IMG/VR virus record: IMGVR_UViG_3300028832_000001 | Coordinates: 164,007 to 228,006 of that record | Direction: 5' to 3' (one strand) | Length of the DNA stretch: 64,000 nucleotides | Origin: a virus | Taxonomy: Duplodnaviria; Heunggongvirae; Uroviricota; Caudoviricetes | In this document: positions 1 through 64,000 of the stretch, piece by piece | How positions within the stretch are numbered: position 1 is the first letter of the stretch | Layout: every line of letters begins with the position of its first letter | The notes under the pieces: generated by a model | Databases searched by the model: none | What the model was told of the DNA's origin: nothing | The model's input: only the letters and a program-made list of their open reading frames with translations | Translations under genes and position numbers: made by a program

Positions 1-1
1 G

Positions 2-856
2 TCCAAGTCTAAGAACAGTGTCCCAGAAAGCCTTTCCAGAACCGTTCTTATTAAGTTCCCTAGTCCTAGAGCATACACCGATTCTCTTAGATTCCACATT
101 GCGATGGAAAATCTTATCGAACCAACTTGGTTCAACCTTTTCAGAGAAAACAGTAATGTTTTGACCTTCGAGTTTTTCAGTCTTAACCCATTTCTTACCC
201 TTGTATTGTTCAAACATCTTGGTGTAAACCTTTTGGACGTTTTCTTCATCAGACTTTCCAGGGTTAGTTGGATCCCAAGTTTCAGAAACGTTATGACGCT
301 TTCTCCAATTACGATACCAAGTATATCTCATAAGTTTGCGAACAAACCAGTTATCCTTTTTACCAGTATTAAGACCAGCTTCTTCTTCATCTTGAACAAT
401 TTCAGTGATACCAAATTGAAGAGTATAATCCTTACCAACCTTTGCATCAGTAATGCCAAGGTCAGATGGCTTGAAAAGAATACCTTGAGAAATAACTCCA
501 AACTTTCCGAGCTTCATACTCTTGATTTTGAACTTCTTATCTCTGAGAAATTCAAAATATGGGTACTTAGAAGATTCTTGAATTGCCTTCAAAGCAGCTT
601 CAATTTCTTCCTTTGTAGCATCTGCTAATTCTCGACCTTCCTTGATAGCAGTATATTTAGCACGAAGTTCATCAGACAAACCATCTGGAAGCAACGAGTC
701 AATTTCGACATACATTGCCAAATCACCAGGCTGATATTCACCTTTCTTAACGACTACGGTATAATCCATAACTGTAGCAAGTTCAATTCTGTCCGCCCCA
801 GGAATCTCTCGGATATCCTTAATTCTTACAATATATGCTAATGGTTTTCCAAACAT
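2..856 (-). CDS. RNA ligase (DRB0094/Rnl5-like family), runs off the left edge
   Basis: Not in the ORF track (no stop in window). Hand translation from ATG 856: MFGKPLAYIVRIKDIREIPGADRIELATVMDYTVVVKKGEYQPGDLAMYVEIDSLLP, the typical N-terminus; in-frame TEKLEG nucleotidyltransferase motif I at 164-181. Confidence 0.8.
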   Translation of the reverse strand, partial: MFGKPLAYIVRIKDIREIPGADRIELATVMDYTVVVKKGEYQPGDLAMYVEIDSLLPDGLSDELRAKYTAIKEGRELADATKEEIEAALKAIQESSKYPYFEFLRDKKFKIKSMKLGKFGVISQGILFKPSDLGITDAKVGKDYTLQFGITEIVQDEEEAGLNTGKKDNWFVRKLMRYTWYRNWRKRHNVSETWDPTNPGKSDEENVQKVYTKMFEQYKGKKWVKTEKLEGQNITVFSEKVEPSWFDKIFHRNVESKRIGVCSRTRELNKNGSGKAFWDTVLRLG

Positions 857-882
857 TTTATTATTACCTCTTTGTTGATTAC

Positions 883-911
883 AATATAGAAAAAGGGGTG
901 ACTTTCGTCAA
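883..911 (-). promoter_or_regulatory. sigma70-type promoter TTGACG-N17-TATATT embedded in a GAAA-loop terminator hairpin
   Basis: Motif and spacing read directly. Confidence 0.8.
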
Positions 912-939
912 CCCCCTACACATGATTAAAGGATAATCT

Positions 940-1170
940 TTAATATATAGCTTTGAATTTTTCAAGCATTTCTTCAACATCCATTCTGAATTTTACAGAA
1001 CAACCAAGTGGAATAGTATCAATTACTGACTTTTTCCAAACATTAATTGTCGCATCGAATTCTTCAGGATCATGAAGTTCTGGTGCATCGTCGAGTTCAT
1101 ATGCAATACTGTCGACTAATTCTTGAATTTTGTTAAACTTTTCTTTTACTGTATTTTCAACTGCAATCAT
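940..1170 (-). CDS. hypothetical protein
   Basis: 76-aa ORF in packed minus-strand run. Confidence 0.7.
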   Translation of the reverse strand: MIAVENTVKEKFNKIQELVDSIAYELDDAPELHDPEEFDATINVWKKSVIDTIPLGCSVKFRMDVEEMLEKFKAIY

Positions 1171-1438
1171 TTATTTCCTTTATGTTATTGGTTAGGAGTT
1201 CATGATTATTAGCAAGAATAGTATACTCAGCTGCATGGACAAACATATCAGTTTCATATTTTTCATCTATGTCCACCTTAGAAGGATCATAGTCTGAAAC
1301 TACTCCCCTACTACAGAACTCCATAAAACCTAATATTTTATAACGTTTGTCTATAATATAGAAATTTATTACATGGGCGTTGATGACCCTAGTAATTTTT
1401 TTCAAAATTTTCACTTTCTTGCTAAAAAGAAAAGACAT
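1157..1438 (-). CDS. hypothetical protein
   Basis: 93-aa ORF, TAATG coupling to upstream gene. Confidence 0.6.
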   Translation of the reverse strand: MSFLFSKKVKILKKITRVINAHVINFYIIDKRYKILGFMEFCSRGVVSDYDPSKVDIDEKYETDMFVHAAEYTILANNHELLTNNIKEINDCS

Positions 1439-1611
1439 TATTTAAGTTTCCTTGCATACTTTTCACATTTTTCTGCAATATTTTCCCATTTATCACGCAT
1501 TTCACAATTATATGACCAATTTTCATAATAGCAATCAGCATTATGGTCAAAAATATTGGCAATATAACGTGCCATCTTTGCACGAGAAATGTATAATTCG
1601 TATTTAGACAT
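1438..1611 (-). CDS. hypothetical protein
   Basis: Likely start MSKYEL at 1611 overlapping upstream stop. Confidence 0.6.
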   Translation of the reverse strand: MSKYELYISRAKMARYIANIFDHNADCYYENWSYNCEMRDKWENIAEKCEKYARKLK

Positions 1612-2029
1612 AATGGTTATAATATTCTTTTTCGATAGTAAGGTCAACTTCTTTTTGAATAATCTTTACATTATCCTTTGTAGGATTTGCAAATCCAACA
1701 GAACCTCCGAGCGGTGACCAGAAAATAACATCATGTTCTCTGGAAATACCTTCATCAGGTTCCATAAATTCTACCTTGTCGATTAGACAAGTTTCAAAAA
1801 GATGATTTCTTGTTCCAATATCAGTAATACCTTCTACAACAGCAGTCTTGATAATCGGCTTTGTAAAATACATGTAAAGCGTAGGAATTCTAAAATCGAT
1901 GGGAAGTTTATTTTCCTTTCTCCAATTCTGAATTGCTGCTCTGATTTCAGAACCAATCATTGCTGTAACAACAGAATGATTCTTTTTCTTTTCATTATTA
2001 TAGATATAAACAGGTGTTTTAACTGACAT
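1604..2029 (-). CDS. hypothetical protein
   Basis: Likely start MSVKTP at 2029 with GGAG RBS downstream of promoter. Confidence 0.7.
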   Translation of the reverse strand: MSVKTPVYIYNNEKKKNHSVVTAMIGSEIRAAIQNWRKENKLPIDFRIPTLYMYFTKPIIKTAVVEGITDIGTRNHLFETCLIDKVEFMEPDEGISREHDVIFWSPLGGSVGFANPTKDNVKIIQKEVDLTIEKEYYNHYV

Positions 2030-2051
2030 AAAATTCTCCAAAATTTTACAA

Positions 2052-2080
2052 AATATAATAAAAAATAGGGTTGTTGTCAA
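2052..2080 (-). promoter_or_regulatory. sigma70-type promoter TTGACA-N17-TATATT inside terminator hairpin TAGGGTTG-acaa-CAACCCTA-T6
   Basis: Perfect 8-bp stem plus T run; -35 lies in stem/loop. Confidence 0.85.
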
Positions 2081-2089
2081 CCCTACTTT

Positions 2090-2407
2090 TTAGTCATTAG
2101 CTAATTCTATAATTTTTTCACGTAATTCGTCAAATGATTTAAAATCAGTTCGATCAATTACACGTTTACAACCGTCACCTAAATGGTCATGAATCATATA
2201 AAGCATTGGTTTTGATAGACCAATAACGAAACGACGTCTAAACATAACCATTTCAAGTCGGTCATCCTTACTGTCTTCATCGACATAAGAATTATAACCA
2301 AATGAATGTCTGAGTTCAAATGTTATTCCGGCTTCAAACAACTCATCAATCAAATTATGCATTTGAGTTTTGAGTGGTTCTGTCCAGTTATCAATTTCTA
2401 AACTCAT
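2090..2407 (-). CDS. hypothetical protein
   Basis: 105-aa ORF in packed run. Confidence 0.7.
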   Translation of the reverse strand: MSLEIDNWTEPLKTQMHNLIDELFEAGITFELRHSFGYNSYVDEDSKDDRLEMVMFRRRFVIGLSKPMLYMIHDHLGDGCKRVIDRTDFKSFDELREKIIELAND

Positions 2408-2408
2408 A

Positions 2409-2612
2409 TTATTCGCCTAAAAGTGTAATACCGCCTTGAGCATTATTATAGCTTACTACAGTACCACCACGATGATCCATAATAACAACATTATTAACAC
2501 CTTCAGCTTTCAAAAGTTCTGCGATAACAGTATTATACTTTCCAGGTTTTTCCTGTTCTACTGACATTTTAAGCAGTGTCGTAATGAGTGAATTAAGTTT
2601 CTTCTCGTCCAT
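2409..2612 (-). CDS. hypothetical protein
   Basis: 67-aa ORF in packed run. Confidence 0.65.
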   Translation of the reverse strand: MDEKKLNSLITTLLKMSVEQEKPGKYNTVIAELLKAEGVNNVVIMDHRGGTVVSYNNAQGGITLLGE

Positions 2613-2613
2613 A

Positions 2614-2814
2614 TTAATCCTTATTTAAATGTTCTAATAAATTTGATAATACAATTCTAGCTTGTTTCCTATATAATTCTGTGCTGAAGTCATGATATGT
2701 CTCTTCTATCTTATCAAGAAGCTTCATAAATTTAGGCATTTTCATAGAATCACTATTTAATGATTGTGTTTCTATTTCAACTTTAGTTTTAGGAGCACTT
2801 CGCCAATTAAGCAT
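2614..2814 (-). CDS. hypothetical protein
   Basis: 66-aa ORF with AGG RBS after promoter. Confidence 0.65.
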   Translation of the reverse strand: MLNWRSAPKTKVEIETQSLNSDSMKMPKFMKLLDKIEETYHDFSTELYRKQARIVLSNLLEHLNKD

Positions 2815-2838
2815 ACTTTACCTTTATATTTAAAATAA

Positions 2839-2867
2839 AATATAGCAAAATAGTTGTCTGCTGTCAA
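2839..2867 (-). promoter_or_regulatory. sigma70-type promoter TTGACA-N17-TATATT
   Basis: Motif and spacing read directly. Confidence 0.8.
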
Positions 2868-2870
2868 CCC

Positions 2871-3704
2871 CTAATTTTCAAGGTATCTGAAATGATAATT
2901 ATTTGTCTGCTTATATTTGCCATTACAACACCAAATAATACAATGTTTATTTAAATTCATTTGTCTTGCTGCTTCAGAGGCAGATTCAAAAACTTGTTGG
3001 GTCTCAATGCAAAGAACTTGTTTTTTATTTGGTTTTGTTTGTCTACAATAATATTGTTTTAATGTTATATTATGTTCTTTTAAATATTCATCTACCTGCT
3101 GACATGATTCAATAAATTCATTTATATTATCAGATATTTTACAAAATCTATAATTTATCGCATATTTGTCTTGATTAATTATAACATGTCTAATTGAATC
3201 TTTACAAATACCTAATTCTTTTGCCGCTTTACCTATTGATGGATAATATTTGTTCGTTTCATAACAAAATATAACTATTTGATTAGGATCTATTTTATAC
3301 TTATTAATTTCTCTAATATTAATTAATTGTTCTTCTGTTAATTTACGACCAGTATTGGCTTTTCTAATTTTTTCTTTTTGTTCTTCAGACATTATAAAAT
3401 GTCTTCCTAAATTACCATCACCGCCTAAAGTTTTATTATAACCAAAATTTTTATCTGCTGAATTATATAAATTTATCCAAAACTGTTCTCTTTCATTTAA
3501 TAATTCACGTTGACATTCTTCGATAATTTCAAATTCAAAATTATTTGTTCCATATTTTTCAAATGCTCTTGCTAAATGTGGATTTAATTTCGCATTTGGT
3601 GATAATTCTTGTCGCCATCGTCTATTAATGTCATTAGATTGACCAATATAACATTTACCATTAATTTTATTTGTTATTTTATAAATTCCACAAATTTTTG
3701 TCAT
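2871..3704 (-). CDS. free-standing GIY-YIG homing endonuclease with NUMOD3/NUMOD1-like DNA-binding repeats
   Basis: CGIYKITNKINGKCYIGQS...R motif; MSEEQKEKIRKANTG (NUMOD3-like); YPSIGKAAKELG and FESASEAARQM (NUMOD1/IENR1-like). Confidence 0.9.
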   Translation of the reverse strand: MTKICGIYKITNKINGKCYIGQSNDINRRWRQELSPNAKLNPHLARAFEKYGTNNFEFEIIEECQRELLNEREQFWINLYNSADKNFGYNKTLGGDGNLGRHFIMSEEQKEKIRKANTGRKLTEEQLINIREINKYKIDPNQIVIFCYETNKYYPSIGKAAKELGICKDSIRHVIINQDKYAINYRFCKISDNINEFIESCQQVDEYLKEHNITLKQYYCRQTKPNKKQVLCIETQQVFESASEAARQMNLNKHCIIWCCNGKYKQTNNYHFRYLEN

Positions 3705-3718
3705 AAATTACCTAAAAG

Positions 3719-3816
3719 AAAAACGGTTAGAAATCGTTATTGTGGTAGTTACGAAATCTAACCGTTTTTAAAACTTAGATATTTTAATAAGAATAAAACT
3801 ACCACATATTATTCTT
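3719..3816 (-). promoter_or_regulatory. two hairpins with 10-nt complementary loops upstream of the endonuclease
   Basis: Stem 3719-3731/3757-3769 and stem 3789-3796/3809-3816; loop sequences 3741-3750 and 3797-3806 are reverse complements. Confidence 0.6.
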
Positions 3817-3824
3817 TTATAATA

Positions 3825-3832
3825 TATTTATA
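3825..3832 (-). promoter_or_regulatory. T4-like late promoter TATAAATA
   Basis: Exact octamer in intergenic gap, oriented to GIY-YIG gene. Confidence 0.65.
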
Positions 3833-3852
3833 ATTTTATTCTTTTAAAATAA

Positions 3853-4599
3853 TTAAATGCCAAAATTTTCTAAGAAATAATCAGGAAGCTTTGGATTGAA
3901 ATGTTGAATACGTATCGTTTCCAGTTTAAATTTTCCTGCATTATACGCACGAATAATCTTATCGTAATTTGGACCTTGAATACCTTTTCTAATAAGTTCA
4001 TTAACTTCATGATATGTAAAGCCTAACTTTTCTTCGTCAGAAAGTGGTTGAAGCCCATCAATCGGTGTTTTATGCGTAAGTTCATATGGAAGTCCAAGGT
4101 CATCACCAATTTCGATAACTTCTTCCGTGGTTAGCATATCAATCGGTGCAAAGGAACCACAAGTATCTCCCCAAAGCGTAGCATAGGAAACTATATTTTC
4201 GCTGCGATTGCATGTGTTAGCCATTAACCAACCATTAGTTTGTGCTGTTACCATAATCTGATTAGTACGAAGCCTTGCACCAACATTTGTCTTAGCATCA
4301 TAAGACTTGTCTGCACCAGGAACAAGCGCCAAAGATTCCTTGACAAGTGTTTCAATATCTTGAACATCATAACTAATGCCAAGATGATCAACTAATTGAT
4401 AAGAACAAGAAATGTCTTTTTGAATACCACATGGAAGCAATATGCCATGTACATGCTCTTTACCTAATGCTGCTGCACAAATTGCTGCTACTACACTAGA
4501 ATCTTTGCCACCAGAAATACCAAGAACCGCGTCGGTTTTACCTACACGATTAAAAAAATCTGCTGTCCAATCTATCACGTTTTTAGTTAATGTCTTCAT
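3853..4599 (-). CDS. nadE: NH3-dependent NAD+ synthetase
   Basis: VLGISGGKDS PP-loop, NVGARLR, TCNRSE..Y.T.WGD, KTP.DGL; 248 aa, no glutaminase domain. Confidence 0.9.
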   Translation of the reverse strand: MKTLTKNVIDWTADFFNRVGKTDAVLGISGGKDSSVVAAICAAALGKEHVHGILLPCGIQKDISCSYQLVDHLGISYDVQDIETLVKESLALVPGADKSYDAKTNVGARLRTNQIMVTAQTNGWLMANTCNRSENIVSYATLWGDTCGSFAPIDMLTTEEVIEIGDDLGLPYELTHKTPIDGLQPLSDEEKLGFTYHEVNELIRKGIQGPNYDKIIRAYNAGKFKLETIRIQHFNPKLPDYFLENFGI

Positions 4600-4679
4600 A
4601 ATTTTGTCCTTGATTAATTTTAAACTTTTATGTTATCAAAGATAGCAAAGAAAACAAAGCTGAAATGTAAATTTATTTT

Positions 4680-4823
4680 TTACTTTCCCTCTCCCTTTTC
4701 GAACCAACGAAGTTCTCGAAGTTGCTTTCTAATGTCATTAAATGTATTTCTTTCCTTGATAATTACACCTCCAACCAGTGTAATCCCCAAAAGTGCCAAA
4801 ACGGCTTTAAAAAATTTATTCAT
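4680..4823 (-). CDS. small membrane-anchored protein (47 aa)
   Basis: Hand translation MNKFFKAVLALLGITLVGGVIIKERNTF...; AAGGA RBS after promoter. Confidence 0.55.
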   Translation of the reverse strand: MNKFFKAVLALLGITLVGGVIIKERNTFNDIRKQLRELRWFEKGEGK

Positions 4824-4852
4824 AATATATCCTTTTTAAAATGTCTGGCACA

Positions 4853-4881
4853 AATATAGTAAATTTTACTTAAATTGTAAA
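4853..4881 (-). promoter_or_regulatory. sigma70-type promoter TTTACA-N17-TATATT
   Basis: Motif and spacing read directly. Confidence 0.75.
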
Positions 4882-4883
4882 CC

Positions 4884-5285
4884 TTACTTCTTTTTTAATA
4901 ATTCAGTAAATTTATCGGCTAATTTGCCAGCATCTGATTTTTCTCTTTCCTGAAACATCGGATCAACTTTCTTTTTAGGAGGAGTTGATTTTGCTTTAGG
5001 ATAATGTTGTGGAAAATTACCTTTAATTTTTTGTCTTGGATATGATGAGTCACGTGCAGACATAAAGCTATTGAATCTTTTATCAATATCATCAAGATTT
5101 TTTTCAACCTGTTCGATACCAGCTTCTATAGATTTAATAGTTGCATCTACTGAATCTTCAACTCTTGGAATAGTCTTAATCCACTTACCAAATTTTTGAT
5201 CTTGTGGTTCAGGACCAAGAACACGCCAGCCCATGCCTTCCATCATACCTTTTACATCATCTAAATTCATGTATAGATACCTCAT
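4884..5285 (-). CDS. hypothetical protein
   Basis: 133-aa ORF, ATGA overlap. Confidence 0.7.
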   Translation of the reverse strand: MRYLYMNLDDVKGMMEGMGWRVLGPEPQDQKFGKWIKTIPRVEDSVDATIKSIEAGIEQVEKNLDDIDKRFNSFMSARDSSYPRQKIKGNFPQHYPKAKSTPPKKKVDPMFQEREKSDAGKLADKFTELLKKK

Positions 5286-6094
5286 TCTAGTATTTCTTTA
5301 AATACTTTGTAATTAGTATCATCCTTTCCACAATAGACAGCAAATTCAATATTCTTGAAGAAGTATTTTCCGAGTTCCAAAGCTTTTTTATAAGCCTTAG
5401 CTACGATTTCAGGTGGGTTTTTGAATGCTCCACAACCGAATGCGCCAAGAATAATTGTTTCATCACCATGAGATGCAGCTAAGTTAAAAATATGAACTGC
5501 TCTGCGGAAATGAATATTAAACAATTCTTCATCAGTAACGTTTGGTTTTTCACCACGTTCATGGTTGTAAGCGTTTGCAGGTGTTTCACGAAGATTAGGT
5601 GCTGCACAAGTAATTACATCTACAGAGAATGGACGATACAATAAGTTATAATTGTCCGATTTGATAATTTGAATATTGGGTGTGTAAATTGCATCATTGT
5701 TATGAAGTGCATTCCCATATTCTTTATGTGGTTTATAAAAGATTTCGTCAAACTTCGGGTCAGACAAAACATTATAAAGTGTAGAACAACGACAAAGACA
5801 TTCTTCTTGTGCATTAGAACCCTTTGTTACACCGCCACCAGGATTTGTAGCAGAAGCAAAATTGAGAACTGCTACCTTACCAGTATATTTTCTTGCCGCA
5901 TCAAAAGAACTACTCTTAGTAACCTTGACAGTTCCTGGAGTTTTGTTCTCACAGAAAAAGTCAATCGTCATATCATCGGCAAGAAACTCCGAATTTTCAA
6001 TCGAATACTTAATAGAATTCTGTAAGGTTTTATCCTTACTGATTAATTCTTGAGTATGATTAAAAATTTTAATATTTTCTTCTTTACTAGCCAT
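5282..6094 (-). CDS. TIGR02452/DUF2263 microbial PARG-type macrodomain (ADP-ribose glycohydrolase)
   Basis: VLNFASATNPGGG...AQEECLCRCSTLY, IILGAFGCGAFKNPP signature. Confidence 0.85.
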   Translation of the reverse strand: MASKEENIKIFNHTQELISKDKTLQNSIKYSIENSEFLADDMTIDFFCENKTPGTVKVTKSSSFDAARKYTGKVAVLNFASATNPGGGVTKGSNAQEECLCRCSTLYNVLSDPKFDEIFYKPHKEYGNALHNNDAIYTPNIQIIKSDNYNLLYRPFSVDVITCAAPNLRETPANAYNHERGEKPNVTDEELFNIHFRRAVHIFNLAASHGDETIILGAFGCGAFKNPPEIVAKAYKKALELGKYFFKNIEFAVYCGKDDTNYKVFKEILE

Positions 6095-6096
6095 GA

Positions 6097-6378
6097 TTAA
6101 GCCTTAAACATATCATCACACTTCAAGAGCAAACGATCAATCTTGGGCTGGATCATCTTTTGGTTATATGGATCATCGCCAACGATGTCATTCTTGGTCC
6201 AGTGGCAGAGTCTACCGATAATAAGGAACCAGAAGACATTTGCAAGTGGTGACATAAAAATATCAAGCACACTTGGATGAAATGGTACATGGTCCATTTT
6301 ATGGCCAACATAGAGTGCGATAATGCCAGCTGCATACATTGCAATGACAGTGAGAATGATAGTAGTGATTGTAGTCAT
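6097..6378 (-). CDS. hypothetical membrane protein
   Basis: Two hydrophobic segments. Confidence 0.65.
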   Translation of the reverse strand: MTTITTIILTVIAMYAAGIIALYVGHKMDHVPFHPSVLDIFMSPLANVFWFLIIGRLCHWTKNDIVGDDPYNQKMIQPKIDRLLLKCDDMFKA

Positions 6379-6411
6379 GTTTATTTTTCCTTTGGTTATA
6401 GTTTTTTATAA

Positions 6412-6440
6412 AATATAACAAAAAGCAGGGCTGTTGTCAA
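6412..6440 (-). promoter_or_regulatory. sigma70-type promoter TTGACA-N17-TATATT inside terminator hairpin
   Basis: AGCAGGGTTG-acaa-CAGCCCTGCT-T5. Confidence 0.85.
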
Positions 6441-6478
6441 CCCTGCTTAGTGATTTTATTTAGGAGAAATCCTTTTTA

Positions 6479-7129
6479 TTAGACACCCTTGTAAGCTTTG
6501 ACGACTTCTTCGAATTCAGTGTCGAGAGCGACAGTTTCGATAGTCTGAGTGCCCTTACCACCCTTACCGGTGATTTCGGCAATTTCCTGCTTAGCTTCGA
6601 TGTGGAACTGAGTGGTCTTGACTTCGCTTTCGATTTCAGCAATCATAGCGTTGCAATCGATACCGAAATCGCCAATCTTGTTGCGATCGCACATCTTGAG
6701 TGTATCGATCTGGACCTGGAGAGCAGTGAGCTTAGCTTCGATGAGAGCCTTGTTGGTGTCGATGTTCTTGAGAGTGTCGCGAACCTGGACACACTGCTTT
6801 TCTGTGTTCTGCCAAGCAGTTTCGATAGTGTCACGAGCAGTCTTCATGCCCTTGTAAACAATATACTTAATCTTAGCTTCATCGAGCTTGTCAGCAGCGA
6901 TGAGAGATTCGTAGACACGCTTGCTAGTAGCGGTCTTTTCGTCGAGTTCCTCGAACTTGGCCTTGAGTTCCTTAGCGTTGACCAGCATATCTTCAGCCGA
7001 CTTGATATACTGAGCGGCATTCTTATTATACTGATAACGGATTTCCTCAATCTTATCCTTGGTGGAGATGAGGCCTTCGAGACCACGCTGAGCCTTGTGA
7101 GCGAAGATTTTGAAGATATTGAAAGACAT
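6479..7129 (-). CDS. PspA/IM30-like coiled-coil protein
   Basis: 216 aa, all-helical heptad pattern, size and C-terminal D.EFEE motif typical; own promoter; high-expression codon bias. Confidence 0.5.
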   Translation of the reverse strand: MSFNIFKIFAHKAQRGLEGLISTKDKIEEIRYQYNKNAAQYIKSAEDMLVNAKELKAKFEELDEKTATSKRVYESLIAADKLDEAKIKYIVYKGMKTARDTIETAWQNTEKQCVQVRDTLKNIDTNKALIEAKLTALQVQIDTLKMCDRNKIGDFGIDCNAMIAEIESEVKTTQFHIEAKQEIAEITGKGGKGTQTIETVALDTEFEEVVKAYKGV

Positions 7130-7187
7130 AGTTTTGTTTCCTTATGTTAATTGTTGAATTGTTTTATTGTTTTTTGTTTATGTGCAT

Positions 7188-7216
7188 AATATAGTAATTA
7201 TTATCGCACTTGTAAA
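7188..7216 (-). promoter_or_regulatory. sigma70-type promoter TTTACA-N17-TATATT
   Basis: Motif and spacing read directly. Confidence 0.75.
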
Positions 7217-7224
7217 CCCCCTGA

Positions 7225-7668
7225 TTATAAAAATTTTATGCAGGCAACCTTAGTGGGATCTACTTTATATTTAAGGTGCTTGTTGAGACGCTTAATCTCA
7301 TCATTTTTTATATCAGTTAATGCATTATATACTTCTGGAATGCAACATCCGCGAGTACTATGGCAATATTCAACTATCGGTGCGGTTCGAGCATCAAATC
7401 GTTCCGAAAACTCTTTAATATATTCTAGTTCTTCTTCAGATGAATATTGAATTGTATTACCGTAGAAATCTATGGTTCCAATAACCGGATGTTCACGTTC
7501 CTTTAAATAATCATTAAAGTCTTCAATAGTATTTTCTAATACTGTACTAAAAAGAGTTTCATCTACCGGCTTTTCTTTTGTACTATATTTAATAATATTG
7601 CACAAGCAAGCAGCCCTTACTGGATGATCTTCTCTAGGTATTGGTGGTAATGCTGTTCCTGGACCCAT
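7225..7668 (-). CDS. hypothetical protein, paralog of 7681..8214
   Basis: Shared HPVIG/YPIIG and EI.(R/W)LNKH..YK.D motifs. Confidence 0.7.
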   Translation of the reverse strand: MGPGTALPPIPREDHPVRAACLCNIIKYSTKEKPVDETLFSTVLENTIEDFNDYLKEREHPVIGTIDFYGNTIQYSSEEELEYIKEFSERFDARTAPIVEYCHSTRGCCIPEVYNALTDIKNDEIKRLNKHLKYKVDPTKVACIKFL

Positions 7669-7680
7669 ATATTCTCCAAA

Positions 7681-8214
7681 TTACGAATAAAAATAACCGT
7701 CTATATTAAGACATGTATTTTCATTATCTAACTTATAGACAATATGTTTATTTAACCATTCGATTTCTGATGCTTTTAATTTATGAATAGTATTAACAAC
7801 TGAGCTTATATACGTTCCAACTTTATATTCTGGAAGTCGATTGATATGCCACATAAGACTTTCAGCTGCGGTTTTAATAAATGATTTTTCTATTTCAGTT
7901 GTTACTGGAATTTTAACATCAAAAAAATTAGCATAACCGATAATTGGATAATCATGTGGTTTCAATAGTTCATTATACTCATTAAGCAATAAAGGCAAAA
8001 GATTCTTAAAAATACTTTCACCTTCATCACGTCTGGTTACTTTGAAATAACCTTTTCCAGTATGAACTAAACCTTTATAAGTATAATATTTTTCGCCATT
8101 AATACATTCCACCTGCGGATAACCTTTATATTTTGGTTTTTTAGGTTGTGGCGGAGGTGGAACTGGACAAGGTGGATAACCCATACTAACTCCTAATATT
8201 TCTCTATCAATCAT
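7681..8214 (-). CDS. hypothetical protein, paralog of 7225..7668
   Basis: Pro-rich N-terminus, shared motifs. Confidence 0.7.
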   Translation of the reverse strand: MIDREILGVSMGYPPCPVPPPPQPKKPKYKGYPQVECINGEKYYTYKGLVHTGKGYFKVTRRDEGESIFKNLLPLLLNEYNELLKPHDYPIIGYANFFDVKIPVTTEIEKSFIKTAAESLMWHINRLPEYKVGTYISSVVNTIHKLKASEIEWLNKHIVYKLDNENTCLNIDGYFYS

Positions 8215-8788
8215 CTAGTAATTTATTAAATTCATTAATCATTCCTCGTTCAGGAGTTTTTGGTTTATAAATTGTCTTACTTGCAAGGTAATCAATAAAA
8301 TGACCACAAAGATGGAATATACCAATAATAGAAGAAACTACTCCCAAAACGATTAAGCCCGGAATAATGGCAAATGATAAAATTAAAAAACTCCAGTAAC
8401 AAATTCTAAGTTTAATAGATGCTGCAGTTCCATCTTTAATAGTTTGCCAATCATCGACTGGTCTATAATCTGTATCATCTCTTAATAATTTCTGTTTTTC
8501 TTTATATTCCCAACTCCAATCATTATAATTATCAGCAGTAATAGCCATCATAAGAAAAGAAAATGCACAAGAACATAATATTGTTACATATGGCCATATC
8601 ATTCCGTTTCTTTTGAAATAAAACCAAAAATTATTTTGAATAATATTTGTATTTGATTCCAAAATACCGGCGATTGACATGACTACCATGAAACAACAAA
8701 ATATTATTGCAACGCTTTGAAGCAAACACATATACCATTCGCCCCAAGCATCTCCATTTAAAAGTGCCTTATTAATTTTTCTTACCAT
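8207..8788 (-). CDS. multi-pass membrane protein
   Basis: 3-4 hydrophobic helices; C-terminal MINEFNKLL. Confidence 0.7.
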   Translation of the reverse strand: MVRKINKALLNGDAWGEWYMCLLQSVAIIFCCFMVVMSIAGILESNTNIIQNNFWFYFKRNGMIWPYVTILCSCAFSFLMMAITADNYNDWSWEYKEKQKLLRDDTDYRPVDDWQTIKDGTAASIKLRICYWSFLILSFAIIPGLIVLGVVSSIIGIFHLCGHFIDYLASKTIYKPKTPERGMINEFNKLLDD

Positions 8789-9327
8789 GGTTCTGTCCCC
8801 ACTAGTTTATTATATTCGTCAATAATAGTTTTCTTGTATTTTTCTGGAGATTTCTTCCTATAACTGTTAAGCATATTACTAACAGATAGTTTATTATGGA
8901 ATGCTATAGCACATTCACACAAGAAAGCGAAGAATCTTGCAGAATTCGTAACAATAACTAATATAATTGCAATAGGTGCAAATAAAATACTTCCACCAAA
9001 CAAGATATTACAACCAAGATAGAAAATACTTTCAAAATATGATTTTTCATCGTGATTATAATAATAATCTCTATGTTTGTCTATTGCAAACATTAAACAG
9101 ATATCACCAACAATAAACAGAATAATAGGTAATACAATAGCCCACCAATGTTCATGCAAAAAATTGTGCATAACGATAGTGCTTTGCCATGCATTTCGTT
9201 GTAAATTACCAAAACCATTAACAAGGAGGTAAATTGCTGCAACGACTTGGAAAATTACTTCAATCGAAATAACTCCAACCCACCATTCTTGACCTTTAAA
9301 AAAGTAATCAGATAAAAACTTCTTCAT
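8782..9327 (-). CDS. multi-pass membrane protein
   Basis: 3-4 hydrophobic helices; C-terminal IIDEYNKLV. Confidence 0.7.
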   Translation of the reverse strand: MKKFLSDYFFKGQEWWVGVISIEVIFQVVAAIYLLVNGFGNLQRNAWQSTIVMHNFLHEHWWAIVLPIILFIVGDICLMFAIDKHRDYYYNHDEKSYFESIFYLGCNILFGGSILFAPIAIILVIVTNSARFFAFLCECAIAFHNKLSVSNMLNSYRKKSPEKYKKTIIDEYNKLVGTEPW

Positions 9328-9336
9328 ATATTCTCC

Positions 9337-9642
9337 TTATTTAAATACCATTGGAACGGCAGACATTGGAAGCGGTTTATTAGGAATTGCTTTACAACAT
9401 TGCTTTGATCGTGGCGTATATGATGAACGAGTGTTTTCTGCAGCTAAATGACCTTTGTATTCCAGAATACTTTGTTCATATAACTTAGCACGTTTTTCAA
9501 CCATGATATTATGATTTGCTTTATTAAATTTGACATCCATAGCAAAGTAAGTTATTAATAATGCAACGAAAAGAACTGCTCCGACAATCGATGTTACTGC
9601 ATAGCAATCATCATAATTTAATCTATGATTTTTTGTTCTCAT
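9337..9642 (-). CDS. single-pass membrane protein
   Basis: One hydrophobic segment. Confidence 0.6.
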   Translation of the reverse strand: MRTKNHRLNYDDCYAVTSIVGAVLFVALLITYFAMDVKFNKANHNIMVEKRAKLYEQSILEYKGHLAAENTRSSYTPRSKQCCKAIPNKPLPMSAVPMVFK

Positions 9643-9645
9643 GGT

Positions 9646-10158
9646 TTAGTTTCTCCTTAAATGGTCGTTAAGATTACTGATAACGTTAGGAAGTATTCTA
9701 CTAACTCTATCATTAATGTTAGTCATTGCTTCAATCTTTTTCTCTTTATGGTTTTTTGGGAACATGAAAATAAAAGTTAATGTATCTATTATCGGTAAAA
9801 TATAATACCAATAACTACTAGAATTTGACGATACAATAGCACTTATAATTCCGACCAAAAACAGATAAGCAGCAACGATTAAAAGTCTATTAATCCACTG
9901 TAAAATAGTTGGATTAGTATCTTGATATTCAATCATTTTTGGTGCATAGTATTTAGTATCAATCTGTTCAATATCATATGTACTCAAATGATATTTAGCA
10001 TTAAGATACTTGTGTGTTTCTGGAATTCCTCCACACCAACAATGTGTTTCTTTTACTGGTTCTTTTACTGTTTTTGTTATAGTTTGTGATGGTATTCCCA
10101 TGATTGCTAATACAATACAGAATACTATCACTAGTTCAGAGATGACTTTTATAAGCAT
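9646..10158 (-). CDS. membrane protein
   Basis: Three hydrophobic segments. Confidence 0.65.
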   Translation of the reverse strand: MLIKVISELVIVFCIVLAIMGIPSQTITKTVKEPVKETHCWCGGIPETHKYLNAKYHLSTYDIEQIDTKYYAPKMIEYQDTNPTILQWINRLLIVAAYLFLVGIISAIVSSNSSSYWYYILPIIDTLTFIFMFPKNHKEKKIEAMTNINDRVSRILPNVISNLNDHLRRN

Positions 10159-10175
10159 TGATATGCTCCTATGGT

Positions 10176-10697
10176 TTAGTTTTTAAGAAAGTTGTTATAA
10201 GTACTTATCATTTCTTTTTCTGTTTTTTCCCAAACAATCATTTTTTCTTTTGTTTTTCTTGGTGCGAATAACATAAAAAAATGTTCAAGACAGAAATTAA
10301 CTGCATAGAATAAATACCTAGTGAAATCATAAAGAAGAATAAACGGTGCTACCATAAGCAATGCACCACTGCAAGTAGCAAATACCCAAAAATATCCAGC
10401 AACTAAGAATCTTCGGTCGTCATTACTTGTATACTGTGAATCAGCAAATAATGTGAAAACGCCGAAAATAATAGAAATTATTACCATGATAAGTCCGATT
10501 AACCAAACTTTAGCACCTGGTGGAGCAACAAGTGAAAGATTACCCATTTCTTCTGGAGTTGTAGCAAAATAACCAACGCCAGTAATAACGCTAAAAATAA
10601 CAATACACAGGACAGATAAAACTGTTAAAGCATATGAAAATTCATTATAACTAGCGTCAATAATTGATTTACCAGTATCTTTGAGTAATTTAAACAT
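10176..10697 (-). CDS. multi-pass membrane protein
   Basis: Hydrophobic helices; C-terminal MISTYNNFL. Confidence 0.7.
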   Translation of the reverse strand: MFKLLKDTGKSIIDASYNEFSYALTVLSVLCIVIFSVITGVGYFATTPEEMGNLSLVAPPGAKVWLIGLIMVIISIIFGVFTLFADSQYTSNDDRRFLVAGYFWVFATCSGALLMVAPFILLYDFTRYLFYAVNFCLEHFFMLFAPRKTKEKMIVWEKTEKEMISTYNNFLKN

Positions 10698-10888
10698 TAT
10701 GGATTTTCTCCTTTGACAAATTTGTCAAGAAGTTCTAAGAATTTATCTTCTTCTAAAAAGAATGGATCTTGCCCATACCAACCGAAGAAATTGAACATAA
10801 ACTGTCCAAAACGCCAATCAGGGAAATGGGTTATATGGACAGTTTGAAGTTTTTGATAAAAATCGTAAAGACGATTTGGATCTCGCAT
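10697..10888 (-). CDS. conserved small phage protein (RDP.R...PDWRFGQ type)
   Basis: Start MRDPNR at 10888 by TAATG coupling; motif common in phage hypotheticals. Confidence 0.65.
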   Translation of the reverse strand: MRDPNRLYDFYQKLQTVHITHFPDWRFGQFMFNFFGWYGQDPFFLEEDKFLELLDKFVKGENP

Positions 10889-11517
10889 TAGTAACCTCTG
10901 CACTTTTCTTTCATGAGAGAAATGAATACTTCATTAATAGGATCATTTGTTTTTCTGATAGTATCAGTTCTTCTTGGAGTTAAACGATATCGAGAACCTG
11001 TTGGTCTTTGAGTAGCAGTAATAATAGGTTGCTGTGTCTGTCTAGCAATCTGACTAACAAGATCCATAGCTTCATGATAGCTTGTCAGAACATCTTTAGG
11101 ACCATTATCAGTAGCTACAGTTTTAACAACCTTTACCTTATCATAAGCAGGTCTGAAATCACTAAATAAATCCTGTTCATCGATATACTTATCATATTCT
11201 TTATCAAATGTAGAAGCATTATCAAGAATAGATGGCTTACCAGTTCCAAGGAACCGATTGAGCTTATACCATACTTCTGGCAATTTCTTGTTATACTTGT
11301 TTACAAATTCGTCTTCCCTTTTCTTTCTGGTAGACCATTTACAAATATAAGCAAAGATTGTATTGACAATTAAACCGACAAACATCAGCGGAGCGATAAG
11401 AACGCAGGCAACCTTAGGGTCATCCTTAACATCAATCATTTTCTGGCTTTTTAAGAACCGAATGAGTAAACGACAGCCGATGTATGAGGCAATGTAGATT
11501 AGAAGTAATTTGAGCAT
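10888..11517 (-). CDS. membrane protein
   Basis: Two N-terminal hydrophobic helices; FVNKYNKKL. Confidence 0.7.
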   Translation of the reverse strand: MLKLLLIYIASYIGCRLLIRFLKSQKMIDVKDDPKVACVLIAPLMFVGLIVNTIFAYICKWSTRKKREDEFVNKYNKKLPEVWYKLNRFLGTGKPSILDNASTFDKEYDKYIDEQDLFSDFRPAYDKVKVVKTVATDNGPKDVLTSYHEAMDLVSQIARQTQQPIITATQRPTGSRYRLTPRRTDTIRKTNDPINEVFISLMKEKCRGY

Positions 11518-11548
11518 TTTTTATCCTTTTTTATGTTTTACTGAATAT

Positions 11549-11577
11549 AATATAGAAAAAAGAACCACTTTTGTAAA
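11549..11577 (-). promoter_or_regulatory. sigma70-type promoter TTTACA-N17-TATATT inside terminator hairpin
   Basis: AAGAACCATT...AGTGGTTCTT-T run. Confidence 0.8.
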
Positions 11578-11617
11578 TGGTTCTTTTTAATTTTTATCTG
11601 ATGAATATTTTTGCAGA

Positions 11618-12901
11618 CTACGGTGTTTTAATCACGACCATTCCACCCTTCCACTGGTCAAGCGGAATATACTCAAATACGCTCTTAACGTATTCAACGT
11701 ATGCCGGAGATTCGCACATATTCTTTTCAGGGCAATCGCTAAGCTTAACGACATCTCTACCATTAACCTTAACAACCTTCATGACCATGGAAAGCGGCTT
11801 AATACCAGCAGTCTCAGTTACAAGATTTGCCATGAAATAAGTACCGATACCGAAGCTGATCTTGATACGACCATTGAAATGCTGTGCAATCTTGATAGCC
11901 TTATCAACATCGAGAGAGTCAGACCAGCAACCAGTCTTAGTAGTCGGGTCAATACCGAGTGCCTTATAATGGGCAATCAACATTTCACCCCAGACAATCG
12001 GGTCACCAGAGTCATGACGACATCCGTCGAACAACTTTGCATAGAACTTATCAAAGTCACGAAGGAACGGGATGAAACCAAAGTTATCAGACAATGCAAT
12101 ACCAAGATCGCCACGATATTCCTGGGTCCATGCATCAAATACAGCCTTCTGAGACTGACGAATAGGAACATCATCAAGACCCTGGAACAATGCATACATT
12201 TCATGTGCAAACGTTCCAATTGCCTTTACACCATATTTAATGGCGAAATAAAGGTTAGAAGTTCCGACAAAGCACTTACAGTTCTTAGCCATATAACCAA
12301 CTGCATAGTCCTGCCAAGCGAAAGAATGTCTACGGCGAGCACCAAAGTCAGCAAAACCGAACTTCAAGCCAGAATCGATTGCAGCATTAAACTTATCAAC
12401 TGCTTCCTTAAGATTTTGCTTTGCCTTTTCAAAATCAAATTCAAACTGACGGAGATAAAGTTCCTGGATGATTTCCATCACATAGATTTCAAACCAAGTA
12501 ACCTTGAGCTGAGGACCTTCTGCTTCAATTTCAAGATCGTCACCACGACGAGTAATCTTGATATACTTTCTCTTTAAACGGAAGTCTTCTAGCCAGTCAA
12601 CATAGTCAGGCTTAATGTAATAAATCTTGGACAATGCATCAAGTTCAAACGGTTGCCATCTAAGAGTACAAAGATGATCAACTTCACGGTTAACTGCATC
12701 AACCAAATAACCCAAATGAACATCCTTAGAGCGAAGCTTCCACTTCCACTTAGCCCATTCATTTGGACGCTTATGAAGTAAACATTGTGTCATACTGACC
12801 TTATAAATGTCAGTATCACTCAAATAATTGATGATATACTTTTCTTCATCAATCGGTTTATAATTCTTAATTTCGTCAATTTCTTTTTGAGAAAGTTCCA
12901 T
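11618..12901 (-). CDS. pncB: nicotinate phosphoribosyltransferase
   Basis: DTDIYKVSMTQ, FEI..ME, DFGARRRHS, GTSN, IGTFAHEM, FDGCRHDSGDP, FGIGT, KLSD.PEK. Confidence 0.92.
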   Translation of the reverse strand: MELSQKEIDEIKNYKPIDEEKYIINYLSDTDIYKVSMTQCLLHKRPNEWAKWKWKLRSKDVHLGYLVDAVNREVDHLCTLRWQPFELDALSKIYYIKPDYVDWLEDFRLKRKYIKITRRGDDLEIEAEGPQLKVTWFEIYVMEIIQELYLRQFEFDFEKAKQNLKEAVDKFNAAIDSGLKFGFADFGARRRHSFAWQDYAVGYMAKNCKCFVGTSNLYFAIKYGVKAIGTFAHEMYALFQGLDDVPIRQSQKAVFDAWTQEYRGDLGIALSDNFGFIPFLRDFDKFYAKLFDGCRHDSGDPIVWGEMLIAHYKALGIDPTTKTGCWSDSLDVDKAIKIAQHFNGRIKISFGIGTYFMANLVTETAGIKPLSMVMKVVKVNGRDVVKLSDCPEKNMCESPAYVEYVKSVFEYIPLDQWKGGMVVIKTP

Positions 12902-12929
12902 TTTAATATCCTTTTTTAAATTTGACTAA

Positions 12930-12958
12930 AATATAGCAAAATAAAATGTATTTGTAAA
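12930..12958 (-). promoter_or_regulatory. sigma70-type promoter TTTACA-N17-TATATT
   Basis: Drives pncB; back-to-back with a late promoter. Confidence 0.8.
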
Positions 12959-12967
12959 TGCTTTTAA

Positions 12968-12975
12968 TATAAATA
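12968..12975 (+). promoter_or_regulatory. T4-like late promoter TATAAATA(ATATAA)
   Basis: Exact motif upstream of leader-family gene. Confidence 0.75.
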
Positions 12976-13043
12976 ATATAAATTACGGTTTCTTAGAGTT
13001 CCGAGAAACCAAAGAAAATACAGAATTTAATAGAGGATTAGGT

Positions 13044-13595
13044 ATGAATCTTAATGAAGCAAAGCAATTTCTTAAAAGACATGGCTTTATCGTAGAAAGA
13101 AAGGGTGATTTCGTTGATCCGTCAACAAGACCTGAATTTTATGACCCGGATTACTATGCAGAAGATGGTTATGATGCTAGTAGTGAAGAAAGTGATTGTT
13201 CAAATTATGCTACCGAGGTTGAAAAATATTTAAAAACAAATTATCCTGATAAAAAGGTCGAAGTTAATTATGATATTTCTGACGATGGAGAATATATTAA
13301 ATATGAATGCGCTGTTGCTTTTATATTTGATCATCTTCCAACATTTGATGAAGTAACTGACTGTGAAGATATTTCTTATGACATTGCAAATGATGTAGAT
13401 GATTGTGGATGTCCATGGGATGATGGCGAAACTTTAATATATGCTGTTGTCAATGGAAAGAAACAAGATATATCTGATACTTATAATAAAAATCCAGAAG
13501 GCATAGAAAACGCTGAATATTTTGAAGTTGTTGAAATGTCTTATGGTACAAAACGAATTCCTGAACCAGAAGATCCTCGTGAACCTGAATGGTAA
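13044..13595 (+). CDS. acidic protein with shared N-terminal leader (putative capsid-internal protein)
   Basis: MNLNEAKQFLKRHGFIVE; late promoter, GAGG RBS, own terminator. Confidence 0.75.
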   Translation: MNLNEAKQFLKRHGFIVERKGDFVDPSTRPEFYDPDYYAEDGYDASSEESDCSNYATEVEKYLKTNYPDKKVEVNYDISDDGEYIKYECAVAFIFDHLPTFDEVTDCEDISYDIANDVDDCGCPWDDGETLIYAVVNGKKQDISDTYNKNPEGIENAEYFEVVEMSYGTKRIPEPEDPREPEW

Positions 13596-13612
13596 TTTAT
13601 TAACATGAAAAT

Positions 13613-13643
13613 AAAAAAGGATTGGATAAAACCAATCCTTTTT
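13613..13643. terminator. bidirectional intrinsic terminator
   Basis: A run-AAGGATTGG-loop-CCAATCCTT-T run between convergent genes. Confidence 0.8.
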
Positions 13644-13651
13644 AAATATTA

Positions 13652-13993
13652 TTAAAAACCATATTTAAGTTTTTGAACATAATAGTTCAGTGGTTTGTCA
13701 TCTTCATTTGCTGCATTAACACATTTGTTATAACGAGTTTGATTGAAGTATTTTGATCTTTCCTTGAAAATCATTTCGTGCATATCGTTCATCATTTTGT
13801 AACGGTGCATCATGAATTCATTAACAAGTTTTTCTGATGTAACAATATAATAATTAAGTGACTTTTTTAAATTATTTTGGTCTACTGCTTTAATATAAGT
13901 AATGCATTCATCATAACGGCCAGAAGCAAGAAACTTGCTAATATCTGCCATAACTTTTAAATCAGGTGGGAAAAGTTTTAGAAAGAATTTCAT
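13652..13993 (-). CDS. hypothetical protein
   Basis: Likely start MKFFLK with GGAG RBS. Confidence 0.65.
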   Translation of the reverse strand: MKFFLKLFPPDLKVMADISKFLASGRYDECITYIKAVDQNNLKKSLNYYIVTSEKLVNEFMMHRYKMMNDMHEMIFKERSKYFNQTRYNKCVNAANEDDKPLNYYVQKLKYGF

Positions 13994-14012
13994 TTTAATC
14001 TCCAAAAAATGG

Positions 14013-14231
14013 TTATTCCTTAATATTGATTTTGATTTGAGAACCTAATGTTCTGATCACAATATCTACGTTTTCTTTTGTAACAGGTTTATGTAATTTT
14101 CTCACTACATCTTCAGCCAGTGCATAAATCTGCTTTTCTGTCGCGCCATCGGCAACAGCAAGCAGATCTTGCCATACATCTGCAAGGTCATTAAGACCTT
14201 CTATATTATATCTGTCTGGAATATTAGGCAT
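14013..14231 (-). CDS. hypothetical protein
   Basis: 72-aa ORF overlapping pncA stop. Confidence 0.65.
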   Translation of the reverse strand: MPNIPDRYNIEGLNDLADVWQDLLAVADGATEKQIYALAEDVVRKLHKPVTKENVDIVIRTLGSQIKINIKE

Positions 14232-14811
14232 TGATTACATCAATCTGTTGACGCTGGAGACAGAGAATTGCAGCCTTCTGACCTTCTTCATCCAAATCAG
14301 CAATGCAGCTTGCATCGACCGTAATCTTCATATTCGGGAATGCAGCTCTGAGAATAACTGCGTTCGCAAGAACACAAATCGTGCTTACGAAACCCCAAAT
14401 TTCAATTTCGTCGAATTCAATACCGAGATTTCTGATATATTCAGGAAGATCGAGCTTACCGAATGTATACTTATCGACAGAATAGAAATTGTGCTTACCA
14501 TCTTGGTTCTTCTTCTGAAGTTCATCAAGAATAGTCTTTTCAATTTCCCAACCATCGGTCAGCTTAATGCAGTGCGGAACTGGAAGCTTCTGACCTTCCA
14601 ATGTTTCCTCATACGGCTTGCCTTCCATTGGAGGCCAACCAGTAGTAACCTGCATCTTGTTAAAGTGAGTATCATGTGTTGCAATGATAGCACCATCCCA
14701 GTGCTTAATCTTGTTAACAATATTAGGAACCTTCGCCTGTGCGAATGGGTTTGCGAGAGCACCAGTAATAAAGTCTACCTGTGCATCAACTAATAAGCCG
14801 AGTTTTGCCAT
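14224..14811 (-). CDS. pncA: nicotinamidase (isochorismatase/cysteine hydrolase family)
   Basis: LVDAQVDFITGAL, ATHDTH, PHC, K in VDKYTFG, GFVSTICV (D-K-C triad). Confidence 0.85.
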   Translation of the reverse strand: MAKLGLLVDAQVDFITGALANPFAQAKVPNIVNKIKHWDGAIIATHDTHFNKMQVTTGWPPMEGKPYEETLEGQKLPVPHCIKLTDGWEIEKTILDELQKKNQDGKHNFYSVDKYTFGKLDLPEYIRNLGIEFDEIEIWGFVSTICVLANAVILRAAFPNMKITVDASCIADLDEEGQKAAILCLQRQQIDVINA

Positions 14812-14871
14812 TGTTATATCCTCTCTTTTTATTTTTAAATTTAGTAAATTTTTTTGTGTTTGTAAATATGT

Positions 14872-15516
14872 TTATTTATTTTCAGCTTCCTTATAAAGCT
14901 TTAAAAATTCTCTTGAAATAAAATTCGTATGAATTCGTTTTTCTTCAAAAGGTTTGTCAGGTCCATGAACTGCGACATGCATGTTATATGCCAATCTTCG
15001 CATACATTGTAAACCTTCTTTGTCATGTTCGAGTTCTTCCGGGAAATCTCCATGCACTTCATTCCAATACTGACTTCCTACGACAGTCATGGAATGCATA
15101 AGAAAATAAGAATTAAGATGAGCAAATGCTAGTTCATTACCTGCACGTCTCGAAACTGTTATTCCTGCTGCATACTTATTACGCATAACATTTGCGGCAG
15201 AATAAAATACACGAGACATAAAATTGGCAAGTTGACCAGTAATTCCAGCATAATAAACTGGCGATGCAAAGATAAAACCATCGGCATTCTGTGCTTTTTC
15301 AATAAAGCGATTAACTAAATCGTTATCAAAAACGCAATGACCAAGCTTTTTATCTTTACAGACATTGCAACAAATGCAACCATTCATCTGTGGACCTAAC
15401 CACATATTATCGATTACATTATCGCCGAGAATTTTAAATTCTTCTTCGACTTCATGCAATGCCCTGGCAGTACAACCATCTCGGTGTGGACTACCATTTA
15501 CCATCAAAATATTCAT
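14872..15516 (-). CDS. iron-sulfur flavoprotein / NADPH-dependent FMN reductase (flavodoxin fold)
   Basis: NGSPHRDGCT, C-x2-C-x2-C-x7-C, FASPVYYAG. Confidence 0.85.
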   Translation of the reverse strand: MNILMVNGSPHRDGCTARALHEVEEEFKILGDNVIDNMWLGPQMNGCICCNVCKDKKLGHCVFDNDLVNRFIEKAQNADGFIFASPVYYAGITGQLANFMSRVFYSAANVMRNKYAAGITVSRRAGNELAFAHLNSYFLMHSMTVVGSQYWNEVHGDFPEELEHDKEGLQCMRRLAYNMHVAVHGPDKPFEEKRIHTNFISREFLKLYKEAENK

Positions 15517-16469
15517 TACTTTTCTGCCTCAAGTGCAATCAACGAGTTACCACAAGTAATACGGTCTGCGTCTTCTTCATGCGACGGAATGAAAACGATA
15601 ACCTGCCAACCTGCATCAACGAGCGGCTTTTCGAACTTTTCGTAAACGTCAAAATCAAATTCAGTAGTGAAGTTATTTACTGCTGCAGCTTCTGTTGCAT
15701 GGATAGGAGTAATCTTGACAATGAAACGATCCTTGTCGAAATACTTGTCCATGAGAGCAGGGTCAAGATTGCACTTGCCAGTTGCTGCAAAGTTCAGAGT
15801 ATACTTTCTACCAGCAGGAGGCGGAAGACGCTTTGCCAAATCCGAGATTTCCTGCAAGCTTAACGACTGGTTATTAAACATGTCGTTTCTATCAGCTTCA
15901 TCAAGGGTATTGATAGAGAACTGAAGACCAATACCACCATTCCACTTTGCATCGTAACCAAGAGCACACCAGTCTTGGAGGAATGCTTCAAGCTTCTTAT
16001 TGTTATTCGGAAGCATGGTAGAAACGACAGGATGATATTCCTTGAACCAGTTATTGGAAATATTACCAATATCACGAGCGACCTTAATTACGTTTGGATT
16101 CCAAGTAGGTTCGCCCATTCTTGCAAAGTGGACATTGAGTCTTTCACCTTGAGTGATCTTAGAGAATGCGATACCATTAACAATTTCGGACATCAATTCA
16201 AAGTAGGGGACATTTCCCTTGAAGCCGAACTTAGGACAGTCACAGAACTTACAGGATTCAAGACAACCCTTCTGGGTAGAAACCGTAACGACAAGCTTAT
16301 CCGCTACATCGACGGGTTTGTGAACGACCTTTTCGATTCTTTTGGTATAGCCTAAGAAATCTGCCTTAATGTTATTTTCTTTACCATAATCGCCTACGTA
16401 AAGATACTCCAAGTTGAGGTCTGTGTCCGAGACAATCATGCCAGTGTGTGTTTGAGTTATAGTTCTCAT
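15516..16469 (-). CDS. radical SAM enzyme, RlmN/Cfr-like
   Basis: VSTQKGCLESCKFC, RMGEP, LQFSIN, C-terminal ITCG. Confidence 0.75.
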   Translation of the reverse strand: MRTITQTHTGMIVSDTDLNLEYLYVGDYGKENNIKADFLGYTKRIEKVVHKPVDVADKLVVTVSTQKGCLESCKFCDCPKFGFKGNVPYFELMSEIVNGIAFSKITQGERLNVHFARMGEPTWNPNVIKVARDIGNISNNWFKEYHPVVSTMLPNNNKKLEAFLQDWCALGYDAKWNGGIGLQFSINTLDEADRNDMFNNQSLSLQEISDLAKRLPPPAGRKYTLNFAATGKCNLDPALMDKYFDKDRFIVKITPIHATEAAAVNNFTTEFDFDVYEKFEKPLVDAGWQVIVFIPSHEEDADRITCGNSLIALEAEK

Positions 16470-16570
16470 TTGTTATTCTCCATTAAAATACTAATGTTAA
16501 AAATTTAAAAATTTCTTCCCATGTGAGGGTTACTAATTCTTCGTCTGTAAACATGGTAAAATCTCCTTCA

Positions 16571-16599
16571 AATATAAAAAAACAGACCACTTTTGTAAG
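16571..16599 (-). promoter_or_regulatory. sigma70-type promoter CTTACA-N17-TATATT inside hairpin
   Basis: GGACCGC...GTGGTC stem followed by T run. Confidence 0.65.
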
Positions 16600-16757
16600 C
16601 GGTCCTTAATTGTTAAATGTGGTAAAAAATTATTTACAATATACTAACAACCACAAACCGCGGTGACGATTTGCTGTATGATGAATAGTTGTAAGTATTA
16701 TTAATAAACATTTGTTTCCTCTGTCTTATATATAATTTTTATTTTTACTTTTTCGTA

Positions 16758-16994
16758 TTAGATTTTCTTTTGCTTGACAGTTAATCCATCTGCTTTAATA
16801 TCTAAGAGTTTCCTGGAATCATAAAAATAGACTCTGACAAATTTCTTACCAGTAAAGTCGTGTTTATATTCCCATTTCTTTGCATCTGGAATTATTTGTT
16901 CATAACAAAAATTCGGATTACAAATTTCTAATACCAATGGTTTTGCAAAAGCAAAACTAACCAAAAATAACATAATAAAAATTAATTTACTCAT
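16758..16994 (-). CDS. small secreted protein
   Basis: Signal peptide MSKLIFIMLFLVSFAFA. Confidence 0.65.
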   Translation of the reverse strand: MSKLIFIMLFLVSFAFAKPLVLEICNPNFCYEQIIPDAKKWEYKHDFTGKKFVRVYFYDSRKLLDIKADGLTVKQKKI

Positions 16995-17001
16995 ATTATA
17001 T

Positions 17002-17481
17002 TTATGCCTTTAGTTTTTCTTCTAGTTTATGTAATACTTCCTTATATGTCGTGAAAAGGATAGCGTTACTCCCAGCCCCAACAAAATCAGCACAATTTTC
17101 TGGTTTGTCATCGATTAATAAACGATTTGGTTTCGCATGTTCAACCTTATTAAAAGACTTATCGCAAATAATAATATTTGCCTGATCTATTTCAGGACAG
17201 TTACATTCAAGCCAATATCGTTTTCCTCGTTTACCAGACTTAGAGAAAATAGCGGATAGAACACCAAGTTTAAAATTATACTTCTTCTGTAATTCAAGAA
17301 TGCCTAGATAAAGATCATGACCTTCAAGAAGCCAAGGCATATCAATCCAGAATTTAGCACCAATCTTACATACTTTATCCCAATTCGCTTTTCCCGTAGG
17401 TTTTCGAGCGTTGTAAAAATCAATCTGGTAATCCCAGTTGGTTAATACACCGTCCATATCTAAATATACTTCATCTATCAT
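17002..17481 (-). CDS. HAD-family 5'(3')-nucleotidase-like protein
   Basis: YLDMDGVL motif I, LLIDD motif IV. Confidence 0.7.
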   Translation of the reverse strand: MIDEVYLDMDGVLTNWDYQIDFYNARKPTGKANWDKVCKIGAKFWIDMPWLLEGHDLYLGILELQKKYNFKLGVLSAIFSKSGKRGKRYWLECNCPEIDQANIIICDKSFNKVEHAKPNRLLIDDKPENCADFVGAGSNAILFTTYKEVLHKLEEKLKA

Positions 17482-18473
17482 AGAGTAGAAATGTTTAAAA
17501 GTTCAGAAATTGTTTCGTGTCCAGTTATTTTATGGAAATTTTCTTTAGGCATATCGACCGAAATACTTACTTCCATATTAGGCATGTCTATATAAAGGTC
17601 AGGAACGATAATATTGCCTACTGTATCTCGTTTCTTAATTCCGTCAATATTATAAATTGAATCTGATGGAACATCAAACAAATGTAATACTCTTGCAGGA
17701 TTAATCTGTTTAAAACCAAGAATATCAAAGTTTATAATCTTGCACATGCTATGCAATGCCGGAATTTTCTTCTGTAACCAGGAAATATTCTTTTCGATTT
17801 CTTTCTTATACTTTTCAAAAAGAATCTTTCCTCGACCAGTATTCTTAAATCCTTGAATCAGAACCCTTCTTCCCTGTAAAGCAGGAAGATCATGCCTATT
17901 AAGAATACCAGCGATTACATGAATAACGACCCTATCACCAAGTTTGTCTATGAATTTAAAATCTTCCTTACAATGTGCGTCATGCAATGTAATTCCAAGG
18001 CCATAAATGAGTTCTTCATCGATTAATTTCTTAATAAGGTCTTTATTTTCTTTGATATGAATCTGATTAATATTAAGGTTAACGATGATTTGTCTTGCCT
18101 TGAGAATTCCCAGAATAGTTATAAGTTCTGGATGTGCCAAAGGATTTCCACCAGTAATATTAACTTCAAGTCCAGGATAGAAAGAATTAATCATAGGCAA
18201 CAGCTTTGACAAATCAGCATGCTTTGTTGCACTATTACTTCCTTCAGAACAGAACTGACAACCTGCATTACAAAAGTCTGTAATTTTTATAGTTATATTT
18301 TCTGGCGCTTCATAAATGAAATTTTCAGAATCTGTCTCAACCCAACGGTTGACACGAGTTCCTTTAGATCCTGGTTCGTTTACGTAGTAACCAGTCTCTT
18401 TGACCTTCGTACCGTCAGTATAAATAGTAGTACGATGATTGCCATTTATATAACTAGTTATAATATTACTCAT
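17478..18473 (-). CDS. radical SAM protein
   Basis: CNAGCQFC CxxxCxxC, ITGGNPL. Confidence 0.8.
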   Translation of the reverse strand: MSNIITSYINGNHRTTIYTDGTKVKETGYYVNEPGSKGTRVNRWVETDSENFIYEAPENITIKITDFCNAGCQFCSEGSNSATKHADLSKLLPMINSFYPGLEVNITGGNPLAHPELITILGILKARQIIVNLNINQIHIKENKDLIKKLIDEELIYGLGITLHDAHCKEDFKFIDKLGDRVVIHVIAGILNRHDLPALQGRRVLIQGFKNTGRGKILFEKYKKEIEKNISWLQKKIPALHSMCKIINFDILGFKQINPARVLHLFDVPSDSIYNIDGIKKRDTVGNIIVPDLYIDMPNMEVSISVDMPKENFHKITGHETISELLNISTL

Positions 18474-18498
18474 AAAAATACCTTATTTTTTCGATTTA

Positions 18499-18527
18499 AA
18501 TATAGCAAAAATAATTAGTTCTGTAAA
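18499..18527 (-). promoter_or_regulatory. sigma70-type promoter TTTACA-N17-TATATT
   Basis: 1 bp from a divergent late promoter. Confidence 0.8.
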
Positions 18528-18528
18528 C

Positions 18529-18536
18529 TATAAATA
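18529..18536 (+). promoter_or_regulatory. T4-like late promoter TATAAATA(ATATAA)
   Basis: Exact motif. Confidence 0.75.
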
Positions 18537-18566
18537 ATATAAAATGATAAAAAATTTGAGGATTTT

Positions 18567-19208
18567 ATGATAGATTTTTTAAACGAAGCATTAGATTTGG
18601 GTGATGTCGAGAATTACGACGATCGCAATAAGGCTAAGGGATCATCAACATTCCGTAGCTTTATTATGACCGAAAAGGCTGATGAAGCATATAATAATAG
18701 AATTACCAATAGAATTTGTGCAGAAATTCGTGATATTATGGGAGATATTTATATAGCAACTCCGACAGGTTCTCGTTCTGCAAATAAAATTCAGCTTATT
18801 CGTAGAGGTAAGGGTGGTGCTTATCAGTTCGAATTAAGAATTAATAGTGATGGAACTATTAGTGTTACTGATAATAGCCAAGCAAAGGGCTTTATCAAGA
18901 CACTTGATGACGGAACCAAGAAGTTTATCTTGTTAAATGCTCATGAATTCTATAGAACAAAGAAGACAAATGATGCTGGTGTTTCTGAACTTATCGAATG
19001 GTTAACTGATAATTATGATAAGTATGAAGCATCAAATGGTGCTGCAAGAGACAGACGTGAAGGAATTACTCAAGCTGCTCGCACTTCTTCCGCTATGGGA
19101 ACAAGAAGAACAGGTCCAAAACGTGTTACAGATATGATGAGACGTCACGGTATTAGCAGTGTTTCTGACTTTTTAAGAAACGGCGGCAATATTAGAGACC
19201 TTATCTAA
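18567..19208 (+). CDS. late hypothetical protein (short FLNE leader)
   Basis: GAGG RBS, late promoter, terminator; MIDFLNE|A resembles an L-x-E cleavage site. Confidence 0.7.
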   Translation: MIDFLNEALDLGDVENYDDRNKAKGSSTFRSFIMTEKADEAYNNRITNRICAEIRDIMGDIYIATPTGSRSANKIQLIRRGKGGAYQFELRINSDGTISVTDNSQAKGFIKTLDDGTKKFILLNAHEFYRTKKTNDAGVSELIEWLTDNYDKYEASNGAARDRREGITQAARTSSAMGTRRTGPKRVTDMMRRHGISSVSDFLRNGGNIRDLI

Positions 19209-19228
19209 TATATAATATACAGATTTTG

Positions 19229-19257
19229 AAAAACCAGTCAGTAACGGCTGGTTTTTT
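19229..19257 (+). terminator. intrinsic terminator
   Basis: AAACCAGTC...GGCTGGTTT-T run. Confidence 0.75.
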
Positions 19258-19259
19258 AT

Positions 19260-19267
19260 TATAAATA
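19260..19267 (+). promoter_or_regulatory. T4-like late promoter TATAAATA(ATATAA)
   Basis: Exact motif directly after terminator. Confidence 0.75.
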
Positions 19268-19295
19268 ATATAAAGAAAATTAATTGAGAGGAATT

Positions 19296-21053
19296 ATGAC
19301 TTTTAACGAAGCAAAAAAGCTATTAAAATCAAAGAATATGTATTTTATCAAGGAAAATGCTGCATTTGGCTCTCTCGAAGAGTATAAGGCCAAATTGAGC
19401 GACTTGTGGGCAGATAACTATACAACTGATGATCCAGATGAAGCATCTTTTGACGAAATTCTCGCCATGGATGAAGACGCTGAAGAATTGGTCAAGAGTT
19501 ATTACGAACGTGAACTTGACCCGACAGAAGCTGTTGAGGAATTACACGATACTTTAGCAAGTGTTCCGGAAAATACAGAAGATTTCGAAGAAGTTGTCGA
19601 TGATGAAGGTGAAGATGCTGAATATATCGATGATGAAGAAAATATTGATGCATTAGATGGCGATGATAACATCGCTTATGATGAATCTGATTTAGATAAC
19701 TTCGAAGACGATGAAAATTATGTCGCAGATGATCTCGAACCGGAGGAAGAATTGAATTTTGGTGAAGCTGTCAGATATTTAAAGAAACATGGCTATGCAC
19801 TTAATGAAGATGCACAGTTACTTTTGGAAGCATGGTATGATAATATCGGATTAGACGATACTGATAAGTTGTTTATCCAGAGAACCATGGAAACTTATGC
19901 TTCTGCTAAGTCTAAGCCAAGAACACTCGGTGGTCAACGTATTAAGGGTGGTTACATGACACCTGCAAAACGTGCTGATTACTATGGCAAGTTCGAACAT
20001 ATTTTGGAATTGATTGCAGATCGTCCGAATGCTACCAGAAATATGAGAACTGTTAGAAAGGAAATGGAACTTCTTCAGGATGATAACTGGTATCAGTTCA
20101 TTCATGAAAAGAACCCAGACCTTGACCAAGATACAATTGTTGAAATCTTCGGTCATGCAGCAATCGGTGAAACTGCTGACTTGACACCAGAAGAAGCTGA
20201 GCAGCGTCGTGCAGAACGTGCTGAAGCTGAACGTCGTGCAGCAGAAGCAGAACGTGAACGTCGTGAACGTGAAGCTGCAGCAGAACGCGAACGTCAACGT
20301 CGTGAAAACCCAGAACCAGAAGACATGATTACTCATCGTGAATTCGAAGAAACTCCGGAAACTGTTACTACCCGTCGTGTCACTCGTCACCGTATGAGAA
20401 CAGTTAACCGTAATTATACTGACCACTATGCATTCCCAGCTGCAACAATCAAGATTAATATCGATGTTACTGGCGACGATGAATCCAAGGCAGAAGTTGA
20501 TGAAATTATTTCTGCAATCAAGGATAAGTTACGTCTTGCTTACGAAGATGATGAAGGTAAGTATGCAATGTGTAATGTTGATGCAGCAGTTGTTGATGTC
20601 GAAGAAGATGGTGCTACAAAGCAAGAATATCATATCGTTATCAAGATGCCTGCAGAAATCAAGGAAGAAATTGCTCAGTTCGCTCAGGTCGAACTTGAAG
20701 ATACATTCCCGTTCGTTAATTCTGAACATCCAGAAGATTCTGTTTATGAATTCGATAATACTGGAAACCGTGATGAAATCGAAGACGAAACTTACGAATA
20801 TGATGAACCAGTTGTTCAGAGAGGTCGTAGACGTCCACAGACTACTGGAGCACGTCGTGTTAGCAGAACACCTCGTTGGAGAGTTCACTATACATTAGCT
20901 GATGAAAACGGTCGTGATAGTAGAATTCAGAGAACTGTTATTGTTCCTGCAGCAACTGCTGAAGATGCTAAGAACAAGGTTGAAAACCCAGAAGACATCG
21001 ATAATGCATACGCAACTGGTGTATTCGCTGTAACAGGTGTTGATAGAGTCTAA
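19296..21053 (+). CDS. large acidic protein with two copies of the leader motif (putative capsid-internal polyprotein)
   Basis: ATG at 19296 after GAGAGG; MTFNEAKKLLKSKNMYFIKE and internal LNFGEAVRYLKKHGYALNE; E/A/R-rich helix. Confidence 0.75.
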   Translation: MTFNEAKKLLKSKNMYFIKENAAFGSLEEYKAKLSDLWADNYTTDDPDEASFDEILAMDEDAEELVKSYYERELDPTEAVEELHDTLASVPENTEDFEEVVDDEGEDAEYIDDEENIDALDGDDNIAYDESDLDNFEDDENYVADDLEPEEELNFGEAVRYLKKHGYALNEDAQLLLEAWYDNIGLDDTDKLFIQRTMETYASAKSKPRTLGGQRIKGGYMTPAKRADYYGKFEHILELIADRPNATRNMRTVRKEMELLQDDNWYQFIHEKNPDLDQDTIVEIFGHAAIGETADLTPEEAEQRRAERAEAERRAAEAERERREREAAAERERQRRENPEPEDMITHREFEETPETVTTRRVTRHRMRTVNRNYTDHYAFPAATIKINIDVTGDDESKAEVDEIISAIKDKLRLAYEDDEGKYAMCNVDAAVVDVEEDGATKQEYHIVIKMPAEIKEEIAQFAQVELEDTFPFVNSEHPEDSVYEFDNTGNRDEIEDETYEYDEPVVQRGRRRPQTTGARRVSRTPRWRVHYTLADENGRDSRIQRTVIVPAATAEDAKNKVENPEDIDNAYATGVFAVTGVDRV

Positions 21054-21070
21054 TAATCTCAATTAATAAA

Positions 21071-21100
21071 AGAAAGGCGGCAAGTAATTGCCGTCTTTTT
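21071..21100. terminator. bidirectional intrinsic terminator
   Basis: AAGGCGGCAA-gtaa-TTGCCGTCTT with A/T runs. Confidence 0.8.
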
Positions 21101-21103
21101 ATT

Positions 21104-22432
21104 TTAGAATGTCTTAATAAATGCGGTATAACCTAAGTAAGCGTTATAAATGTCATTTACATGGGCAAGTTCTAATGGAGAGTGCATATTCAGAATTGGA
21201 ACACCTGCATCAAGAACATTGATATTCAATTCACAAACCATACTTGCGATTGTTCCACCGCCACCAACATCGACCTTGCCAAGAGAATCAAACTGATACT
21301 TAACTCCTGCATCCTTCATAACCTTTCGGATATAAGCAATAAATTCAGGATTTGCGTCAGCACCACCAGACTTACCACGACCTCCATTATACTTAGAGAA
21401 CATAATACCACCATTTAACTTAGCAGAAGATTTCTTATCATAAGCGTCTGCATAAAGTGGGTCATAAGCTGCAGTAACGTCAGAAGAAAGCATACGAGAA
21501 CGTGCTAAGTATGTAGCAAATTCAACTTCATCCTTCGGTCTCAAGACACAACGTAATACGTCTTCAAACCATCTCGATTTTGCTCCTGTAGCACAGCAAG
21601 AACCAATTTCTTCCTTATCTACTAATACAACACCAGATGTGACTTCTGGAAGCTCCTGGAGCGACAGAACAGCCATTAATGAGGTAAATGCGCAAACTCT
21701 ATCATCTTGACCATAACCAGCAATCAAGGACTTATCAAAGCCAGAATATCTTGCTTTACCTGCAGGAACAATTTCAAGTTCTGCAGAAACTAAATCTTCT
21801 TCTTCAACTCCATATTTTTCCTTAAGGAACTGTAAAACCCATTCCTTAACCTTTTTCTTATCCTTATCTTCAGTTTCGATTTCAGTCGTTGCTACGAGAA
21901 TATCGAGCTTTTCACCATTAATGAAATCACTTGCTTTCTTTTCTGCAAGTTTCTTATCAAGGTGAGGAAGAAGGTCACAAATACAGAAAATCGGATCATT
22001 CGGATCTTCACCAATAGAAACCTTTACAGTGTTACCGTCAATAGTGCAAATAACACCATGAATAGCAAGCGGAGTAGTTGTCCATTGATACTTCTTGATA
22101 CCACCATAATATTGTGTATCAAAGTAAGCAATTCCATCTGATTCATAAAGTGGCTTTTGCTTGACGTCGATTCTAGGAGCATCAATATGAGCACCGAGAA
22201 TGTTTACTGCTATGTTTGCCTTACCAACAATAAATGCTGCAAAATTCTTATTTTTATTCTTGAAATAAACCTTTTCACCTGGCAACAAAATACCAGAAGT
22301 ATGTTTATATTGCCTAAAACCAGCAAGAATAGCAAGACGTTCAGCTTCATCGACACAAAGACGTTCAGTCTTCGCGGTTGAAATAAAATTAATATAATCT
22401 GTGATTAAGTTTGTTTGATTTATTATACTCAT
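21104..22432 (-). CDS. M18 family aminopeptidase
   Basis: GAHIDAPR, YYGGIKKYQW, GYGQDDRVC, DKEEIGS, SSDVTAA, NMHSP. Confidence 0.9.
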   Translation of the reverse strand: MSIINQTNLITDYINFISTAKTERLCVDEAERLAILAGFRQYKHTSGILLPGEKVYFKNKNKNFAAFIVGKANIAVNILGAHIDAPRIDVKQKPLYESDGIAYFDTQYYGGIKKYQWTTTPLAIHGVICTIDGNTVKVSIGEDPNDPIFCICDLLPHLDKKLAEKKASDFINGEKLDILVATTEIETEDKDKKKVKEWVLQFLKEKYGVEEEDLVSAELEIVPAGKARYSGFDKSLIAGYGQDDRVCAFTSLMAVLSLQELPEVTSGVVLVDKEEIGSCCATGAKSRWFEDVLRCVLRPKDEVEFATYLARSRMLSSDVTAAYDPLYADAYDKKSSAKLNGGIMFSKYNGGRGKSGGADANPEFIAYIRKVMKDAGVKYQFDSLGKVDVGGGGTIASMVCELNINVLDAGVPILNMHSPLELAHVNDIYNAYLGYTAFIKTF

Positions 22433-22440
22433 ATAAATCA

Positions 22441-22468
22441 AATATAAAAAAATAACGGGTTTTGTAAA
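22441..22468 (-). promoter_or_regulatory. sigma70-type promoter TTTACA-N16-TATATT inside hairpin terminator
   Basis: AATAACGGGTTT-tgt-AAACCCGTTATT perfect 12-bp stem. Confidence 0.75.
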
Positions 22469-22495
22469 CCCGTTATTGTTAATTGCTGAAATTTA

Positions 22496-23737
22496 TTAAG
22501 CGTTTTCTTTGAAGTTCTTAGCGAATTCTTCAAATACCTGTTCGAGACATTCCTTAGTCAAACCGAGCTTGAAGACTGGCTTATAAGTATCGTAGAATTC
22601 CTGAAGGTTATGTGCTACGAACGGCTTATCTGTATCAGTCTTATAGCGAGTGTTCAAACGAGTTAAGGCATGCTGACAAATAGCACGGACAATTTCAACA
22701 CTTGCAGCACCGATTGCGTCACCAACGACACCACCGTTACGGATAAGTCTTGGATTATCAGTGAAGTACTTCTTAACAATTTGCTTAGCCTTCAACTTAA
22801 ATGGATCATTATCACGTCTTGGAATTTCGATTGTATTCGGAATTTCACCGTCAATGATTTCATTAATCTGAGCAGCATAAGTCTGAGCATCAGAGTTCAA
22901 GAATGAACGGCATTCAGCAGCAGTCGGGAAGTTAGCAGCACCTAAGCTATCCTTAATAGTCTTCTTAACGCTCTGTTCCATATATTCTGCATCGTTGTTT
23001 GCTAACAATCTCATTGCGTCTTCTGGGAAGTCGTTAATGAACAATGCCAACTTGTAAGCAACGGTTTCGTCCATCTTAGCACGATCTTCTTCTGGAACAC
23101 GGTTAAGTTCGTCTCTCTTATAAGCACGAACCCAGTCATTCCAAGCATCACTAAGTTCTGTAGCAGAACCAGAGTAATCCGGCATAATCCAACGAGCCAA
23201 GTCACGGCTAAGCTGTCTATAAGAGTTAGCACCGAATCTGTCCTTAGCTTCTTCTTCGTTGTTCTTAAACCATTCGACGAAATCAGCCATATCAAGTTCG
23301 TTATAAGCGTCAGCTAACTGAACATTATTTCTGGAAATCTGGTTGTGGAACTTAATGCCACGGTCATAGTAGTTTCTATCAATATCGTCTTTGTTATGTT
23401 CGATAGCTCTACCAATTCTAGTATAAAGCTTATAATATGCACTTTCTGTAAACTTACGCTTAAAATCATACCAGCTTGTTGATGTAAGATCAATATTGAG
23501 CTTACTTCTAATTAATGCAACATAAGCATCCCAATCAAAGCGGTTAACTTCAATGAATCTCTTTAACTTAGCCATTGCGGTGGCAGTTGAATCACGATCT
23601 GTGATAACTTCATTGATTGCCTTTGCAGTAAGGAACATCTGCTGCTTTTCTGGTGTAAGTTTATCAAAAACACGACGTTGTGCGTTCTTAGCCATTTCAG
23701 TAATATATCTCTTTTTTCTGATAGTGAGCAAGCTCAT
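22496..23737 (-). CDS. late hypothetical protein (413 aa)
   Basis: Late promoter, AAGGAG RBS; ...RYITE|MA possible cleavage site. Confidence 0.75.
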   Translation of the reverse strand: MSLLTIRKKRYITEMAKNAQRRVFDKLTPEKQQMFLTAKAINEVITDRDSTATAMAKLKRFIEVNRFDWDAYVALIRSKLNIDLTSTSWYDFKRKFTESAYYKLYTRIGRAIEHNKDDIDRNYYDRGIKFHNQISRNNVQLADAYNELDMADFVEWFKNNEEEAKDRFGANSYRQLSRDLARWIMPDYSGSATELSDAWNDWVRAYKRDELNRVPEEDRAKMDETVAYKLALFINDFPEDAMRLLANNDAEYMEQSVKKTIKDSLGAANFPTAAECRSFLNSDAQTYAAQINEIIDGEIPNTIEIPRRDNDPFKLKAKQIVKKYFTDNPRLIRNGGVVGDAIGAASVEIVRAICQHALTRLNTRYKTDTDKPFVAHNLQEFYDTYKPVFKLGLTKECLEQVFEEFAKNFKENA

Positions 23738-23764
23738 ATAATCTCCTTAAAATTTACTTTATAT

Positions 23765-23772
23765 TATTTATA
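23765..23772 (-). promoter_or_regulatory. T4-like late promoter TATAAATA(ATATAA)
   Basis: Exact motif directly after terminator. Confidence 0.75.
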
Positions 23773-23774
23773 AT

Positions 23775-23801
23775 AAAAAATGAGAGAATTAATCTCTCAT
23801 T
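23775..23801 (-). terminator. intrinsic terminator
   Basis: AATGAGAGA-loop-TCTCTCATT-T run. Confidence 0.75.
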
Positions 23802-23821
23802 CTTTACAAAAAATACAGAGT

Positions 23822-24013
23822 TTAGAGATTATCGGCTATAATTTCTTCTGATTTTTCTTCTAGTTGTCTTTCTGCCTCAGCTGCATGAATTTTTTCATCT
23901 GTAACTACTTCAGTATCAAAACGGTCAAGATGTAGCATTGCACGTTTTAATTCTTCAGCAGGAAACATAGAAATCATTTCACCTAATTGAGGCTTTGGTT
24001 TTTCATTTTCCAT
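23822..24013 (-). CDS. hypothetical protein
   Basis: 63-aa ORF. Confidence 0.6.
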   Translation of the reverse strand: MENEKPKPQLGEMISMFPAEELKRAMLHLDRFDTEVVTDEKIHAAEAERQLEEKSEEIIADNL

Positions 24014-24025
24014 ATTAATTATTTA

Positions 24026-25129
24026 TTACTGTTTTAAAGCATCTTCGATAATCATGCCATGGTGGAAACCAAGTTTTGGTAAATTATCAAGCTTAAACCA
24101 GCCTACATCTGCAGCATCATCACCAGCAACTGCCTTCTTCTTGTCCTTACCAGGAACATGAACAACAAATGCTGTATCAATAATGCGGAGTCTCGGGTCA
24201 AACATATGACTATATGTTTTAATCTGAGTAAACTTTTCAACTGGAATGTCAAGTCCAGCTTCTTCCCTAAATTCTCTCTGAGCTGCATGTTCAAGACTTG
24301 CATCTGGCTTTTCCATTTCACCAGTTTCCTTATTCTTAAATGCAGAATGATTAAAGAATCCACCAGGAGTGCACCAATGACCCATGAAAGGAGGTTTCTT
24401 TCTACGAATCAACATAACTTCATCGCCAGAAATTGCACAAACATCAACAGTGTTTGCGAATGCTCCCCAGCCCTGTTTCTTGTAGTTTTCAACCCACTTC
24501 TTTTCCAAATCCGCATAATTTGTCGGATTCTGGTTATAAAGACATGTAGAAATAATATTATTCTTTGCATCAATTTCACCTTCATGACGAATAAAATTGA
24601 ATACAACCTTACTAATATACTTCTGAACATCCTTATAGTGACATTCTGGATTAACTCTAAAGATTTCTCTAACAGCACTGCTAGAAATACCTTCAGTCTT
24701 GAGATTGTCAACAATAGTGCAATTTGCTTGCTTATAAGCAACAGCTGCGTCTCTTGCGAAGACGAGGAACTTATAAGTATTCAGTAAACGGTTACTATAT
24801 AACCACTTACCAGCAACGAGACTCTTCCATTCATCATCGCCAATAACGATAGTAATTTCATTCGGGTCAACTTGACGATAATTAACCCAAAGATATTCAT
24901 ACATTCTGTTAGTTTGAATATCAATATCGTAATCAACATTCTTAGATGCTAATGCGACTTTGACCATCTGCTTACGTGCACCTGCGGGTGTGCGATTGGT
25001 CTTTTCGTCATTATCTGTAACAAGAATGTGAAGTTTATCGCCAGCTCTCATTCTTTTCTTGACAGCTTTGATAATTGCTTCATGTGCATGTGTGAATGGG
25101 TCAAACCAGCTTCCGAATATATAATGCAT
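24026..25129 (-). CDS. bifunctional NadD-like nicotinate/nicotinamide mononucleotide adenylyltransferase + Nudix (ADP-ribose pyrophosphatase-like)
   Basis: FGSWFDPFTHAH (HxGH-like), IVIGDD..W....FLVFAR and ISSSAVR (NadD motifs); C-terminal Nudix box PGG...AAQREFREEAG, AGDDA. Confidence 0.8.
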   Translation of the reverse strand: MHYIFGSWFDPFTHAHEAIIKAVKKRMRAGDKLHILVTDNDEKTNRTPAGARKQMVKVALASKNVDYDIDIQTNRMYEYLWVNYRQVDPNEITIVIGDDEWKSLVAGKWLYSNRLLNTYKFLVFARDAAVAYKQANCTIVDNLKTEGISSSAVREIFRVNPECHYKDVQKYISKVVFNFIRHEGEIDAKNNIISTCLYNQNPTNYADLEKKWVENYKKQGWGAFANTVDVCAISGDEVMLIRRKKPPFMGHWCTPGGFFNHSAFKNKETGEMEKPDASLEHAAQREFREEAGLDIPVEKFTQIKTYSHMFDPRLRIIDTAFVVHVPGKDKKKAVAGDDAADVGWFKLDNLPKLGFHHGMIIEDALKQ

Positions 25130-25149
25130 AAGTTATTCCTTTTTTGTTA

Positions 25150-25178
25150 AATATAGCAAAACAATTGTTAGTTGTCAG
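25150..25178 (-). promoter_or_regulatory. sigma70-type promoter CTGACA-N17-TATATT
   Basis: Overlaps stop of upstream gene. Confidence 0.7.
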
Positions 25179-26247
25179 CCCTAACAATCGTCTCGCCATC
25201 AAAGTCAGCGAAATGTTCCTTCATGTTGTTAATTGTTTCCATTGGAACATTATGGATAGAACCGAAATCATTTGCCATACGGTAAACTGAAACGTTATAT
25301 CCATGTGCTGCTGCTTCGTTCAAATAAGGCTTTAATTCCTTATGCTTTACGAAGGTATTAGAAACAATTACAAAAGAATCTTCACCCTTTAATGCATTGA
25401 ATACATCATTGAAGCACTTGTTATGTGCAACACCTAACAATGCAGGATTGAACTTATATTCTCCAGCTTCATTAATCCAGAAATTATCAGATTCGAAATG
25501 GCTAGCCTTATGTCCTTGGGACTGCAAGCTAGCAAGTAACTTCTTTGCAAAAGTAGACTTGCCGGAACCTGGAATACCACGAACAATGACCAATGTCTTA
25601 CCATCGTCTTTTGGTTGTAACTCATGGATTCTTACTGGTCTGTAATAAGATTCCCAGTTAACGTTATTTTGCACTAATTCTACTCCTTTATGATTGCACT
25701 TTGTTGTCTGTGCGAATTCATGTGTATGACCATGAACAAGATACGTAATGAATGTTCCTTCAGAATCATAATAATTTAATGCAGAATTATCAGAATCCTT
25801 ATAACCCTTATCATCTATATCATTATAGGTATAATGCTGCAAAAGATAATTTACACCATTATGAGTTAACAAAATATGGTTATCACGAACTAAAGTAACC
25901 TTTGGAAATTCCTCGATTACCTTCGATAACTTCTTGAAGATTTCATAGTCATGATTTCCCAATAACCAGTACATATGCTTGAAATGCAACTTGCTGTAAT
26001 ACTCTCTAAACAAGTCTACTAACTTGCTACCTGGAGTTCCAAGGGTGAAATCACCAAGGAAGAAAACAGTAGTCTCGTCGTCAACAACATCATTCCATTG
26101 CTTCTCAATATCTGCGTTCATTTCATCAATTGTTGCATACTTTCTTGTTCTATCGAAATGGTCTTCGTAGCTAGTACATAACTTACGATGGTTTAAATGT
26201 AAATCGCTTGTAAAGACAATCTTATTGTCATCTATTGTTATTTTCAT
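25168..26247 (-). CDS. calcineurin-like metallophosphoesterase fused to P-loop (AAA_33/PNK-like) kinase
   Basis: TSDLH, LGDF, LGNHD, HGHTH then VRGIPGSGKST, SNTF, HNVP. Confidence 0.85.
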   Translation of the reverse strand: MKITIDDNKIVFTSDLHLNHRKLCTSYEDHFDRTRKYATIDEMNADIEKQWNDVVDDETTVFFLGDFTLGTPGSKLVDLFREYYSKLHFKHMYWLLGNHDYEIFKKLSKVIEEFPKVTLVRDNHILLTHNGVNYLLQHYTYNDIDDKGYKDSDNSALNYYDSEGTFITYLVHGHTHEFAQTTKCNHKGVELVQNNVNWESYYRPVRIHELQPKDDGKTLVIVRGIPGSGKSTFAKKLLASLQSQGHKASHFESDNFWINEAGEYKFNPALLGVAHNKCFNDVFNALKGEDSFVIVSNTFVKHKELKPYLNEAAAHGYNVSVYRMANDFGSIHNVPMETINNMKEHFADFDGETIVRADN

Positions 26248-26336
26248 ATTACTCCTTTAGTTTTTTGTTCAAATATAGAAAAAAGGGATAAGCCAGAAGC
26301 CGGTCCCTTAAAAAGTTTTGAAACTTTTATTATATT

Positions 26337-28277
26337 TTACTTTGTTGCTGTAGAGAACAAATCGATTAAAGTGTCCTTGCTTAACTGAGTTAAATCAAGT
26401 GCAACTTCAGTCTTTTCGTCACCATCTTCAACGAAAGTGAAACCTGCCTTTTCAAGAATAGGCTTCAAGTCCACGAAGGAACGGCACTTATTCTTGAGAT
26501 TTTCGATGTATACCTGAGCATACTTCTGGTTAGGAACACGACCACCGCCTTGAGTAAGGTCCATAAGATAAACCTTATTATCGATGATCAATGCACACTG
26601 CTTATCACGTTCACCATCAACTGGAATAATGAATTCTGCCTTGATGTTGTTCGGATCACACATCGGACATTCACGACCATTATATGAACTATAGCCACGG
26701 TCCTTCATGTTAGAACGATTTTCACGTGCTACGAAGAACTTAAATTGAGACTTCGGAGATCCAGAGAATTGAGAAACAGATACCTTACCATCTGGGCATG
26801 CCTTGCTAATATAGAACAATTCAGTAGCTTCCGGTTCGGCATTTGTCATGTCACCAGAGAAGATAACCTTGTTGTTCTTATCATTATAAGCAGCATTCCA
26901 ACCATAAGAATTACCGTTAATATCAGCCAAATGGAGGTCGAAATCTCGAGTTCCCCATTCGTTACGCCAATAAATACCGATAACGTTATGGTCATCACCC
27001 ATATCAACAGAAGTACCGAACGGATAGTTTCCGATAAAGTTCTTTTCAGAAGTCGGAACGGTTAAGTTCACATTCTTCGGATAACGAACAGTGCATGCCT
27101 TGTCCTTGATTGAGTTAACAATAGAATCTTCGAGCATGCCATAAACCCTCATAAGATAAGTGTTCATGTTCTGAGAAACCTTAGGTGTGTCTTCACGAAC
27201 CCACATCTTACCATTTCTGATTACATACATCTTTCCAGATGCATTCTGAAGCTTAGCAAGAATAGCTTGCATAAGTGTAATCTTCTTAAAGTTGGTGATG
27301 CTATCCTTTGCAAGACGATCAGCAACTTCAGTCAATGGCTTTTCTTCTGTGATAATAGTTTCCCAGAATCCCGGCTTAAACGGCTTATGAGCAGAAACTG
27401 CCAAACGTCTGATATGGTTAATAACAGACGCATTAGTTGCCTTACCAGCTACTGCAGCCTTAAGCTTTGAAGCAGCCTTGCGGAATGCTTCGTTCTGGAA
27501 AACCTTTGCAGATTCAACACCTGCTGTATGCTTGAAAGCAAGGAACAATGGCTTAAATCTGTAAAATACAGAAGCCAAAATGTTACATTCAGTTTCAGAA
27601 AGACGAGTAAAGTCAACCTTACTAGCGTTTTCTTTAATAGTCTGAATGGTACGACGGTCCTTGATAAGCATTGCCTTACCAGTTGCCTTGAAGACAAAGT
27701 ATCTGAGCATGTTAAACGGATCCTTACCATATACATTGGTAATATCCATCAACATAATGACCGCTTCCTTGTTCTTGATTGTGTCAATGTCAAGACCGTA
27801 CTTGACGTAACGATCTTCCTTGACGATATAATCGATAAGGATATTAAGAGTTTCAGATTCAAGAGCGATACCTGACTGAAGCATCTTAATACAACGGTTA
27901 TAGATTTCCTCTTCAGTTGCAGGCATGATAACCTTGAACGACTGATACGGGATTTCTATATCTGGCGACTGGTTAGGGACATAACCATTTCCGGCAGTGA
28001 AGCCAGTACCGTATGTGGTTGCGTAATGAACAAGCTGATCAGCCAAGAGTTCGATACGAGTCTTGGATGTAATGTCTTCCCACTTCTTATAGAAGGTCTT
28101 GTTGTAATTGGTTTTTGCTTCAGCCTTGACCCAAGCCAAAGTAGTCTTGGAGCAACAATCAGGGTGAACAATCCAACCATACTTAGCAGATTCTGCGTTA
28201 ACTTCTAAGAATGAAAGCTTATCTTCAACTGCCGTAGGCGCGACATTAAACATTGTAATCAACTTGAGATTAATCAT
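26337..28277 (-). CDS. large conserved phage protein with C-terminal TerD-like region
   Basis: GIYWRN...DFDLH...GWN...FSGDMTNAEPEATE pattern; high-expression codon bias. Confidence 0.5.
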   Translation of the reverse strand: MINLKLITMFNVAPTAVEDKLSFLEVNAESAKYGWIVHPDCCSKTTLAWVKAEAKTNYNKTFYKKWEDITSKTRIELLADQLVHYATTYGTGFTAGNGYVPNQSPDIEIPYQSFKVIMPATEEEIYNRCIKMLQSGIALESETLNILIDYIVKEDRYVKYGLDIDTIKNKEAVIMLMDITNVYGKDPFNMLRYFVFKATGKAMLIKDRRTIQTIKENASKVDFTRLSETECNILASVFYRFKPLFLAFKHTAGVESAKVFQNEAFRKAASKLKAAVAGKATNASVINHIRRLAVSAHKPFKPGFWETIITEEKPLTEVADRLAKDSITNFKKITLMQAILAKLQNASGKMYVIRNGKMWVREDTPKVSQNMNTYLMRVYGMLEDSIVNSIKDKACTVRYPKNVNLTVPTSEKNFIGNYPFGTSVDMGDDHNVIGIYWRNEWGTRDFDLHLADINGNSYGWNAAYNDKNNKVIFSGDMTNAEPEATELFYISKACPDGKVSVSQFSGSPKSQFKFFVARENRSNMKDRGYSSYNGRECPMCDPNNIKAEFIIPVDGERDKQCALIIDNKVYLMDLTQGGGRVPNQKYAQVYIENLKNKCRSFVDLKPILEKAGFTFVEDGDEKTEVALDLTQLSKDTLIDLFSTATK

Positions 28278-28303
28278 AAAATTTCCTTATTTGTTGTGTT
28301 GTT

Positions 28304-28380
28304 AAAAAATCGCTATCGCGAAAAGTAGATATTTGCCTAAAAATTATTCATCTTATAGGAACTTTCTTTGCGATAGCGGG
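28304..28380 (-). ncRNA. structured 5' leader / small RNA
   Basis: CGCTATCGC (28370-28378) pairs with GCGATAGCG (28311-28319), inner stems, then T6; begins at predicted TSS. Confidence 0.4.
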
Positions 28381-28384
28381 ATTA

Positions 28385-28413
28385 AATATAGTAAATTATT
28401 TTACTCTTGTAAA
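28385..28413 (-). promoter_or_regulatory. sigma70-type promoter TTTACA-N17-TATATT
   Basis: Motif and spacing read directly. Confidence 0.8.
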
Positions 28414-28416
28414 CCC

Positions 28417-29532
28417 CTATTTAGAAATTATTTCAATTTCATAGAAATACTTTTGCATGATACCAACCAGTTTTTCATACCAGATTTTACCATCATTAAT
28501 CCATTCTTCGAGATTTGGCATTTCCATGTTAATTAAATCACCAACATTCTTCCATCTCAGACACTTCTTCATTCTGAACATAGTCTTAAGCTGGTTAATA
28601 ATAATTTCATATCTTTCCTTGGTAAGATACTTTGTGATATTTCCACACATATCTTTAAACAAGTCTTCAAGTTCTTTTTGGTGTTCCTTATCAGTACAAG
28701 CATTCATGTATAAAATACCATTTTTGGTAATGAGATGAATGTCACCGATAACATAATAGCTCAGTCCACGCTTCTCTCTGATTTCCTGGCAGAATGGAGA
28801 ATTTAAACCTTCACATAACATCTGCATACCAACTAAAGCTGGGAGATATTCGGTCTTAATAACGGGATGCTTACTGAAAACAAATACATTAACTTTTTCA
28901 GAATCTGTAACTGGGAGAATTTCTTGTTTCCTATCTCTAAACTTAAGGGTTACAGGTTCCGGTAAGGTGTCTAAATATTCAATATTGCTAAAGTCTGTTT
29001 TATCCTTGCCAACTTCAACAATTCTAAGAGGTTTCGTATATTGTTCTTTTGCGACCTGAAGCATGTCTGCATAAGTAAAGGCTTCAATATCTGCTGGAAT
29101 ACCAGTCGGGTCGTGAACATCGAAATAGTTATAAATTAAGTTTGTGTAGTGACCATCATTTGGGTCTTCATAAGAATCGAGAAGTTCTTGCATAACGATT
29201 TTCTTTTCATTTTCAAAATCCTTCTCTGTAATATTTACATAATCGTTTAAAAGTGCTCTGACAAGTTCTTTTTTAAAGTCGGATGGTAATTTATCTTCGA
29301 GTCCTCTAAAATAAACTACAACATAATTTTGTGAAGTGGATGCATTAAAATCAATACAATCATTTGTGAATCTGTCCATATATTTATCAACACTCTTCGT
29401 GATCAAATGTTCCATCAAGTGTGATATTCCCCTACGACCTGGTTTTTCATATGCACAACCCGTAGGGAATACAATATTTAACGATGTTAATCCTAATTTA
29501 TTCTTCTTAAATACATGTCCTGCTTTTATCAT
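28417..29532 (-). CDS. M16 family (insulinase-like) zinc peptidase
   Basis: GISHLMEH HxxEH, FNASTS, F..EK.IVMQE, IREKRGLSY. Confidence 0.85.
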   Translation of the reverse strand: MIKAGHVFKKNKLGLTSLNIVFPTGCAYEKPGRRGISHLMEHLITKSVDKYMDRFTNDCIDFNASTSQNYVVVYFRGLEDKLPSDFKKELVRALLNDYVNITEKDFENEKKIVMQELLDSYEDPNDGHYTNLIYNYFDVHDPTGIPADIEAFTYADMLQVAKEQYTKPLRIVEVGKDKTDFSNIEYLDTLPEPVTLKFRDRKQEILPVTDSEKVNVFVFSKHPVIKTEYLPALVGMQMLCEGLNSPFCQEIREKRGLSYYVIGDIHLITKNGILYMNACTDKEHQKELEDLFKDMCGNITKYLTKERYEIIINQLKTMFRMKKCLRWKNVGDLINMEMPNLEEWINDGKIWYEKLVGIMQKYFYEIEIISK

Positions 29533-29887
29533 TCCTTTCCTTTAATTTATTCTTTAATTCATTCTCGCGGGCAGGATCATAATGTTCACCGAGCAATGAT
29601 TTTCTCAATTCATCGACTGACATATTGTCTGAATCTTTGACTAGACTTCGGAGGAAATCTATATCAAAGTTTATGGCATTACTATAATATGCCATATTTT
29701 TATTATATCCAGGCTTTCCTGGTCCACACTTAAATGCCTCATTTACCCAATAGAACGAAGGTTTCTGATCGTCATAAATCTTAAATAACAGATCGTCAGA
29801 ATAATACCTACGAAGAAACTTATCGTAGGCATCCAGATCTTTCATATGTGCTGGATAATCCTTCTTTAATCTTTCTATAATATACAT
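29507..29887 (-). CDS. hypothetical protein
   Basis: 126-aa ORF. Confidence 0.65.
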   Translation of the reverse strand: MYIIERLKKDYPAHMKDLDAYDKFLRRYYSDDLLFKIYDDQKPSFYWVNEAFKCGPGKPGYNKNMAYYSNAINFDIDFLRSLVKDSDNMSVDELRKSLLGEHYDPARENELKNKLKERNDKSRTCI

Positions 29888-29892
29888 AATAA

Positions 29893-30489
29893 TTAGAAGT
29901 GTGTGATGTGGTCTCTATTGTGATAATCTTTAATTTCCTTGGTCTCGGTATCATATACGAGAAGGTCAAGGTTATAAAATTTAAACCCATTACTATTAAT
30001 TACATCGTATGCACTGATTCCCTTATTACCAGTTAAATAATGATAGATATATCTAGTAACCATACCATGGCTAATGCACACGATATTGTTAACATTCGGG
30101 AATGCATCATGCATGCTATCAAAAAACTTGAAGACTAAATCAATTTGCTTTTCCATATCTTCTGGTTTCAAAGGAACGATATTTTCAAATTCTTCCTTTG
30201 TAATTTCCCAGAACTTCAAGTTATTCAATTCGCTACAATCAAATTCATTCAATTCATTAAGAATCATCATCGGCGGAATCTTAAACAATAATTCTGCCGT
30301 TTGTTGACATCTTTTTGTTGGAGAAGAAATAATAGGAGTATTAATATCAATCTTCGGTAAGTATTGACCAATATCTTCCTGCCAATGTTCTGGCATAGTT
30401 CCAGCAATAGGTTCCTGACTGTAATCCTGAACCATAGCTCCAGTCAAGTTCGGTGCAGTCGGTGCATGTCTCAAAAAATACAATTTCAT
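29893..30489 (-). CDS. histidine phosphatase superfamily protein
   Basis: LYFLRHA (RHG variant), SSPTKRC.QTA, LNE, ISHG. Confidence 0.75.
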   Translation of the reverse strand: MKLYFLRHAPTAPNLTGAMVQDYSQEPIAGTMPEHWQEDIGQYLPKIDINTPIISSPTKRCQQTAELLFKIPPMMILNELNEFDCSELNNLKFWEITKEEFENIVPLKPEDMEKQIDLVFKFFDSMHDAFPNVNNIVCISHGMVTRYIYHYLTGNKGISAYDVINSNGFKFYNLDLLVYDTETKEIKDYHNRDHITHF

Positions 30490-30491
30490 TT

Positions 30492-30860
30492 TTAAGTCCT
30501 GTTAATCTTTTTAATAAAATCGCTTTCACAAGTGCTTAATCTAGGTGCGAAAATAACCTTTAAAATATCTTCCGGCTTTTCGGTTCTATAAATGACTTGA
30601 TCCGTGCACTTGAACGGATTATTATCAACGCCTTCAAAGTAAAGATAGAAACTTTTTTCATCGAAGACGAGCATTGCATCAATATATCCGGTATTTTCAT
30701 CCTGAATATAGAATTTATATCCTAAAACTCCTTCTACTTGTGTTTTACACAAAGCTGTCATCTGAATATCAAGACCTGACTTGAACTGTTCATACATTTC
30801 ATCGCATGTCGCATAAGCGGTCATAATGCAGAAGAGTAATGCAAGAATAATTTTCTTCAT
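30492..30860 (-). CDS. secreted protein
   Basis: Signal peptide MKKIILALLFCIMTAYA. Confidence 0.65.
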   Translation of the reverse strand: MKKIILALLFCIMTAYATCDEMYEQFKSGLDIQMTALCKTQVEGVLGYKFYIQDENTGYIDAMLVFDEKSFYLYFEGVDNNPFKCTDQVIYRTEKPEDILKVIFAPRLSTCESDFIKKINRT

Positions 30861-30868
30861 GGTATTAC

Positions 30869-31099
30869 CTACTTTGTATTGGCAATCATTGTCATGCAAT
30901 TTGCCAGATCCTCGATGTTAGAAATACTATTGGCTATCAATTTATTGTTCTTGGTGTATATGTTAAAAGAGTCGTTTTGTTGTTTAACAATAAATTGACG
31001 ACCAGATTTTGCATTAAATTTGAAATAATCCAAGTGTCTTGCCTTGGTCTCATCCCAAATCCTACGGATTTCAATAATTTCTCTATCCAACATACACAC
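30869..31099 (-). CDS. hypothetical protein
   Basis: 76-aa ORF after promoter. Confidence 0.65.
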   Translation of the reverse strand: MCMLDREIIEIRRIWDETKARHLDYFKFNAKSGRQFIVKQQNDSFNIYTKNNKLIANSISNIEDLANCMTMIANTK

Positions 31100-31111
31100 C
31101 TCTTTTATGTA

Positions 31112-31140
31112 AATATAGCAAAGGTGTAATACATTGTAAA
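31112..31140 (-). promoter_or_regulatory. sigma70-type promoter TTTACA-N17-TATATT
   Basis: Motif and spacing read directly. Confidence 0.8.
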
Positions 31141-31143
31141 CGC

Positions 31144-31890
31144 TTATTTTTTAAATAATTTTAAGAAAATATCAAGTAATGTTTCAAAAAGACCCTTTTC
31201 TACTGGTTTTTCTTGAATTTTTTCTGATTTTTCTTCTTTAATTTCAGGTTTCGATTCTTCTCTAACTTCTGGAACTTTTACTTCGACAATTTCTTCTTTA
31301 ACTTCTTTTGCTTCTTCTATTACTATTTCTTCTATAGGAGAAACTCTAATAATAAAATCTTGCCACTTAGAAATATCATTTGTATCTTCATTCCAACCAA
31401 TAATGCCAGGGCACAACTTCCCATTAATATCATAATGTCTGATAACATGGTCTGGTTTAATATTGTATTCTTCCATTAATTTCTTTGTAAGTTCTACGCA
31501 GTTATTTATTACCGCATCTGTAAAATACCAGTTAGTATCGTTAGGATTTGTAACTTTCTTTGCAGAATTTGTAGAACACATCTCGATACCGATAGAATTA
31601 GCACTTGTGCATACTTTATATAGCGAACCGCCTTTGGTCTTATATTTAGAACCGCCACAATGCCAGCAGTATCTGTTCTTTATATCAGGGTTATACTGGA
31701 CTATGTTTTCGTCGTCAATAATGAAGTCTGCAGAGGCTTTTGTAGTTTCCTTAGCAAAATACTTAGCATTTGATTTCGCAGTCCCTGGCTTGCTTGTAAC
31801 GCCCGCAGTATAGTGTATAACGATATATTTAATCTTTCGATTTTTTGATTCTGTTGTATTGGCTGTATTAGTGCATTCTATGATATTCAT
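31144..31890 (-). CDS. N-acetylmuramoyl-L-alanine amidase (Amidase_2), candidate endolysin
   Basis: IVIHYTA, SADFII, WHCG, NSIGIEMC, VIRHYD..GKLCP; late promoter. Confidence 0.85.
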   Translation of the reverse strand: MNIIECTNTANTTESKNRKIKYIVIHYTAGVTSKPGTAKSNAKYFAKETTKASADFIIDDENIVQYNPDIKNRYCWHCGGSKYKTKGGSLYKVCTSANSIGIEMCSTNSAKKVTNPNDTNWYFTDAVINNCVELTKKLMEEYNIKPDHVIRHYDINGKLCPGIIGWNEDTNDISKWQDFIIRVSPIEEIVIEEAKEVKEEIVEVKVPEVREESKPEIKEEKSEKIQEKPVEKGLFETLLDIFLKLFKK

Positions 31891-31894
31891 ACAT

Positions 31895-31902
31895 TATTTA
31901 TA
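31895..31902 (-). promoter_or_regulatory. T4-like late promoter TATAAATA
   Basis: 4 nt upstream of amidase ATG. Confidence 0.7.
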
Positions 31903-31907
31903 AATAG

Positions 31908-31933
31908 AAAAACCGGAACTAAATTCCGGTTTT
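31908..31933 (-). terminator. intrinsic terminator
   Basis: AAAACCGGAA-loop-TTCCGGTTTT. Confidence 0.8.
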
Positions 31934-31953
31934 CTTTTAATTTAAATTTATTA

Positions 31954-32892
31954 TTATGCTCTTAATTCAGATGCGTTTCGCTTTGTACATGCCAAACCAA
32001 TCATCTTTTTAACAGTTTCTTCACCGTAATGGTCAACATATGCACGAACATGACTTGTAATTGCTGGATATTTACCATACCAAACTGGAATTTCAGTAAA
32101 TGTAACAGTATCACCAAGTTTCATATTTGCAATTTCATCAATATGTTTACCGCCAACGCATAAATCAAATAAACGTCCTAATGCACTTTTAGCACGATCA
32201 TTTGCAGTACCATCTATAAATTTTTTAAGGCAAGCATCAAGCATGGATTCATCTTTACATGCATATGTAAGAGTTACATTACCTGCAGTATAGCCATCAC
32301 CTAGACGTTTTTTTGGCGCAGGTGTTTGTTTATTTTGACTTTGAATATCGTCAAGTTCCTGGTCCATAGCATCCATATAAGCATCTTCGCGAATGAGCTT
32401 AGAACACTTATTTTGGAGTAACTTTTTAGCTTCTGTTAGCTTTGCCTTTGCAGCATTAATTGCACGAGAACCAAGTGCTTTATATAATCCGTCAAAATTC
32501 AAACCATTAAAATCGGCATTTAAGTCAAATGGCTGACCTGGATTATTTTTCTTATATGCTAAAAATTCACTAGTTGCTGCGATAAACATAGCTTTTAATT
32601 CTGTAATATCATTAGGATCTTCGTCTCCAGTTAACCAACCGCAATCATCGATTGCAATTCTAATTATACCAGGTAAAAATCTGTCTTGACCTTTTTCTCT
32701 CCAAAAGAGATGAGAAAATGTAGCACGTGCTTGTTGAATAAGCTCTTCAACAGAAGAACAGCCAGTACGAGTTAATGCATCTGAAGATTTTATCCATTGT
32801 ATTGCTTTTCTAATGCCATCAGAGTTAGCATCTTCTTTAAGAAGTGTATATCCCTTATTTTTAAGTAAGCCTTTAGCTTCTTGTAAATTCAT
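31954..32892 (-). CDS. protein with two copies of the leader motif (putative capsid-internal polyprotein)
   Basis: MNLQEAKGLLKNKGYTLLKE|DA and internal KLTEAKKLLQNKCSKLIRE|DA. Confidence 0.75.
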   Translation of the reverse strand: MNLQEAKGLLKNKGYTLLKEDANSDGIRKAIQWIKSSDALTRTGCSSVEELIQQARATFSHLFWREKGQDRFLPGIIRIAIDDCGWLTGDEDPNDITELKAMFIAATSEFLAYKKNNPGQPFDLNADFNGLNFDGLYKALGSRAINAAKAKLTEAKKLLQNKCSKLIREDAYMDAMDQELDDIQSQNKQTPAPKKRLGDGYTAGNVTLTYACKDESMLDACLKKFIDGTANDRAKSALGRLFDLCVGGKHIDEIANMKLGDTVTFTEIPVWYGKYPAITSHVRAYVDHYGEETVKKMIGLACTKRNASELRA

Positions 32893-32915
32893 TTTTTCTC
32901 CTTGTTATTTTATAT

Positions 32916-32923
32916 TATTTATA
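32916..32923 (-). promoter_or_regulatory. T4-like late promoter TATAAATA(ATATAA)
   Basis: Exact motif directly after terminator. Confidence 0.75.
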
Positions 32924-32925
32924 AG

Positions 32926-32955
32926 AAAAAACCGAACACTTATGTCCGGTTTTTT
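32926..32955 (-). terminator. intrinsic terminator
   Basis: AAAACCG(G/A)ACA stem with A/T runs. Confidence 0.7.
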
Positions 32956-32985
32956 GAATGCATTCACAAGTTCTAAGCTAAAGGA

Positions 32986-33048
32986 TTAGACCTTTCCGCC
33001 CTTTGCCCAAGGTGGTACATTCGCTTTTGTTTCTTTTGATTTTGCCAT
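32986..33048 (-). CDS. 20-aa basic late peptide MAKSKETKANVPPWAKGGKV
   Basis: Own TATAAATA, GGAGG RBS and downstream terminator; below ORF-track cutoff. Confidence 0.65.
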   Translation of the reverse strand: MAKSKETKANVPPWAKGGKV

Positions 33049-33068
33049 TTTTTCCTCCATTATATTAT

Positions 33069-33076
33069 TATTTATA
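33069..33076 (-). promoter_or_regulatory. T4-like late promoter TATAAATA
   Basis: Overlaps stop of 33072 ORF. Confidence 0.65.
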
Positions 33077-34355
33077 AGGCGTCTCTGATTAATTTATTGA
33101 TTTTATCCTTATTGAAATTATGTTTGGTTATTTCAGGGTGTGTCTTAATAACTTGACATAATTTAAGAATTTCGTCGAAATATTTTTGTTGCTTAGCCTT
33201 TGGCAACTTATTAAATTGGTTACTAAAGAGCTTTGTAACAAGATTCTTAGCAATCTTAGATACACTGTTCTTAGAACGCTGGATAGCATCGATATAATCT
33301 GGAAGTTTCTGGTGTAATTTTGCTTCATATTCAAGTTCGTCAGAAGCATAAGCACCTGAAGCCATTACTTGATGAGCATCATAGTCATGTGCATCTTCAG
33401 TTCCATCTAATTGCTTATTATTAGCCTGAATATAGTGAGTTAATTCATGATGAAGAACTTCCTGGAAGAAATCACCAAAATATTCTTCCATAATCTTATC
33501 AACAACCTGCATTGGTGTTTCTGCATCAGCTTCAACTTCTTCTACAGCATCCTTGAACTTGAATGAATCGTCAACATAAGTATAGCTACTATAACCATAA
33601 TTACCACCGTAACCATATCCGCCATAGCCATAACTACCATAATAACCATTGCTGCTGGAACCATATCTATCACGGAAACGAGCATATAATGCATCACGTT
33701 CTGCGGTTCGACCAGTAGTCGGAGTTGCTGTCTTTTTCTTACCCTTGTTCTTTTCAAGGTTAGCTAAAATCCTATCAACTTGTTCTTGACCTTCTGAAGC
33801 TTTTTCTCTAGCTTTTGGGAATGGAATTGTATTGATTTTTCTACTTGTATACTTACCTTCTGTAATTTTCTTAGTTCCTTTTGTAGTAGAACCAGCGGTC
33901 TTAGTTGTAGCAGCAGAAATAACGTTTGGTAAGTTAATCATCAAAATGACTGGATCTGTATCTGGGTTTGTATCACCCATGGCGTTAGCATATAATGCAC
34001 CTTTTCCTCTACCTTTCTGTGCATCATAATCACTACGAATATCTTTTTTATCACCATAGAGTTTAACAGTCAATGCTTTCATTCTGACTGGTTCTGGACG
34101 ATAAGTAACAGGAACCATCAATGCTGGGATTTCGATTGTAATTGTCTTTTCTACATCTTCGCCATCATAAACCTTGTCAAGCATCTGTGTGAGCTTTTGT
34201 CTTAACAATTTCATGATACGTGCTTTATATTTTGTAACAAGTTCCTCTACGTCAAACGTTCTATTTTCTGTGACTAAACGATTTTCAGAAATGATATAAC
34301 CTGACTCTGTAAGAACCTTTAATGCCTTATATATTTCCAGTTCATTGAGCTTCAT
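33072..34355 (-). CDS. leader-family late protein with C-terminal HExxH zinc-metalloprotease-like motif
   Basis: MKLNELEIYKALKVLTESGYIISE; VLHHELTHYIQ...ELEYEA; G/Y/S low-complexity linker. Confidence 0.7.
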   Translation of the reverse strand: MKLNELEIYKALKVLTESGYIISENRLVTENRTFDVEELVTKYKARIMKLLRQKLTQMLDKVYDGEDVEKTITIEIPALMVPVTYRPEPVRMKALTVKLYGDKKDIRSDYDAQKGRGKGALYANAMGDTNPDTDPVILMINLPNVISAATTKTAGSTTKGTKKITEGKYTSRKINTIPFPKAREKASEGQEQVDRILANLEKNKGKKKTATPTTGRTAERDALYARFRDRYGSSSNGYYGSYGYGGYGYGGNYGYSSYTYVDDSFKFKDAVEEVEADAETPMQVVDKIMEEYFGDFFQEVLHHELTHYIQANNKQLDGTEDAHDYDAHQVMASGAYASDELEYEAKLHQKLPDYIDAIQRSKNSVSKIAKNLVTKLFSNQFNKLPKAKQQKYFDEILKLCQVIKTHPEITKHNFNKDKINKLIRDAL

Positions 34356-34377
34356 AAAGTTCCTTTTTATTTTATAT

Positions 34378-34385
34378 TATTTATA
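34378..34385 (-). promoter_or_regulatory. T4-like late promoter TATAAATA(ATATAA)
   Basis: Exact motif directly after terminator. Confidence 0.75.
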
Positions 34386-34387
34386 AC

Positions 34388-34418
34388 AAAAAAGGTAGTC
34401 AAATTAATGACTACCTTT
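34388..34418 (-). terminator. intrinsic terminator
   Basis: AAAGGTAGTCA-loop-TGACTACCTTT. Confidence 0.8.
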
Positions 34419-34441
34419 AAGGTACTATGCGATACAATATA

Positions 34442-35005
34442 TCACACTCTTAGGAACATATCTAAAATTGATTCTGATTTTTTCTGTAATTCTGCATGTA
34501 ATCGTTCGTTTTCTTTTATGACATTCATAATGTCATGAATAATCATATTTTTAGAGAACTTCTGGTCATATTCGTCGCAGTATTCAGTTAACCTGGAAAT
34601 GCTGTCTTCAATACTACAATGAATTTCAGTTTTTTCTGTTTCCAAAGGTTTATCTTTGTCGATTACTTCCTTGATAGCATTGAAATATTTTTCAAACTTA
34701 TCAAACTTAAACCTTACTCTAGTATCACCATCGAACTCATAATATTCAGACATAATGAAGTCTGGAATATCCTTAATTTTCTGTTTTACATACTTATAAA
34801 GACGAATATTACAGTATGTAAAATCATCTTCAGCGGTTCTGAACGTGATCGTTCCAATGACAGCTTCTCGATAAAGAACATGCCAAACCCTATCATTCAT
34901 AATATGGATTGACTGAATATCGATATTCATTCGGTCAAGAAGAACATGTAATAGATAAGATGACTGGTTTAAATAGTCAAATATTTGTTTTTCATCTTGT
35001 CTCAT
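34442..35005 (-). CDS. hypothetical protein
   Basis: 187-aa ORF. Confidence 0.7.
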   Translation of the reverse strand: MRQDEKQIFDYLNQSSYLLHVLLDRMNIDIQSIHIMNDRVWHVLYREAVIGTITFRTAEDDFTYCNIRLYKYVKQKIKDIPDFIMSEYYEFDGDTRVRFKFDKFEKYFNAIKEVIDKDKPLETEKTEIHCSIEDSISRLTEYCDEYDQKFSKNMIIHDIMNVIKENERLHAELQKKSESILDMFLRV

Positions 35006-35009
35006 GGTT

Positions 35010-35192
35010 TTACGAAGGTAAATACGTTAAAAGAGCTACAAAAGCAATATTCAAAATATAAAATTTAGCAAGAGAACCAAAAACATCGCCGACACTCATT
35101 GGTTTGTTCATATCGATAGATGTCGTGGTGACAATAAGAAATACAAGTTCAACTATGAACAGAATTGAACCATAACCAAGAACACTAAGCAT
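35010..35192 (-). CDS. small membrane protein
   Basis: Likely start MLSVLG; two TM segments. Confidence 0.6.
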   Translation of the reverse strand: MLSVLGYGSILFIVELVFLIVTTTSIDMNKPMSVGDVFGSLAKFYILNIAFVALLTYLPS

Positions 35193-35385
35193 GTGCAATC
35201 TCCTCTTTCTTTTTATAAGGGTGAGTTTTATCCTTTTCAATAGAGATAATTGTCGGAATTGAACCATAAGCTTCGCTGATGAATGATTCAAGTTCCTTCT
35301 GGACTTCTTCCTCATTTTCACCATAACGCTTAAAAATCATGGGTTCATTCATAATTGTTACTACACACTTATATCTTTCTTTCAT
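35185..35385 (-). CDS. hypothetical protein
   Basis: 66-aa ORF with AGGAG RBS. Confidence 0.65.
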   Translation of the reverse strand: MKERYKCVVTIMNEPMIFKRYGENEEEVQKELESFISEAYGSIPTIISIEKDKTHPYKKKEEIAHA

Positions 35386-35412
35386 AAAATAAAAACTCCT
35401 TTTTACCTCTAT

Positions 35413-35441
35413 AATATAGCAAAAAGGAGAAGAATTGTAAA
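35413..35441 (-). promoter_or_regulatory. sigma70-type promoter TTTACA-N17-TATATT
   Basis: Motif and spacing read directly. Confidence 0.8.
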
Positions 35442-35469
35442 TAGGTTATTGACTAGTTAATTTATTCAG

Positions 35470-35928
35470 TCACCATTCAACCGATTGACCATCTGGAATG
35501 CTTTTAAATATTGCTTCAGTAAAATTGATAATTAACATAGAACCGTCAATATATCTAAATGCAATATATGTACAACCATCTTTGGTGTCTTCGTCAAATT
35601 CTTGTGCATATAAATCTGTAACACATGGATATGTTCCATGATAGTTTAAAAACTTTTCAAATGATGGACATCCATCTTTATTAACATTTGTAATTAATGC
35701 ACAAAGTTCATCATTTTTGCCTACATATCCAATAGTGCTACAAACAGTAAGTGCATCTGGTGACATAACGACATTCATCAGTTTATCCCAGTTTACATAC
35801 CTGTCAAAAAGCTTTAATATTTCGGCAAATCTTTCATGAGACCATCTACCATAAGTATCTTCTTTCCAGAATTGCCACCATTTCTTTTTAGTATCTGAGA
35901 ATTTAAAATTAACCTGCTTGATTTTCAT
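35470..35928 (-). CDS. hypothetical protein
   Basis: 152-aa ORF. Confidence 0.7.
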   Translation of the reverse strand: MKIKQVNFKFSDTKKKWWQFWKEDTYGRWSHERFAEILKLFDRYVNWDKLMNVVMSPDALTVCSTIGYVGKNDELCALITNVNKDGCPSFEKFLNYHGTYPCVTDLYAQEFDEDTKDGCTYIAFRYIDGSMLIINFTEAIFKSIPDGQSVEW

Positions 35929-36697
35929 TTGTAAAAACCTTTATCTCTGCTTGATTTTCATTTGTAAAAACATCTACCTTATTATATATGTCATACATGC
36001 CGCTCATCTTTCTGGTAATTTCAGAAATTATTTGGCTACATTCTTTATTCTTACGTGCTCGTTCTTCTCTCTTTTCATATTCTTCATTAAAAATATGTGG
36101 AAGTTCAACTTCGCATGCGGGAGTATTATATTCTATCGTTTCAATATTATTTTTCTTTGCATATTCTGCAAATGTAGAAATAATTTTATCTCTATACTTT
36201 TCAGAATCTTTAACTGGATAATAGTCATTAACATATTTTAAATATTCTTCAATTTTACCAGGAACAAGTCTAACATTTTGACATCTTCCCCAACAGGTAG
36301 ATAATGTATAGCCTTGACCAAGTAAACTAAGATATTGACTAATTTCACTATCTACACTCTGAAAATTCTCTAAGTATCTTTCGCAAGTACTTTTTAAATA
36401 TTCAAATAGATAATCACTAGTTTTGTCTTCAATATCAGAAGAAAAGAATTTAAAACCTTTTGAAATTTTATTAGTATATGGACCATCAAAATGGTCATAA
36501 ATCAGGTTTCTATACTTTTCAGGAATTGTTGATTTATAATTACTAAGAACTTTAATATTAAGTCCATCATCATCATATGCCAATTCAAAATTTTTATTAA
36601 ATAATTCCTTAAACTTAGGATCTTTATCGATGCGGATTTTTAATTCAAACATCTTATCATCAACAAGTTTTTTCATTGCTTCTGCGGATATACCCAT
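35909..36697 (-). CDS. hypothetical protein
   Basis: 262-aa ORF; C-terminal VFTNENQA duplicated. Confidence 0.7.
   Translation of the reverse strand: MGISAEAMKKLVDDKMFELKIRIDKDPKFKELFNKNFELAYDDDGLNIKVLSNYKSTIPEKYRNLIYDHFDGPYTNKISKGFKFFSSDIEDKTSDYLFEYLKSTCERYLENFQSVDSEISQYLSLLGQGYTLSTCWGRCQNVRLVPGKIEEYLKYVNDYYPVKDSEKYRDKIISTFAEYAKKNNIETIEYNTPACEVELPHIFNEEYEKREERARKNKECSQIISEITRKMSGMYDIYNKVDVFTNENQAEIKVFTNENQAG
35914..35971. repeat. 25-bp direct repeat, period 33
   Basis: ctgcttgattttcatttgtaaaaac at 35914-35938 and 35947-35971. Confidence 0.85.
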
Positions 36698-36699
36698 TA

Positions 36700-37137
36700 T
36701 TATTCCTCTATAATTTGCTTTTGTATTTCATCATGAATTTTGGTGACTGTATCATCACCCCAAACATTTTTAACACAATTAATATTATACTTAATAGTTT
36801 CGATTGTTTCTTGAATTGCCTTGGTTCTATTTGTCATGTCGAAATAAATATCTGAATAACAACATGAATCATCATAGCTATACCAAGAATTAATAAAATA
36901 AACTTCCTCGTCTATTAAATCACCAACTTCATCCTGAATTTTTTTACCAATATAATCTGGTTTAAATTCATTTACATTATCTGCATACTTAGAACAATCA
37001 TCTGCTTCTAAAACACATTCACTAATGAATTCTAAGAATTCTTTTATATAACCATTATGATAAGTTACAAAAAATTGTTGTGGATCTTTTTCATCTAACC
37101 GTTTATAATTAAATAATGTCTTATATGTCTCGGTCAT
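36700..37137 (-). CDS. hypothetical protein
   Basis: 145-aa ORF. Confidence 0.7.
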   Translation of the reverse strand: MTETYKTLFNYKRLDEKDPQQFFVTYHNGYIKEFLEFISECVLEADDCSKYADNVNEFKPDYIGKKIQDEVGDLIDEEVYFINSWYSYDDSCCYSDIYFDMTNRTKAIQETIETIKYNINCVKNVWGDDTVTKIHDEIQKQIIEE

Positions 37138-37318
37138 TTTTATATTCCTTAATTAATCCATTAACTGCTTCAATAATATAAAGAACTGTAAATGTCACAG
37201 TAATTACAGCAGTTAACCATAACGGCATTGTCTTTTCTATAGTAATAAATGCTACAGAACAAGCTAACATAATAATTATTTCTGCAATAAAATATTTCCA
37301 AAAGTAGCTACTAAACAT
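37121..37318 (-). CDS. small membrane protein
   Basis: Two TM segments. Confidence 0.6.
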   Translation of the reverse strand: MFSSYFWKYFIAEIIIMLACSVAFITIEKTMPLWLTAVITVTFTVLYIIEAVNGLIKEYKNDRDI

Positions 37319-37868
37319 CTAAATTCTCCGGGTGTAAAAATCTAACTTCTATATTAAAATTATGTTTATTTGTAAACATTCTGGATTCTATTTCTTCTTC
37401 ATTATTAGTATCATCAATAAGAATAAATCTATCAGTATTTATTATATCACATTGGGCATTTTTGAAATCAATTAAATCTTTCACTTGTTGAATAAAACAG
37501 GTTTGTTTTTCAAGGCCAAAACGTTTCATTGCTCCAGGTATATGTAAATCTTCAATTAGTATTTCATCTGAACTATTAACCCATTCATGTTTAACTGCAC
37601 ATTGAATAGAATCATCTTTTGTCCAGACAAGACCTCTATTATCTTCTGGTATTTCTAATCTATCAAATAAATTTTTAACAATTTCTTGGTTAATTTCTGA
37701 ACGTTCTTTCCAACCCCAAGTAAATAAATGACATTTGACTCCAGGGTGTGTTATAATAAAATGGGCTTTTAACCATCTAACAATATTATCACACTTACGT
37801 GGAAGAAAGGAACAATTCCACAGATCATCGATAATTGTATTTTCTATGTCAAAAAATATATGAATCAT
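37311..37868 (-). CDS. HAD-like hypothetical protein
   Basis: FFDIENT (DxD-like) and FILIDD; degenerate. Confidence 0.4.
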   Translation of the reverse strand: MIHIFFDIENTIIDDLWNCSFLPRKCDNIVRWLKAHFIITHPGVKCHLFTWGWKERSEINQEIVKNLFDRLEIPEDNRGLVWTKDDSIQCAVKHEWVNSSDEILIEDLHIPGAMKRFGLEKQTCFIQQVKDLIDFKNAQCDIINTDRFILIDDTNNEEEIESRMFTNKHNFNIEVRFLHPENLDV

Positions 37869-37874
37869 AATCTA

Positions 37875-37903
37875 AATATAGAAAAAATAGGATAAAATGT
37901 AAA
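37875..37903 (-). promoter_or_regulatory. sigma70-type promoter TTTACA-N17-TATATT (leaderless transcript)
   Basis: ATG 7 nt below -10, no SD. Confidence 0.75.
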
Positions 37904-37907
37904 TACC

Positions 37908-38348
37908 CTATTTACTATTCTCTTTGATCAGTTTCCTTTGTATTTTCTCCATCTCTTCATCATTACGTTTAATTATATTTTCTAATTTTACCCGATGATT
38001 TTGAATAGATAATAATTTTTCATATAATTTTTCTTGTTTTTTAAGATTTTTTTCTTTTGAAATACGTTTTTCTAAATGTCTTTCATCCCATTTACAACGA
38101 GCGATTGACGGATTAAAGTCAAAATCCCAATGAGCACCGGTCCCATGAAAATGAGCGGTCGTTCCTTCAGGAGTATGACATGCAACACCTGGAGCTTGCC
38201 AGAGAAATGGAAATAAATCTTCAACACAAGTTACTTCTACCTTTTCGTCATTATAATAAATGACATCTCGTTCTGTATCGAATGTTTCCTTTAATGTTCC
38301 ATAAGAACATCTACCTAAATCTCTAAAAGCTTTAAGTGTTATAATCAT
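37908..38348 (-). CDS. hypothetical protein
   Basis: 146-aa ORF. Confidence 0.7.
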   Translation of the reverse strand: MIITLKAFRDLGRCSYGTLKETFDTERDVIYYNDEKVEVTCVEDLFPFLWQAPGVACHTPEGTTAHFHGTGAHWDFDFNPSIARCKWDERHLEKRISKEKNLKKQEKLYEKLLSIQNHRVKLENIIKRNDEEMEKIQRKLIKENSK

Positions 38349-38357
38349 TTATTATCC

Positions 38358-38705
38358 TTAGGCATTAATTGTTGCACGTTCATCTCTGAATCGATCATCG
38401 ATTTTCTTGCTATATGCTCTAATTGCATTCTTCATAAAAGATTCAGCTTCAGTTCTATCCATCTTACCGGTATCTACCTTAAAGATACGACGCTCTCTTA
38501 AATCCTTTCCACAATTCGGACAGAAATTAATAGGTGCAATTGTTCCATTATGGCTGATATACCATGGATGTTCATCGCTATGTCTATAAAATAAATGCCA
38601 ACTGCCAGATCCAAAGGTATCTGCCGAAAAACGTTTAAACCATTTTCTAGGAGTTGGATCTCCTTCTTTGGTTTCAAATTCTACATGTTCACAATATTCA
38701 CACAT
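38358..38705 (-). CDS. Zn-ribbon protein with portal-like C-terminal segment
   Basis: CEYC...FCPNCG then ERRIFKVDTGKMDRTEAESFMKNAIRAYSKK. Confidence 0.65.
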   Translation of the reverse strand: MCEYCEHVEFETKEGDPTPRKWFKRFSADTFGSGSWHLFYRHSDEHPWYISHNGTIAPINFCPNCGKDLRERRIFKVDTGKMDRTEAESFMKNAIRAYSKKIDDRFRDERATINA

Positions 38706-38707
38706 AA

Positions 38708-39169
38708 TTAATCCATATAAATTACATCGGTATTTGTTGCAATATTTATCTTATCAAGGTCAAGATATTTCATTCCTTCTATCCAAGGTTTTGAAAGTCC
38801 TGGACCGATAATACAAAACGCACCAATACCGTAAACAATTTGTACTTCTGACCATTTATTATTATATTTCAAATAGATATGGTAGTTTTCCCATTCATCT
38901 TTTTCATCAAACCAGACAAATTCTCTGAAATCCTTATTCCAAAGATTTTGATAGAAAAATTCCATGCATGACCAGATTTCTTCTTTGTCTTTACCTTTAT
39001 AATGATACATTAAAGATTCTTCTTCAAAAATCTTTTCCTTAGCTACAATTTCTTTAAGCTTAGAAAGCATTTTAGTAAGCTTAACCTTTTCTTTAAGCAT
39101 TACATCAAAATGTCCTTTATATTCAGGATTTTCAGAATTCTTTACAATAACTTTATAAGGTTTTGACAA
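38708..39169 (-). CDS. hypothetical protein
   Basis: 153-aa ORF. Confidence 0.7.
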   Translation of the reverse strand: MSKPYKVIVKNSENPEYKGHFDVMLKEKVKLTKMLSKLKEIVAKEKIFEEESLMYHYKGKDKEEIWSCMEFFYQNLWNKDFREFVWFDEKDEWENYHIYLKYNNKWSEVQIVYGIGAFCIIGPGLSKPWIEGMKYLDLDKINIATNTDVIYMD

Positions 39170-39171
39170 AA

Positions 39172-40041
39172 TTAACTCCGTTTATCTATATATTCCTGTG
39201 CATCTTTACTGCTTTGAACAGCATTGATTACAGTTCTTAATGTTGTAATTTTCTTATGCTCCTGTTCAGTAAAATCATACTGTTTATCACCATAAGCAAG
39301 ATCGTCAAGTTCTTCCTTAAGTTTTTCCAAAGTTACCTTAGGAGGATATTTACGCTTATTGAACCATGTTCGATAATGATTATCTTCAATAGGTCTGATA
39401 TTAACTTTATGTTCCTTAAACCATTCAACACGACGTTCGTTAAATTCCCAGTCGATTGTTCTATCGATACCGAAATTACTAAGAAAACCGTCAAGCGTAT
39501 CAGGCGAGACATGAGTTAAAAATTCTGCAATATCAGAAGCCCTTTCCAGAGTCAACTGTTCATCATAGAAACGATGACTATTTGCTAATTGAATGTTAAA
39601 AAGTTTATCTCTAAACTTTTCATTCTTATCATAATCATCATTAAATTCCTTGATTTCAGAATAAGCATTACCGTTAAAAGTATGAGTTTCATCACCAGTA
39701 ACTGTAATATTAACTTCTTCAACCTTTAAGAAATGTTCAAGTCTTTTAAGGAATGCATCTGTTTCAGTTACTGTTTCCTGATCTTCTCGATCACGTAAAG
39801 AACCGACTACAGTAATATAACCATAATCCCATGTATCTGCAGATTCAGATGTATAGCAGGAAGGATGATAACCGCAATGAACAAAAAATCTTACAGGAGA
39901 TTCAGAACCTGTAATATCAACACCATGCTTTCTAATCTGTTTAATTGACCAAAGAATATAATCGTCAATTCTACTTCTTACAGAAGTACTAAATGGGGTT
40001 TCAACCGAGATTGTTCCATTCACATATGTCCAATGTGACAT
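39172..40041 (-). CDS. hypothetical protein
   Basis: 289-aa ORF; MSHWTYVNG / GSLRDR type phage hypothetical. Confidence 0.7.
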   Translation of the reverse strand: MSHWTYVNGTISVETPFSTSVRSRIDDYILWSIKQIRKHGVDITGSESPVRFFVHCGYHPSCYTSESADTWDYGYITVVGSLRDREDQETVTETDAFLKRLEHFLKVEEVNITVTGDETHTFNGNAYSEIKEFNDDYDKNEKFRDKLFNIQLANSHRFYDEQLTLERASDIAEFLTHVSPDTLDGFLSNFGIDRTIDWEFNERRVEWFKEHKVNIRPIEDNHYRTWFNKRKYPPKVTLEKLKEELDDLAYGDKQYDFTEQEHKKITTLRTVINAVQSSKDAQEYIDKRS

Positions 40042-40070
40042 TTATACCTACCTTTCTAAAATACAAAGTA

Positions 40071-40099
40071 AATATAATAAAAACAGGGTTTTTTGTAAA
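40071..40099 (-). promoter_or_regulatory. sigma70-type promoter TTTACA-N17-TATATT inside terminator hairpin
   Basis: AGGGTTT-AC...AACCCT-T run. Confidence 0.8.
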
Positions 40100-40109
40100 C
40101 CCTATTAAA

Positions 40110-40403
40110 TTAATACCACCATGCTGCAATATGATGTTTGCAACTTGGACATTCTGTACAAACTGCATGTCTTACTGTTTCTTCTTCACAATGTAATCGA
40201 ATTCCAGCTACTACATAATCATAAGGTTTTTCAATAAATCTGTAAACCCACATTTCATTTGGATTTACACTAAATGCTGCCTTACAATGTTTGCATTGAA
40301 ATGAAGTACCTCTTGGAAAATTCCGATATTTGTATGCATCATCTAATTCGACATTATAACTTGACGCACCGAGTGTTTCTTGCACTTCTTCAGCTGTCAC
40401 CAT
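40110..40403 (-). CDS. Zn-ribbon protein
   Basis: CKHC...CPSC. Confidence 0.65.
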   Translation of the reverse strand: MVTAEEVQETLGASSYNVELDDAYKYRNFPRGTSFQCKHCKAAFSVNPNEMWVYRFIEKPYDYVVAGIRLHCEEETVRHAVCTECPSCKHHIAAWWY

Positions 40404-40908
40404 AAGTTACTCCTAAATTTGGAACTTCCCTAGCATCATAATCTTTATTTACTAAAGTTTTAATTCCAGCTATATAATCCGTATATTTTGCATTATAAGC
40501 ATCTATTTCATTAATTACATCTTCTTTAGATAATTCTGTATAATGATTACTATAAAATTCAACCGTTGGAGTAAATTCTTTATCTTTTACCCTATGATTA
40601 AAAATAGTATTATTAAATATTTTAATTTCTACTAAAACCTTAGCACAAACTGAATAACAATCCGAAGTTATTTCGTTAACGCAGTCAATAGCATCGATTA
40701 ATGCATAACTGACTTGATACCTATCTAATTCTTCTGGAGTAGGATTATAATCATAAGCTGCATGAAGGATCTTTATCCACTTACCATTAAGTTTAGAATA
40801 CTCTTCTTTTATAGTAGCAGTTTTAGCTTCTTCTAATTCGACTTGTAGTTTCTTTATATCTAGCTTAATATCTTCTATACTTCTCATGCAATAAGTTCCC
40901 TTCCACAC
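40390..40908 (-). CDS. hypothetical protein
   Basis: 172-aa ORF (start may be MRSIED). Confidence 0.65.
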   Translation of the reverse strand: MWKGTYCMRSIEDIKLDIKKLQVELEEAKTATIKEEYSKLNGKWIKILHAAYDYNPTPEELDRYQVSYALIDAIDCVNEITSDCYSVCAKVLVEIKIFNNTIFNHRVKDKEFTPTVEFYSNHYTELSKEDVINEIDAYNAKYTDYIAGIKTLVNKDYDAREVPNLGVTYGDS

Positions 40909-41114
40909 ATTGGACAGAATTTAATTTGCTTTGAAACACAACGTCTAACCCAATCATAGCTACATTCATCATCGATACTGACGCGAATTCTAAAACCGCC
41001 TGACTTATCATATTGAATGAAGATAGAAGAATTACCGTCGTCTGATAAATCTTTTTTACAATGACAGAATAAACATTTTGGTTTATCCGTTGTTATTGGA
41101 AATTCTTTACTCAT
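40884..41114 (-). CDS. Zn-ribbon protein
   Basis: CLFC...FCPMCGREL. Confidence 0.65.
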   Translation of the reverse strand: MSKEFPITTDKPKCLFCHCKKDLSDDGNSSIFIQYDKSGGFRIRVSIDDECSYDWVRRCVSKQIKFCPMCGRELIA

Positions 41115-41539
41115 TAAAACTTAGCCTTGATTTCTAATTTTTTATCAGTAGTAACATCGACATTCAAAGGAAATACATGTTTACAAACACATTCTTTCTT
41201 AGAATGAGTATAAAGAACTTTCTTTAATTGTGAATCATAGAACTTGATATTAATGTCAAGCCATGTTCTATTTCTAACGAATTCATTTAACTGTTGCCAA
41301 GTCTTGAAATCTTCAAATTCATCAAATGTAATATCAAATCCGTTATCGTCTTCATGAAAATCAACTTTTCTAACCTTAAGCATAAGATCATCATACTTAT
41401 AACCAGTTTGACTATTAATAAATTCAACTTGGAACAAATAACCCCTTGCTAAATTAGGCCAATTTCCCAAAGTTTTAAAAACGTTCATCGGATTTGACTT
41501 CTGAATTTCATCAAAAATTTCTTTAATTTTATTTTGCAT
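41114..41539 (-). CDS. T4 gp19-like tail-tube-fold protein (internally deleted)
   Basis: LARGYLFQVEF resembles gp19 FARPNLFQVEI; downstream strand pattern consistent. Confidence 0.45.
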   Translation of the reverse strand: MQNKIKEIFDEIQKSNPMNVFKTLGNWPNLARGYLFQVEFINSQTGYKYDDLMLKVRKVDFHEDDNGFDITFDEFEDFKTWQQLNEFVRNRTWLDINIKFYDSQLKKVLYTHSKKECVCKHVFPLNVDVTTDKKLEIKAKF

Positions 41540-41541
41540 AT

Positions 41542-41973
41542 TTATTCCTTACTTGGTTTTGGACTGTCGAGATATGGAGGAAAATCCTTAGGCTTTTCTC
41601 TTAAAGCTTTTTGCTTTTCATAATGAGCTTTCCTGCGTTCCTGCGTATCTGTTTCTTTTTGTTTATTAAATTCTTCCCAAAAACTAGCATCCAATGCTGT
41701 CTCACCTGTATATGTAATTGTAGTAGGTTCAAATGGATTTTGTGGATAAACCTGACAACCATACAATGCAACTACATCTGGGTGTCTAATCCAGGTATCG
41801 TCATTTGGAAAATTTGGATTGGGTTTATATGGATTGGGTTTGAAATCGTCTGGTAACTTCTGGATTTCGCCAATTGACTGACCAGCCTGACCCTCTTTGG
41901 CCATTTCACGAGTTAACTCTAAGAACTCATCAGGAGTGCATTCTATATCGAATCCGTTAATTCTTACTTTCAT
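41542..41973 (-). CDS. hypothetical protein
   Basis: 143-aa ORF, Pro-rich. Confidence 0.7.
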   Translation of the reverse strand: MKVRINGFDIECTPDEFLELTREMAKEGQAGQSIGEIQKLPDDFKPNPYKPNPNFPNDDTWIRHPDVVALYGCQVYPQNPFEPTTITYTGETALDASFWEEFNKQKETDTQERRKAHYEKQKALREKPKDFPPYLDSPKPSKE

Positions 41974-41976
41974 AAT

Positions 41977-42501
41977 TTAATCCTCTTCATCTTTGGATTC
42001 TTCACGTTGTTTTCTATAAGCTTCTTCCATTGCTTCTATTTTTGCAATTTCTCTCTTACGCCACTTAGCATCATCACCATTATTAATCCAGTTAATAATC
42101 GGATTTTGAATGTATTTAAGCCATAACGAAACTAAGTAGAAAAATACTGCAAGAATCACTATAATAATTTCAAGCATTGCCATGAGACAACCAATAACTG
42201 TAGTAATTCCATCAAACCATGTCTTAGGTGACAATGATTCTTGATATTTATAAAAATCTGCACAGGTTGTATTAGGAACAAGGTCATATCTATCTCTTGC
42301 GCCTTTCTTGACTGCTACCAATGCATAATTCATTTCTTGGTCATCAAAGACAAATGTTTCTTCAGAAACACATTCAGGTGATTCAAGGAAGTAATGACCT
42401 TTATGGTAAATATACTTTCCACCGACAAAATTGCAGAATAGCAAAGCACCGATAATAACAGCACTGAGGAAATATCTTAAAATTCGTTTAAACATCTTCA
42501 T
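41977..42501 (-). CDS. two-TM membrane protein, paralog of 42503..42946
   Basis: Likely start MKMFKR; EC....Y...V....Y......TC.D.Y loop. Confidence 0.65.
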   Translation of the reverse strand: MKMFKRILRYFLSAVIIGALLFCNFVGGKYIYHKGHYFLESPECVSEETFVFDDQEMNYALVAVKKGARDRYDLVPNTTCADFYKYQESLSPKTWFDGITTVIGCLMAMLEIIIVILAVFFYLVSLWLKYIQNPIINWINNGDDAKWRKREIAKIEAMEEAYRKQREESKDEED

Positions 42502-42502
42502 A

Positions 42503-42946
42503 TTAGTTGTCCTCCTCTTCGTCGTTGTCTTCTTTAAGCCAGTCATAAACTTTTGAAATCAAGAAGAAAATTAAATATACTAATCCGCAAACAATTACTG
42601 CTGCATCAGCCAATATAATAAGAGCACCAAGCAATCCCAATGGAAGTGGCAAGTCTACGTCATAATTCTTGTTTACGTAATAATCATAACAAGTATTATA
42701 TTTAGATATTTGATAAATTGTTTCTCGGTCTGGAGTAACCGCATAAGCATAATATTGTTTTTCACTTGCACAGTTCGGCATTCTTGAAACTTCGACACAT
42801 TCAAGATGGTCAACTTCATCATTTGCCGCAAGGACCTTATAAGGCAAGTATTGAATTGCAATACACAATAGTGCAATAATTGCAATAATAATTTTATGTC
42901 TTTTATTATATTTTTTATCGTAGTGAATATAATCGCTATTAACCAT
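42503..42946 (-). CDS. two-TM membrane protein, paralog of 41977..42501
   Basis: Same two-Cys extracytoplasmic loop pattern. Confidence 0.65.
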   Translation of the reverse strand: MVNSDYIHYDKKYNKRHKIIIAIIALLCIAIQYLPYKVLAANDEVDHLECVEVSRMPNCASEKQYYAYAVTPDRETIYQISKYNTCYDYYVNKNYDVDLPLPLGLLGALIILADAAVIVCGLVYLIFFLISKVYDWLKEDNDEEEDN

Positions 42947-42949
42947 TAT

Positions 42950-43342
42950 TTATTTTCCTTTTTCGTAATTGTTAATTACATTTTTAAGAGAATCAATTAT
43001 ATATTTTTCGTCTACTGCCTGAATATTAACATTATAGTCTATAGAATCTTTATACCATTCTGCCTTTTTCTTAAGACAACTTACAGTTTCTTCTTGACAT
43101 TTTGGTTTCATGGCATAGAACATTTCAAATCTTTTTTCTTTGTCTGGTGCCATATTAAATAATAAAATACCTGCAATAGTGCATACAACACCCAGAATAA
43201 GCTCGGCAGTATCTTCACTTTCCCAGTATTTACGTTTAATCCTGTTATAAATAAACGTTGCTAATGCAAGAACACCGAATGCTCCTACAAAGATACCTAC
43301 CGCTTCAAGAATCCAGGTTAAAAAATTAACAGCTGACATCAT
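42950..43342 (-). CDS. membrane protein
   Basis: Two TM segments. Confidence 0.65.
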   Translation of the reverse strand: MMSAVNFLTWILEAVGIFVGAFGVLALATFIYNRIKRKYWESEDTAELILGVVCTIAGILLFNMAPDKEKRFEMFYAMKPKCQEETVSCLKKKAEWYKDSIDYNVNIQAVDEKYIIDSLKNVINNYEKGK

Positions 43343-43356
43343 CTGATTTTTCTCCT

Positions 43357-43575
43357 TTATCTAGCTTTTGATGTAATATGTAATAGATATTCTAGTTGTT
43401 TAATTTCTTTATCTTTTTCAGTAAGCAATTTATCGACATCTTCCTTACGATAGAATTTTTCATCACTATTCACAGAAGAATATTCCTCACCAACAATTGC
43501 TACAGTTTCGCTGCTATCATCAATAGAACCAATTTCAAACGAATATTCTTTTAATTTAACTACTTCTTTTCCCAT
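43357..43575 (-). CDS. hypothetical protein
   Basis: 72 aa; FYRKEDVDKLL motif. Confidence 0.65.
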   Translation of the reverse strand: MGKEVVKLKEYSFEIGSIDDSSETVAIVGEEYSSVNSDEKFYRKEDVDKLLTEKDKEIKQLEYLLHITSKAR

Positions 43576-43581
43576 AATTCA

Positions 43582-43610
43582 AATATATAAAAAATTAAAC
43601 GATTTGTCAA
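43582..43610 (-). promoter_or_regulatory. sigma70-type promoter TTGACA-N17-TATATT (leaderless transcript)
   Basis: ATG 7 nt below -10; divergent late promoter 7 bp away. Confidence 0.8.
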
Positions 43611-43617
43611 CCCCGAC

Positions 43618-43625
43618 TATAAATA
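43618..43625 (+). promoter_or_regulatory. T4-like late promoter TATAAATA
   Basis: Exact motif. Confidence 0.75.
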
Positions 43626-43642
43626 ATAAAAAGGGATTTATT

Positions 43643-43975
43643 ATGACTATAAATGAAGCAAAAGAATTTCTTAAAAAGAATGGATATAAAATATTAAAAG
43701 AAGATGTGAACTCAGATGAAGCACCGGCATGGGAAGAAGGTTGGAAAGAATTATCTTTTAATGAAAAAAAGGCAGCACGCTGGCTTATGCAGAATTTTAA
43801 TAAAGATCATAGAATTAATGAAGAAGATTTAGAAAAGTCTTTAGATGTAATAATTATTGAAGCAATTTTAGACCATAAAGATGAATGGCTTGAATTTATG
43901 TCTGATGAAAATATTGTAGATATGGTTTATGAATATTTAAATTCATTATCAGTAGATGGTCTTAATAACTTATAA
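43643..43975 (+). CDS. acidic leader-family protein (putative capsid-internal protein)
   Basis: MTINEAKEFLKKNGYKILKE|DV; ATG at 43643. Confidence 0.75.
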   Translation: MTINEAKEFLKKNGYKILKEDVNSDEAPAWEEGWKELSFNEKKAARWLMQNFNKDHRINEEDLEKSLDVIIIEAILDHKDEWLEFMSDENIVDMVYEYLNSLSVDGLNNL

Positions 43976-43994
43976 TTAACGAGGATATATTGCT

Positions 43995-44435
43995 ATGAAA
44001 CTTCAAGAAGCATTAAAGTTATTAAATAATTCTGGTTATATTTGTGAATCTACAGTTGTTGCAGCACCGACATTTGAAGAATATAAAAATGAAGTCTATC
44101 AGTTGCTTTCAAATCGTCTCGGTCAAGAACGTGCTGATATGATTATAGATTATGAAGAAAGAGAACTTCAGGATTATGCTTATAGGCAAGGTTGGTCAGT
44201 TAAGCAAGGTGCCGAAGCAGTCATTGAATGGACAACACCAAGTGAAAAACAGAAAGAAATTTTAGATTTCATGTATAGTAACTGGGATGCTGATAATGAA
44301 CGTTCTTACGGTCCAGATTCTGAATATGACGCAGTATGTGAACGTGCACGAGAACAATTCGAAGATTCAGAATCGCTTATTCCTAGCGATACTTATGAAT
44401 TTGCGGTCCTTTATGGTAAAGAGATTAATGAATAA
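43995..44435 (+). CDS. acidic leader-family protein (putative capsid-internal protein)
   Basis: MKLQEALKLLNNSGYICE|ST; GAGG RBS. Confidence 0.75.
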   Translation: MKLQEALKLLNNSGYICESTVVAAPTFEEYKNEVYQLLSNRLGQERADMIIDYEERELQDYAYRQGWSVKQGAEAVIEWTTPSEKQKEILDFMYSNWDADNERSYGPDSEYDAVCERAREQFEDSESLIPSDTYEFAVLYGKEINE

Positions 44436-44440
44436 AAATA

Positions 44441-44464
44441 AGAGAGTTTAAAAACTCTCTTTTT
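44441..44464. terminator. bidirectional intrinsic terminator
   Basis: AGAGAGTTT-aa-AAACTCTCT-T run. Confidence 0.75.
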
Positions 44465-44732
44465 ATTTTACATCATTACACTTCATGATTTTACCCTCTG
44501 TATCATAGTATGCCGATATTGCCCCACGATTTCCAGCGGTATGATAAATATATGCATTATTTGTTTTTCGGTCGCAAATATAATACATATTAGATACAAT
44601 ATGACCATAATCAATATAATAAAATGATGGTTTTAAACTACTATTAATAGTTACACCTGGTTCCATAGGTGATACTTTTTCACAACCGATTAAGGTCATA
44701 GCAAATGCTAAAAGAATAAATAATTTTTTCAT
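44463..44732 (-). CDS. putative lipoprotein
   Basis: MKKLFILLAFAMTLIGC lipobox. Confidence 0.65.
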   Translation of the reverse strand: MKKLFILLAFAMTLIGCEKVSPMEPGVTINSSLKPSFYYIDYGHIVSNMYYICDRKTNNAYIYHTAGNRGAISAYYDTEGKIMKCNDVK

Positions 44733-44736
44733 AATT

Positions 44737-45147
44737 TTATCCGTATACTGTTGGTCCTGCTGGAAGATGATTTTTAAATTGTTTAAAATATTCAAAATAA
44801 AAATTTACAGATTCTGTAGCAAATGACATCAGATCACATTGCCCTTTGCTATATCTACAATCTACTAAATATAAATCTACATCGTCTGATATAATATTCC
44901 TGAAAAATTCTTTAATAGCATCACCAAATTTATGCATAATCCAGATATCTACATCCATACTTCCGCGAAAATCTGGAAAATCATAAAAAGTAAGTTTAAA
45001 AGTTAACGTAACTTTACAATTATTGAACCGATTTTTACTGAATTTTATACCAAATTCATCTTTTAATACTGATGCAATAGCGATTGACATTGAATCATTG
45101 ATATTTGAATTATCTTTGATTACTTGAAAATCCTCATATATCGACAT
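44737..45147 (-). CDS. hypothetical protein
   Basis: 136-aa ORF, leaderless. Confidence 0.65.
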   Translation of the reverse strand: MSIYEDFQVIKDNSNINDSMSIAIASVLKDEFGIKFSKNRFNNCKVTLTFKLTFYDFPDFRGSMDVDIWIMHKFGDAIKEFFRNIISDDVDLYLVDCRYSKGQCDLMSFATESVNFYFEYFKQFKNHLPAGPTVYG

Positions 45148-45154
45148 ATTTCAT

Positions 45155-45183
45155 AATATAGAAAAAGGATTGACTTTCGTCAA
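45155..45183 (-). promoter_or_regulatory. sigma70-type promoter TTGACG-N17-TATATT inside GAAA hairpin terminator
   Basis: TTGAC-GAAA-GTCAA core. Confidence 0.8.
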
Positions 45184-45207
45184 CCCTTTTTTGAACATAC
45201 ATGGTAA

Positions 45208-45576
45208 TTAGACTGTAATCTCCGATGTAACATAAACTGGATTTAAACCTTGTGCTATCGCAGTAGCATTTGCACATGGTGCGTTCCAGTCAATAGTATG
45301 AATCAATTTATAACCTTCTGTTATTAATTCGTCTACTGCCGATTTCTTAAATGGCGACAATGCATTAATAACAGATTCTCTAATAAATTCTGTTGCCTTA
45401 TCTTTTGGCAGTCTAGCGATTGGAATCCAATTATTTGCAACAATATAACGATCACCACCGTTCTTTAAAACTAATTTAACTTCTTCTTTAAACTTTTTAC
45501 TTTTTTCTTCTGAAAGAAGTTGACCTTCTGTAGGAGTCAAATTACTACATGCACCAAATAAATTATCACCCATCAT
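45208..45576 (-). CDS. hypothetical protein
   Basis: 122-aa ORF. Confidence 0.7.
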   Translation of the reverse strand: MMGDNLFGACSNLTPTEGQLLSEEKSKKFKEEVKLVLKNGGDRYIVANNWIPIARLPKDKATEFIRESVINALSPFKKSAVDELITEGYKLIHTIDWNAPCANATAIAQGLNPVYVTSEITV

Positions 45577-46279
45577 CTTTTAATCCCTTTATATTATATT
45601 GTTCTAATTTTTCTTTTGCTGCTAATAATGCCTTTTCTATATCGTCTATAGTTCTATATTCCTTCCAAGTGCATTTCCATTTATTGGTTCCATAATGACC
45701 AATTTCTGGATTATTAGAATATACGTTGTATATATCATATTCAACTGTATCTAATACCTTTACTCTTCTTACGCCTTCTGGTTTAAAATAATTCCTGTCA
45801 AGACCTTCCGTATATAAAATCGGTGGACAAAATGGAACTATATCTGTAGTATACCAATTCTCAGCTTCATCCCAATCTGCTGGCTTTATAAAATCTAATT
45901 TTTTCAATAATTCATCAAGTTCTTTATTCTTTATATTTGGACCAACATGTAAGTATATAAAGAAATCGGATATTCCTTTAATAAGTTCTCTAATATATAA
46001 AACATCCCAATCCTTATAAAGTAAATCATATTTTCGTTCATCAACTACTACAGATTTACCATCTACAATATTACCAAGAAAAATTGTAAATTCTTCTATT
46101 GGTTCTGTTGGATTCGTAATATAATCTGTCTTTACATTTACCATAACCAAATAATCGTCTTTCCTGTCGTTAACGTTATAATAAATTGTAGACATTCGGC
46201 GTTCATCACCGTAACAATATCCTAAGTCTTTATCCCAACCAAGTGATAAACAAATATTATTAAATTCAATTAAATTCAT
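45566..46279 (-). CDS. hypothetical protein
   Basis: 237-aa ORF. Confidence 0.7.
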   Translation of the reverse strand: MNLIEFNNICLSLGWDKDLGYCYGDERRMSTIYYNVNDRKDDYLVMVNVKTDYITNPTEPIEEFTIFLGNIVDGKSVVVDERKYDLLYKDWDVLYIRELIKGISDFFIYLHVGPNIKNKELDELLKKLDFIKPADWDEAENWYTTDIVPFCPPILYTEGLDRNYFKPEGVRRVKVLDTVEYDIYNVYSNNPEIGHYGTNKWKCTWKEYRTIDDIEKALLAAKEKLEQYNIKGLKDDG

Positions 46280-46280
46280 A

Positions 46281-46445
46281 TTATTTATCCCAATTATCCC
46301 TTTGCGCTTCTATAAAATCTGGTAATTGTGGACGATTCCTTTCATATTCTGCATCCATTAATCTACTAATAAAAGGTTTTTCGTCTTTATCCTTATTTTT
46401 ATAATTGTCAAGCTGAACTTCAATAAAATCTGGTAACTGTCCCAT
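46281..46445 (-). CDS. 54-aa protein with duplicated QLPDFIExQxDN(Y/W) motif
   Basis: Hand translation; fills the gap between two genes with 1-nt spacers. Confidence 0.7.
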   Translation of the reverse strand: MGQLPDFIEVQLDNYKNKDKDEKPFISRLMDAEYERNRPQLPDFIEAQRDNWDK

Positions 46446-46446
46446 A

Positions 46447-46821
46447 TTAACCCATTATACTATATGCTTCTGCATATTTTCTCATTTGATTTAAAATACT
46501 TGCAAAACCATTTTGTCTGGTCGGTGTCAGACCATTAGTAAAACCATTTTGAACGAACCAGTTTGGATCGATTGCTAAAATTTCAGACGGTGTTTTACCG
46601 CTAAAGAAATTACAAAGATAAACACCTAAACCTAAAGATATTAAAGCTGGAGTTTTATCGTCTGTGCATACGTCAAAGAAAATTCTACCAAAATTGTATG
46701 TAGGTTTCAGATATAACTTTATCCCACAACCTTTAACTAACCATTTTTCGTCTTTCTCGAAATCTGCCTTGTTATTTCTAGCAAGTTCAATCAAGTATTT
46801 CCACTTCTCGTCATTATCCAT
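46447..46821 (-). CDS. sufE: SufE family Fe-S sulfur-acceptor protein
   Basis: KYLIEL, VKGC, GLGV...SGKTPSEIL, GLTPTRQNG. Confidence 0.8.
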   Translation of the reverse strand: MDNDEKWKYLIELARNNKADFEKDEKWLVKGCGIKLYLKPTYNFGRIFFDVCTDDKTPALISLGLGVYLCNFFSGKTPSEILAIDPNWFVQNGFTNGLTPTRQNGFASILNQMRKYAEAYSIMG

Positions 46822-46884
46822 GTTTACAAATATAGAAAAACCGGTCGAAATCAACCGGTTTTATTTTTTATTTTGAATTTTTAA

Positions 46885-47211
46885 TTACCAAGATAGCTTT
46901 AATATCCAATGTTTAATCATCCCTGGTGGAGAATCTTCAAGCTTAGCTGCTATACTCTCATTTAGGAACATTTTAATGACTTCTGGGACGATTTTTTCTA
47001 TCAGTAAGGGTGAATCATAGGTATAGTCAAAAAGAGGATGTTCGTCGTCGTATTCAGCCGTATTGATAGATATACTGGCAGTTCGTTGCCTATTATCAGC
47101 ACATCTTTGAGCTTCTGAATATGCACGTTTAAAAAGCTTGGATGCTTCTTCTTTAACTGCCTTTTCAGATGCATCAATAGTTCTAGCTCTTAATAAATCA
47201 CCCAGCTTCAT
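46885..47211 (-). CDS. hypothetical protein
   Basis: 108-aa ORF. Confidence 0.7.
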   Translation of the reverse strand: MKLGDLLRARTIDASEKAVKEEASKLFKRAYSEAQRCADNRQRTASISINTAEYDDEHPLFDYTYDSPLLIEKIVPEVIKMFLNESIAAKLEDSPPGMIKHWILKLSW

Positions 47212-47584
47212 ATTTTTCCTTTTTAAGTTTTACTATTTCATTTTCAAGGCGTTCAATTTTTTCTTGATACCATTTTTCAAACCATGGACCATTAACTGCC
47301 CAATATCTTTCATCGATACTACACAAACTTAAAGGACCATATTTTTTGAGCATATAAAGTGTATGCATTTCTGCAATTCGTTCTGCTGAAGCATCTATTT
47401 TATTTTCAGCATTAATTTCAAAAATACATGCATTTGGATCTACCTTATGACCATCATGTTTGTATAAAGGAGTAACTCTGACAGCAGAATAGCTTTCTTT
47501 ACCCCACGTCCCATCAATAGCTATTGATATTTGTGGATTTCCTTCAACTTTTTGTAAGGCTTCGATTAATTCATTCTTTGTCAT
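47198..47584 (-). CDS. hypothetical protein
   Basis: 128-aa ORF. Confidence 0.7.
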   Translation of the reverse strand: MTKNELIEALQKVEGNPQISIAIDGTWGKESYSAVRVTPLYKHDGHKVDPNACIFEINAENKIDASAERIAEMHTLYMLKKYGPLSLCSIDERYWAVNGPWFEKWYQEKIERLENEIVKLKKEKYEAG

Positions 47585-47840
47585 CGTAAGTTGAAATCTC
47601 CTTTAACTTATTTAAAAATTGTGCAAACTTATTTACACCAAATGTTTGTGTAAGTCCTTGTTTTCGCCAATCTGGATTTGGATCAGATGTAATACTGAAT
47701 GAAACTGCTGCTTCAGTTTCACCTCGGTCATACATGACACCATAATCAATCATTACATCATATTCATGTTTTCCCTGTTTAAATCTAACAGTTACATGAT
47801 TATCGTCTTTACTTACTTCTTGAAAATCAGTCATTAACAA
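47571..47840 (-). CDS. hypothetical protein
   Basis: 89-aa ORF. Confidence 0.65.
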   Translation of the reverse strand: MLMTDFQEVSKDDNHVTVRFKQGKHEYDVMIDYGVMYDRGETEAAVSFSITSDPNPDWRKQGLTQTFGVNKFAQFLNKLKEISTYDDKE

Positions 47841-48439
47841 CTCCTTACGAATACAAGTCTAATTTCTGCATCTCTATCCCGATCATAATCTTCCCTAGAC
47901 ATATCTTCAATAGCCCATAAAAGACCATTCCATCTAAGAGCTTTCTTATAACCAGCAGACTGGTCATTCAATTCTTCCAGAAGTTCTTTATTTATCGGAT
48001 ATGTTAACGGATTACGATCGGGAACAGGGTCAGCAGAACCAGTCTGATACCTATCAGAATGAAGGTCAAGAGAATAATCGATATATGGATTTATTTCACA
48101 CTTAAATCCTAACGCCTTGTAACACATCATCATAGTATTGTCATACTGTTCAATAATTCTATTGCAAAGACGTTGCATATTATCTAATGGACAAACCTTG
48201 ACCCAATGATATTCATCAATATTACCTTCATAGAAATCAAGTACTCCTTGAGAAAGTTCAGAATTATCTACTGAATCAAATGTATTTTCTTCAATATCTT
48301 GAGTACCAGCTGCATAGTCCATTGTGTCTGTAAGCAAAAAATGTTTAACTTCAGACATGATACAGGTTTTACCGATCATTTCCCATTTACTGGATCCTCT
48401 TCTTCTTTTCTCAGCGAATAGCTTAATTCCCCATGACAT
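47834..48439 (-). CDS. hypothetical protein
   Basis: 201-aa ORF. Confidence 0.7.
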   Translation of the reverse strand: MSWGIKLFAEKRRRGSSKWEMIGKTCIMSEVKHFLLTDTMDYAAGTQDIEENTFDSVDNSELSQGVLDFYEGNIDEYHWVKVCPLDNMQRLCNRIIEQYDNTMMMCYKALGFKCEINPYIDYSLDLHSDRYQTGSADPVPDRNPLTYPINKELLEELNDQSAGYKKALRWNGLLWAIEDMSREDYDRDRDAEIRLVFVRSC

Positions 48440-48449
48440 AATTTACCTT

Positions 48450-48593
48450 TTAATCTTTAATTTTTGTTGCAGACATGCATTCGTATTTTTCACCATCGGC
48501 AAACAAATCGTCCCATGCAATAGACAGTGCTTCTTCTTCACTATCTGCATCGACTTCTATTTCATCATGATATTCAACTAAATATTTAGCCAT
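48450..48593 (-). CDS. small acidic protein (47 aa)
   Basis: Hand translation MAKYLVEYHDEIEVDADSEEEALSIAWD...; TAATG coupling. Confidence 0.65.
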   Translation of the reverse strand: MAKYLVEYHDEIEVDADSEEEALSIAWDDLFADGEKYECMSATKIKD

Positions 48594-48823
48594 TATTCTT
48601 CCTCTTCCTCTGCTTCGCATTCACCTTCGTATTCGGCTTCGAGTTCATAATATTCATCACTTGACATTCTATCGCAAATATATTCATACTTACCATAATT
48701 TTCATTCATACGAATATAATCTTCAAAGAAAAAAGCTAAATCTTTAAATTCATGACCATCACCATCATACTTTCCAGTCTTAGCAAGTTCTTGGCAAAAC
48801 TTGAGTGCTTCTTCCGCATTCAT
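48593..48823 (-). CDS. acidic hypothetical protein
   Basis: 76-aa ORF. Confidence 0.65.
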   Translation of the reverse strand: MNAEEALKFCQELAKTGKYDGDGHEFKDLAFFFEDYIRMNENYGKYEYICDRMSSDEYYELEAEYEGECEAEEEEE

Positions 48824-49380
48824 TAGTCTTCTTCCCCTTCATCATCATCAAAATCGAAATCATCATCGTTATCTGAATTAAGATCTTCGAAAGTCAAAAT
48901 ATCCTTATAAGATTTTGCATCATAATTATATTCACAACTTTCTTCCCTTGTTCCAGCAGGTCTTCTTGTGAGTTCATAACTAAATGAATGGTTATTCCAG
49001 CAGTTATCCATATGAGGAAGACAATCACCGATTTCTTCTTCTACTTCTTCTTTAAGTTCTTCCATATCATCATCTGGATCTTTTGAATCATCATCAAATT
49101 CGCCAAAAAGATGATCCATCAAATAGTCATACTTTTGCCAGTCTTCACATCTATCAGACGGTTTCAAACCGAACTTATGTAAATCTTCAAGATAGTTATC
49201 CAGGTCAAAATCACTTTCGCCATCATATACTTCAAAATTTTGATAAAGCAAAATTTCTGCAGCTAATGATTTCTGTTCTTCTTCAACTTCATCATCATAC
49301 GTGCCTAAACCGTATGATTCATGAATATAGTCAGCATCATTTGTATCGACGGTTACTTCAATTTCATAATCCCATTTCAT
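48823..49380 (-). CDS. very acidic hypothetical protein
   Basis: About 64 of 185 residues D/E by hand count. Confidence 0.7.
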   Translation of the reverse strand: MKWDYEIEVTVDTNDADYIHESYGLGTYDDEVEEEQKSLAAEILLYQNFEVYDGESDFDLDNYLEDLHKFGLKPSDRCEDWQKYDYLMDHLFGEFDDDSKDPDDDMEELKEEVEEEIGDCLPHMDNCWNNHSFSYELTRRPAGTREESCEYNYDAKSYKDILTFEDLNSDNDDDFDFDDDEGEED

Positions 49381-49394
49381 TTGTCTTTTCCTTT

Positions 49395-50201
49395 TTATTC
49401 CTTTGTTTCTATAATTTCTACAACCGGTTTTTCACCGTTAAAGATAACATCAACTCTGTTTACAACTTTAGAGAAAATAGGCATATCAATAACCTGAATT
49501 TCTGAACGTTTAACCAATGTATCACGTTCGACTTTCTGCTTGAATTCTTCAGGAATCTTCTCCCATTCCTCTGCTGTTAAAATACGTTCAACAACTTTAC
49601 GTTGTGCATAAGTTCCTCTCTTGAAGAATGGTGGATAATCATTCCAGTTAATACCCTTTTCCATAAGCATGTCCTGTTTTTCAGAACCATTCTTACCATG
49701 AAGTTGCTTATCAGAATAATAAGCCCTTGCAGCCATAGAAATAGAGTTCTTAGTTGCATCAAATTCTCTCCAAAGAATTTCGTTAGTTGCTTCAACCCTG
49801 TTAGGAACTTGCCAGCATCTGCAATCGAAGAAAGCTAATGGTTTGTCTGGATATGTCTTGTGGATAATTTCGTTAAACTTGGCAGTCGCAATCGAAGCCA
49901 ATACAGAAGTAAGTTTAGAAATACGACCACCGAATAATGCATCACAGTCATCTCTGAGAACTAAGGAGATTTCATCCGACTGAGTATAACCAATGCAAGC
50001 ATTTGACTGTTCGACAAGATATTTCATAGTCTCAATCATTGCATTAGCCATATCTTCATCATATGGTCGTTTCATTCCTCTGGTAAACGTATGGAATGCC
50101 CTACCGTCAATTCTTACACAGATAGGAAGTCCAGGAATAAAGGTTCTTCGTGCCTCGATTCCTTCATAAAGTTTCATTCTATCGCCAAAATCATCAGTCA
50201 T
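49395..50201 (-). CDS. tRNA(His) guanylyltransferase Thg1-like protein
   Basis: VRIDGRAFHTF, YTQSDEISL, FGGRISKL, FDCR, RGT. Confidence 0.9.
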   Translation of the reverse strand: MTDDFGDRMKLYEGIEARRTFIPGLPICVRIDGRAFHTFTRGMKRPYDEDMANAMIETMKYLVEQSNACIGYTQSDEISLVLRDDCDALFGGRISKLTSVLASIATAKFNEIIHKTYPDKPLAFFDCRCWQVPNRVEATNEILWREFDATKNSISMAARAYYSDKQLHGKNGSEKQDMLMEKGINWNDYPPFFKRGTYAQRKVVERILTAEEWEKIPEEFKQKVERDTLVKRSEIQVIDMPIFSKVVNRVDVIFNGEKPVVEIIETKE

Positions 50202-50204
50202 ATT

Positions 50205-50540
50205 TTATCTCCATTTAACTTTTTCAGTTTCCCATTTATATGGAATTCTATACATTTTTGGATCACGTGGAATGCAATAAGAATATGTAACATCTACTTC
50301 ACTTTTATCTAAAAGTGGATCATCATCATTGTATAAATCATTAGCAAATTTAATTGCTTCTGCTTTTGATGAAAAATCTCGACTTTTAGGAAATGGATAT
50401 GGATCACCAGTCCATGGTTCTTCCATTGCATAATGAACAGTATAATGTTCATTAATTATATTTTCTTGTTTACTCACCGTCTGGGATTTCTGGTAATTCT
50501 GCCCAATATTTTGTGAATTGTGCTCCGAAAGTAGTATCAT
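50205..50540 (-). CDS. hypothetical protein (true start probably downstream, ~50477)
   Basis: N-terminal part overlaps neighbouring gene. Confidence 0.55.
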   Translation of the reverse strand: MILLSEHNSQNIGQNYQKSQTVSKQENIINEHYTVHYAMEEPWTGDPYPFPKSRDFSSKAEAIKFANDLYNDDDPLLDKSEVDVTYSYCIPRDPKMYRIPYKWETEKVKWR

Positions 50541-50736
50541 AATCTCCGTCTATTTCCCAATAATATTGTTTAACTGATGGCCACATATTTAATGTGCCGA
50601 TTTCTATTAAAGTTTTCTTATTACCCTCACCAAAATATTGGTTTGGTGTTTCATAAATTAATACTCTATCTCCTACATGAAGGTCAGGATGTAAATCTCC
50701 ATTTACAAATACTGGTTTCCAATCAACCTTGTTCAT
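50470..50736 (-). CDS. hypothetical protein
   Basis: 88 aa; ...YWAELP end motif common in phage hypotheticals. Confidence 0.65.
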   Translation of the reverse strand: MNKVDWKPVFVNGDLHPDLHVGDRVLIYETPNQYFGEGNKKTLIEIGTLNMWPSVKQYYWEIDGDYDTTFGAQFTKYWAELPEIPDGE

Positions 50737-51119
50737 TGTTTTTCCTTCATTGTAACATCATGCATACAAGTAATGATATATGCACCTAAAGAATCTTGGA
50801 TTTTTACCGCTAAATCTTCTGGAATTCCGCTACTAGTCAAATATCCCCAACCACGAATCAAGAATGAAACCTTATTACCATTCTTGTCGTTATAAAAGAT
50901 TACTGCATCATTGTAATAAGCATCATTGAAATCTGCATGAGAATATTCCTCTTGGTTCATTGCTTTTACAAGTTGTTCCATATCCTCGCGGTTAGATTCG
51001 ATTTCGGCATTATTACCGGTAACGTAAACATTACCACACCAAATCATGGCGTTAAGCATACGGTCAAGTTCAAACTTGTCTTTAAAGTAATTTTTCCAAA
51101 GATTTACATCAATACTCAT
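50733..51119 (-). CDS. hypothetical protein
   Basis: 128 aa; IRGWGYLT motif. Confidence 0.7.
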   Translation of the reverse strand: MSIDVNLWKNYFKDKFELDRMLNAMIWCGNVYVTGNNAEIESNREDMEQLVKAMNQEEYSHADFNDAYYNDAVIFYNDKNGNKVSFLIRGWGYLTSSGIPEDLAVKIQDSLGAYIITCMHDVTMKEKQ

Positions 51120-51130
51120 ATTATTCTTCC

Positions 51131-51328
51131 TTATGCATACCAGCGTTCTGTTTCCCAGAATATCTTGGTCAATTCTTTGAAACCGAGCTTATCCAAAACT
51201 TCACAGAGTAAAGCATCTGCAGCAACGTGTGCACCTTCTGTATCTTCTTCTAAAGACTTCCTTTTAAGCTCATTCATTCTAGGAATAGCATCACCTAAAA
51301 TCTGTTTCTTTTCTTCATCTGTAAGCAT
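51131..51328 (-). CDS. hypothetical protein
   Basis: 65 aa; DTEGAHVAADALLC...WYA motif. Confidence 0.7.
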   Translation of the reverse strand: MLTDEEKKQILGDAIPRMNELKRKSLEEDTEGAHVAADALLCEVLDKLGFKELTKIFWETERWYA

Positions 51329-51342
51329 TTCAAAGTCTCGTT

Positions 51343-51498
51343 TTATTTTACCTTAATTTCACGGACATGCATATAGCCTGGGTCTTTAGCTCTACCTTCG
51401 ACAAAATTAACTAATGCAGTTACACCCGTTAGATTGTCAAGATTAAATTGTTTTGTCATTGTAGAATATGAATTATGTGATATTACTTCAACGATCAT
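51343..51498 (-). CDS. small hypothetical protein (51 aa)
   Basis: Hand translation MIVEVISHNSYSTMTKQF...; GGAG RBS. Confidence 0.55.
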   Translation of the reverse strand: MIVEVISHNSYSTMTKQFNLDNLTGVTALVNFVEGRAKDPGYMHVREIKVK

Positions 51499-51525
51499 TT
51501 TTACTCCTTTTCTTTGTCTATAAGT

Positions 51526-51798
51526 TTATTTTCTGATATTTCCACTTTTAGGATGAACTTCTATATCCATATAATGAACTGGATAATTTACTGTTTTTTC
51601 TGAAGATTCTGTATTAAATGGAATTTCTTCTTCAATAGTCTTTACATGATATAATTTAACATTGATTGCAGAAACTATATCTTCATCAGTATTAATGAAA
51701 TCAATAGCTTCATCTTTACTTTTAAAAGATTTTTGATAAGTATATGATGAAACTTTATATTGCCATGTAACTTTATATGATTCCGAAATTAAATTCAT
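51526..51798 (-). CDS. hypothetical protein
   Basis: 90 aa, leaderless. Confidence 0.65.
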   Translation of the reverse strand: MNLISESYKVTWQYKVSSYTYQKSFKSKDEAIDFINTDEDIVSAINVKLYHVKTIEEEIPFNTESSEKTVNYPVHYMDIEVHPKSGNIRK

Positions 51799-51805
51799 AT
51801 TTTAA

Positions 51806-51834
51806 AATATAGAAAAAGAGCTGACTTTCGTCAA
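51806..51834 (-). promoter_or_regulatory. sigma70-type promoter TTGACG-N17-TATATT inside GAAA hairpin terminator
   Basis: TTGAC-GAAA-GTCAG core plus T run. Confidence 0.8.
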
Positions 51835-51862
51835 CCCTTTTATAATTTTGATAATTTAAAAA

Positions 51863-52270
51863 TTAATATATTTCTATTCTATGTTTGTTAATAATAATAC
51901 GTCTATGTTCAAATTTATCTTTCCATTCTTCACCATAAACGCCGGTTTTAAATTTTTCCTCAACTTTCTTAATTGCATAGTTCTCAACTTCTTTATAGTC
52001 GTCAAGATAACAATCAGAAAGATTAAGTTTAATCCTATAACCTTTATTGTTAGTAATATCTATATAAGGAACTACAGCCAACTTATATTTGGATTTTTTA
52101 TCCAATTCATCATAACATCTTTCGCAGTATCTTTTGCCTCTATATGTTAAATATGCTTCATCTGACCATAGTTCATCACCACATCTTGCGCAATAACCTT
52201 GTACATGGCTTTCTTTAATGACTTCATAGCCATTTTTTGAAAGTAATTGTTTTGCTTCGTCTAAATTCAT
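51863..52270 (-). CDS. leader-family protein with Zn ribbon
   Basis: MNLDEAKQLLSKNGYEVIKE|SH; CARC...CERC. Confidence 0.75.
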   Translation of the reverse strand: MNLDEAKQLLSKNGYEVIKESHVQGYCARCGDELWSDEAYLTYRGKRYCERCYDELDKKSKYKLAVVPYIDITNNKGYRIKLNLSDCYLDDYKEVENYAIKKVEEKFKTGVYGEEWKDKFEHRRIIINKHRIEIY

Positions 52271-52286
52271 TTTAACCTTCTATGCT

Positions 52287-52616
52287 TTAGTCTTCATACC
52301 ATTCATCGCAGGTAAGGTCAGCGAGCAAGTTCTGTACACAAGTATCAGTTTCACACGAGTTAAACTTGACACCATCTTCATATGCATCTTTTGCCGCACG
52401 ATCATCATTATAGTCTTCTCCGGCATATCCTATGATAAATGCTCGCTTAAAGTTATTATAATCGGCATCATCACCCCAGTATTTATACGAGCGGTCCCAG
52501 AGTTCGTCAAAAATCTCTTCAGGGGTATATGATAATCTTTCATTCAGTTGTCTGGTTTCCTTGATAAGCCTGTACCCTTGTTTCTGGAGTAATTGTTTTG
52601 CTTCAGCTAAATTCAT
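52287..52616 (-). CDS. acidic leader-family protein
   Basis: MNLAEAKQLLQKQGYRLIKE|TRQLNE. Confidence 0.75.
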   Translation of the reverse strand: MNLAEAKQLLQKQGYRLIKETRQLNERLSYTPEEIFDELWDRSYKYWGDDADYNNFKRAFIIGYAGEDYNDDRAAKDAYEDGVKFNSCETDTCVQNLLADLTCDEWYED

Positions 52617-52638
52617 TTTAACCTCTTCTTATTAAAAA

Positions 52639-53052
52639 TTAACGCATACGTGCTCTAGCTGCAGCAATTCTTGTTGCATTAGCTTTATGAATTGCCTTAA
52701 AAATAAGGCTACGGACAACTTCTTCATATTCTGCACGTTGATCTGCATCGCAGAAATCAGCTTCTGGCATAACAAATTCAAATGAAGTTGCATCATTTTC
52801 AAAAACATCAGTAACAACACTATCTTGCCATAAAGAAGTATCATCTATAAAATATGTCTTAATTAAATTAATATATTTTGGATTTTCTGTCGAAACTATG
52901 ACGTATGGATGTGGCAAATCACCATTTTCAACATCATAATCCGAAGTTCCTTCAAATTCGCAGTCAATGCTCATTCCTGGTAATGTTGCAGCTTCTTTAA
53001 TAAGTTTGTAACCATTTTTTGTAAGTAATTGTTTTGCTTCTGTTAAATTCAT
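52639..53052 (-). CDS. acidic leader-family protein
   Basis: MNLTEAKQLLTKNGYKLIKE|AA; AAGGAG RBS. Confidence 0.75.
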   Translation of the reverse strand: MNLTEAKQLLTKNGYKLIKEAATLPGMSIDCEFEGTSDYDVENGDLPHPYVIVSTENPKYINLIKTYFIDDTSLWQDSVVTDVFENDATSFEFVMPEADFCDADQRAEYEEVVRSLIFKAIHKANATRIAAARARMR

Positions 53053-53077
53053 TTTCAATCTCCTTGTTATTTTATAT

Positions 53078-53085
53078 TATTTATA
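53078..53085 (-). promoter_or_regulatory. T4-like late promoter TATAAATA(ATATAA)
   Basis: Exact motif; drives three tandem leader genes. Confidence 0.75.
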
Positions 53086-53096
53086 GAAATTTTGTA

Positions 53097-53104
53097 TATA
53101 AATA
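53097..53104 (+). promoter_or_regulatory. T4-like late promoter TATAAATA
   Basis: Divergent partner 11 bp away. Confidence 0.7.
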
Positions 53105-53132
53105 AAGAAACGTTTAAGAAAAGGTGAAAAAT

Positions 53133-53660
53133 ATGAATTTAAATGAATGGACATTGAATCAAGCAGCAGGTTTATTGGATGAAGGTTTTAAACCGTTCGG
53201 TTCTACTGAACACTATACTACTGAAGAAATTCGGAAAATAGCAAAACAGAGAGAAATGTTGCATGAAGAAACAGATTCTGATTCTTCTTTAGATCAAATC
53301 TTTGAAACTCTTACCCAGACTCGTGATATTTGGTTAAAAGAATTACAAGAAACATTGCCCGAAGGCTATCATGCTACTGCCTATACTGGTTCTTGTGCTA
53401 CAGGATTATCTAAGAGAATTCCCGGAATTAATATTACACATGATGTTGAAAAAGAACCCGGTAAATATATATTAGTAAATAACGAGAATCCTAGAAAAAT
53501 TGAATTTGAAGGCGTCGGACCATGCACAACAAATGGTTGGGAAAAAAATATAGCAATTCACTATCCAGGTGTCAGACGTATGGCTACAAGATTCACTCTT
53601 CCTGGAATGTATAACTATAAGAAAACCGTCGCTAATATTGTTAAGGATATGATTGGATAA
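53133..53660 (+). CDS. late protein with degenerate leader
   Basis: MNLNEWTLNQAAGLLDE|G. Confidence 0.7.
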   Translation: MNLNEWTLNQAAGLLDEGFKPFGSTEHYTTEEIRKIAKQREMLHEETDSDSSLDQIFETLTQTRDIWLKELQETLPEGYHATAYTGSCATGLSKRIPGINITHDVEKEPGKYILVNNENPRKIEFEGVGPCTTNGWEKNIAIHYPGVRRMATRFTLPGMYNYKKTVANIVKDMIG

Positions 53661-53663
53661 AAT

Positions 53664-53837
53664 ATGAATGATATTAAAAAGATTATTAAGGATTCATTAA
53701 TTACAGTTCTTTCTAAGGATTTTCCCAATGTTCAAAACATTGAAAACCTTATAGAAGTCAAGGAATGTAAAAATAGAAAGAATGGTGATTACTGTGTATC
53801 ATTACATAAATTTGCAAATAGGTTAAATAATGAATAA
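53664..53837 (+). CDS. 57-aa protein resembling the arginyl-tRNA synthetase N-terminal domain
   Basis: Hand translation MNDIKKIIKDSL...NIENLIEVKECKNRKNGDYCVSLHKFANRL. Confidence 0.5.
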   Translation: MNDIKKIIKDSLITVLSKDFPNVQNIENLIEVKECKNRKNGDYCVSLHKFANRLNNE

Positions 53838-54081
53838 AGACAAGTATTATGTTCAAGATCCAGATTGTGGATGCTGGATGCACAGAAGTCCATTAAAACG
53901 TATTATTAATCCTATTTTACGAAAGATACAATTCTGGTCAAAAGAGAAATGGGTTATCGGAAGTAAAACAGAATTTGATGAAAACGGTATTCCACATTTC
54001 AAAGGTTATGGAATGGTCAAAACCAGGATAATGACCGTTAAAGAATATAATGAATGGAAAAAACAAAAAGAGGAAAATTAA
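53830..54081 (+). CDS. hypothetical protein
   Basis: 83 aa, overlaps upstream stop. Confidence 0.65.
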   Translation: MNKDKYYVQDPDCGCWMHRSPLKRIINPILRKIQFWSKEKWVIGSKTEFDENGIPHFKGYGMVKTRIMTVKEYNEWKKQKEEN

Positions 54082-54093
54082 ATTCCTCTTTTT
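54066..54093. terminator. bidirectional intrinsic terminator
   Basis: AAAAGAGGAA-loop-TTCCTCTTTT. Confidence 0.75.
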
Positions 54094-54125
54094 ATATAAT
54101 CAGTATCATCTAAATTTTATATATT

Positions 54126-54563
54126 TTAATGACCACCATATTTTTCTATAACTTCTTTCAATGCATTTTTATATCCACGTTGACCATAAGCAAATATAGT
54201 TAATACTTCTTTTGCGAAATCACGATTCATTAAAGTTTTATCAGAAATAGTATAACTAAATTGATTTTTAAATGGACATTCCCAGAAAATTTTTTCATAA
54301 CTGCCACCAATAGTACGCAATTTTATTGTACATTGACCATCTTTATCCCTATTAAAATATAAATGAATATCTCTTGGTCCTAAATGTCCAATATGATATA
54401 CAGAAACACCAGACCAATATCTTCCGCCTTCAAGACCTTTACATTTATCTGCATCCCAAATTTCATCAGGAATTGAATTATGTATTTCTTCAAAAAGACC
54501 ATAATAAAGTTCTGCTATATCTGGCACTGGATCATTACCTGGTATATTCCAATATTTTGACAT
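54126..54563 (-). CDS. hypothetical protein
   Basis: 145-aa ORF. Confidence 0.65.
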   Translation of the reverse strand: MSKYWNIPGNDPVPDIAELYYGLFEEIHNSIPDEIWDADKCKGLEGGRYWSGVSVYHIGHLGPRDIHLYFNRDKDGQCTIKLRTIGGSYEKIFWECPFKNQFSYTISDKTLMNRDFAKEVLTIFAYGQRGYKNALKEVIEKYGGH

Positions 54564-54589
54564 ATTACTTCCTCGGTTGCTTTCTCATA

Positions 54590-54829
54590 TTAAAGTTTAT
54601 TATATTCTTTCGGTCCGTCTTCCATCGGATTATATTTCATCCAATATCTTAGAATAGAATTTTTGACATCCCTAATAAGTTGACCGGTATATATAAGATT
54701 TCCAATTCTTGCATCTACACGATTTTTAGAAACAAGTTTTGGAAATTCAAGATAACGAAATGGAAAATTCTTTCGCATCTCATGGAATAAATTGACTAGC
54801 TCTTGAAATTCTTTATTTTTCTCAGTCAT
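54590..54829 (-). CDS. hypothetical protein
   Basis: 79-aa ORF with AAGG RBS. Confidence 0.6.
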   Translation of the reverse strand: MTEKNKEFQELVNLFHEMRKNFPFRYLEFPKLVSKNRVDARIGNLIYTGQLIRDVKNSILRYWMKYNPMEDGPKEYNKL

Positions 54830-54841
54830 TTCTTTGGAACC

Positions 54842-55252
54842 TTATACCGAAATCATATATCTTTTACGTTCTTCGTCTAACATTTTCATCGACTTTAGTT
54901 TTTCGTTAATTCTCTGTGCAACAATAGGTCTTGCTCTCATCTCGCTACTTACTAGCCAGTCATTATATAATTCAACCGGCAAATCTTTAAATGAATCGCC
55001 AAAATATGTAACATTAAAATCCCTATGCTGAAGTTCGTTATAAATTTCTATATAACGTTTCTTTAGATATAGTAATTTATTATAGAAAAACTTAACGTGA
55101 CCTCTACCTAAAGTAAATTCTTTTGGAATATTGTCTAGATCTGCTTTCCCAGATTTAATAATATTCGGAATTCTCTTAATTTCTCTATGTTCAGCCAATA
55201 AGTGTTTATTGCACAATTCTAATGGCAATATTCCTGCATTAATTCGTGTCAT
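54842..55252 (-). CDS. denV: pyrimidine dimer DNA glycosylase / endonuclease V
   Basis: MTRIN...L..KHLLAEHREIKRI, FTLGRGHVKFFYNKL. Confidence 0.9.
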   Translation of the reverse strand: MTRINAGILPLELCNKHLLAEHREIKRIPNIIKSGKADLDNIPKEFTLGRGHVKFFYNKLLYLKKRYIEIYNELQHRDFNVTYFGDSFKDLPVELYNDWLVSSEMRARPIVAQRINEKLKSMKMLDEERKRYMISV

Positions 55253-55260
55253 AATATTAA

Positions 55261-55289
55261 AATATAATAAAAATAAGGGTTTTTGAAAA
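55261..55289 (-). promoter_or_regulatory. promoter TTTTCA-N17-TATATT inside terminator hairpin
   Basis: ATAAGGGTTTT...AAAACCCTTAT stem; weaker -35. Confidence 0.6.
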
Positions 55290-55323
55290 CCCTTATCTTA
55301 ATATTAAATACTTTCAGTTACCT

Positions 55324-56418
55324 TTATAGAGATTCGATTAACTTAAAAGCTGCTTCTATCGTATCGTCCATATCGAAATATTTGTAATTACCTAATCTTC
55401 CAACAAATCTGGTCTTTTCATTAGGAATAGCCTTATACTTTTCATATAGAGCATTGTTCTTCTCATTATTGACCGGATAATAAGGAACATCTCCCTTCTT
55501 CCATTCGGAACTGTATTCCCTGCTGATAATCGTCTTGTCGGATCCCATATTGTTGAACCACTTGTGCTCGATGATTCTCGTATACGGTTCCTCGTTAGAA
55601 GTATAGTTGACTACAGCATTTCCCTGATAATTTTCCTTATCCAACGTCTCAGTCTCGAACCTCACGGAACGGTATTCCAGCGGTCCGTAGCAATAGTCGT
55701 AATACTCATCGATACAGCCGGAATAGAAAACATGATCAGTCATTGATTCCCATTTTTCCTTATCCTTCAGGAAATCAGTATTCAAAAGAATATCTGCACC
55801 CTCGAACATCCTCTCTATAATCTTCGTGTAACCTTCTACTGGAATTCCCTGATAAGTATCATTGAAATAATTATTATCGTATGTAAACCTTAAAGGAAGT
55901 CTCTTGATGATTTCTGGAGGTAATTCTGTACATTTCCTTCCCCATTGTTTTTGTGTGTACCCTTTAATGAGTTTTTCATACATCTTCTTACCGACCAAGT
56001 TGATAGCCTGTTCTTCTAAGTTCTTAGGATTATCTGTATAACAATCTCTTGTTTCCTTAATAATCTTATTCTTAGCTTGTTCTGGAGTAATAACACCATA
56101 AAGACGATTAAATGTATTCATATTAAAAGGAAGATTATAGATTTCGTCTTTGTAGTTAGCAATAGGTGAATTTATAAAAGAATTAAACTCACCAAAAGAT
56201 GTTATAAAATCCCAAATTTTTTTATTAGAACAATGAAAAATGTGGCTTCCAAAAACGTGGACATCAATGTTTTCTCTTCTTTCTGTATAGCAATTACCTG
56301 CAATATGAGGTCTTTTTTCAATAACTAATACTGATTTACCTTGTTTAATAAAATGATGAGCAAGGACTGCATTGAATAGTCCTGCACCTATTAATAATAT
56401 GTTATAATGATGTTTCAT
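55324..56418 (-). CDS. glf: UDP-galactopyranose mutase
   Basis: IGAGLFNA, EKRPHIAGNCY, HVFGSHIFH, YQGIP, YTRIIEHK, PYYP, GRLGNYKYFDMD; start 56418 or 56487. Confidence 0.95.
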   Translation of the reverse strand: MKHHYNILLIGAGLFNAVLAHHFIKQGKSVLVIEKRPHIAGNCYTERRENIDVHVFGSHIFHCSNKKIWDFITSFGEFNSFINSPIANYKDEIYNLPFNMNTFNRLYGVITPEQAKNKIIKETRDCYTDNPKNLEEQAINLVGKKMYEKLIKGYTQKQWGRKCTELPPEIIKRLPLRFTYDNNYFNDTYQGIPVEGYTKIIERMFEGADILLNTDFLKDKEKWESMTDHVFYSGCIDEYYDYCYGPLEYRSVRFETETLDKENYQGNAVVNYTSNEEPYTRIIEHKWFNNMGSDKTIISREYSSEWKKGDVPYYPVNNEKNNALYEKYKAIPNEKTRFVGRLGNYKYFDMDDTIEAAFKLIESL

Positions 56419-56470
56419 AAGGGTAAATATAATAAATTTATTGTTATTTACAGTGTTATTAAATTTATGT

Positions 56471-57490
56471 TTATTTGAAACTTTCAATAGTCCATTTAAA
56501 CAAATTATTTATATTCACAACAGGTTTCCAACCAAGTTCTTTTATTTTATCAACATTCATTATGGCAAGTTTATATGGCAAATACTGTAACTTAGCTGCT
56601 TCATTAGAAAATACTACTTTTGTTTTTGTATTAGGAACTAATGATACAATCAAATTACATAAATCACGAATACTAATTAAATTATCTATATTTGCAACAT
56701 TATACATTTCATCATTTCCTTTATCCATAATAAGAAATGCTGCATTTATTACATCAGACACATAAGTATAAGTTCTCATAGCATTTCCACTAGAATGTAA
56801 TACTATATCATCATCATTTAAAGCACAATCTATAAATTCAGCAAAGCCTCGTCCATCTTTTAAAGAAATTCCTGGACCTATTGTATGACATAAACGAACC
56901 CCACAATATGAAATTCCATATTGTTGTTTATATGTAGTTAGCATTGTTTCGCATAATCTTTTTGCTTCAGGATAACATGCACGAGAATTTAAATGCTGCA
57001 TTATACCCATATCAGTTTCTTTAATCAAATCATCTTGTTTCCAATCACCATAGATTTCTACTGTAGAAACATAAAATACTCGTTTTGTACTGTGTGTTCT
57101 AGCACATTCTAAAACATTGTGTGTTCCATTTATGTGTGACCACATTGTATCAACTGGTGTATCATAATCTTTAGGTGCAGCTGGACCTGCAGTATGGAAA
57201 ATAAAATCTATTTTATCATTATAGTTAATTTCTGTATTAACATCTTGAAACAAAAATTCTACATTTGGAAAATCTAATATATTACCAAATACTTCAGCAA
57301 CTTTTTCTTTATTTCTTGCTAAACCTATAACTTTCATATTTAAATTATATTTCAAATCAATATCTACTAAAGTATCTAAAATATATCTACCAAGTCTTCC
57401 AGTAGCACCTGTAATAAGAACTGTTGAATCCCTATACATTAACCAATTAACTGAACTATTTGTAATTATATTAAAATCACGTTTTTCCAT
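56471..57490 (-). CDS. NAD-dependent epimerase/dehydratase (extended SDR)
   Basis: ITGATGRLG, YVSTVEIYG, YPEAK (YxxxK), RTYTY. Confidence 0.85.
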   Translation of the reverse strand: MEKRDFNIITNSSVNWLMYRDSTVLITGATGRLGRYILDTLVDIDLKYNLNMKVIGLARNKEKVAEVFGNILDFPNVEFLFQDVNTEINYNDKIDFIFHTAGPAAPKDYDTPVDTMWSHINGTHNVLECARTHSTKRVFYVSTVEIYGDWKQDDLIKETDMGIMQHLNSRACYPEAKRLCETMLTTYKQQYGISYCGVRLCHTIGPGISLKDGRGFAEFIDCALNDDDIVLHSSGNAMRTYTYVSDVINAAFLIMDKGNDEMYNVANIDNLISIRDLCNLIVSLVPNTKTKVVFSNEAAKLQYLPYKLAIMNVDKIKELGWKPVVNINNLFKWTIESFK

Positions 57491-57496
57491 ATAAAC

Positions 57497-58072
57497 CTAT
57501 TTATTTTTAATAAATTCTATATAAATCTTTTCTGCTAAACCACGATTATATAATGGTTTGTCATTATCACGAATTATTTGTTTTAAATTTGTTAGTTCTG
57601 AATATATTTTATCAACACCAACAATAATGCTATTTTTATTTAAATCATTTAACAGTTTTAATTGCTGATATGTTAAATTGGTTTCCGGAACATTATACCA
57701 ATTAGCAAGAATAAAAATTGGTTCTTCTTTTATATTTAACATTCGTTCTAATCTTTCTTCATATTTCTGTATAATATATTCCCATATTTTATTATAAAAT
57801 ACATCAAAATCTTTTTTAATAATTTTAGTTGCTTTTGGGTCAAATTTATAATGAATATATTTTATTATTATTTTATCATCAATTTTAAGACTAAAATTCC
57901 AATTATTATCTTTTAATAATTCAAAATTCTTAAAATTTATATTTTCAAAATTTTGTATCATATAATACATTGAATTAAAATCTATCAAACCCCACATAAA
58001 AGGATTATCGAATTTTTTTTTCATACAAAGTTTATATAAATACGCACCTACACAACTATTAACAATATACAT
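57497..58072 (-). CDS. polysaccharide-locus protein (DUF1919/DUF1796-like)
   Basis: IVNSCVG..LY.....FDNPF.W motif. Confidence 0.45.
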   Translation of the reverse strand: MYIVNSCVGAYLYKLCMKKKFDNPFMWGLIDFNSMYYMIQNFENINFKNFELLKDNNWNFSLKIDDKIIIKYIHYKFDPKATKIIKKDFDVFYNKIWEYIIQKYEERLERMLNIKEEPIFILANWYNVPETNLTYQQLKLLNDLNKNSIIVGVDKIYSELTNLKQIIRDNDKPLYNRGLAEKIYIEFIKNK

Positions 58073-58078
58073 ATTGCC

Positions 58079-58810
58079 TCAATTCAATCCAAATACATTT
58101 TTATTTTCATCTAATTCTAATAATGATTTTAATGTATAATAATCATCTGGTGTAGTAATTTTTATATTTTTATTGTTATCTTTAATTAAATGTATTTTAT
58201 TTCCCAAATAAGTATAAATTAAAGCTGAATCTAATAAAGGAATTGGAGAATTTAAAGTATTGTATTTGTCATAAATTTTATTTAACAATGATAGTTTAAA
58301 TGTTTGAGGTGATGTTAAACTATATGTGTCATCTCTTTTTTTAAAATCTTCAAAATTAGCTTCTTCATTTTGTGTTATAACTACAGTTTCAATTACAGGA
58401 TGAACTGTTATAGCACAATCATATTTTAATGCTGTTTCTACATTTTCACTAATAACATTTTCTGTAATAAGTGGTCTAACCCCATCGTGAATTACGATTA
58501 TATCATTGTCATTAGCACCATTAGATTTTAAATAAGATAAACCATTTAAAATACTTTCTTGTCTATCTTTTCCACCATTAATAATTACTTTAATCTTTTT
58601 TAGTTCATATTGTTTAATTAGTTTTTCCAAATGTTCTTTCCAAGAACTATGACAAGATATAATTATTTTATCTATATCTATACAATTTTCAAATTTTTCC
58701 AATGTATAAATTATAATAGGTTTACCAAAAACTTTTAAAAATTGTTTTGGCATACCTGTATTTCTCATACGCTGACCAACACCACCAGCTAAAATTAAAC
58801 CATAATTCAT
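58079..58810 (-). CDS. IspD/TarI-like polyol-phosphate cytidylyltransferase
   Basis: ILAGGVGQRM, PKQFL, RQESI, IHDGVRP, NIKITTPDD. Confidence 0.9.
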   Translation of the reverse strand: MNYGLILAGGVGQRMRNTGMPKQFLKVFGKPIIIYTLEKFENCIDIDKIIISCHSSWKEHLEKLIKQYELKKIKVIINGGKDRQESILNGLSYLKSNGANDNDIIVIHDGVRPLITENVISENVETALKYDCAITVHPVIETVVITQNEEANFEDFKKRDDTYSLTSPQTFKLSLLNKIYDKYNTLNSPIPLLDSALIYTYLGNKIHLIKDNNKNIKITTPDDYYTLKSLLELDENKNVFGLN

Positions 58811-58812
58811 AA

Positions 58813-59790
58813 TTATACCTCAAACTCACATTTATTTGGAAATTTAGCATCAAATAACATTGTTAATCTATCTTTAATCAAATTAAAATTATCAGTTTTT
58901 ATTAAACAATCATTTAAACACACAACTTTATAATTCATCATTGATTCCATAATTTTCTTATAATTATCATTATGTGGTTCAAGATAAATCTTAATATCAG
59001 TTTCTTTTTTATTTATGAAATTATTATTATTCAATCGTATATAACGATAAATCCAATCTTCCGAAACATTAGTAGATGTTCTAATTTTATCTTGTGGTTT
59101 ATTTGCTTTAATTAAATCTTCGTATATATTTGTACAAATTGTTTTTACTTCTGTTTTATTACAAGAAATACCGGTATGTAAATTTCTATATAAATTAAAT
59201 TTACCAGTATACTTTTGAGAAATCTTTAAACAATTCAATACTATATTTTGAAAGAAATCTAATTTTTGCCTTCCATTATTCCAAGTTATATTATGTTTAT
59301 TTAACCATTCTTCGTGAACAGGATTTGAATTTATTTGTTTAGATAATTCAGAAGAATCTACTGGTATATTATCAACAAAGAAATCGTCTGAATCAGTCTT
59401 ATTTACAATAAATACATCGTCATTTAACCAAATGAAATTTTCAGCTAAATCATTTAGCTTCCACACATTTCTAAAATAGTGCATACTATTATAAGTTGGC
59501 AAGTATTCTGGTTCAATAAATTCATTATGGTAATGAATTTGTAATTTAGGACAATTCGTATTTAACCAACTTGGTATTTGCGTTTTTGAATATAGTAATA
59601 AATGTACTTTTCTAACCCATTGAGCATTTTCTGAAATACATCTAAAGAAATATGGTAATAAACCAAAATCTCTTATTCTACTTGGATCTTTATCACCATT
59701 GTATTTCTTACAAATTTCTTTATAATCATTAAACCAAACATCATCATTTGGATTTACCCACGGAATTACTATATCAATTTCACCATTCAT
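58813..59790 (-). CDS. Stealth family hexose-1-phosphate transferase
   Basis: CR1 IDIVIPWVNPND, CR2 LPTYNS / FIWLNDD, CR4 VCLND. Confidence 0.85.
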   Translation of the reverse strand: MNGEIDIVIPWVNPNDDVWFNDYKEICKKYNGDKDPSRIRDFGLLPYFFRCISENAQWVRKVHLLLYSKTQIPSWLNTNCPKLQIHYHNEFIEPEYLPTYNSMHYFRNVWKLNDLAENFIWLNDDVFIVNKTDSDDFFVDNIPVDSSELSKQINSNPVHEEWLNKHNITWNNGRQKLDFFQNIVLNCLKISQKYTGKFNLYRNLHTGISCNKTEVKTICTNIYEDLIKANKPQDKIRTSTNVSEDWIYRYIRLNNNNFINKKETDIKIYLEPHNDNYKKIMESMMNYKVVCLNDCLIKTDNFNLIKDRLTMLFDAKFPNKCEFEV

Positions 59791-60410
59791 ATTTGACGAA
59801 CCCTATTATAATAAATTTTATATCCATTATATTCTAGCCAAGCACCAAAAAATGATTCGGCTAAATAACCAATTATTCTAGGTATATTATAAAATTCTCT
59901 TGCTTCAAATTTTGTTAAAATACTAAATAATTCGTCACAGTATTTGTTTATTATTTCTTTTTTACATATAAACATATTACACTGTGCTTCATATTTCTTC
60001 ATTAAATATACTCTTGTATATTTTTGTAATTCTTCATCATCTATATTAGATATGAATTTATAAAGAATTTTAAGCCAGCCATGTCCTCGATAAATACCAG
60101 TCCCATTATATTTGGTTTTGAAAAAATACTTCTTACAAATAACATCATTATCTTTAAGGATGTTTAGAACTTCTTGTTCGGATAAAATTTTATTTTTGCC
60201 ATTAACAAAGTATCTTCTATAATGTTCAAGCCCGACTATATCATCATTACAGTTTTTCCATAAATGATATAATCCAGTTAATTCGCAATACCAGGGATTC
60301 AAAAAATCTATGTTATCTTCATTATGCTTAACATTTATTAAAAACTTTGTTCTAATGTTATTAAGGGGTAAAAATCTATTTTTTGTACTTCCAATTACAT
60401 AAATTTTCAT
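59787..60410 (-). CDS. DUF4422 (GT111-like, galactofuranosyl) glycosyltransferase
   Basis: NPWYCELTGLY.LWKN...VGLEHYRRYF, CNMFI, GYLAE. Confidence 0.8.
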   Translation of the reverse strand: MKIYVIGSTKNRFLPLNNIRTKFLINVKHNEDNIDFLNPWYCELTGLYHLWKNCNDDIVGLEHYRRYFVNGKNKILSEQEVLNILKDNDVICKKYFFKTKYNGTGIYRGHGWLKILYKFISNIDDEELQKYTRVYLMKKYEAQCNMFICKKEIINKYCDELFSILTKFEAREFYNIPRIIGYLAESFFGAWLEYNGYKIYYNRVRQI

Positions 60411-61114
60411 TATCTACCCATTCTCTTTGTCGGTCCAAACATATACTGACAAGGACTTACTAAATCATGTTGGAATTTCTTAATATCGCAATTAACGATT
60501 TTATATTGTTTGTATTCTAACCAAGCGCCAAACATAAATTCACTAAAATAACCTTCTCTACGTAGTGTATTTGTACCTGGTCCAATAGGGCAAATTTTTT
60601 CAAAATCAGTTATTACATTAAAGAAAAATTCCATCCATTCATTAAAAATCTTTTTAGTTCCAATAAACAAATTACATGCATATAATTTTTGCCCACATAA
60701 AAACTTTTTAAAATAATCAGCAAAATTTTTATCTTTATTTTCAACAACTTTAAGAAAATGTGGTAATGTTCCTTTTACACATTTATTTAATTCATCTTTA
60801 AGAAAACGAGAACCCCAAGGTGTAGGGTAAGCATAGCCACCAGCAATTATATCACCAGTAGAGAGTTTCTCTTTAATTTCATCTTCTGTAATTTTATGCC
60901 CATCTTTCCAGAAATATGCTCGATAATGTTCCAATCCAACAATTTCATCGTCAACATGTTTCCACAAATAATAAAGACCAGTCAATTCGCAATACCAGGG
61001 ATTCAAAAAATCTATATTGTCTCCTTCATGTGGCTGATCTATAAGGAATTTTTCACGGATATTATCCAAGGGTAAAAACTTATTCTTACTACTTCCAACT
61101 ACATATATCTTCAT
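60410..61114 (-). CDS. DUF4422 (GT111-like) glycosyltransferase
   Basis: NPWYCELTGLYYLWK...VGLEHYRAYF, CNLFI, GYFSE. Confidence 0.8.
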   Translation of the reverse strand: MKIYVVGSSKNKFLPLDNIREKFLIDQPHEGDNIDFLNPWYCELTGLYYLWKHVDDEIVGLEHYRAYFWKDGHKITEDEIKEKLSTGDIIAGGYAYPTPWGSRFLKDELNKCVKGTLPHFLKVVENKDKNFADYFKKFLCGQKLYACNLFIGTKKIFNEWMEFFFNVITDFEKICPIGPGTNTLRREGYFSEFMFGAWLEYKQYKIVNCDIKKFQHDLVSPCQYMFGPTKRMGR

Positions 61115-61144
61115 ATTTTCACTTAATAATTAAACGTTTTATTT

Positions 61145-61152
61145 TATTTATA
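61145..61152 (-). promoter_or_regulatory. T4-like late promoter TATAAATA
   Basis: Exact motif in gap before 61114 gene. Confidence 0.65.
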
Positions 61153-61153
61153 A

Positions 61154-61846
61154 TTACATAAATTCATTCTTTTCATTAAATATTTCTTTAAAGAAATTCT
61201 TTATAATATTTGATTCTGAAATTTTTTTATATTCAATACCTAATGTTTTCTTTTGTCCATAATATCCACCTTTAACTACTAAACTTTCCCATTCAGGATG
61301 TTTAATAACTGGTGTTCCAGCTAATAATAAACGTAAACCGTAAAATAAATCATCATGTTGAATAAAGCTTTTATCAAACCAATCTTCATGAATCCAAGCC
61401 ATACAATTTGGTGGAAATACTCTGATTCTCCAAGGAACTTTAATTGCTCCTACTTTACCTACTCTTCCAGCATGACATGCATAAGGTTTTTTAATATATT
61501 CTTTATAACAAACATCAACTAATGTATCAGAATAAATAGTATCATCACCAATAGATATAATTGGTAATTTATAATACTTTCTATTTACCGGATTATATTT
61601 CTTTAAAGCTTTTGTATTTCTTTTTGTATATAAAATTTCAAAATTTTCTAATTTTTCATCCATTAAACGTATATCTTCAGGAACTTCATTTTTATTTTTA
61701 AATTCTTCTGTTGATAATACAAGAACTACTTTAAATGGAATCTTTGTTTTTTGATTAATTATAGAATGTAAACATATAGGAAATTTTGGATTATAAATTC
61801 TACCTTTATATGTTGTTAATGCTACAATTATTTTATAATCTTTCAT
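61154..61846 (-). CDS. putative glycosyltransferase (GT-A-like)
   Basis: IVALTTYKGRI, KKY.P, IISIGDD..Y, HDDLF. Confidence 0.65.
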   Translation of the reverse strand: MKDYKIIVALTTYKGRIYNPKFPICLHSIINQKTKIPFKVVLVLSTEEFKNKNEVPEDIRLMDEKLENFEILYTKRNTKALKKYNPVNRKYYKLPIISIGDDTIYSDTLVDVCYKEYIKKPYACHAGRVGKVGAIKVPWRIRVFPPNCMAWIHEDWFDKSFIQHDDLFYGLRLLLAGTPVIKHPEWESLVVKGGYYGQKKTLGIEYKKISESNIIKNFFKEIFNEKNEFM

Positions 61847-61853
61847 ACTAAAC

Positions 61854-61861
61854 TATTTATA
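61854..61861 (-). promoter_or_regulatory. T4-like late promoter TATAAATA
   Basis: Exact motif after a hairpin, 7 nt before ATG. Confidence 0.7.
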
Positions 61862-61907
61862 AAAAATGATTATGTTTTAAACATAACCATAAATTTTTAT
61901 TGCTCGA

Positions 61908-62117
61908 TTACCTTTCCCAATCCAGAGTATTGTCATTACAGTCTATATTAAGGTCATCAGTAAAATAATTACTACCTGTTGCTATATAGAATTCTTTAGA
62001 ACAGGATAATACTTCAATATTATCACCTTCATGTGGTTGATCTATAAGGTATTTTTCACGGATATTATCCAAAGGCAAAAATTTATTTTTACTACTTCCA
62101 ACTACGTATATTTTCAT
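61908..62117 (-). pseudogene. chimeric relic: DUF4422 N-terminus fused to C-terminus of 63483..63680
   Basis: First 34 aa nearly identical to 60410..61114; remainder matches IEVLSCPKEYHIATGQNYFTDDLNIDC. Confidence 0.8.
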
Positions 62118-62118
62118 A

Positions 62119-62910
62119 TCACTTTTTCAAATCACTTAAATGTTTAACCTTTAATTGATTATATGTATCTTCAGTAACGACCACATCAATTTCTTGAACA
62201 GAATCCATACCATATTCATGCATATACTTAAAGAAAAATGCAGTAGTTAATCTTTCAGCTATAAAACCAAATAATCTAGCTTGATATTCATAAGTATTAT
62301 TTGGATAGAAAGACTTTTCTATAAACTTTTCTCTATGCAATCCTATATACTTTATCATATTTGTATAGTCATTATTAACACCGATTACATTGTCAAATTC
62401 TTCTAAGACTTCAAATATAAATTTGCAATATTCATTAAATAATGTCTTAGGAAGAATAAACATATTATATGGGAAATAAACATGACTATCTAGCATTTCG
62501 ATAAATGCTGGATAATATTCTGGTTTTTTCGTTCTAATGATATTCATTGTATTTAATAAATCATTTGAATTATGACAAATATCATATTGCATATAGTTAT
62601 TATATGCATTCATCAAATGCTTTGCAATAACAGGTTTTGTGAGTTCAGGAATATCGTTTAAGAATTCAAAATAACGTCTATAATGTGATAAACCAATCCA
62701 GTCTGTTTGTAATTCAGGATGTTTCCATACATAATAAATTTGGGTCAATTCTGACCACATTCTATTATCAAGAAATCCGTCTGATTTAACAAGTTCCAAT
62801 GATGATTCATTCTTAATATCTTTATCAGAAATTAACTTATAAACAGGATTATTTACGCCAATGTCTTTATAGTCTTTATGACAGCAAGTATATATGGTTA
62901 TATTATTCAT
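62119..62910 (-). CDS. DUF4422 (GT111-like) glycosyltransferase
   Basis: YTCCHK, WSELTQIYYVWK, IGLSHYRRYF, PYNMFI, RLFGFIAERL. Confidence 0.85.
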   Translation of the reverse strand: MNNITIYTCCHKDYKDIGVNNPVYKLISDKDIKNESSLELVKSDGFLDNRMWSELTQIYYVWKHPELQTDWIGLSHYRRYFEFLNDIPELTKPVIAKHLMNAYNNYMQYDICHNSNDLLNTMNIIRTKKPEYYPAFIEMLDSHVYFPYNMFILPKTLFNEYCKFIFEVLEEFDNVIGVNNDYTNMIKYIGLHREKFIEKSFYPNNTYEYQARLFGFIAERLTTAFFFKYMHEYGMDSVQEIDVVVTEDTYNQLKVKHLSDLKK

Positions 62911-62935
62911 GTGTTCACTGCTTTAATTAACAATA

Positions 62936-62943
62936 TATTTATA
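62936..62943 (-). promoter_or_regulatory. T4-like late promoter TATAAATA
   Basis: Exact motif after hairpin, heads the glycan locus. Confidence 0.7.
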
Positions 62944-62990
62944 AAAATAAAAATGGTTATTTTTAAATATAACCATAAATTTTTATTGCT

Positions 62991-63293
62991 CTATTTTCTC
63001 CATGTAATAAACAAATCATACCATTCCATATCTAGATCAATATTACAATTTGCTTCTGCTACTACTTTAAATCCTGCTTCATCTAATAGACGCATGATTT
63101 CGTCAACTATATCTTTTCGGTTACACAAATCTTTTAATGAATAAACTGTTGCGTCAGTATAATGCATAACTTGTCTTATCTTTTGTTCAATATCATTAAG
63201 ATAGTCAAAGACAAGTAGGTTGAATGTGTTATGGTGTCCTGGTTTTTCGTCTTCTGCTGAATATCTGCTATTTCTTGCTTCTTCTGCAGTCAT
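62991..63293 (-). CDS. hypothetical protein
   Basis: 100 aa, AAGGAG RBS. Confidence 0.7.
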   Translation of the reverse strand: MTAEEARNSRYSAEDEKPGHHNTFNLLVFDYLNDIEQKIRQVMHYTDATVYSLKDLCNRKDIVDEIMRLLDEAGFKVVAEANCNIDLDMEWYDLFITWRK

Positions 63294-63305
63294 TATTTAC
63301 TCCTT

Positions 63306-63470
63306 TTATTTAAAAATTAGTGTTATGATTAATGCAATTACACAAAAAACTGGACTTATCTTCATACAAAGTTCACAATCTTTCTGTGCTGGTCCGTCTA
63401 ATCCAGAAATTCCCCAAATAAAAAGTAATATCGAGGTCATTATTAAAGAAAAATTAATTAAAAATAACAT
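63306..63470 (-). CDS. small two-TM protein (54 aa)
   Basis: Hand translation MLFLINFSLIMTSILLFIWGISGLDG...VFCVIALIITLIFK. Confidence 0.6.
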   Translation of the reverse strand: MLFLINFSLIMTSILLFIWGISGLDGPAQKDCELCMKISPVFCVIALIITLIFK

Positions 63471-63482
63471 TGTTTATTATCC

Positions 63483-63680
63483 TTAAACATATCCATAAAT
63501 TTTTATTGCTCGATTACCTTTCCAGTCCAGAGTATCGTCATAGCAATCTATATTTAGGTCATCGGTAAAATAATTCTGACCAGTAGCTATATGATATTCT
63601 TTAGGGCAGGATAATACTTCAATATCACCGTGTTTTTCTTGATACTCTTGTAAAATCTTTATAAGTCTTGATACTTTCAT
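63483..63680 (-). CDS. hypothetical protein
   Basis: 65 aa; MKVSRLIKILQEYQEKHGDIEV type. Confidence 0.7.
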   Translation of the reverse strand: MKVSRLIKILQEYQEKHGDIEVLSCPKEYHIATGQNYFTDDLNIDCYDDTLDWKGNRAIKIYGYV

Positions 63681-64000
63681 TTCTTAGCTTCCTTTTGATT
63701 CATAGCACTTCTTACAGAACGTAGGACAGAATCATCATTGACTAGTTCTTTAAGAATCTTATGAAATTCCTTTTGATTATTAATTTTAACAACTTCTGAA
63801 TCTTCTGTTTTAAGCGATTGTACTAATACAGGATAAGTTTCTGCATAAGAAAGAACAGCAAACTTATTACGGACTGGAGAATTTATCTTTGTATTATTAT
63901 ATAAAAAGGTTAGATAATAATTTTCATCCATCATTTTGTCACCGAAATAATGTTCTGCTTCAAGTGTATGGAGTGGATGAAGAACTATACGTCCGACACC
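63677..64000 (-). CDS. hypothetical protein, 5' truncated by window edge
   Basis: Frame stays open from 63934 up to 64000 (GVGRIVLHPLHTLEAEHYFGDKMMDE...). Confidence 0.65.
   Translation of the reverse strand, partial: GVGRIVLHPLHTLEAEHYFGDKMMDENYYLTFLYNNTKINSPVRNKFAVLSYAETYPVLVQSLKTEDSEVVKINNQKEFHKILKELVNDDSVLRSVRSAMNQKEAKK

Follow-up and report, generated by a model that had tools for sequence, protein, structure and literature searches.

Phage systems that rebuild NAD+

Several routes by which phages supply or restore NAD+ have been described. NARP1 consists of Adps and Namat. NARP2, from Vibrio phage KVP40, pairs Nampt/NadV with a bifunctional NadM-type NMNAT-Nudix enzyme (Osterman et al., bioRxiv 10.1101/2024.02.11.579819). 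The name NARP3 has been given to a system of PnuC and a NadR-like enzyme (Sci Adv 2026, PMC13464706). Preiss-Handler clusters of pncB-nadD-nadE, with pncA mentioned, have also been described from sequence in 174 'NAD-jumbo phages' such as Kuafu_71 (Li et al., Microbiome 2024, PMC11662467). That report is sequence annotation only and neither frames nor tests the genes as a reconstitution from the nicotinamide of immune NADases.

The window analysed here is a stretch of 64,000 nucleotides from a complete T4-like phage genome of 415,750 bp of bovine-gut origin. This genome, an IMG/VR virus record, carries a Gp23-type capsid gene and has direct terminal repeats. The original prediction placed four NAD genes in this window, at 3853 (nadE), 11618 (pncB), 14224 (pncA) and 24026 (a nadD-Nudix fusion), and read them as a third phage route to NAD+. 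The observation is confirmed, as the ORFs, catalytic residues, profiles and predicted folds bear out all four genes, and the first interpretation is partly supported. The gene identities and the linkage across phages back a coherent route that leads from nicotinamide to NAD+ by deamidation. Calling it the third is outdated, since the name NARP3 now belongs to the PnuC/NadR system (PMC13464706) and Preiss-Handler phage clusters were published in 2024 (PMC11662467). All four ORFs are on the minus strand, scattered across 21 kb rather than gathered in a single operon.

The 415,750-bp genome resembles the NAD-jumbo phages in being that of an animal-gut phage of >200 kb with pncB, nadD and nadE. 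It differs from them in the spread of the genes over 21 kb, in an entry through PncA that is backed by residues and fold, and in the NadD-Nudix fusion (PMC11662467). Bacterial PncA-PncB-NadD-NadE salvage (Preiss-Handler plus nicotinamidase) uses the same four enzyme families, with the same predicted chemistry and catalytic motifs. Unlike in bacteria, the carrier here is viral, NadD belongs to a very divergent lineage and has a Nudix domain fused to it, and the NadE is of a short archaeal or epsilonproteobacterial-like kind.

Like NARP2, the phage route requires only nicotinamide, PRPP and ATP, is independent of ADP-ribose (ADPR) and includes an adenylyltransferase-Nudix fusion. NARP2 proceeds in two steps via NMN, whereas the route here takes four via nicotinate, NaMN and NaAD and requires NadE. 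NARP2 acts against RES-type cleavage, and the same would be expected of the PncA-PncB-NadD-NadE route. The ATP cost of this route is higher than that of the Nampt route. NARP2 itself is ruled out, as the adenylyltransferase is not NadM-type and a search of the genome found no Nampt, its single NAPRTase-family gene being of the PncB type.

NARP1 shares the aim of restoring NAD+ after cleavage but reuses ADPR directly, which the chemistry here does not. The phage set is not NARP1, as the genome lacks any Pribosyltran_N match (and hence a Prs/PRPP synthetase-like or Adps-like gene), and tblastn of a phage Adps-like protein and Namat against its 415,750 bp gave zero matches. The predicted distinctness from NARP1 and NARP2 thus holds. 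As in NARP3, a PnuC-family transporter is encoded, far outside the window (G000 405146-405697). The route here nevertheless starts at nicotinamide and not at nicotinamide riboside, and a search of the genome for a NadR-like bifunctional enzyme gave none, only small P-loop proteins (a 179-aa AAA_28 protein and a 142-aa protein next to pnuC). Without Nampt, a PRPP synthetase-like gene or Namat, the deamidating route is the only complete nicotinamide path of this genome, and without a phage PRPP synthetase its PRPP must come from the host.

Nicotinamidase and nicotinate phosphoribosyltransferase

PncA (14224..14811, minus strand, 195 aa) is the predicted enzyme of step 1, nicotinamide to nicotinate and NH3. 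The protein matches only the broad Isochorismatase family in Pfam (9.6e-13) and no NCBIfam model. Members of that family are not all nicotinamidases, which are marked among isochorismatase-like enzymes by a metal-binding Asp-x-His and the His of a P-H-C motif. The phage metal-site residues D47, H49 and H80-C81 are invariant in 21 homologs; D47/H49 align with D51/H53 of yeast Pnc1 (2h0r) and H80-C81 with the HC motif of 2h0r and 1ilw. The catalytic triad is also kept, with D9 and K114 invariant; C146 is present in 20 of the 21 homologs and lines up with the region around the catalytic Cys in 3s2s and 1ilw. Profile matches are to the nicotinamidases 1ilw, 2h0r, 2wt9 and 3pl1. In a Foldseek search with the AF2 model (pLDDT 90.8), ranks 1-8 are all nicotinamidases at TM 0.66-0.81, the best being 3s2s, 5zn8, 1ilw and 3o93. 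Residues and modelled fold together confirm the assignment as a predicted nicotinamidase. It is thus very improbable that this protein is some other isochorismatase-family enzyme and the four genes are unrelated passengers forming no pathway. The broad Pfam match and the spacing of up to 21 kb in a 415,750-bp phage would suit such a reading, but nicotinamidase-specific residues are kept, nicotinamidases lead both the profile and the structural matches, and the linkage of the genes recurs in >20 phage contigs, including tight operons.

PncB (11618..12901, minus strand, 427 aa) is a nicotinate phosphoribosyltransferase and would carry out step 2, nicotinate and PRPP to NaMN. It has both the NAPRTase and NAPRTase_N Pfam domains and passes two equivalog models, TIGR01514 (381 bits vs. 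a cut-off of 269.55) and NF003704 (451 vs. 379). Its match to P. aeruginosa PncB2 (1yir) reaches 1.1e-87, with GTFAHE aligned to GTMAHE. The His of this G-T-x-A-H-E motif is the one autophosphorylated in Salmonella PncB. Curated score, both domains and the motif His place the enzyme with type I PncB.

The NadD-Nudix fusion and NadE

The 367-aa fusion protein (24026-25129) consists of a NadD-type nucleotide adenylyltransferase domain (residues 1-200; 24530..25129, minus strand), proposed to convert NaMN and ATP to NaAD in step 3, and a Nudix hydrolase domain of the ADP-ribose pyrophosphatase/NrtR kind (residues 201-367; 24026..24529, minus strand), proposed to split ADPR to AMP and ribose-5-phosphate. 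In Pfam, residues 4-155 match CTP_transf_like and residues 226-352 match NUDIX (2.4e-13). Both nucleotidyltransferase motifs, (H/T)xxH and ISSTxxR, are present in the first domain as T13-H-A-H16 and ISSSAVR (148-154), with T13, H16, S149, S150 and R154 invariant in 22 homologs. Its profile matches to NadD are full-length (2h29, 3.7e-11; 5llt, 2.1e-10), a PPAT match covers the first 60 residues only, and NadM is not among them. Foldseek returns NadD 1kaq, 2h2a and 3e27 at TM of about 0.75 (range 0.70-0.77), and hhalign gives 96% probability with a standalone phage NadD vs. 4% with a NadM-type enzyme. The domain scores 49.3 bits against the TIGR00482 equivalog cut-off of 112.45 and is therefore filed as NadD-like and not as a curated equivalog; the standalone NadD proteins in relatives' operons score at or near the cut-off (114.9 and 105.6 bits). 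Profile, Foldseek and hhalign agree with the predicted typing as NadD-like and not NadM-like, which is supported at the level of sequence and model and is counted as new. The nearest cellular NadD found is ~25% identical to the phage NadD, and its close relatives are confined to short MAG contigs that are probably mis-binned.

In the Nudix domain R285, E286, E289 and E290 are invariant in homologs, and matches include NadM-Nudix 2qjo and the ADPR-bound NrtR Nudix domain 3gz8. The state of this domain varies among relatives, which is also counted as new: it is fused in 12 IMG/VR loci, split in one with adjacent NadD and Nudix genes (L089) and absent from two (L123, L125).

NadE (3853..4599, minus strand, 248 aa) is a short single-domain NAD+ synthetase of the ammonia type, proposed to catalyse the last step from NaAD to NAD+. 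It matches Pfam NAD_synthase (1.7e-40), its only Pfam domain, and TIGR00552 (136 bits vs. a cut-off of 63.65). All 19 homologs share an unchanged P-loop S29-G-G-x-D33-S34, and the phage protein lacks a glutaminase domain; SGGxDS pyrophosphatase loop, curated score and lack of glutaminase are those of such a NadE. Among solved structures, P. horikoshii NadE 2e18 comes closest (3.9e-29), and the match to the Francisella NMN synthetase 3fiu is weaker (3.8e-15).

The match to 3fiu bears on the order of the last two steps. Francisella reportedly pairs an NMN-synthetase-type NadE with an NMNAT-Nudix enzyme, and the phage adenylyltransferase likewise carries a Nudix domain. A phage NadE homolog that converts NaMN to NMN, followed by an adenylyltransferase using NMN, would leave the start and end products unchanged. 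This order is improbable, as the adenylyltransferase domain is NadD-type and not NadM-type, canonical NadE is nearer to the phage protein than 3fiu, and the standalone NadD of relatives lies at or near the equivalog cut-off. In the order preferred here, with NaAD as the substrate of NadE, the fusion enzyme would favour NaMN over NMN, as its strict co-occurrence with NadE indirectly suggests.

Transcription and neighbouring genes

Sigma-70-like TTTACA-N17-TATATT motifs precede each of the four genes. The motif 5' of nadE (4853-4881, minus strand) is a consensus match only, and a 47-aa ORF (4680-4823, minus strand) also lies upstream of this gene. The pncB motif (12930..12958, minus strand), 29 nt upstream of the gene, has an extended -10 (TTTTGCTATATT), and a terminator-like hairpin lies downstream of pncB at 11557-11588. 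The same extended -10 occurs in the promoter-like CTGACA-N17-TATATT at 25150..25178 (minus strand), which precedes the fusion gene by 21 nt. The late TATAAATA motif was not found at the four genes. Judging by these motifs, transcription of the NAD genes seems to start at sigma-70-like, non-late promoters, which would set their expression apart from late timing. The separate transcription units that had been proposed are a weaker claim, based on a motif at each gene and the lack of the late one; in the two scanned regions, promoter-like sites stand no more than about 1.5 sd above shuffled sequence. The codon bias for high expression that was also claimed for pncA and pncB is not established: their GC3 (0.39-0.40, 81st-83rd percentile) approaches that of the capsid gene (0.45), but their codon adaptation, taken against 48 long late genes, is average (38th-51st percentile). 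Two rumen studies yielded metatranscriptome contigs that are 90-97% identical to pncA, pncB, PARG and the nadD-Nudix gene; such contigs come from related strains and may include DNA. At pncB, gene-length contigs (11582-12874) end close to the promoter motif and the hairpin.

Two neighbours are less consistently associated with the pathway. A microbial-type PARG, a macrodomain-fold ADP-ribose glycohydrolase (5282..6094, minus strand; Pfam PARG_cat_microb 9.6e-33), is confined to a clade of roughly 400-kb genomes, where its position varies, and is absent from five complete smaller phages with NAD-salvage genes. By its sequence it is possibly an ADP-ribose-handling accessory, and the module does not conserve it. 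An NADPH-dependent FMN reductase-like gene (14872..15516, minus strand; Pfam FMN_red 1.2e-24) lies directly upstream of pncA, an arrangement found only in the closest relatives (L108-L111).

Linkage across phages

A survey of phage genomes for the four genes agrees with their being a set. PncA (scored in this count as an isochorismatase-family gene), PncB and NadE accompany the NadD-type enzyme in 9/10 IMG/VR phage records, often in one operon, and the tenth record is merely a fragment of 13% completeness. The four records with a NadM-type NMNAT-Nudix enzyme instead carry a Nampt-like enzyme of 468-492 aa and lack NadE and PncA, so that the NadD-type and NadM/Nampt gene sets are mutually exclusive over these 14 phage records. 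PncB lies <=6 kb from PncA at 17 of 18 PncA loci, and NadE is present in all 10 PncA-bearing records searched. Tight same-strand operons occur at four loci (L086, L087, L123, L125). The adjacency of pncA and nadE is conserved, and pncB is swapped in place for a different lineage, a finding counted as new. Also counted as new is a PncA-NadE pair within the Adps-Namat (NARP1) operons of three phage contigs, which links it with a system proven to reconstitute NAD+.

Proposed role of the pathway

In the proposed mechanism, PncA would split nicotinamide to nicotinate and ammonia, PncB would join nicotinate to host-made PRPP to give NaMN, the NadD-type domain would adenylylate NaMN to NaAD, and the single-domain NadE would use free ammonia to form NAD+. 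Stoichiometry permits the NH3 released by PncA to be reused by NadE, as originally suggested, and this is possible. The fused Nudix domain would probably convert ADPR to AMP and ribose-5-phosphate, from which host enzymes can regenerate PRPP. The payoff would be that NAD+ is kept available in the infected cell, also when it is cleaved by host Sir2, TIR, SEFIR or RES enzymes.

The same genes could instead be general auxiliary metabolism, raising NAD+ for a very large phage with NAD+ consumers of its own (a split NAD-dependent DNA ligase, ADP-ribose-handling enzymes) with no specific role against immunity. This overlaps with the mechanism above and differs solely in the selection that maintains the pathway. 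The genome encodes an NAD-dependent ligase over two ORFs, PnuC, CoaD and CoaE and several more metabolic genes; PnuC, the ligase and CoaD/CoaE are as compatible with a general self-sufficiency in cofactors as with counter-defence. The NAD genes are dispersed and form no anti-defence island, and the NAD-jumbo phage paper interprets such genes as metabolic (PMC11662467). Against this, an ADP-ribose-type Nudix is repeatedly fused to or beside NadD, NARP1 operons enclose PncA-NadE, and entry through PncA suggests recycling of NADase products over bulk synthesis. Moreover, NMN from the NAD-dependent ligase could not be used by the route without PncC, which is absent from the 415,750-bp genome. A purely metabolic role is accordingly a possible reading, with odds of roughly one in three.

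A stronger claim is that PncA-PncB-NadD(/Nudix)-NadE makes up a fourth, dedicated phage pathway for NAD+ reconstitution, one that beats NAD+-cleaving immunity. PncA-NadE would then be a portable sub-module, fitted into NARP1 operons as well, where Namat might couple nicotinate to ADPR-pyrophosphate to give NaAD, finished by NadE with PncA's ammonia. This extension is tentative and somewhat doubtful as it stands. The gene set is not the first of its kind, as similar sets are already known from sequence in giant phages. The best reading, with a probability of about 0.75, is that this phage has all the genes of a deamidating NAD+ salvage route, whose likely benefit is the supply of NAD+ during infection, including when host enzymes cleave it.

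Enzymes of the proposed deamidating pathway

The phage sequenced here is represented by a single IMG/VR virus record of 415,750 bp with direct terminal repeats, a Gp23-type major capsid gene and ~33% G+C, whose DNA has been found in bovine gut metagenomes from several independent studies. The repeats, the capsid gene and the gut DNA together identify it as a complete jumbo T4-like phage genome. The window spans bases 164,007–228,006 of this record. The original prediction had noted nadE, pncB, pncA and a nadD-nudix fusion as a four-enzyme set for rebuilding NAD+ from nicotinamide, and this set is confirmed, with all four ORFs at the predicted positions on the minus strand. The biochemical pathway, running from nicotinamide through nicotinate, NaMN and NaAD to NAD+, is well supported, with a probability of about three in four.

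The ADENYLYLTRANSFERASE-NUDIX fusion (24026–25129, minus strand) is a protein of 367 aa with a nucleotidyltransferase domain at residues 4–155 and a Nudix domain at residues 226–352. The original prediction had made the NadD-like nature of the N-terminal half a test of the pathway, and motifs, profile, fold and hhalign agree that it is NadD-like. The THAH (13–16) and ISSSAVR (148–154) motifs are conserved, and a profile of 22 homologs gave full-length matches to the NaMN adenylyltransferases of S. aureus (2h29, 3.7e-11), Plasmodium (5llt) and B. anthracis (3dv2). The same profile matched PPAT over the first 60 residues only and did not match NadM. The predicted structure (pLDDT 89.3) matched NadD structures at TM 0.70–0.77, and hhalign of the domain gave a probability of 96% against a standalone phage NadD versus 4% against a NadM-type phage enzyme. 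The domain is divergent, reaching 49 bits where the TIGR00482 cut-off is 112, and is therefore termed NadD-like rather than a curated equivalog. A family profile was required to reach NadD in the structure database, as phmmer of the single N-terminal domain against the PDB returned just a weak PPAT match (E 0.01).

The Nudix half retains the catalytic residues R285, E286, E289 and E290 and is similar to its counterparts in NadM-Nudix (2qjo) and ADP-ribose-bound NrtR (3gz8); it probably acts on ADP-ribose. Two-domain matches to NadM-Nudix were obtained at an rmsd of 16–17 Å, hence the packing of the domains differs. When 185,579 species genomes were searched, sequences closely related to the N-terminal domain turned up only on three short MAG contigs resembling mis-binned phage DNA, and genuine bacterial NadD is ~25% identical to the phage domain. 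The fused family is modest in size, with 16 clusters at E≤1e-30 among 1.84 billion representative proteins and a few dozen full-length two-domain clusters. Among GenBank phages, nothing was found by megablast of the window region or tblastn of the NadD-like domain.

NadE (3853–4599, minus strand) matches Pfam NAD_synthase at 1.7e-40 and scores 136 bits against the TIGR00552 cut-off of 63.65. It is a single domain of 248 aa and therefore lacks the glutaminase half, and its SGGxDS loop is invariant among 19 homologs. The closest solved relative is the ammonia-dependent enzyme of P. horikoshii (2e18, 3.9e-29), with the Francisella NMN synthetase (3fiu) matching at 3.8e-15. PncB (11618–12901, minus strand) passes two curated PncB models, TIGR01514 with 381 bits and NF003704 with 451 bits, aligns over the full length with P. 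aeruginosa PncB2 (1.1e-87) and retains the His of GTxAHE. PncA (14224–14811, minus strand) alone matches just the broad Isochorismatase family. Its family profile matches the solved nicotinamidases of Pyrococcus, yeast, Acinetobacter and M. tuberculosis, and D9, K114 and C146 are kept among 21 homologs along with the metal ligands D47, H49 and H80. The top eight structural matches of the predicted model (pLDDT 90.8) are all nicotinamidases. It was also proposed that NadE may re-use the ammonia released by PncA, an idea whose support comes from stoichiometry and gene adjacency only; a complex prediction of the two proteins scored 0.00, which counts neither for nor against the idea.

NAD-related genes elsewhere in the genome

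The whole genome has one isochorismatase-family gene and one NAPRTase-family gene, the latter meaning that it has no Nampt, and searches of it found no PRPP-synthetase-like gene, Namat, Adps or PncC. This inventory makes the deamidating route the only complete phage-encoded path from nicotinamide, with PRPP having to be supplied by the host. The sole other cytidylyltransferase-like gene, a CTP_transf_like gene considered as an NMNAT, was rejected as it is CoaD (112.9 bits, above cut-off) adjoining CoaE. This pair, a PPAT and a CoaE-like dephospho-CoA kinase whose C-terminal extension is rich in Cys, lies outside the window at G000:C1:255082–256569 of the phage genome (L002:448–1935) and covers the final two steps of coenzyme A synthesis.

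Also outside the window is the gene for a PnuC-family nicotinamide riboside/NMN transporter (G000:C1:405146–405697, 1.1e-33), with a 142-aa P-loop protein and an ORF resembling nucleoside 2-deoxyribosyltransferase ahead of it. Because the genome yielded no NadR, use of NR would require a different kinase together with an adenylyltransferase that accepts NMN. The small P-loop protein next to pnuC and a 179-aa AAA_28 P-loop protein were considered as NR kinases, but no match backs either; the latter shares a series of ORFs on one strand with an MFS transporter (G000:C1:262368–265610, L098). The phage additionally encodes an NAD-dependent DNA ligase outside the window (G000:C1:410508–412651), split into a 374-aa ORF with the adenylation and OB domains and a 276-aa ORF with the zinc finger and BRCT domains.

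Co-occurrence and operon structure across phages

Comparative evidence that these genes work together is the strongest part of the case. A NadD-type homolog was found in ten IMG/VR records, fused in nine and split in one. Nine of the ten have PncB, NadE and an isochorismatase-family gene as well, and the remaining record is a 13%-complete fragment. Four records instead encode an NMNAT-Nudix of genuine NadM type (NF003786, 354 bits) with a Nampt-like enzyme of 468–492 aa, and these lack NadE and PncA. The NadD-type and NadM-type routes are thus alternatives among the 14 records examined. The typing of the domain as NadD, and the pairing of NadD with NadE and PncA versus NadM with a Nampt-like enzyme, are added by the present analysis.

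PncB lies within 6 kb of PncA in 17 of 18 PncA loci, and NadE is present in all ten PncA-bearing records searched, with PncA-NadE the most constant adjacency. In L086 (216 kb, 99% complete) nadD-nudix, pncB, pncA and nadE follow one another on one strand with gaps of 2–35 nt, and L087 has a tight operon of pncB, nadD-nudix, pncA and nadE. L123 (183 kb, complete) and L125 carry pncA, pncB, a standalone nadD (200–208 aa) and nadE with overlapping ends. Adjacent but separate genes for NadD (198 aa; its 114.9 bits exceed the NadD cut-off) and Nudix (212 aa) are found in L089 (254 kb, complete), a split-versus-fused pattern. That the Nudix domain is fused, split or absent among relatives is a further addition of this work. 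In the window phage the NAD genes are dispersed over 21 kb, yet pncB still follows closely on pncA, an order shared with the nearest relatives of this phage.

These relatives also reveal that pncB was replaced in place (11618–14811 compared with L108–L113), which is likewise new here. Their PncA is 93–98% identical to that of the window phage, while the PncB at the same position is only 36% identical. Conversely, window-type PncB (94–96%) is found in phages whose PncA is 58% identical, and phage PncBs form at least two lineages. RNA or DNA contigs of relatives also skip 727 bp (12907–13635) and so lack the plus-strand ORF at 13044–13595.

As the last addition of this work, the PncA-NadE pair extends into NARP1-type operons on three contigs, namely IMG/VR L122, GenBank Phass-1 and the human-gut MT835544, linking it to a proven NAD+ reconstitution system. 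The recurrent operon has five genes, pncA, an Adps/Prs-like gene, Namat, a 135-aa ORF and nadE, located at L122:6001–9934 (record G016, 172,719 bp), at 96,860–101,298 in Phass-1 (OQ749652), and in MT835544. The Nampt-like protein of L122 matches the solved Namat (9W5X) at 1.9e-120 versus about 1e-45 for canonical Nampt. This operon may be a deamidated NARP1, in which nicotinate and ADPR-PP would form NaAD and then NAD+. Alternatively, its PncA and NadE may serve as complements to the PncB and NadD of the host. Such operons raise the concrete question of Namat base specificity and whether the enzyme can take nicotinate.

Neighbouring genes

A microbial-type PARG with an ADP-ribose glycohydrolase fold lies between nadE and pncB (5282–6094, minus strand), and might strip off ADP-ribose marks or act on derivatives of ADPR. 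It was rejected as a member of the module, being confined to the ~400-kb clade, variable in position and absent from the compact operons. An FMN reductase, a Metallophos+AAA_33 protein and an M18 aminopeptidase were also dismissed, as only close relatives keep them together with the NAD genes. The second of these joins a calcineurin-like phosphoesterase and a P-loop kinase in one protein (25168–26247, minus strand), an architecture like that of the RNA-repair protein Pnkp. Its gene lies upstream of the NadD-Nudix gene at a distance of 38 nt, and the two were not found side by side in the more distant relatives searched. Two radical-SAM-like ORFs (15516–16469 and 17478–18473, minus strand) lie farther upstream than pncA and the FMN reductase gene. 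A GIY-YIG/NUMOD homing endonuclease (2871–3704, minus strand) lies directly downstream of nadE, and a NUMOD endonuclease likewise follows nadE in L123 (9164–10363). Mobile endonucleases of this kind may help NAD genes to move.

Expression

The late TATAAATA motif is not found upstream of any of the four genes on their own strand. A sigma-70-like motif with an identical extended -10, TTTTGCTATATT, lies 21–29 nt upstream of pncB and the fusion gene; for nadE such a motif lies upstream of a 47-aa ORF, and a weaker one precedes pncA. Of the 117 such motifs in the whole genome, 72 lie no more than 120 nt upstream of an ORF, which is a raw count. Generic promoter-like sites, for which two regions were scanned, exceeded shuffled sequence by about 1.5 sd at most. 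Two rumen metatranscriptome studies gave contigs that cover pncB, pncA, the fusion gene and PARG at 90–97% identity, one of which spans 11582–12874, near the limits of pncB. These contigs derive from related strains and may include DNA carry-over, and the parts of the window they leave uncovered are uninformative. High-expression codon bias had been proposed for pncA and pncB, but the evidence is equivocal, as GC3 is raised while codon adaptation is average.

Relation to known NAD+ reconstitution pathways

Few outcomes of bacterial anti-phage immunity are as common as NAD+ depletion. Three NAD+-rebuilding phage pathways have been demonstrated by experiment. NARP1 and NARP2 were described in 2024 in a preprint in which PncA, NadE and nicotinic acid go unmentioned (bioRxiv 10.1101/2024.02.11.579819), and NARP3, the PnuC and NadR system, was published in 2026 (PMC13464706). 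Among 668 gut jumbo phages, Li et al. (Microbiome 2024, PMC11662467) reported 174 that encode a complete salvage or Preiss-Handler pathway; their paper shows a cluster of pncB, nadD and nadE and also mentions pncA in phages. The gene set as such is therefore not new, and its original description as a third route has been overtaken. In the literature searched, no NARP4 was named in this context and no test of a phage PncA route was found.

The system thus belongs to a kind already described from sequence, of which the window phage is a further example. Whether the pathway serves in counter-defence stands at roughly even odds. By analogy with NARP2, a route requiring just nicotinamide and PRPP should likewise withstand RES-type cleavage, by which NARP1 is defeated. 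The presence of the compact operon in many uncultivated gut phages makes the pathway directly testable by co-expression. If it is a fourth pathway, it would be one composed of ordinary deamidating salvage enzymes that needs only nicotinamide, PRPP and ATP, and should thus be indifferent to modification of the ADP-ribose half.

Follow-up and report, generated by a model that had tools for sequence, protein, structure and literature searches.

We found that an 18-20-residue N-terminal tag is common to about 26 unrelated late proteins, some 4% of the genes, of a 415-kb T4-like phage from the cattle gut (record length 415,750 bp). Judging from its sequence features, the motif may well be a clade-specific N-terminal capsid-targeting propeptide of the T4 CTS kind, a reading that we hold with middling confidence.

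The window, that is, the whole 64,000-nucleotide stretch that was analysed (positions 164,007 to 228,006 of the record IMGVR_UViG_3300028832_000001), holds nine ORFs for which a common leader had been claimed in a sequence-only reading, and all nine translations agree with it (Table 1). Each is opened by the consensus M-N-L-x-E-A-K-x-L-L-x-K-N-G-Y-x-[LIV]-[LI]-K-E, and all nine leaders end in [LI]-x-E. Eight of them match a 20-column motif HMM with domain E-values of 1e-8 to 6e-5; for the ORF that begins at 34355 the match is poorer (E 0.003) and the motif is shifted by 6 residues. Three supposedly degenerate leaders at 53133, 18567 and 23737 had to be dropped, as their E-values of 68 or worse mean no match. 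The two internal copies in Table 1, on the other hand, were absent from the earlier list. One of them lies in carrier 19296..21053, a distant paralog of G000 129357-130643 in which the spacing of the two copies is identical.

Table 1. Tag carriers of the window with their leaders and late promoters, and radical-SAM matches near carriers
Feature	Position	Strand	Description
Carrier gene	13044..13595	+	183 aa, very acidic; leader MNLNEAKQFLKRHGFIVE 13044-13097; HMM E 2e-6
Late promoter of 13044..13595	12968-12975		TATAAATA
Carrier gene	19296..21053	+	585 aa, very acidic; leader 19296-19355
Second, internal leader copy of 19296..21053	19755-19808	+	NFGEAVRYLKKHGYALNE
Late promoter of 19296..21053	19260-19267
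Carrier gene	31954..32892	-	312 aa; fusion of two leader-cargo cassettes; leader 32833-32892
Internal, degenerate leader of 31954..32892	32383-32442	-	KLTEAKKLLQNKCSKLIRED
Late promoter of 31954..32892	32916-32923
Carrier gene	33072..34355	-	427 aa; weaker, offset leader MKLNELEIYKALKVLTESGYIISE 34284-34355
Late promoter of 33072..34355	34378-34385
Carrier gene	43643..43975	+	110 aa, acidic; leader 43643-43702; opens two-carrier operon
Late promoter of 43643..43975	43618-43625
Carrier gene	43995..44435	+	146 aa, acidic; short-form leader MKLQEALKLLNNSGYICE 43995-44048
Carrier gene	52639..53052	-	137 aa; leader 52993-53052; first of three tandem carriers
Late promoter of 52639..53052	53078-53085
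Carrier gene	52287..52616	-	109 aa; leader 52557-52616; second in three-carrier operon
Carrier gene	51863..52270	-	135 aa; leader 52211-52270; third in operon; Cys4 zinc-ribbon-like cargo
Radical-SAM match	15516-16469		window
Radical-SAM match	17478-18473		window
Radical-SAM match	149890-150093		G000

A scan of the genome and of metagenomic proteins with a leader HMM confirmed that the family extends beyond the window. The seed HMM found 21 domains at E<=0.01 in the six-frame translation of the genome and 0 at the same threshold in its reversed and shuffled translations; in total, the record has 33 tag copies in 26 genes. When 1.84 billion proteins were searched with a profile, 108 clusters with the tag emerged, of which 106 were re-detected by the HMM. 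The tag sits at the N-terminus (residue 1-3) in 97 of these 106 clusters and in 23 of the 33 genomic copies. Searches for cultured phages were empty: neither megablast with 15 kb of the window nor tblastn with a 30-aa leader found anything among 50,697 phage records. For the 427-aa carrier, the ESM Atlas returned only unnamed viral clusters. Strict leader patterns scanned over IMG/VR hit only 1 and 3 loci.

The synonymous positions of the leader codons vary freely (Leu TTA/CTT/CTC; Gly GGT/GGA/GGC), and selection therefore acts on the peptide. Together with the 0 control matches, this refutes the idea that the motif arose by chance or reflects a nucleotide-level signal, for instance a translation-initiation region or a recombination site. 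An extended promoter form that is enriched at carriers, described below, would suit such a signal; internal and C-terminal copies, and 108 clusters that are alike at the protein level, speak against it.

It had also been proposed that every window carrier stands behind a late promoter, directly or within an operon, and this holds for all nine. TATAAATA lies 17-68 nt upstream of carriers 13044, 19296, 32892, 34355, 43643 and 53052, and carriers 43995, 52616 and 52270 follow downstream within operons at gaps of 16-22 nt (43995..44435 starts 19 nt downstream of 43643..43975). Over the genome, TATAAATA was found within 120 nt for 17/26 carriers vs 90/637 other genes (p 1e-8), and 25/26 carriers stand behind it once tight operons are counted. 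The gp23, scaffold and protease genes are preceded by it as well. Judged by their promoters, the carriers are late genes. The extended form TATAAATAATATAAA is enriched at carriers (9/16 vs 9/91, p 8e-5), a hint that the promoter moves along with the leader.

Metatranscriptome contigs include short, low-depth pieces over part of 51863-52270, for which DNA carry-over is possible, and an apparent 1,166-bp joint of 51857 to 53024, one side of which is just 34 nt long and lies in a high-depth repeated element; neither was given any weight.

The terminal [IL]-K-E had been said to fit the site of the T4 protease gp21, and the larger set of leaders bears this out. In 90 of 96 leaders (94%) of independent clusters, the Glu of an [LI]-x-E occupies residue 18 or 20, vs a background of 16% in equally long stretches of the cargo. 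The count is biased in part, as I-K-E was already contained in the search profile. The short form (Glu at residue 18) was not favoured by the profile and keeps the site nonetheless. Right behind the terminal Glu, at residue 21, column conservation collapses. Among the 33 genomic copies, 10 are without [LI]-x-E, which counts against capsid targeting.

The co-occurrence with a gp21-like protease, on which the proposal depended, was found: the same genome encodes a gp21-type prohead protease (PF03420 E 7e-29, phrog_207 E 4e-56). When the major capsid protein gp23 is aligned, residue 1 of mature T4 gp23 corresponds to residue 55 here, directly behind L-T-E54, which thus stands where T4 gp23 is cut. 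In the putative scaffold, 21 [LI]-x-E sites lie within 325 aa vs 1.34 per 100 aa genome-wide. From the gp23 site and the [LI]-x-E-rich scaffold, the specificity of the protease is likely to be [LI]-x-E. Across the clade, the protease itself keeps an N-terminal MEAKKLLNE, which grouped with the leaders when N-termini were loosely clustered but is too short to carry weight. A predicted complex of leader residues 1-30 with the protease, run without controls, scored 0.00 and speaks neither for nor against the cut.

The gene neighbourhood points to the head as well. In the phage genome, the protease gene is flanked by two conserved multi-copy tag genes, and in relatives with a protease identity of at least 48% a tag gene is often found within ~1 kb of the protease gene; at 31 loci of more distant T4-likes (identity 47% or less) there were zero tag genes near it. 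Among complete genomes, relatives of 424 kb and 411 kb carry 11 and 9 copies, respectively, and distant jumbo T4-likes of 242 and 362 kb carry 0. Orthologs of the protease-adjacent family keep [LI]-x-E just ahead of their conserved domain, GFGTAEGT, also in cases in which the motif itself is displaced.

These features recall T4, in which diverse internal proteins are directed to the core by propeptides 10-20 residues long that are then cut off at [LI]-x-E (PMC9026906, PMC3012670, PMC5694885). The T4 CTS (IPI, IPII, IPIII, Alt and gp24; removed by gp21) is likewise N-terminal, 10-20 residues long, carried by unrelated proteins and closed by [LI]-x-E, and it shares with the tag late expression, a gp21-type protease and polymorphic, swappable cargo genes (PMC9026906, PMC3012670, PMC5694885). 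Since T4 head propeptides measure 10-20 residues (PMC5694885, PMC9026906), a tag of 18-20 aa is not longer than T4 signals, as had been supposed, but falls within their range. There are also differences: by eye, the MKTYQEFIAE type is unlike the consensus MNLxEAKxLLxKNGYxLIKE; the T4 CTS is a short helix whereas the tag is predicted to be a helix-turn-extended unit; T4 has a handful of carriers and this phage ~26 per genome. T4 internal proteins are basic whereas the cargo here is mostly acidic, a point against capsid targeting. Furthermore, unlike the T4 CTS, the tag also occurs in internal, tandem and C-terminal copies, and its function is predicted from sequence alone.

Other known systems resemble the tag in part. 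In the giant phages phiKZ, 201phi2-1 and SPN3US, many head proteins are cut behind Glu by a gp21-related protease, and the propeptides may hold several cut sites (PMC5694885). Those propeptides differ in being often >100 residues long, with no common sequence and an A/S/G-x-E site, whereas the phage studied here reuses one conserved 20-residue tag with [LI]-x-E. Encapsulin cargo-loading peptides and the C-terminal helix-turn-helix of the P22 scaffold are similar as short peptide addresses that dock cargo inside an HK97-fold shell or its scaffold; they differ in being C-terminal, in lacking removal by a protease and in binding the shell protein directly.

The tag is not confined to N-termini: copies are also internal, tandem and C-terminal. 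In carrier 31954..32892, residues 1-153 resemble P0028 (155 aa, 80% identity) and residues 152-312 resemble P0034 (156 aa, 70% identity), a stand-alone gene in L032 with its own Met and its own late promoter. This copy, the only internal one tested, is thus internal because two tag-cargo cassettes have fused. C-terminal copies are found at G000 115054 and in a 90-aa gene ahead of the scaffold gene, and tandem copies without cargo in between at G000 360920/360983; neither kind fits a pure leader, which also weighs against capsid targeting. P0012 is mostly a motif array with 6 matched stretches, and other such array proteins exist. Its contig, L030, encodes three further tag-like proteins and has zero genes in common with the phage genome; PHROGs were uninformative for it.

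What follows the tag is diverse. An all-vs-all BLAST of the cargo (residue 23 to the end) gave only two weak pairs, as expected if the mature parts are unrelated to each other. The description of the cargo as mostly acidic holds for 6/9 window carriers, the other three being about neutral. Anti-restriction proteins and DNA mimics had been suggested as cargo, for which we see no support: the sole recognisable cargo domain is an SLT lytic transglycosylase (E 6.5e-20). This cargo has a second match, to a PHROG of virion-internal proteins that include an endolysin domain, which would suit packaging, but it could equally be an endolysin. Carrier 33072..34355 contains an HExxH motif and is rich in Gly and Tyr over one stretch; its SprT-like match reaches E 0.09 only. 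Two window carriers have weak tail-protein matches. Homolog searches by leader and by cargo region returned close orthologs only, and are hence uninformative on leaderless cargo homologs.

AF2 predicts for carrier 52639..53052 a leader helix (3-12) that stands apart from a well-folded cargo (27-136), with the lowest confidence at residues 19-22, the IKE|A junction, in line with capsid targeting. At E<=0.001, a fold search with the cargo model (from 52642) came back empty for both PDB and BFVD, and a two-motif head-module protein has no match in BFVD.

Several of these observations would suit a different role, that of a general module for docking or oligomerisation. The tag would then bring late proteins to a shared hub that is not the prohead core, for example an assembly chaperone, a membrane-associated platform or a factor of the tail or baseplate, and would not necessarily be cut. 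We consider this rather unlikely. The internal, tandem and C-terminal copies, the P0012-like proteins with little beyond their arrays, the tail-protein matches and a helix plus extended segment shaped for strand addition onto a partner are all in line with it. So is a transmembrane-like segment right behind the tag in 3-4 of ~100 metagenomic carriers, which would be odd for capsid cargo. A docking module leaves unexplained, however, the [LI]-x-E end with the halt in conservation and the repeated placement beside the protease gene, and AF2 shows no pairing of the two motif copies within one protein.

The motif could also be half of a PASTA-like domain, or else a generic helix cap at the N-terminus, and serve ligand binding or stabilisation without a sorting role. 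Partial Pfam PASTA (PF03793) matches fall exactly over the motif at profile positions ~10-37 of 64, with a local likeness of the helix and the next strand in the pattern 'l-e-e-A-k-x-x-L-x-x-x-G-[LFY]-x-v', and this resemblance speaks to some extent against capsid targeting. It covers, however, only the helix-strand part (~27 of 64 positions): there are 0 significant single stretches, and the gathering cut-off is passed only by repeat-summed scores, in P0012 (36.2 bits) and P0094. A 20-residue unit is too small for the PASTA fold, and AF2 detaches the tag from the cargo. PASTA domains are extracytoplasmic, whereas no signal peptides were found on the carriers; genuinely secreted proteins of the phage do have them. 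A PASTA-like role is therefore improbable, and the likeness most probably reflects a small helix-strand motif that both have in common rather than homology.

Improbable as well, in our view, is a RiPP-like leader, bound by a radical-SAM or other enzyme that modifies the protein behind it, with the leader maybe removed. All three non-NrdG radical-SAM matches of the genome do lie less than ~3 kb from carriers (Table 1), the one in G000 adjoining the carrier operon 151000-153102, and several carriers have Cys/Gly-rich stretches. This association amounts to three genes spotted post hoc, Cys-rich stretches are missing from most carriers, no RRE-type domain was detected, and most cargo (70-560 aa, with at least one well-folded domain) is unlike RiPP cores. 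The tag thus lacks what defines a RiPP leader, a short modified core and an enzyme with a recognition domain.

Capsid targeting remains the reading that we favour: each in-silico prediction that was examined (protease, gp23 site, tag end, late genes, neighbourhood) agreed with it, and from these we infer the cut and the packaging. The tag would have an amphipathic helix at residues 2-12, followed by a turn at the Gly and a short extended stretch that closes with [LI]-x-E. Late in infection it would dock the carrier onto the scaffolding core of the prohead; after closure of the shell, the gp21-type protease would cut behind the Glu, perhaps also at the L-x-E at residues 3-5, and the cargo freed inside the head would be ejected with the DNA. 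Multi-copy tag proteins beside the protease gene may be components of the core. Promoter-leader-cargo cassettes would be duplicated, swapped and at times fused in frame, which would give rise to the internal copies.

More tentatively, we propose that in a clade of ~400-kb T4-like rumen phages one portable 20-residue address sends dozens of proteins per genome, unrelated and changing fast, into the capsid to be co-injected, and builds the protease-adjacent proteins of the prohead core. If this is true, the injected proteome of uncultured jumbo phages could be read from their genome sequence, and the tag would be a possible handle for packaging or protein delivery. Even if it turns out to be no capsid address, the tag is a strongly selected and undescribed sorting or docking peptide. 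If it is such an address, the >100 cargo families found behind it in metagenomes would indicate a large pool of early-acting effectors, and the targeting logic of T4 would be general, with a peptide that is specific to the lineage.

The sequence-only reading had described nine ORFs that begin with a shared leader of 18-20 residues (M-[NKT]-[LIF]-x-E-A-[KL]-x-[LF]-L-x3-G-Y-x-[LIV]-[LI]-K-E or a close variant), here called the tag; genes that have it are carriers, and the part behind it is the cargo. The translations were confirmed for all nine. With a 20-column HMM made from tag copies, eight of the ORFs scored between E 1e-8 and 6e-5, and the ORF at 34355, in which the motif is offset, scored E 0.003. 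Three "degenerate forms" from the same reading (53133, 18567 and 23737) had E values of 68 or worse and were discarded; the HMM also found two extra internal copies in the window (see table). By iterating the HMM on a six-frame translation of the whole genome, we counted 33 copies in 26 genes. The seed HMM gave 21 matches in the real translation and none in reversed and shuffled translations.

The tag stands directly behind the initiator Met in 23 of the 33 genomic copies. Five copies are a second copy within a protein that is already N-terminally tagged, and the others are near-N-terminal, tandem or C-terminal. When we clustered the N-termini of all 663 genes, the tag family was the largest by far, followed by a cluster of 10 signal/lipoprotein peptides. 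Since further tag-like N-termini are seen below the threshold (MNLEYAAYLLNESHILNED, MKKGFYMNLDYAAYLLNENYILNED and MKPEVKKALYLLENIGYTVKP), 26 carriers is a lower bound. Synonymous codons differ among the copies at conserved tag residues; selection therefore acts at the peptide level, not at that of the DNA.

The record of the phage, of which the window covers positions 164007-228006, is 415,750 bp long, has 34% G+C and carries direct terminal repeats. The phage is distantly T4-like. Its major capsid protein is of the gp23 type (PF07068, E 8e-70; the best cultured match is a cyanomyovirus, 33% identity), and a putative scaffold gene (phrog_237, E 0.003) lies directly upstream of gp23. The proposal of capsid targeting depended on a gp21-type prohead protease, and one is indeed encoded by the same genome as the carriers (PF03420, E 7e-29; phrog_207, E 4e-56). 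Bovine gut metagenomes of at least two studies contain the sequence; a megablast search of 15 kb of the window against 50,697 phage records found no cultured relative.

Next, we asked how widely the tag is spread. In a search of 1.84 billion representative proteins, a profile from eight leaders yielded 108 clusters at E<=0.001; the HMM re-detected 106 of them, with the motif at residue 1-3 in 97. At protease loci with 48-100% protease identity the motif is mostly present, a few loci being without it, and it was found at none of the 31 protease loci of T4-likes with identity of 47% or less. Tag copies number 11 and 9 in two complete relatives (424 and 411 kb, respectively), and there are none in the complete genomes of two distant jumbo T4-likes (242 and 362 kb). 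The tag, found in relatives and in none of the distant T4-likes, is therefore restricted to one clade. The unit as such also occurs outside the clade, since motif copies are seen on a contig of an unrelated phage (L030, JGI, 5.7 kb): it codes for an acidic protein of 344 aa (P0012) with at least six copies of a variant motif (EAKRVLARAGIKVVRE), and three neighbours of this gene have internal copies.

Pfam gave almost no matches on 79 tag clusters besides a partial PASTA match over the motif itself. This could mean a PASTA-like ligand or cap role for the tag. The likeness covers the helix-strand part of the domain only, and we read it as a small motif that the two probably share.

The cargo parts are mutually unrelated (BLAST), and tandem arrays of carriers are common in this genome and its relatives. 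Judged by its matches, the 312-aa window ORF is an in-frame fusion of two cassettes: residues 1-153 correspond to a 155-aa protein that stands alone in the same syntenic slot in relatives, and residues 152-312 to a 156-aa protein that likewise stands alone, with a Met, the leader and its own late promoter. Such a fusion explains the internal tag copy of this ORF, in which L-I-R-E is kept and Gly-Tyr is lost. For a 137-aa carrier, AF2 (5-row alignment, mean pLDDT 81) predicted a moderately confident helix (residues 3-12), coil at residues 13-26, with pLDDT below 50 at 19-22 (the I-K-E/A junction), and a confidently folded cargo at residues 27-136, so that in the model the tag looks like a separate unit with an exposed linker. 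The cargo model matched no fold in PDB or BFVD at E<=0.001. A recognisable domain was found in one cargo only, an SLT lytic transglycosylase (E 6.5e-20), which would suit an endolysin as well as a wall-cutting protein that is ejected. In the 427-aa carrier, HExxH (HELTH) comes after a low-complexity stretch rich in Gly and Tyr (GYYGSYGYGGYGYGGNYGYSSY); the protein gave a weak SprT-like match (E 0.09) and is possibly a metalloprotease. Several tag proteins have Cys/Gly-rich stretches.

Judged by their promoters, the carriers are late genes almost without exception. As in T4, TATAAATA is the late promoter of the phage; the non-coding 9% of the genome contains 109 of its 143 occurrences, and it is found upstream of the gp23, scaffold, protease and sheath-like genes. 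Among the 26 carriers, 17 have it within 120 nt upstream; among the 637 other genes, 90 do (odds ratio 11.5, p 1e-8). Eight further carriers are in operons behind it with gaps of at most 22 nt, and the SLT carrier is the sole one without a late promoter or tight late operon. The extended promoter TATAAATAATATAAA is enriched at carriers (9/16 vs 9/91 other late genes, p 8e-5), which hints at joint movement of promoter and leader or at a strong subclass of promoters. A conserved hairpin with a T-run, GGGTTGACGAAAGTCAACCCTTTTTCTATATT, has TTGAC within its stem and then TATATT at -10 spacing, and resembles a terminator and a sigma-70-type (early) promoter in one. None of its 11 genomic copies has a carrier downstream. 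The element is very abundant in metagenome runs.

We then looked at the end of the tag. Of 96 N-terminal leaders from distinct clusters, 90 have an [LI]-x-E, as against 16% of equal-sized cargo windows; its Glu is residue 18 in the short form (GY-[ILV]-x-E) and residue 20 in the long form (GY-x-[LIV]-[LI]-K-E). The long-form count is biased because the search profile favoured I-K-E. The short form, which the profile did not favour, retains [LI]-x-E. Conservation by column drops off at residue 21. Ten of the 33 genomic copies are without [LI]-x-E. In gp23, residue 55 aligns to residue 1 of mature T4 gp23, right behind L-T-E54, and the putative scaffold has 21 [LI]-x-E sites per 325 aa (genome-wide, 1.34 per 100 aa); both fit a T4-like [LI]-x-E specificity of the protease. 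The N-terminus of the protease itself, MEAKKLLNE[AQ]AIAESK, is kept in the clade (relatives L038-L062), has EAKKLL in common with the tag helix and contains the sites L-N-E, I-A-E and L-N-E. It may be a self-targeting propeptide.

The protease gene is flanked by two conserved tag-bearing genes (Families A and B), and a third adjoins the scaffold gene; several relatives have a tag-bearing gene that begins 20-130 nt past the protease stop codon. Family A and its orthologs in L057, L059 and L061 have 1-4 tandem KVPPWAKL[DNE]EGKK units, each with an L-x-E site, before a conserved four-helix domain (pLDDT >90). In every ortholog [LI]-x-E directly precedes this domain, even where the motif is displaced (VIKE/GFGTAEGT, TLDE/GFGTAEGT, KLNE/DFGDTEGT). 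Family A is a candidate prohead core protein. In T4, gp67, gp68 and gp22 are core components heavily processed by the protease, and by analogy the tag-bearing head-module genes look like such components.

Features of the tag system (window positions; G000, positions in the full record)
Feature	Position	Strand	Remarks
Nine tag ORFs (starts)	13044, 19296, 32892, 34355, 43643, 43995, 52270, 52616, 53052
Extra internal tag copies	19755-19808; 32383-32442		HMM
Sub-threshold N-termini	G000 274267, 277037, 3333
312-aa ORF	31954-32892	-
427-aa carrier	33072-34355	-
137-aa carrier	52639-53052	-
Late promoters of carriers	12968, 19260, 32916, 34378, 53078 and others		set enriched for TATAAATAATATAAA
GGGTTGACGAAAGTCAACCCTTTTTCTATATT element	897-913, 45169-45185, 51820-51836	-	conserved
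Radical-SAM matches other than NrdG	15516-16469, 17478-18473	-
Same	G000 149890-150093
Carrier neighbours	11618-12901, 21104-22441, 24026-25129, 25168-26247, 28417-29532, 31144-31890	-	include NAPRTase, M18 aminopeptidase, NMNAT-Nudix fusion, phosphoesterase-P-loop kinase fusion, M16 peptidase, Amidase_2 (endolysin-like)
Protease	G000 89806-90471		gp21-type
Putative scaffold	G000 85068-86045		directly upstream of gp23
Family A	G000 89048-89701		N-terminal tag and second copy; repeats; C-terminal four-helix domain
Family B	G000 91668-92222		one or two tag copies, then Cys-rich region
90-aa gene	just upstream of scaffold gene		motif copy at its end

In T4, head propeptides of 10-20 residues direct IPI-III, Alt and other proteins to the scaffolding core and are cut off at [LI]-x-E; the internal proteins that have them are highly diverse and are conserved in no other part (PMC9026906, PMC3012670, PMC5694885). 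The tag resembles them in place, length, end and timing. On the other hand, its sequence differs, its cargo set is far larger and mostly acidic, and it doubles as a repeated building block. Against a targeting peptide of this kind we count the acidic cargo, the C-terminal and tandem copies, the ten genomic copies without [LI]-x-E and the transmembrane-like segments in a few carriers. Potentially, the tag could instead dock the carriers to another late hub, which we regard as rather unlikely. The radical-SAM genes that adjoin carriers prompted the further idea that the tag is a leader by which a modifying enzyme recognises its substrate; NrdG apart, there are three radical-SAM matches, and each is situated at most about 3 kb from tag-bearing genes. 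This idea shares what weight remains with the PASTA-like role and with unknowns. Every testable prediction of targeting plus cleavage agreed with what we found, though the agreement is correlative, and we put the chance that the tag is a capsid-targeting peptide like that of T4, cut off by the prohead protease, at about even.

Follow-up and report, generated by a model that had tools for sequence, protein, structure and literature searches.

The glycan locus described here belongs to a jumbo phage of the cattle rumen with a T4-like genome of 416 kb, from which a stretch of 64,000 nucleotides (the window) was analysed. The phage is a distant relative of T4; its genome contains matches to the T4-type proteins gp4, 14, 15, 17, 18, 20, 21, 23, 43, 44, 46, 47, 62, regA and uvsW, a gp45-like clamp (phrog_223, 8e-11) and a weakly matching gp55-like protein (phrog_234, 4e-5). 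The operon occupies window positions 55324-62910 on the minus strand and is made up of nine intact genes and a chimeric relic. At 26.4%, its GC content falls in the bottom 1% for the genome, and the local value is about 25%. It is surrounded by a long run of small non-structural minus-strand ORFs, and the glf end adjoins denV (54842-55252, PF03013), at most 2 kb away. Runs of small ORFs of this kind are early in T4. The nine genes, and the families assigned to them in a preliminary description of this DNA, are borne out by Pfam, TIGRFAM and NF profile scores for seven of them and by homologues or a modelled fold for the other two, and none of the cluster proteins contains a hydrophobic (membrane) segment. 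In order of transcription the contents are:

62119..62910, minus strand, DUF4422/GT111-like glycosyltransferase c, 263 aa (PF14393, 112 bits)
61908..62117, minus strand, 69-aa chimeric relic (from compared translations)
61154..61846, minus strand, phage-specific GT-A-fold glycosyltransferase, 230 aa (AF2 model, Foldseek)
60410..61114, minus strand, DUF4422/GT111-like glycosyltransferase b, 234 aa (WbbM 6u4b match, 2e-9)
59787..60410, minus strand, DUF4422/GT111-like glycosyltransferase a, 207 aa (PF14393, DUF4422)
58813..59790, minus strand, Stealth-family phosphotransferase, 325 aa (CR2, 88 bits; GNPTAB, CpsY)
58079..58810, minus strand, IspD/TarI-like cytidylyltransferase, 243 aa (PF01128, NF001183)
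57497..58072, minus strand, DUF1919-like protein, 191 aa (homologues carry PF08942)
56471..57490, minus strand, extended SDR of the CDP-ketose reductase type, putative CDP-alditol synthase (PF01370, 8V4G/8V4H)
55324..56418, minus strand, Glf, UDP-galactopyranose mutase, 364 aa (TIGR00031, PF03275)

Glf is a full-length equivalog match to TIGR00031 (392 bits, against a cut-off of 304) and matches PF03275 at 2e-80. It is made up of NAD_binding_8 and GLF domains with an FAD-binding N-terminus, and its start has been corrected from TTG 56487 to ATG 56418. The cytidylyltransferase matches PF01128 (1e-38) and the 'ribitol-5-P cytidylyltransferase' model NF001183 (210 bits versus 166), and its best relatives are TarI enzymes (4JIS, 6e-47; 6XHP, 3e-45). 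The SDR matches PF01370 at 1e-39; its Epimerase domain begins at residue 24, following an N-terminal extension of about 22 residues, and its best solved relative is the Campylobacter jejuni CDP-6-D-glucitol synthase 8V4G (2e-42). The two genes form the neighbouring PF01128 and PF01370 pair, with a helical N-terminal extension on the SDR, by which CDP-alditol pairs are recognised, and such a pathway in the phage is supported by these family matches. The preliminary description had pointed to a CDP-polyol and suggested looking for ribitol- or arabinitol-phosphate; the pathway stands. Because the cytidylyltransferase is closest to TarI and the SDR to a CDP-6-D-glucitol synthase, sequence alone does not choose the substrate, and ribitol, arabinitol, glucitol and mannitol are all candidates for the alditol. 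Between the two genes sits that of the 191-aa protein, which has no Pfam match of its own; the guess that it is DUF1919-like holds by way of PF08942 in its homologues, and its Cys7, Asp31 and His74 are invariant.

The three DUF4422 proteins score 112 to 120 bits, above the Pfam cut-off. The gene for DUF4422_a overlaps its neighbours by 1 to 4 nt, and a homologue of DUF4422_c (56% identical) heads the locus of a related phage, L008. A supply of UDP-galactofuranose (UDP-Galf) feeding GT111-type Galf transferases, as read initially from the DNA, is supported by the TIGR00031 score, by the match to WbbM (6u4b) and by the published pairing of such enzymes (PMC12269835). The 230-aa protein has no Pfam match, and its AF2 model (pLDDT 89) aligns with WrtF, TarP and RmlT at a Foldseek probability of 1.0; as modelled, it has the GT-A fold that had been suspected. 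Within its G100-D101-D102 motif, D102 is invariant and G100 and D101 occur in at least 90% of sequences. Viral sequences make up most or all of the nearest Atlas clusters, and homologues of the protein were found only on large (260-470 kb) metagenomic contigs that resemble giant phages, none of them named bacterial. The Stealth protein exceeds the cut-off for CR2 (88 bits versus 39) and matches the catalytic domain of GNPTAB (1e-14) and CpsY (3e-10), so the phosphotransferase behind the proposed phosphodiester role is present; CR1 (21.8 bits) and CR4 (18 bits) are below threshold, and CR3 gave no match in the Pfam profile search. A homologue search found no close bacterial homologues of the SDR, IspD-like or DUF4422 genes. 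The relic is chimeric, as first described: its translation joins about 33 residues of the DUF4422_b N-terminus (gene at 61114) to a remainder matching the ORF at 63483-63680, and in tblastn only its first 35 to 38 residues match, to DUF4422 genes of relatives.

Transcription of the operon is predicted from a set of minus-strand features:

62953..62976, minus strand, AT-rich hairpin (-11.3 kcal/mol, z -2.75), followed by a U-run at 62944-62952 and then box 1
62936..62943, minus strand, late-type TATAAATA box 1, 25 nt upstream of the ATG start of DUF4422_c, with which the cluster begins
61866..61890, minus strand, second hairpin/U-run cassette (-11.0 kcal/mol, z -3.46), ahead of box 2
61854..61861, minus strand, late-type TATAAATA box 2, 7 nt upstream of the GT-A gene's ATG start
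61145..61152, minus strand, late-type TATAAATA box 3, 30 nt upstream of the DUF4422_b ATG start
55251..55299, minus strand, terminator hairpin with an early promoter in its loop and 3' side (-16.1 kcal/mol; 27.6 bits in the position-weight scan)

The three exact boxes face into the genes as originally reported. Of the four gaps in the cluster that exceed 30 nt, three hold a box, where about 0.07 boxes would be expected, and a fourth copy at 56506-56513, inside the SDR gene and 87 nt before glf, is probably due to chance. Across the whole window 23 copies were observed against 14 +/- 3.7 expected. Genome-wide, co-directional intergenic DNA contains 60 copies in the forward and 3 in the reverse orientation, with a Markov expectation of about 9. 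The box is found 22 to 66 nt upstream of gp4, 15, 18, 20, 21, 23 and a 1014-aa fibre gene, all of which are devoid of early promoters for tens of kb; gp44, the gp45-like gene, gp46, gp47 and thyA show the opposite pattern and are served by early promoters. The cluster genes follow the structural-gene pattern, with boxes 7 to 30 nt upstream and the nearest early promoter 13.6 to 16.7 kb off. Judged by its distribution, TATAAATA is a genuine signal of this phage, tied to one orientation, and behaves as a late promoter.

The early promoter motif, TTKACA-N17-TATATT, is present in 115 copies genome-wide. Scanning with a position-weight matrix derived from 104 early promoters gave no hit on the minus strand between 55294 and 76508, in agreement with the earlier failure to see this motif at the cluster head; no early promoter lies within 13.6 kb upstream of the cluster, and the nearest one upstream is at 76508-76551. 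The hairpin at 62953..62976 with its U-run is a candidate terminator or insulator, and about 60 nt of 62944-62992 are repeated in the cassette near 61866..61890. Downstream, the promoter embedded in the terminator at 55251..55299 reads TTTTCA-N17-TATATT and starts denV where the glycan operon ends. The predicted operon is bounded, then, by a hairpin and U-run before boxes 1 and 2 and by a terminator with early promoter right after glf. Because the insulator hairpins are AT-rich and weak, with few G-C pairs, read-through from 76508-76551 is possible. Also counting against late control, box 2 leaves just 7 nt before its ATG, with no Shine-Dalgarno sequence ahead of the GT-A gene, and the gp55 homologue is weak. 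The RNA-derived material listed is one contig piece from an RNA library.

Comparison with related giant phages strengthens the case for late control. In seven related loci (L008, L005, L007, L006, L049/L050, L003 and L060) a late box precedes the whole locus or the gene at which the locus comes into view, and it is kept although gene content and neighbours differ. A box in the same position as box 1 heads the locus in L008 and L005, and the 7-nt spacing of box 2 recurs in L049 and L050. Orientation bias, insulators, the promoter profile of the structural genes and the related loci together support the late-promoter control claimed initially. The content of the locus is shuffled among these phages: some carry a Galf-only kit, others have a small TagD-like cytidylyltransferase in place of the IspD and SDR pair, and their Stealth alleles are only 33-63% identical. 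The Stealth gene adjoins a cytidylyltransferase gene in most variants.

The locus is best explained as a self-contained, soluble, late-transcribed glycan-synthesis operon, the late control and the chemistry being supported at the level of gene families. Glf would turn host UDP-galactopyranose into UDP-galactofuranose, while the TarI-like cytidylyltransferase and the CDP-ketose-reductase-type SDR would produce a CDP-alditol. The phage-specific GT-A enzyme and the three GT111-type transferases are expected to add hexose or Galf residues, and the Stealth enzyme to put in a phosphodiester link; since a cytidylyltransferase gene adjoins its own in most variants, it may be the user of the CDP-activated alcohol. 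Transcription from gp55-type late promoters behind hairpin/U-run insulators is proposed, so that the enzymes would appear together with the virion proteins.

The target is most likely a cytoplasmic acceptor made by the phage; a protein displayed on the virion surface, for example a fibre or a head decoration, is the probable candidate. Favouring a phage-made acceptor are the lack of hydrophobic segments, the absence of flippase, polymerase and transporter genes in or beside the cluster, and the absence from the whole genome of a Bac_transf priming enzyme (PF02397; the WecA/MraY family falls outside that search). The largely viral character of the GT-A family favours it further, as do a GT2 and a GT2_4 gene that immediately follow the 1014-aa fibre gene in another part of the genome. 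If so, particles would leave the cell with a Galf/alditol-phosphate glycan that varies in composition from one related phage to another in a serotype-like manner. Decoration of the virion is the best reading of the operon's glycan and is held tentatively, the virion step being drawn from the late timing. T4 late promoters serve non-structural genes too. Counting against a virion target, the locus is remote from the structural genes, amid small ORFs near denV, and the characterised relatives of its GT111 (WbbM) and Stealth enzymes serve cell-surface polymers, their acceptors being lipid- or glycan-linked and not proteins. The tail-fibre or capsid genes that were to be sought nearby as acceptors are not by the locus: the nearest T4-like structural match is about 115 kb off and the T4-like structural block 160 kb. 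Nor is a teichoic-like polymer, as first envisaged, borne out, as the whole genome has no TagF-like (PF04464) or LicD (PF04991) polyol-phosphate transferase at E <= 0.1.

The serious rival to virion decoration, which we consider unlikely, is remodelling of the host envelope. Here the soluble enzymes would act at the inner membrane face on host undecaprenyl-linked intermediates, and host export would display a Galf/alditol-phosphate-modified polymer on the infected cell, either masking receptors and thereby keeping progeny or competitors from adsorbing to infected cells and debris, or altering the glycocalyx. Every characterised enzyme of the GT111, Stealth, TarI and CDP-alditol types works in a pathway for LPS, capsule or teichoic acid, and the GT-A model is similar to glycosyltransferases of wall teichoic acid, among them the prophage-encoded TarP. 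Missing priming and export genes are expected where the host supplies such functions, serotype-like module swapping is typical of surface-polysaccharide loci, and the low GC content suggests imported genes. However, late-only, insulated transcription fits poorly with superinfection exclusion in a lytic T4-like phage, because the new polymer would be made, exported and displayed only shortly before lysis. The restriction of GT-A homologues to giant-phage-like contigs and the lack of close bacterial homologues for the other genes searched also speak against a host-envelope role.

It is improbable that the glycan is made by the phage for a fate outside the virion, as a free or secreted polymer or on a glycosylated host or phage non-structural protein, whether to stabilise the infected cell, to bind plant fibre or to act as a decoy. 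The position of the locus among non-structural genes and the DUF1919-like Cys/His protein, which has no assigned role, could be accommodated in this way, but an export or anchoring function is absent and late co-expression with virion genes is left unexplained. We know of no precedent for such a glycan in tailed phages.

Very improbable is hypermodification of DNA, with the transferases decorating a modified phage base with Galf and further groups that block restriction. To our knowledge the CDP-alditol pathway has no precedent in DNA modification, and DNA replicated early would go unprotected if expression is late only, although post-replicative glycosylation could still finish before packaging. 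In its favour, the cluster enzymes are all soluble, and a phage UDP-galactopyranose mutase has been tied to glycosylated 5-hydroxycytosine in a T4-like group (PMC13326640). Yet the only thymidylate-synthase-family gene (one PF00303) scores as a true ThyA (TIGR03284, 269 bits versus 108), and the PF00303 search found no hydroxymethylase or 5-hydroxy-dCMP synthase candidate in the genome. The folds also differ, being GT111, GT-A and Stealth here and GT-B-like in known DNA glycosyltransferases (PMC13326640). Scarcely credible is the idea that the TATAAATA boxes arise simply from the very high AT content of the DNA and that the operon is read early from upstream promoters: the low local GC, the weak window-wide enrichment, the intragenic copy and the G-C-poor hairpins lend it something, but it is opposed by the orientation bias, the boxed cluster gaps and the box kept at the head of seven related loci with different neighbours.

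Several known systems share parts of this arrangement. Mycobacteriophages with glycosylated virions have one to a few glycosyltransferase genes beside their capsid genes and use host sugar donors. The rumen phage, for which the virion is a candidate target, differs in having nine genes, which include two pathways of donor synthesis and a phosphotransferase and which lie far from its structural module. Glycosylation of the mycobacteriophage capsid and tail tube (Freeman et al. 2023), as summarised in PMC12619734, involves phage glycosyltransferases expressed with virion genes and glycan on particle proteins, which is the mechanism proposed here. The galactan systems of Klebsiella O2a (WbbM/Glf) and Kingella kingae (pamABC) likewise pair Glf with DUF4422/GT111 Galf transferases (PMC12269835); those enzymes build a lipid-linked O-antigen or LPS galactan that is exported by the cell, whereas in the phage the three GT111 paralogues stand alone and genes for export or priming are missing. 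Rhizobium phage RL38JI of a T4-like group (Pootjesviridae) also encodes its own Glf, proposed to serve galactosyl-5-hydroxycytosine DNA (PMC13326640), but that system depends on a 5-hydroxy-dCMP synthase resembling thymidylate synthase and on GT-B DNA glycosyltransferases, neither of which was found in the rumen phage.

Adjacent PF01128 cytidylyltransferase and PF01370 SDR genes, the SDR with an N-terminal extension, are shared with capsule pairs such as C. jejuni HS5.18/HS5.17 (CDP-6-D-glucitol; structure 8V4G, PMC10918830) and S. pneumoniae Mnp1/Mnp2, and with TarI/TarJ and Bcs1 (CDP-ribitol). In contrast to these, the phage cytidylyltransferase is closest to TarI, and relatives swap the pair for a small TagD-like enzyme. 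Among the Stealth hexose-1-phosphate transferases, a family that forms phosphodiesters and includes the meningococcal capsule polymerases, GNPTAB and CpsY, the phage protein shares the CR2 core and the GNPTAB and CpsY matches. Unlike them, it is short, lacks a detectable CR3 and is tied to cytidylyltransferases rather than to UDP-HexNAc supply, and its donor may differ from theirs. A further likeness, one of general design, is with the Mimivirus and chlorovirus virion glycosylation clusters, in which whole nucleotide-sugar pathways and glycosyltransferases act in the cytoplasm on particle proteins, although the hosts are eukaryotic and the sugars different. DUF1919/DUF1796-like proteins, too, are common in Nucleocytoviricota clusters.

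The glycan locus consists of nine intact genes and one gene relic on the - strand, densely packed with several overlaps of 1-4 nt. In the order of transcription, it reads as follows.

62119-62910, - strand: DUF4422_c, first
61908-62117, - strand: 69-aa relic, second
61154-61846, - strand: GT-A protein (230 aa), third
60410-61114, - strand: DUF4422_b, fourth
59787-60410, - strand: DUF4422_a, fifth
58813-59790, - strand: Stealth, sixth
58079-58810, - strand: IspD/TarI-like cytidylyltransferase, seventh
57497-58072, - strand: DUF1919-like protein (191 aa), eighth
56471-57490, - strand: extended SDR, ninth
55324-56418, - strand: Glf, last

The start of glf is the ATG at 56418, which corrects the preliminary description. 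The nine intact - strand genes which that description had listed are borne out by gene calls and by Pfam/NCBIfam searches, in which Glf (equivalog), cytidylyltransferase, SDR, Stealth CR2, and all three DUF4422 proteins score highly. DUF4422 is the GT111 galactofuranose (Galf)-transferase module of WbbM (PMC12269835), and WbbM (6u4b) is a direct sequence match of DUF4422_b. The cytidylyltransferase has TarI enzymes as its nearest relatives and scores above the cut-off of the ribitol-5-phosphate subfamily in NCBIfam. The best solved relative of the SDR is C. jejuni's CDP-6-D-glucitol synthase (8V4G/8V4H, 2e-42), an enzyme with a distinctive N-terminal helix whose substrate is the CDP-ketose from a neighbouring PF01128 cytidylyltransferase (PMC10918830). 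The phage SDR is similar in that an N-terminal extension of about 22 residues matches this helix. As one member of the pair resembles a CDP-glucitol synthase and the other TarI, their predicted product is therefore a CDP-alditol, the identity of which is unreadable from sequence. The Galf/polyol-phosphate chemistry first proposed for the locus is thus supported at the family level as a putative Galf/CDP-alditol chemistry, but the known families of polyol-phosphate transferases, TagF-like and LicD, are absent from the genome. Also absent from the genome are a Bac_transf priming enzyme and any DUF4422 gene beyond the cluster, and there is only one GT2 elsewhere.

The two remaining proteins are uncharacterised enzymes whose genetic context is clear. 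The 230-aa protein has a confidently predicted GT-A fold (pLDDT 89) resembling WrtF, TarP, RmlT, and TarS, with an invariant Asp102 inside a conserved Gly-Asp-Asp motif. In the Atlas, the clusters closest to it consist mostly or entirely of viral proteins, and homologous sequences are found on large metagenomic contigs resembling giant phages. The 191-aa protein is DUF1919-like by transitivity and has invariant Cys7, Asp31, and His74. Its predicted fold (pLDDT 94) matches only two structures, 2g6t and HI_1244; as both are uncharacterised, assigning a function from the fold match was dropped. None of the cluster proteins contains a membrane segment.

The phage record is 415,750 bp long with direct terminal repeats and a GC content of 34%; the window covers its bases 164007-228006. 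Searches with T4 proteins by phmmer and BLASTP matched gp43, gp44, gp62, gp46, gp47, regA, nrdG, and uvsW, and also gp4, gp14, gp15, gp17 (in pieces), gp18, gp20, gp21, and gp23; the phage is a distant relative of T4. The matches to gp17, the large terminase, are split across three genes (genome 104931-105851, 300756-301532, and 45228-46283). A gp55-like late sigma (weak, 4e-5) and a gp45-like clamp (8e-11) were matched through PHROGs, which was required because T4 gp55 and gp45 queries by BLASTP and phmmer alone were too weak. Near-identical DNA is present in several bovine gut metagenomes. When the cluster and 24 kb of the window were compared with GenBank phages by megablast, no match emerged.

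Promoters in this genome fall into two clear classes. The early one, TTKACA-N16-18-TATAWT, has 115 copies, nearly all co-oriented with genes, and often occupies a terminator hairpin's loop together with its 3' side. The -35 TTKACA lies in or beside the hairpin loop and a T-run precedes TATATT (consensus AAGGGTTTACAAAAACCC...TTTTTnCTATATT). In each unit, the end of a transcript and the start of the following one are therefore combined. Late genes have an analogous cassette made up of a hairpin, a U-run, and TATAAATA. The late box TATAAATA has 143 copies in the genome, of which 102 are in the intergenic 9%, and it is unlikely that these boxes arose by chance, given that co-directional intergenic DNA contains 60 in forward and 3 in reverse orientation, with about 9 expected genome-wide. 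The box stands 22-66 nt upstream of gp4, gp15, gp18, gp20, gp21, gp23, and a 1014-aa fibre gene, and these structural genes have no early promoter for tens of kb. The opposite pattern is found for gp44, gp45-like, gp46, gp47, and thyA.

The glycan genes share the pattern of the structural genes, and the observation made in the preliminary description is therefore confirmed. The three boxes it had reported facing the cluster (62936-62943, 61854-61861, and 61145-61152) precede DUF4422_c by 25 nt, the GT-A gene by 7 nt, and DUF4422_b by 30 nt, and its claim that no early promoter heads the cluster also holds, with none of at least 12 bits on the - strand between 55294 and 76508. A fourth TATAAATA at 56506-56513 had been missed; it was rejected as a glf promoter since it is inside a gene and 87 nt upstream. 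Boxes 1 and 2 each stand directly behind a hairpin and U-run (both hairpins about -11 kcal/mol; z -2.8 for the first, -3.5 for the second), and the operon ends at a stronger hairpin carrying the denV early promoter (window 55251-55299). The gene served by that promoter, directly 3' of glf, encodes a DenV-like pyrimidine-dimer DNA glycosylase (window 54842-55252, - strand; PF03013, 4e-14). In related giant phages, TATAAATA precedes the first locus gene, or the first that the contig covers, in L008, L005, L007, L006, L049/L050, L003, and L060, and the unusual 7-nt spacing before the GT-A gene recurs in L049/L050. Late control of the glycan operon is a prediction well supported by this sequence logic and conservation. 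A search of RNA data with the whole locus as query listed no run. A 1.85-kb query matched a small share in one bovine metatranscriptome run, namely a single 210-nt contig piece (62696-62905), which may be DNA carry-over and from which strand, start, level, and timing are unreadable.

The locus also bears traces of its assembly. The 69-aa relic is a DUF4422 N-terminus fused to the tail of an ORF like that at 63483-63680. An intergenic cassette of about 60 nt (AGCAATAAAAATTTATGGTTAT...hairpin...TATAAATA) is present twice, at window 61862-61912 and 62944-62992, such that the cassette heading the operon recurs after the relic. Together, the relic and repeated cassette mark the scar of a duplication or insertion and point to DUF4422_c having been inserted by recombination within the cassette. 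The GC content of the cluster is 26.4% compared with 34.2% for the genome, sixth lowest among 817 genome windows. By gene, glf is at the genome average (34%), the polyol module at 20-24%, and the DUF1919-like gene at 19.6%, a pattern that fits an older Galf core and a polyol module imported later. In a sheep-gut run, one contig joins window 55283 to 62930 and omits the entire locus, which hints, very weakly, at a variant lacking the cluster; the joint has only about 20 nt on one side, and all such joints were distrusted.

Glf homologues of 80-86% identity occur on five IMG/VR contigs, and further large contigs were reached through GT-A, Stealth, and DUF1919 homologues. The related loci contain the following genes.

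L008 (G001, 424-kb complete relative): DUF4422_c, GT-A, DUF4422, and Glf only; Stealth and IspD absent from the whole genome
L007: Glf and DUF1919, convergent with Stealth-IspD-SDR
L049/L050, part 1: GT-A (83% identical), two small ORFs, DUF4422 (73%), DUF1919
L049/L050, part 2: Stealth allele at only 33% identity, 132-aa PF01467 cytidylyltransferase (best NCBIfam match TagD, below cut-off), Glf (82%)
L061: two DUF4422 genes, Stealth (63%), small cytidylyltransferase
L060 (679-kb contig): content as L061 plus an aminotransferase
L003 (259-kb phage): two GT-A genes, Stealth, GT2; without a cytidylyltransferase

Thus, a Galf core is joined with a variable phosphodiester/CDP-alcohol module. In 5 of 6 loci, Stealth has a cytidylyltransferase as its neighbour, although the kind of cytidylyltransferase changes; strict co-occurrence was rejected as it fails in L003/G003. 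To our knowledge, Stealth enzymes have so far been known only as hexose-1-phosphate transferases. Because the adjacency is conserved, we infer that Stealth is the best candidate for the enzyme using the CDP-alditol, and its use of CDP-activated alcohols would explain why a cytidylyltransferase persists next to it despite the change in type. For the family, this linkage raises a new donor specificity that can be put to the test. On L060, Glf and the small cytidylyltransferase are separated by a class V aminotransferase (11025-12098), suggesting a further, different CDP-activated (amino)alcohol. On L049, the glycan locus encloses an ORF of 118 aa (9532-9888) that has a late box of its own. It shares 36% identity with window ORF 52287-52616 and could be an acceptor or cargo protein.

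Pattern scans found no relative of the Stealth protein on viral contigs and no close relative of the SDR, DUF4422_b, or IspD-like protein in bacterial genomes. Only Glf has bacterial relatives (48-62% identity), all from gut Bacillota and Mollicutes-like MAGs, which hardly inform on the host. A 472-kb contig of a related giant phage, L052, encodes a 1003-aa protein with Fib_succ_major domains (17652-20663; Fibrobacter succinogenes paralogous family), at a distance of 5 kb from genes for GT-A, DUF4422, and TupA-like ATP-grasp proteins, and this protein is a hint that the host of the lineage is a Fibrobacter.

The most economical reading is that the glycan decorates the virion, although we would place it somewhat short of an even chance. 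It fits enzymes that are late, insulated, soluble, and led by a phage-specific glycosyltransferase, and it fits a genome that also has glycosyltransferases behind a fibre gene.

Genome 105883-112766 (883-7767 on contig L054), - strand: 1014-aa fibre with late box, then GT2 (273 aa), a 258-aa unknown, and GT2_4 (287 aa)

The GT2 and GT2_4 genes directly downstream of the fibre form a second, fibre-linked glycosyltransferase set. The GT2_4 protein has a weak FKTN_N (Fukutin-N) match (E 0.004); a role as ribitol-phosphate transferase is unsupported, with no PDB sequence match. Mycobacteriophage virion glycosylation, as described in PMC12619734, is a precedent supporting virion decoration. Alternatively, the product may be used to remodel the host envelope. 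We judge this rather unlikely, yet it is a serious rival, because the characterised relatives of the cluster enzymes all have surface-polymer intermediates as substrates and because the variation of the locus is like that of serotype loci. Glycosylation of DNA has a recent Glf-linked precedent (PMC13326640), but it is highly improbable here as the defining base-modifying enzyme is missing from this phage, and the single thymidylate-synthase family gene of the genome is a true ThyA.

The weight of the finding rests mainly on where the glycan ends up. If it is the host surface, this would be a case of a lytic giant phage remodelling the envelope at a late stage. If it is the particle, phages would gain a 'serotype' of an antigenic or adhesive kind, with a bearing on phage-host recognition, on sticking to rumen fibre or mucus, and on immune recognition of phages. 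In its fullest form, which we consider unlikely, the proposal is that the particles of a ruminant-gut lineage of giant phages carry a coat of Galf-alditol (or glycerol)-phosphate glycan resembling teichoic acid or capsule. Late phage enzymes in the cytoplasm would carry out its entire synthesis, and the locus would evolve as bacterial serotype loci do and would have recruited Stealth for CDP-activated alcohols.

Phage-encoded glycosyltransferases are common, and sugar-modification kits with Glf and DUF4422 are already known from phages and are not new. We know of no complete late-regulated glycan pathway described for tailed phages; the one proposed here comprises two routes for donor synthesis together with five transferases and one phosphotransferase. 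What is new is the full nine-gene pathway with its CDP-alditol route and Stealth enzyme, the explicit wiring of late promoters and insulators conserved across relatives, and the swapping of modules in a serotype-like manner. If the product is carried on the particle, virion glycosylation would reach beyond the simple case of mycobacteriophages and include polymers resembling capsules.
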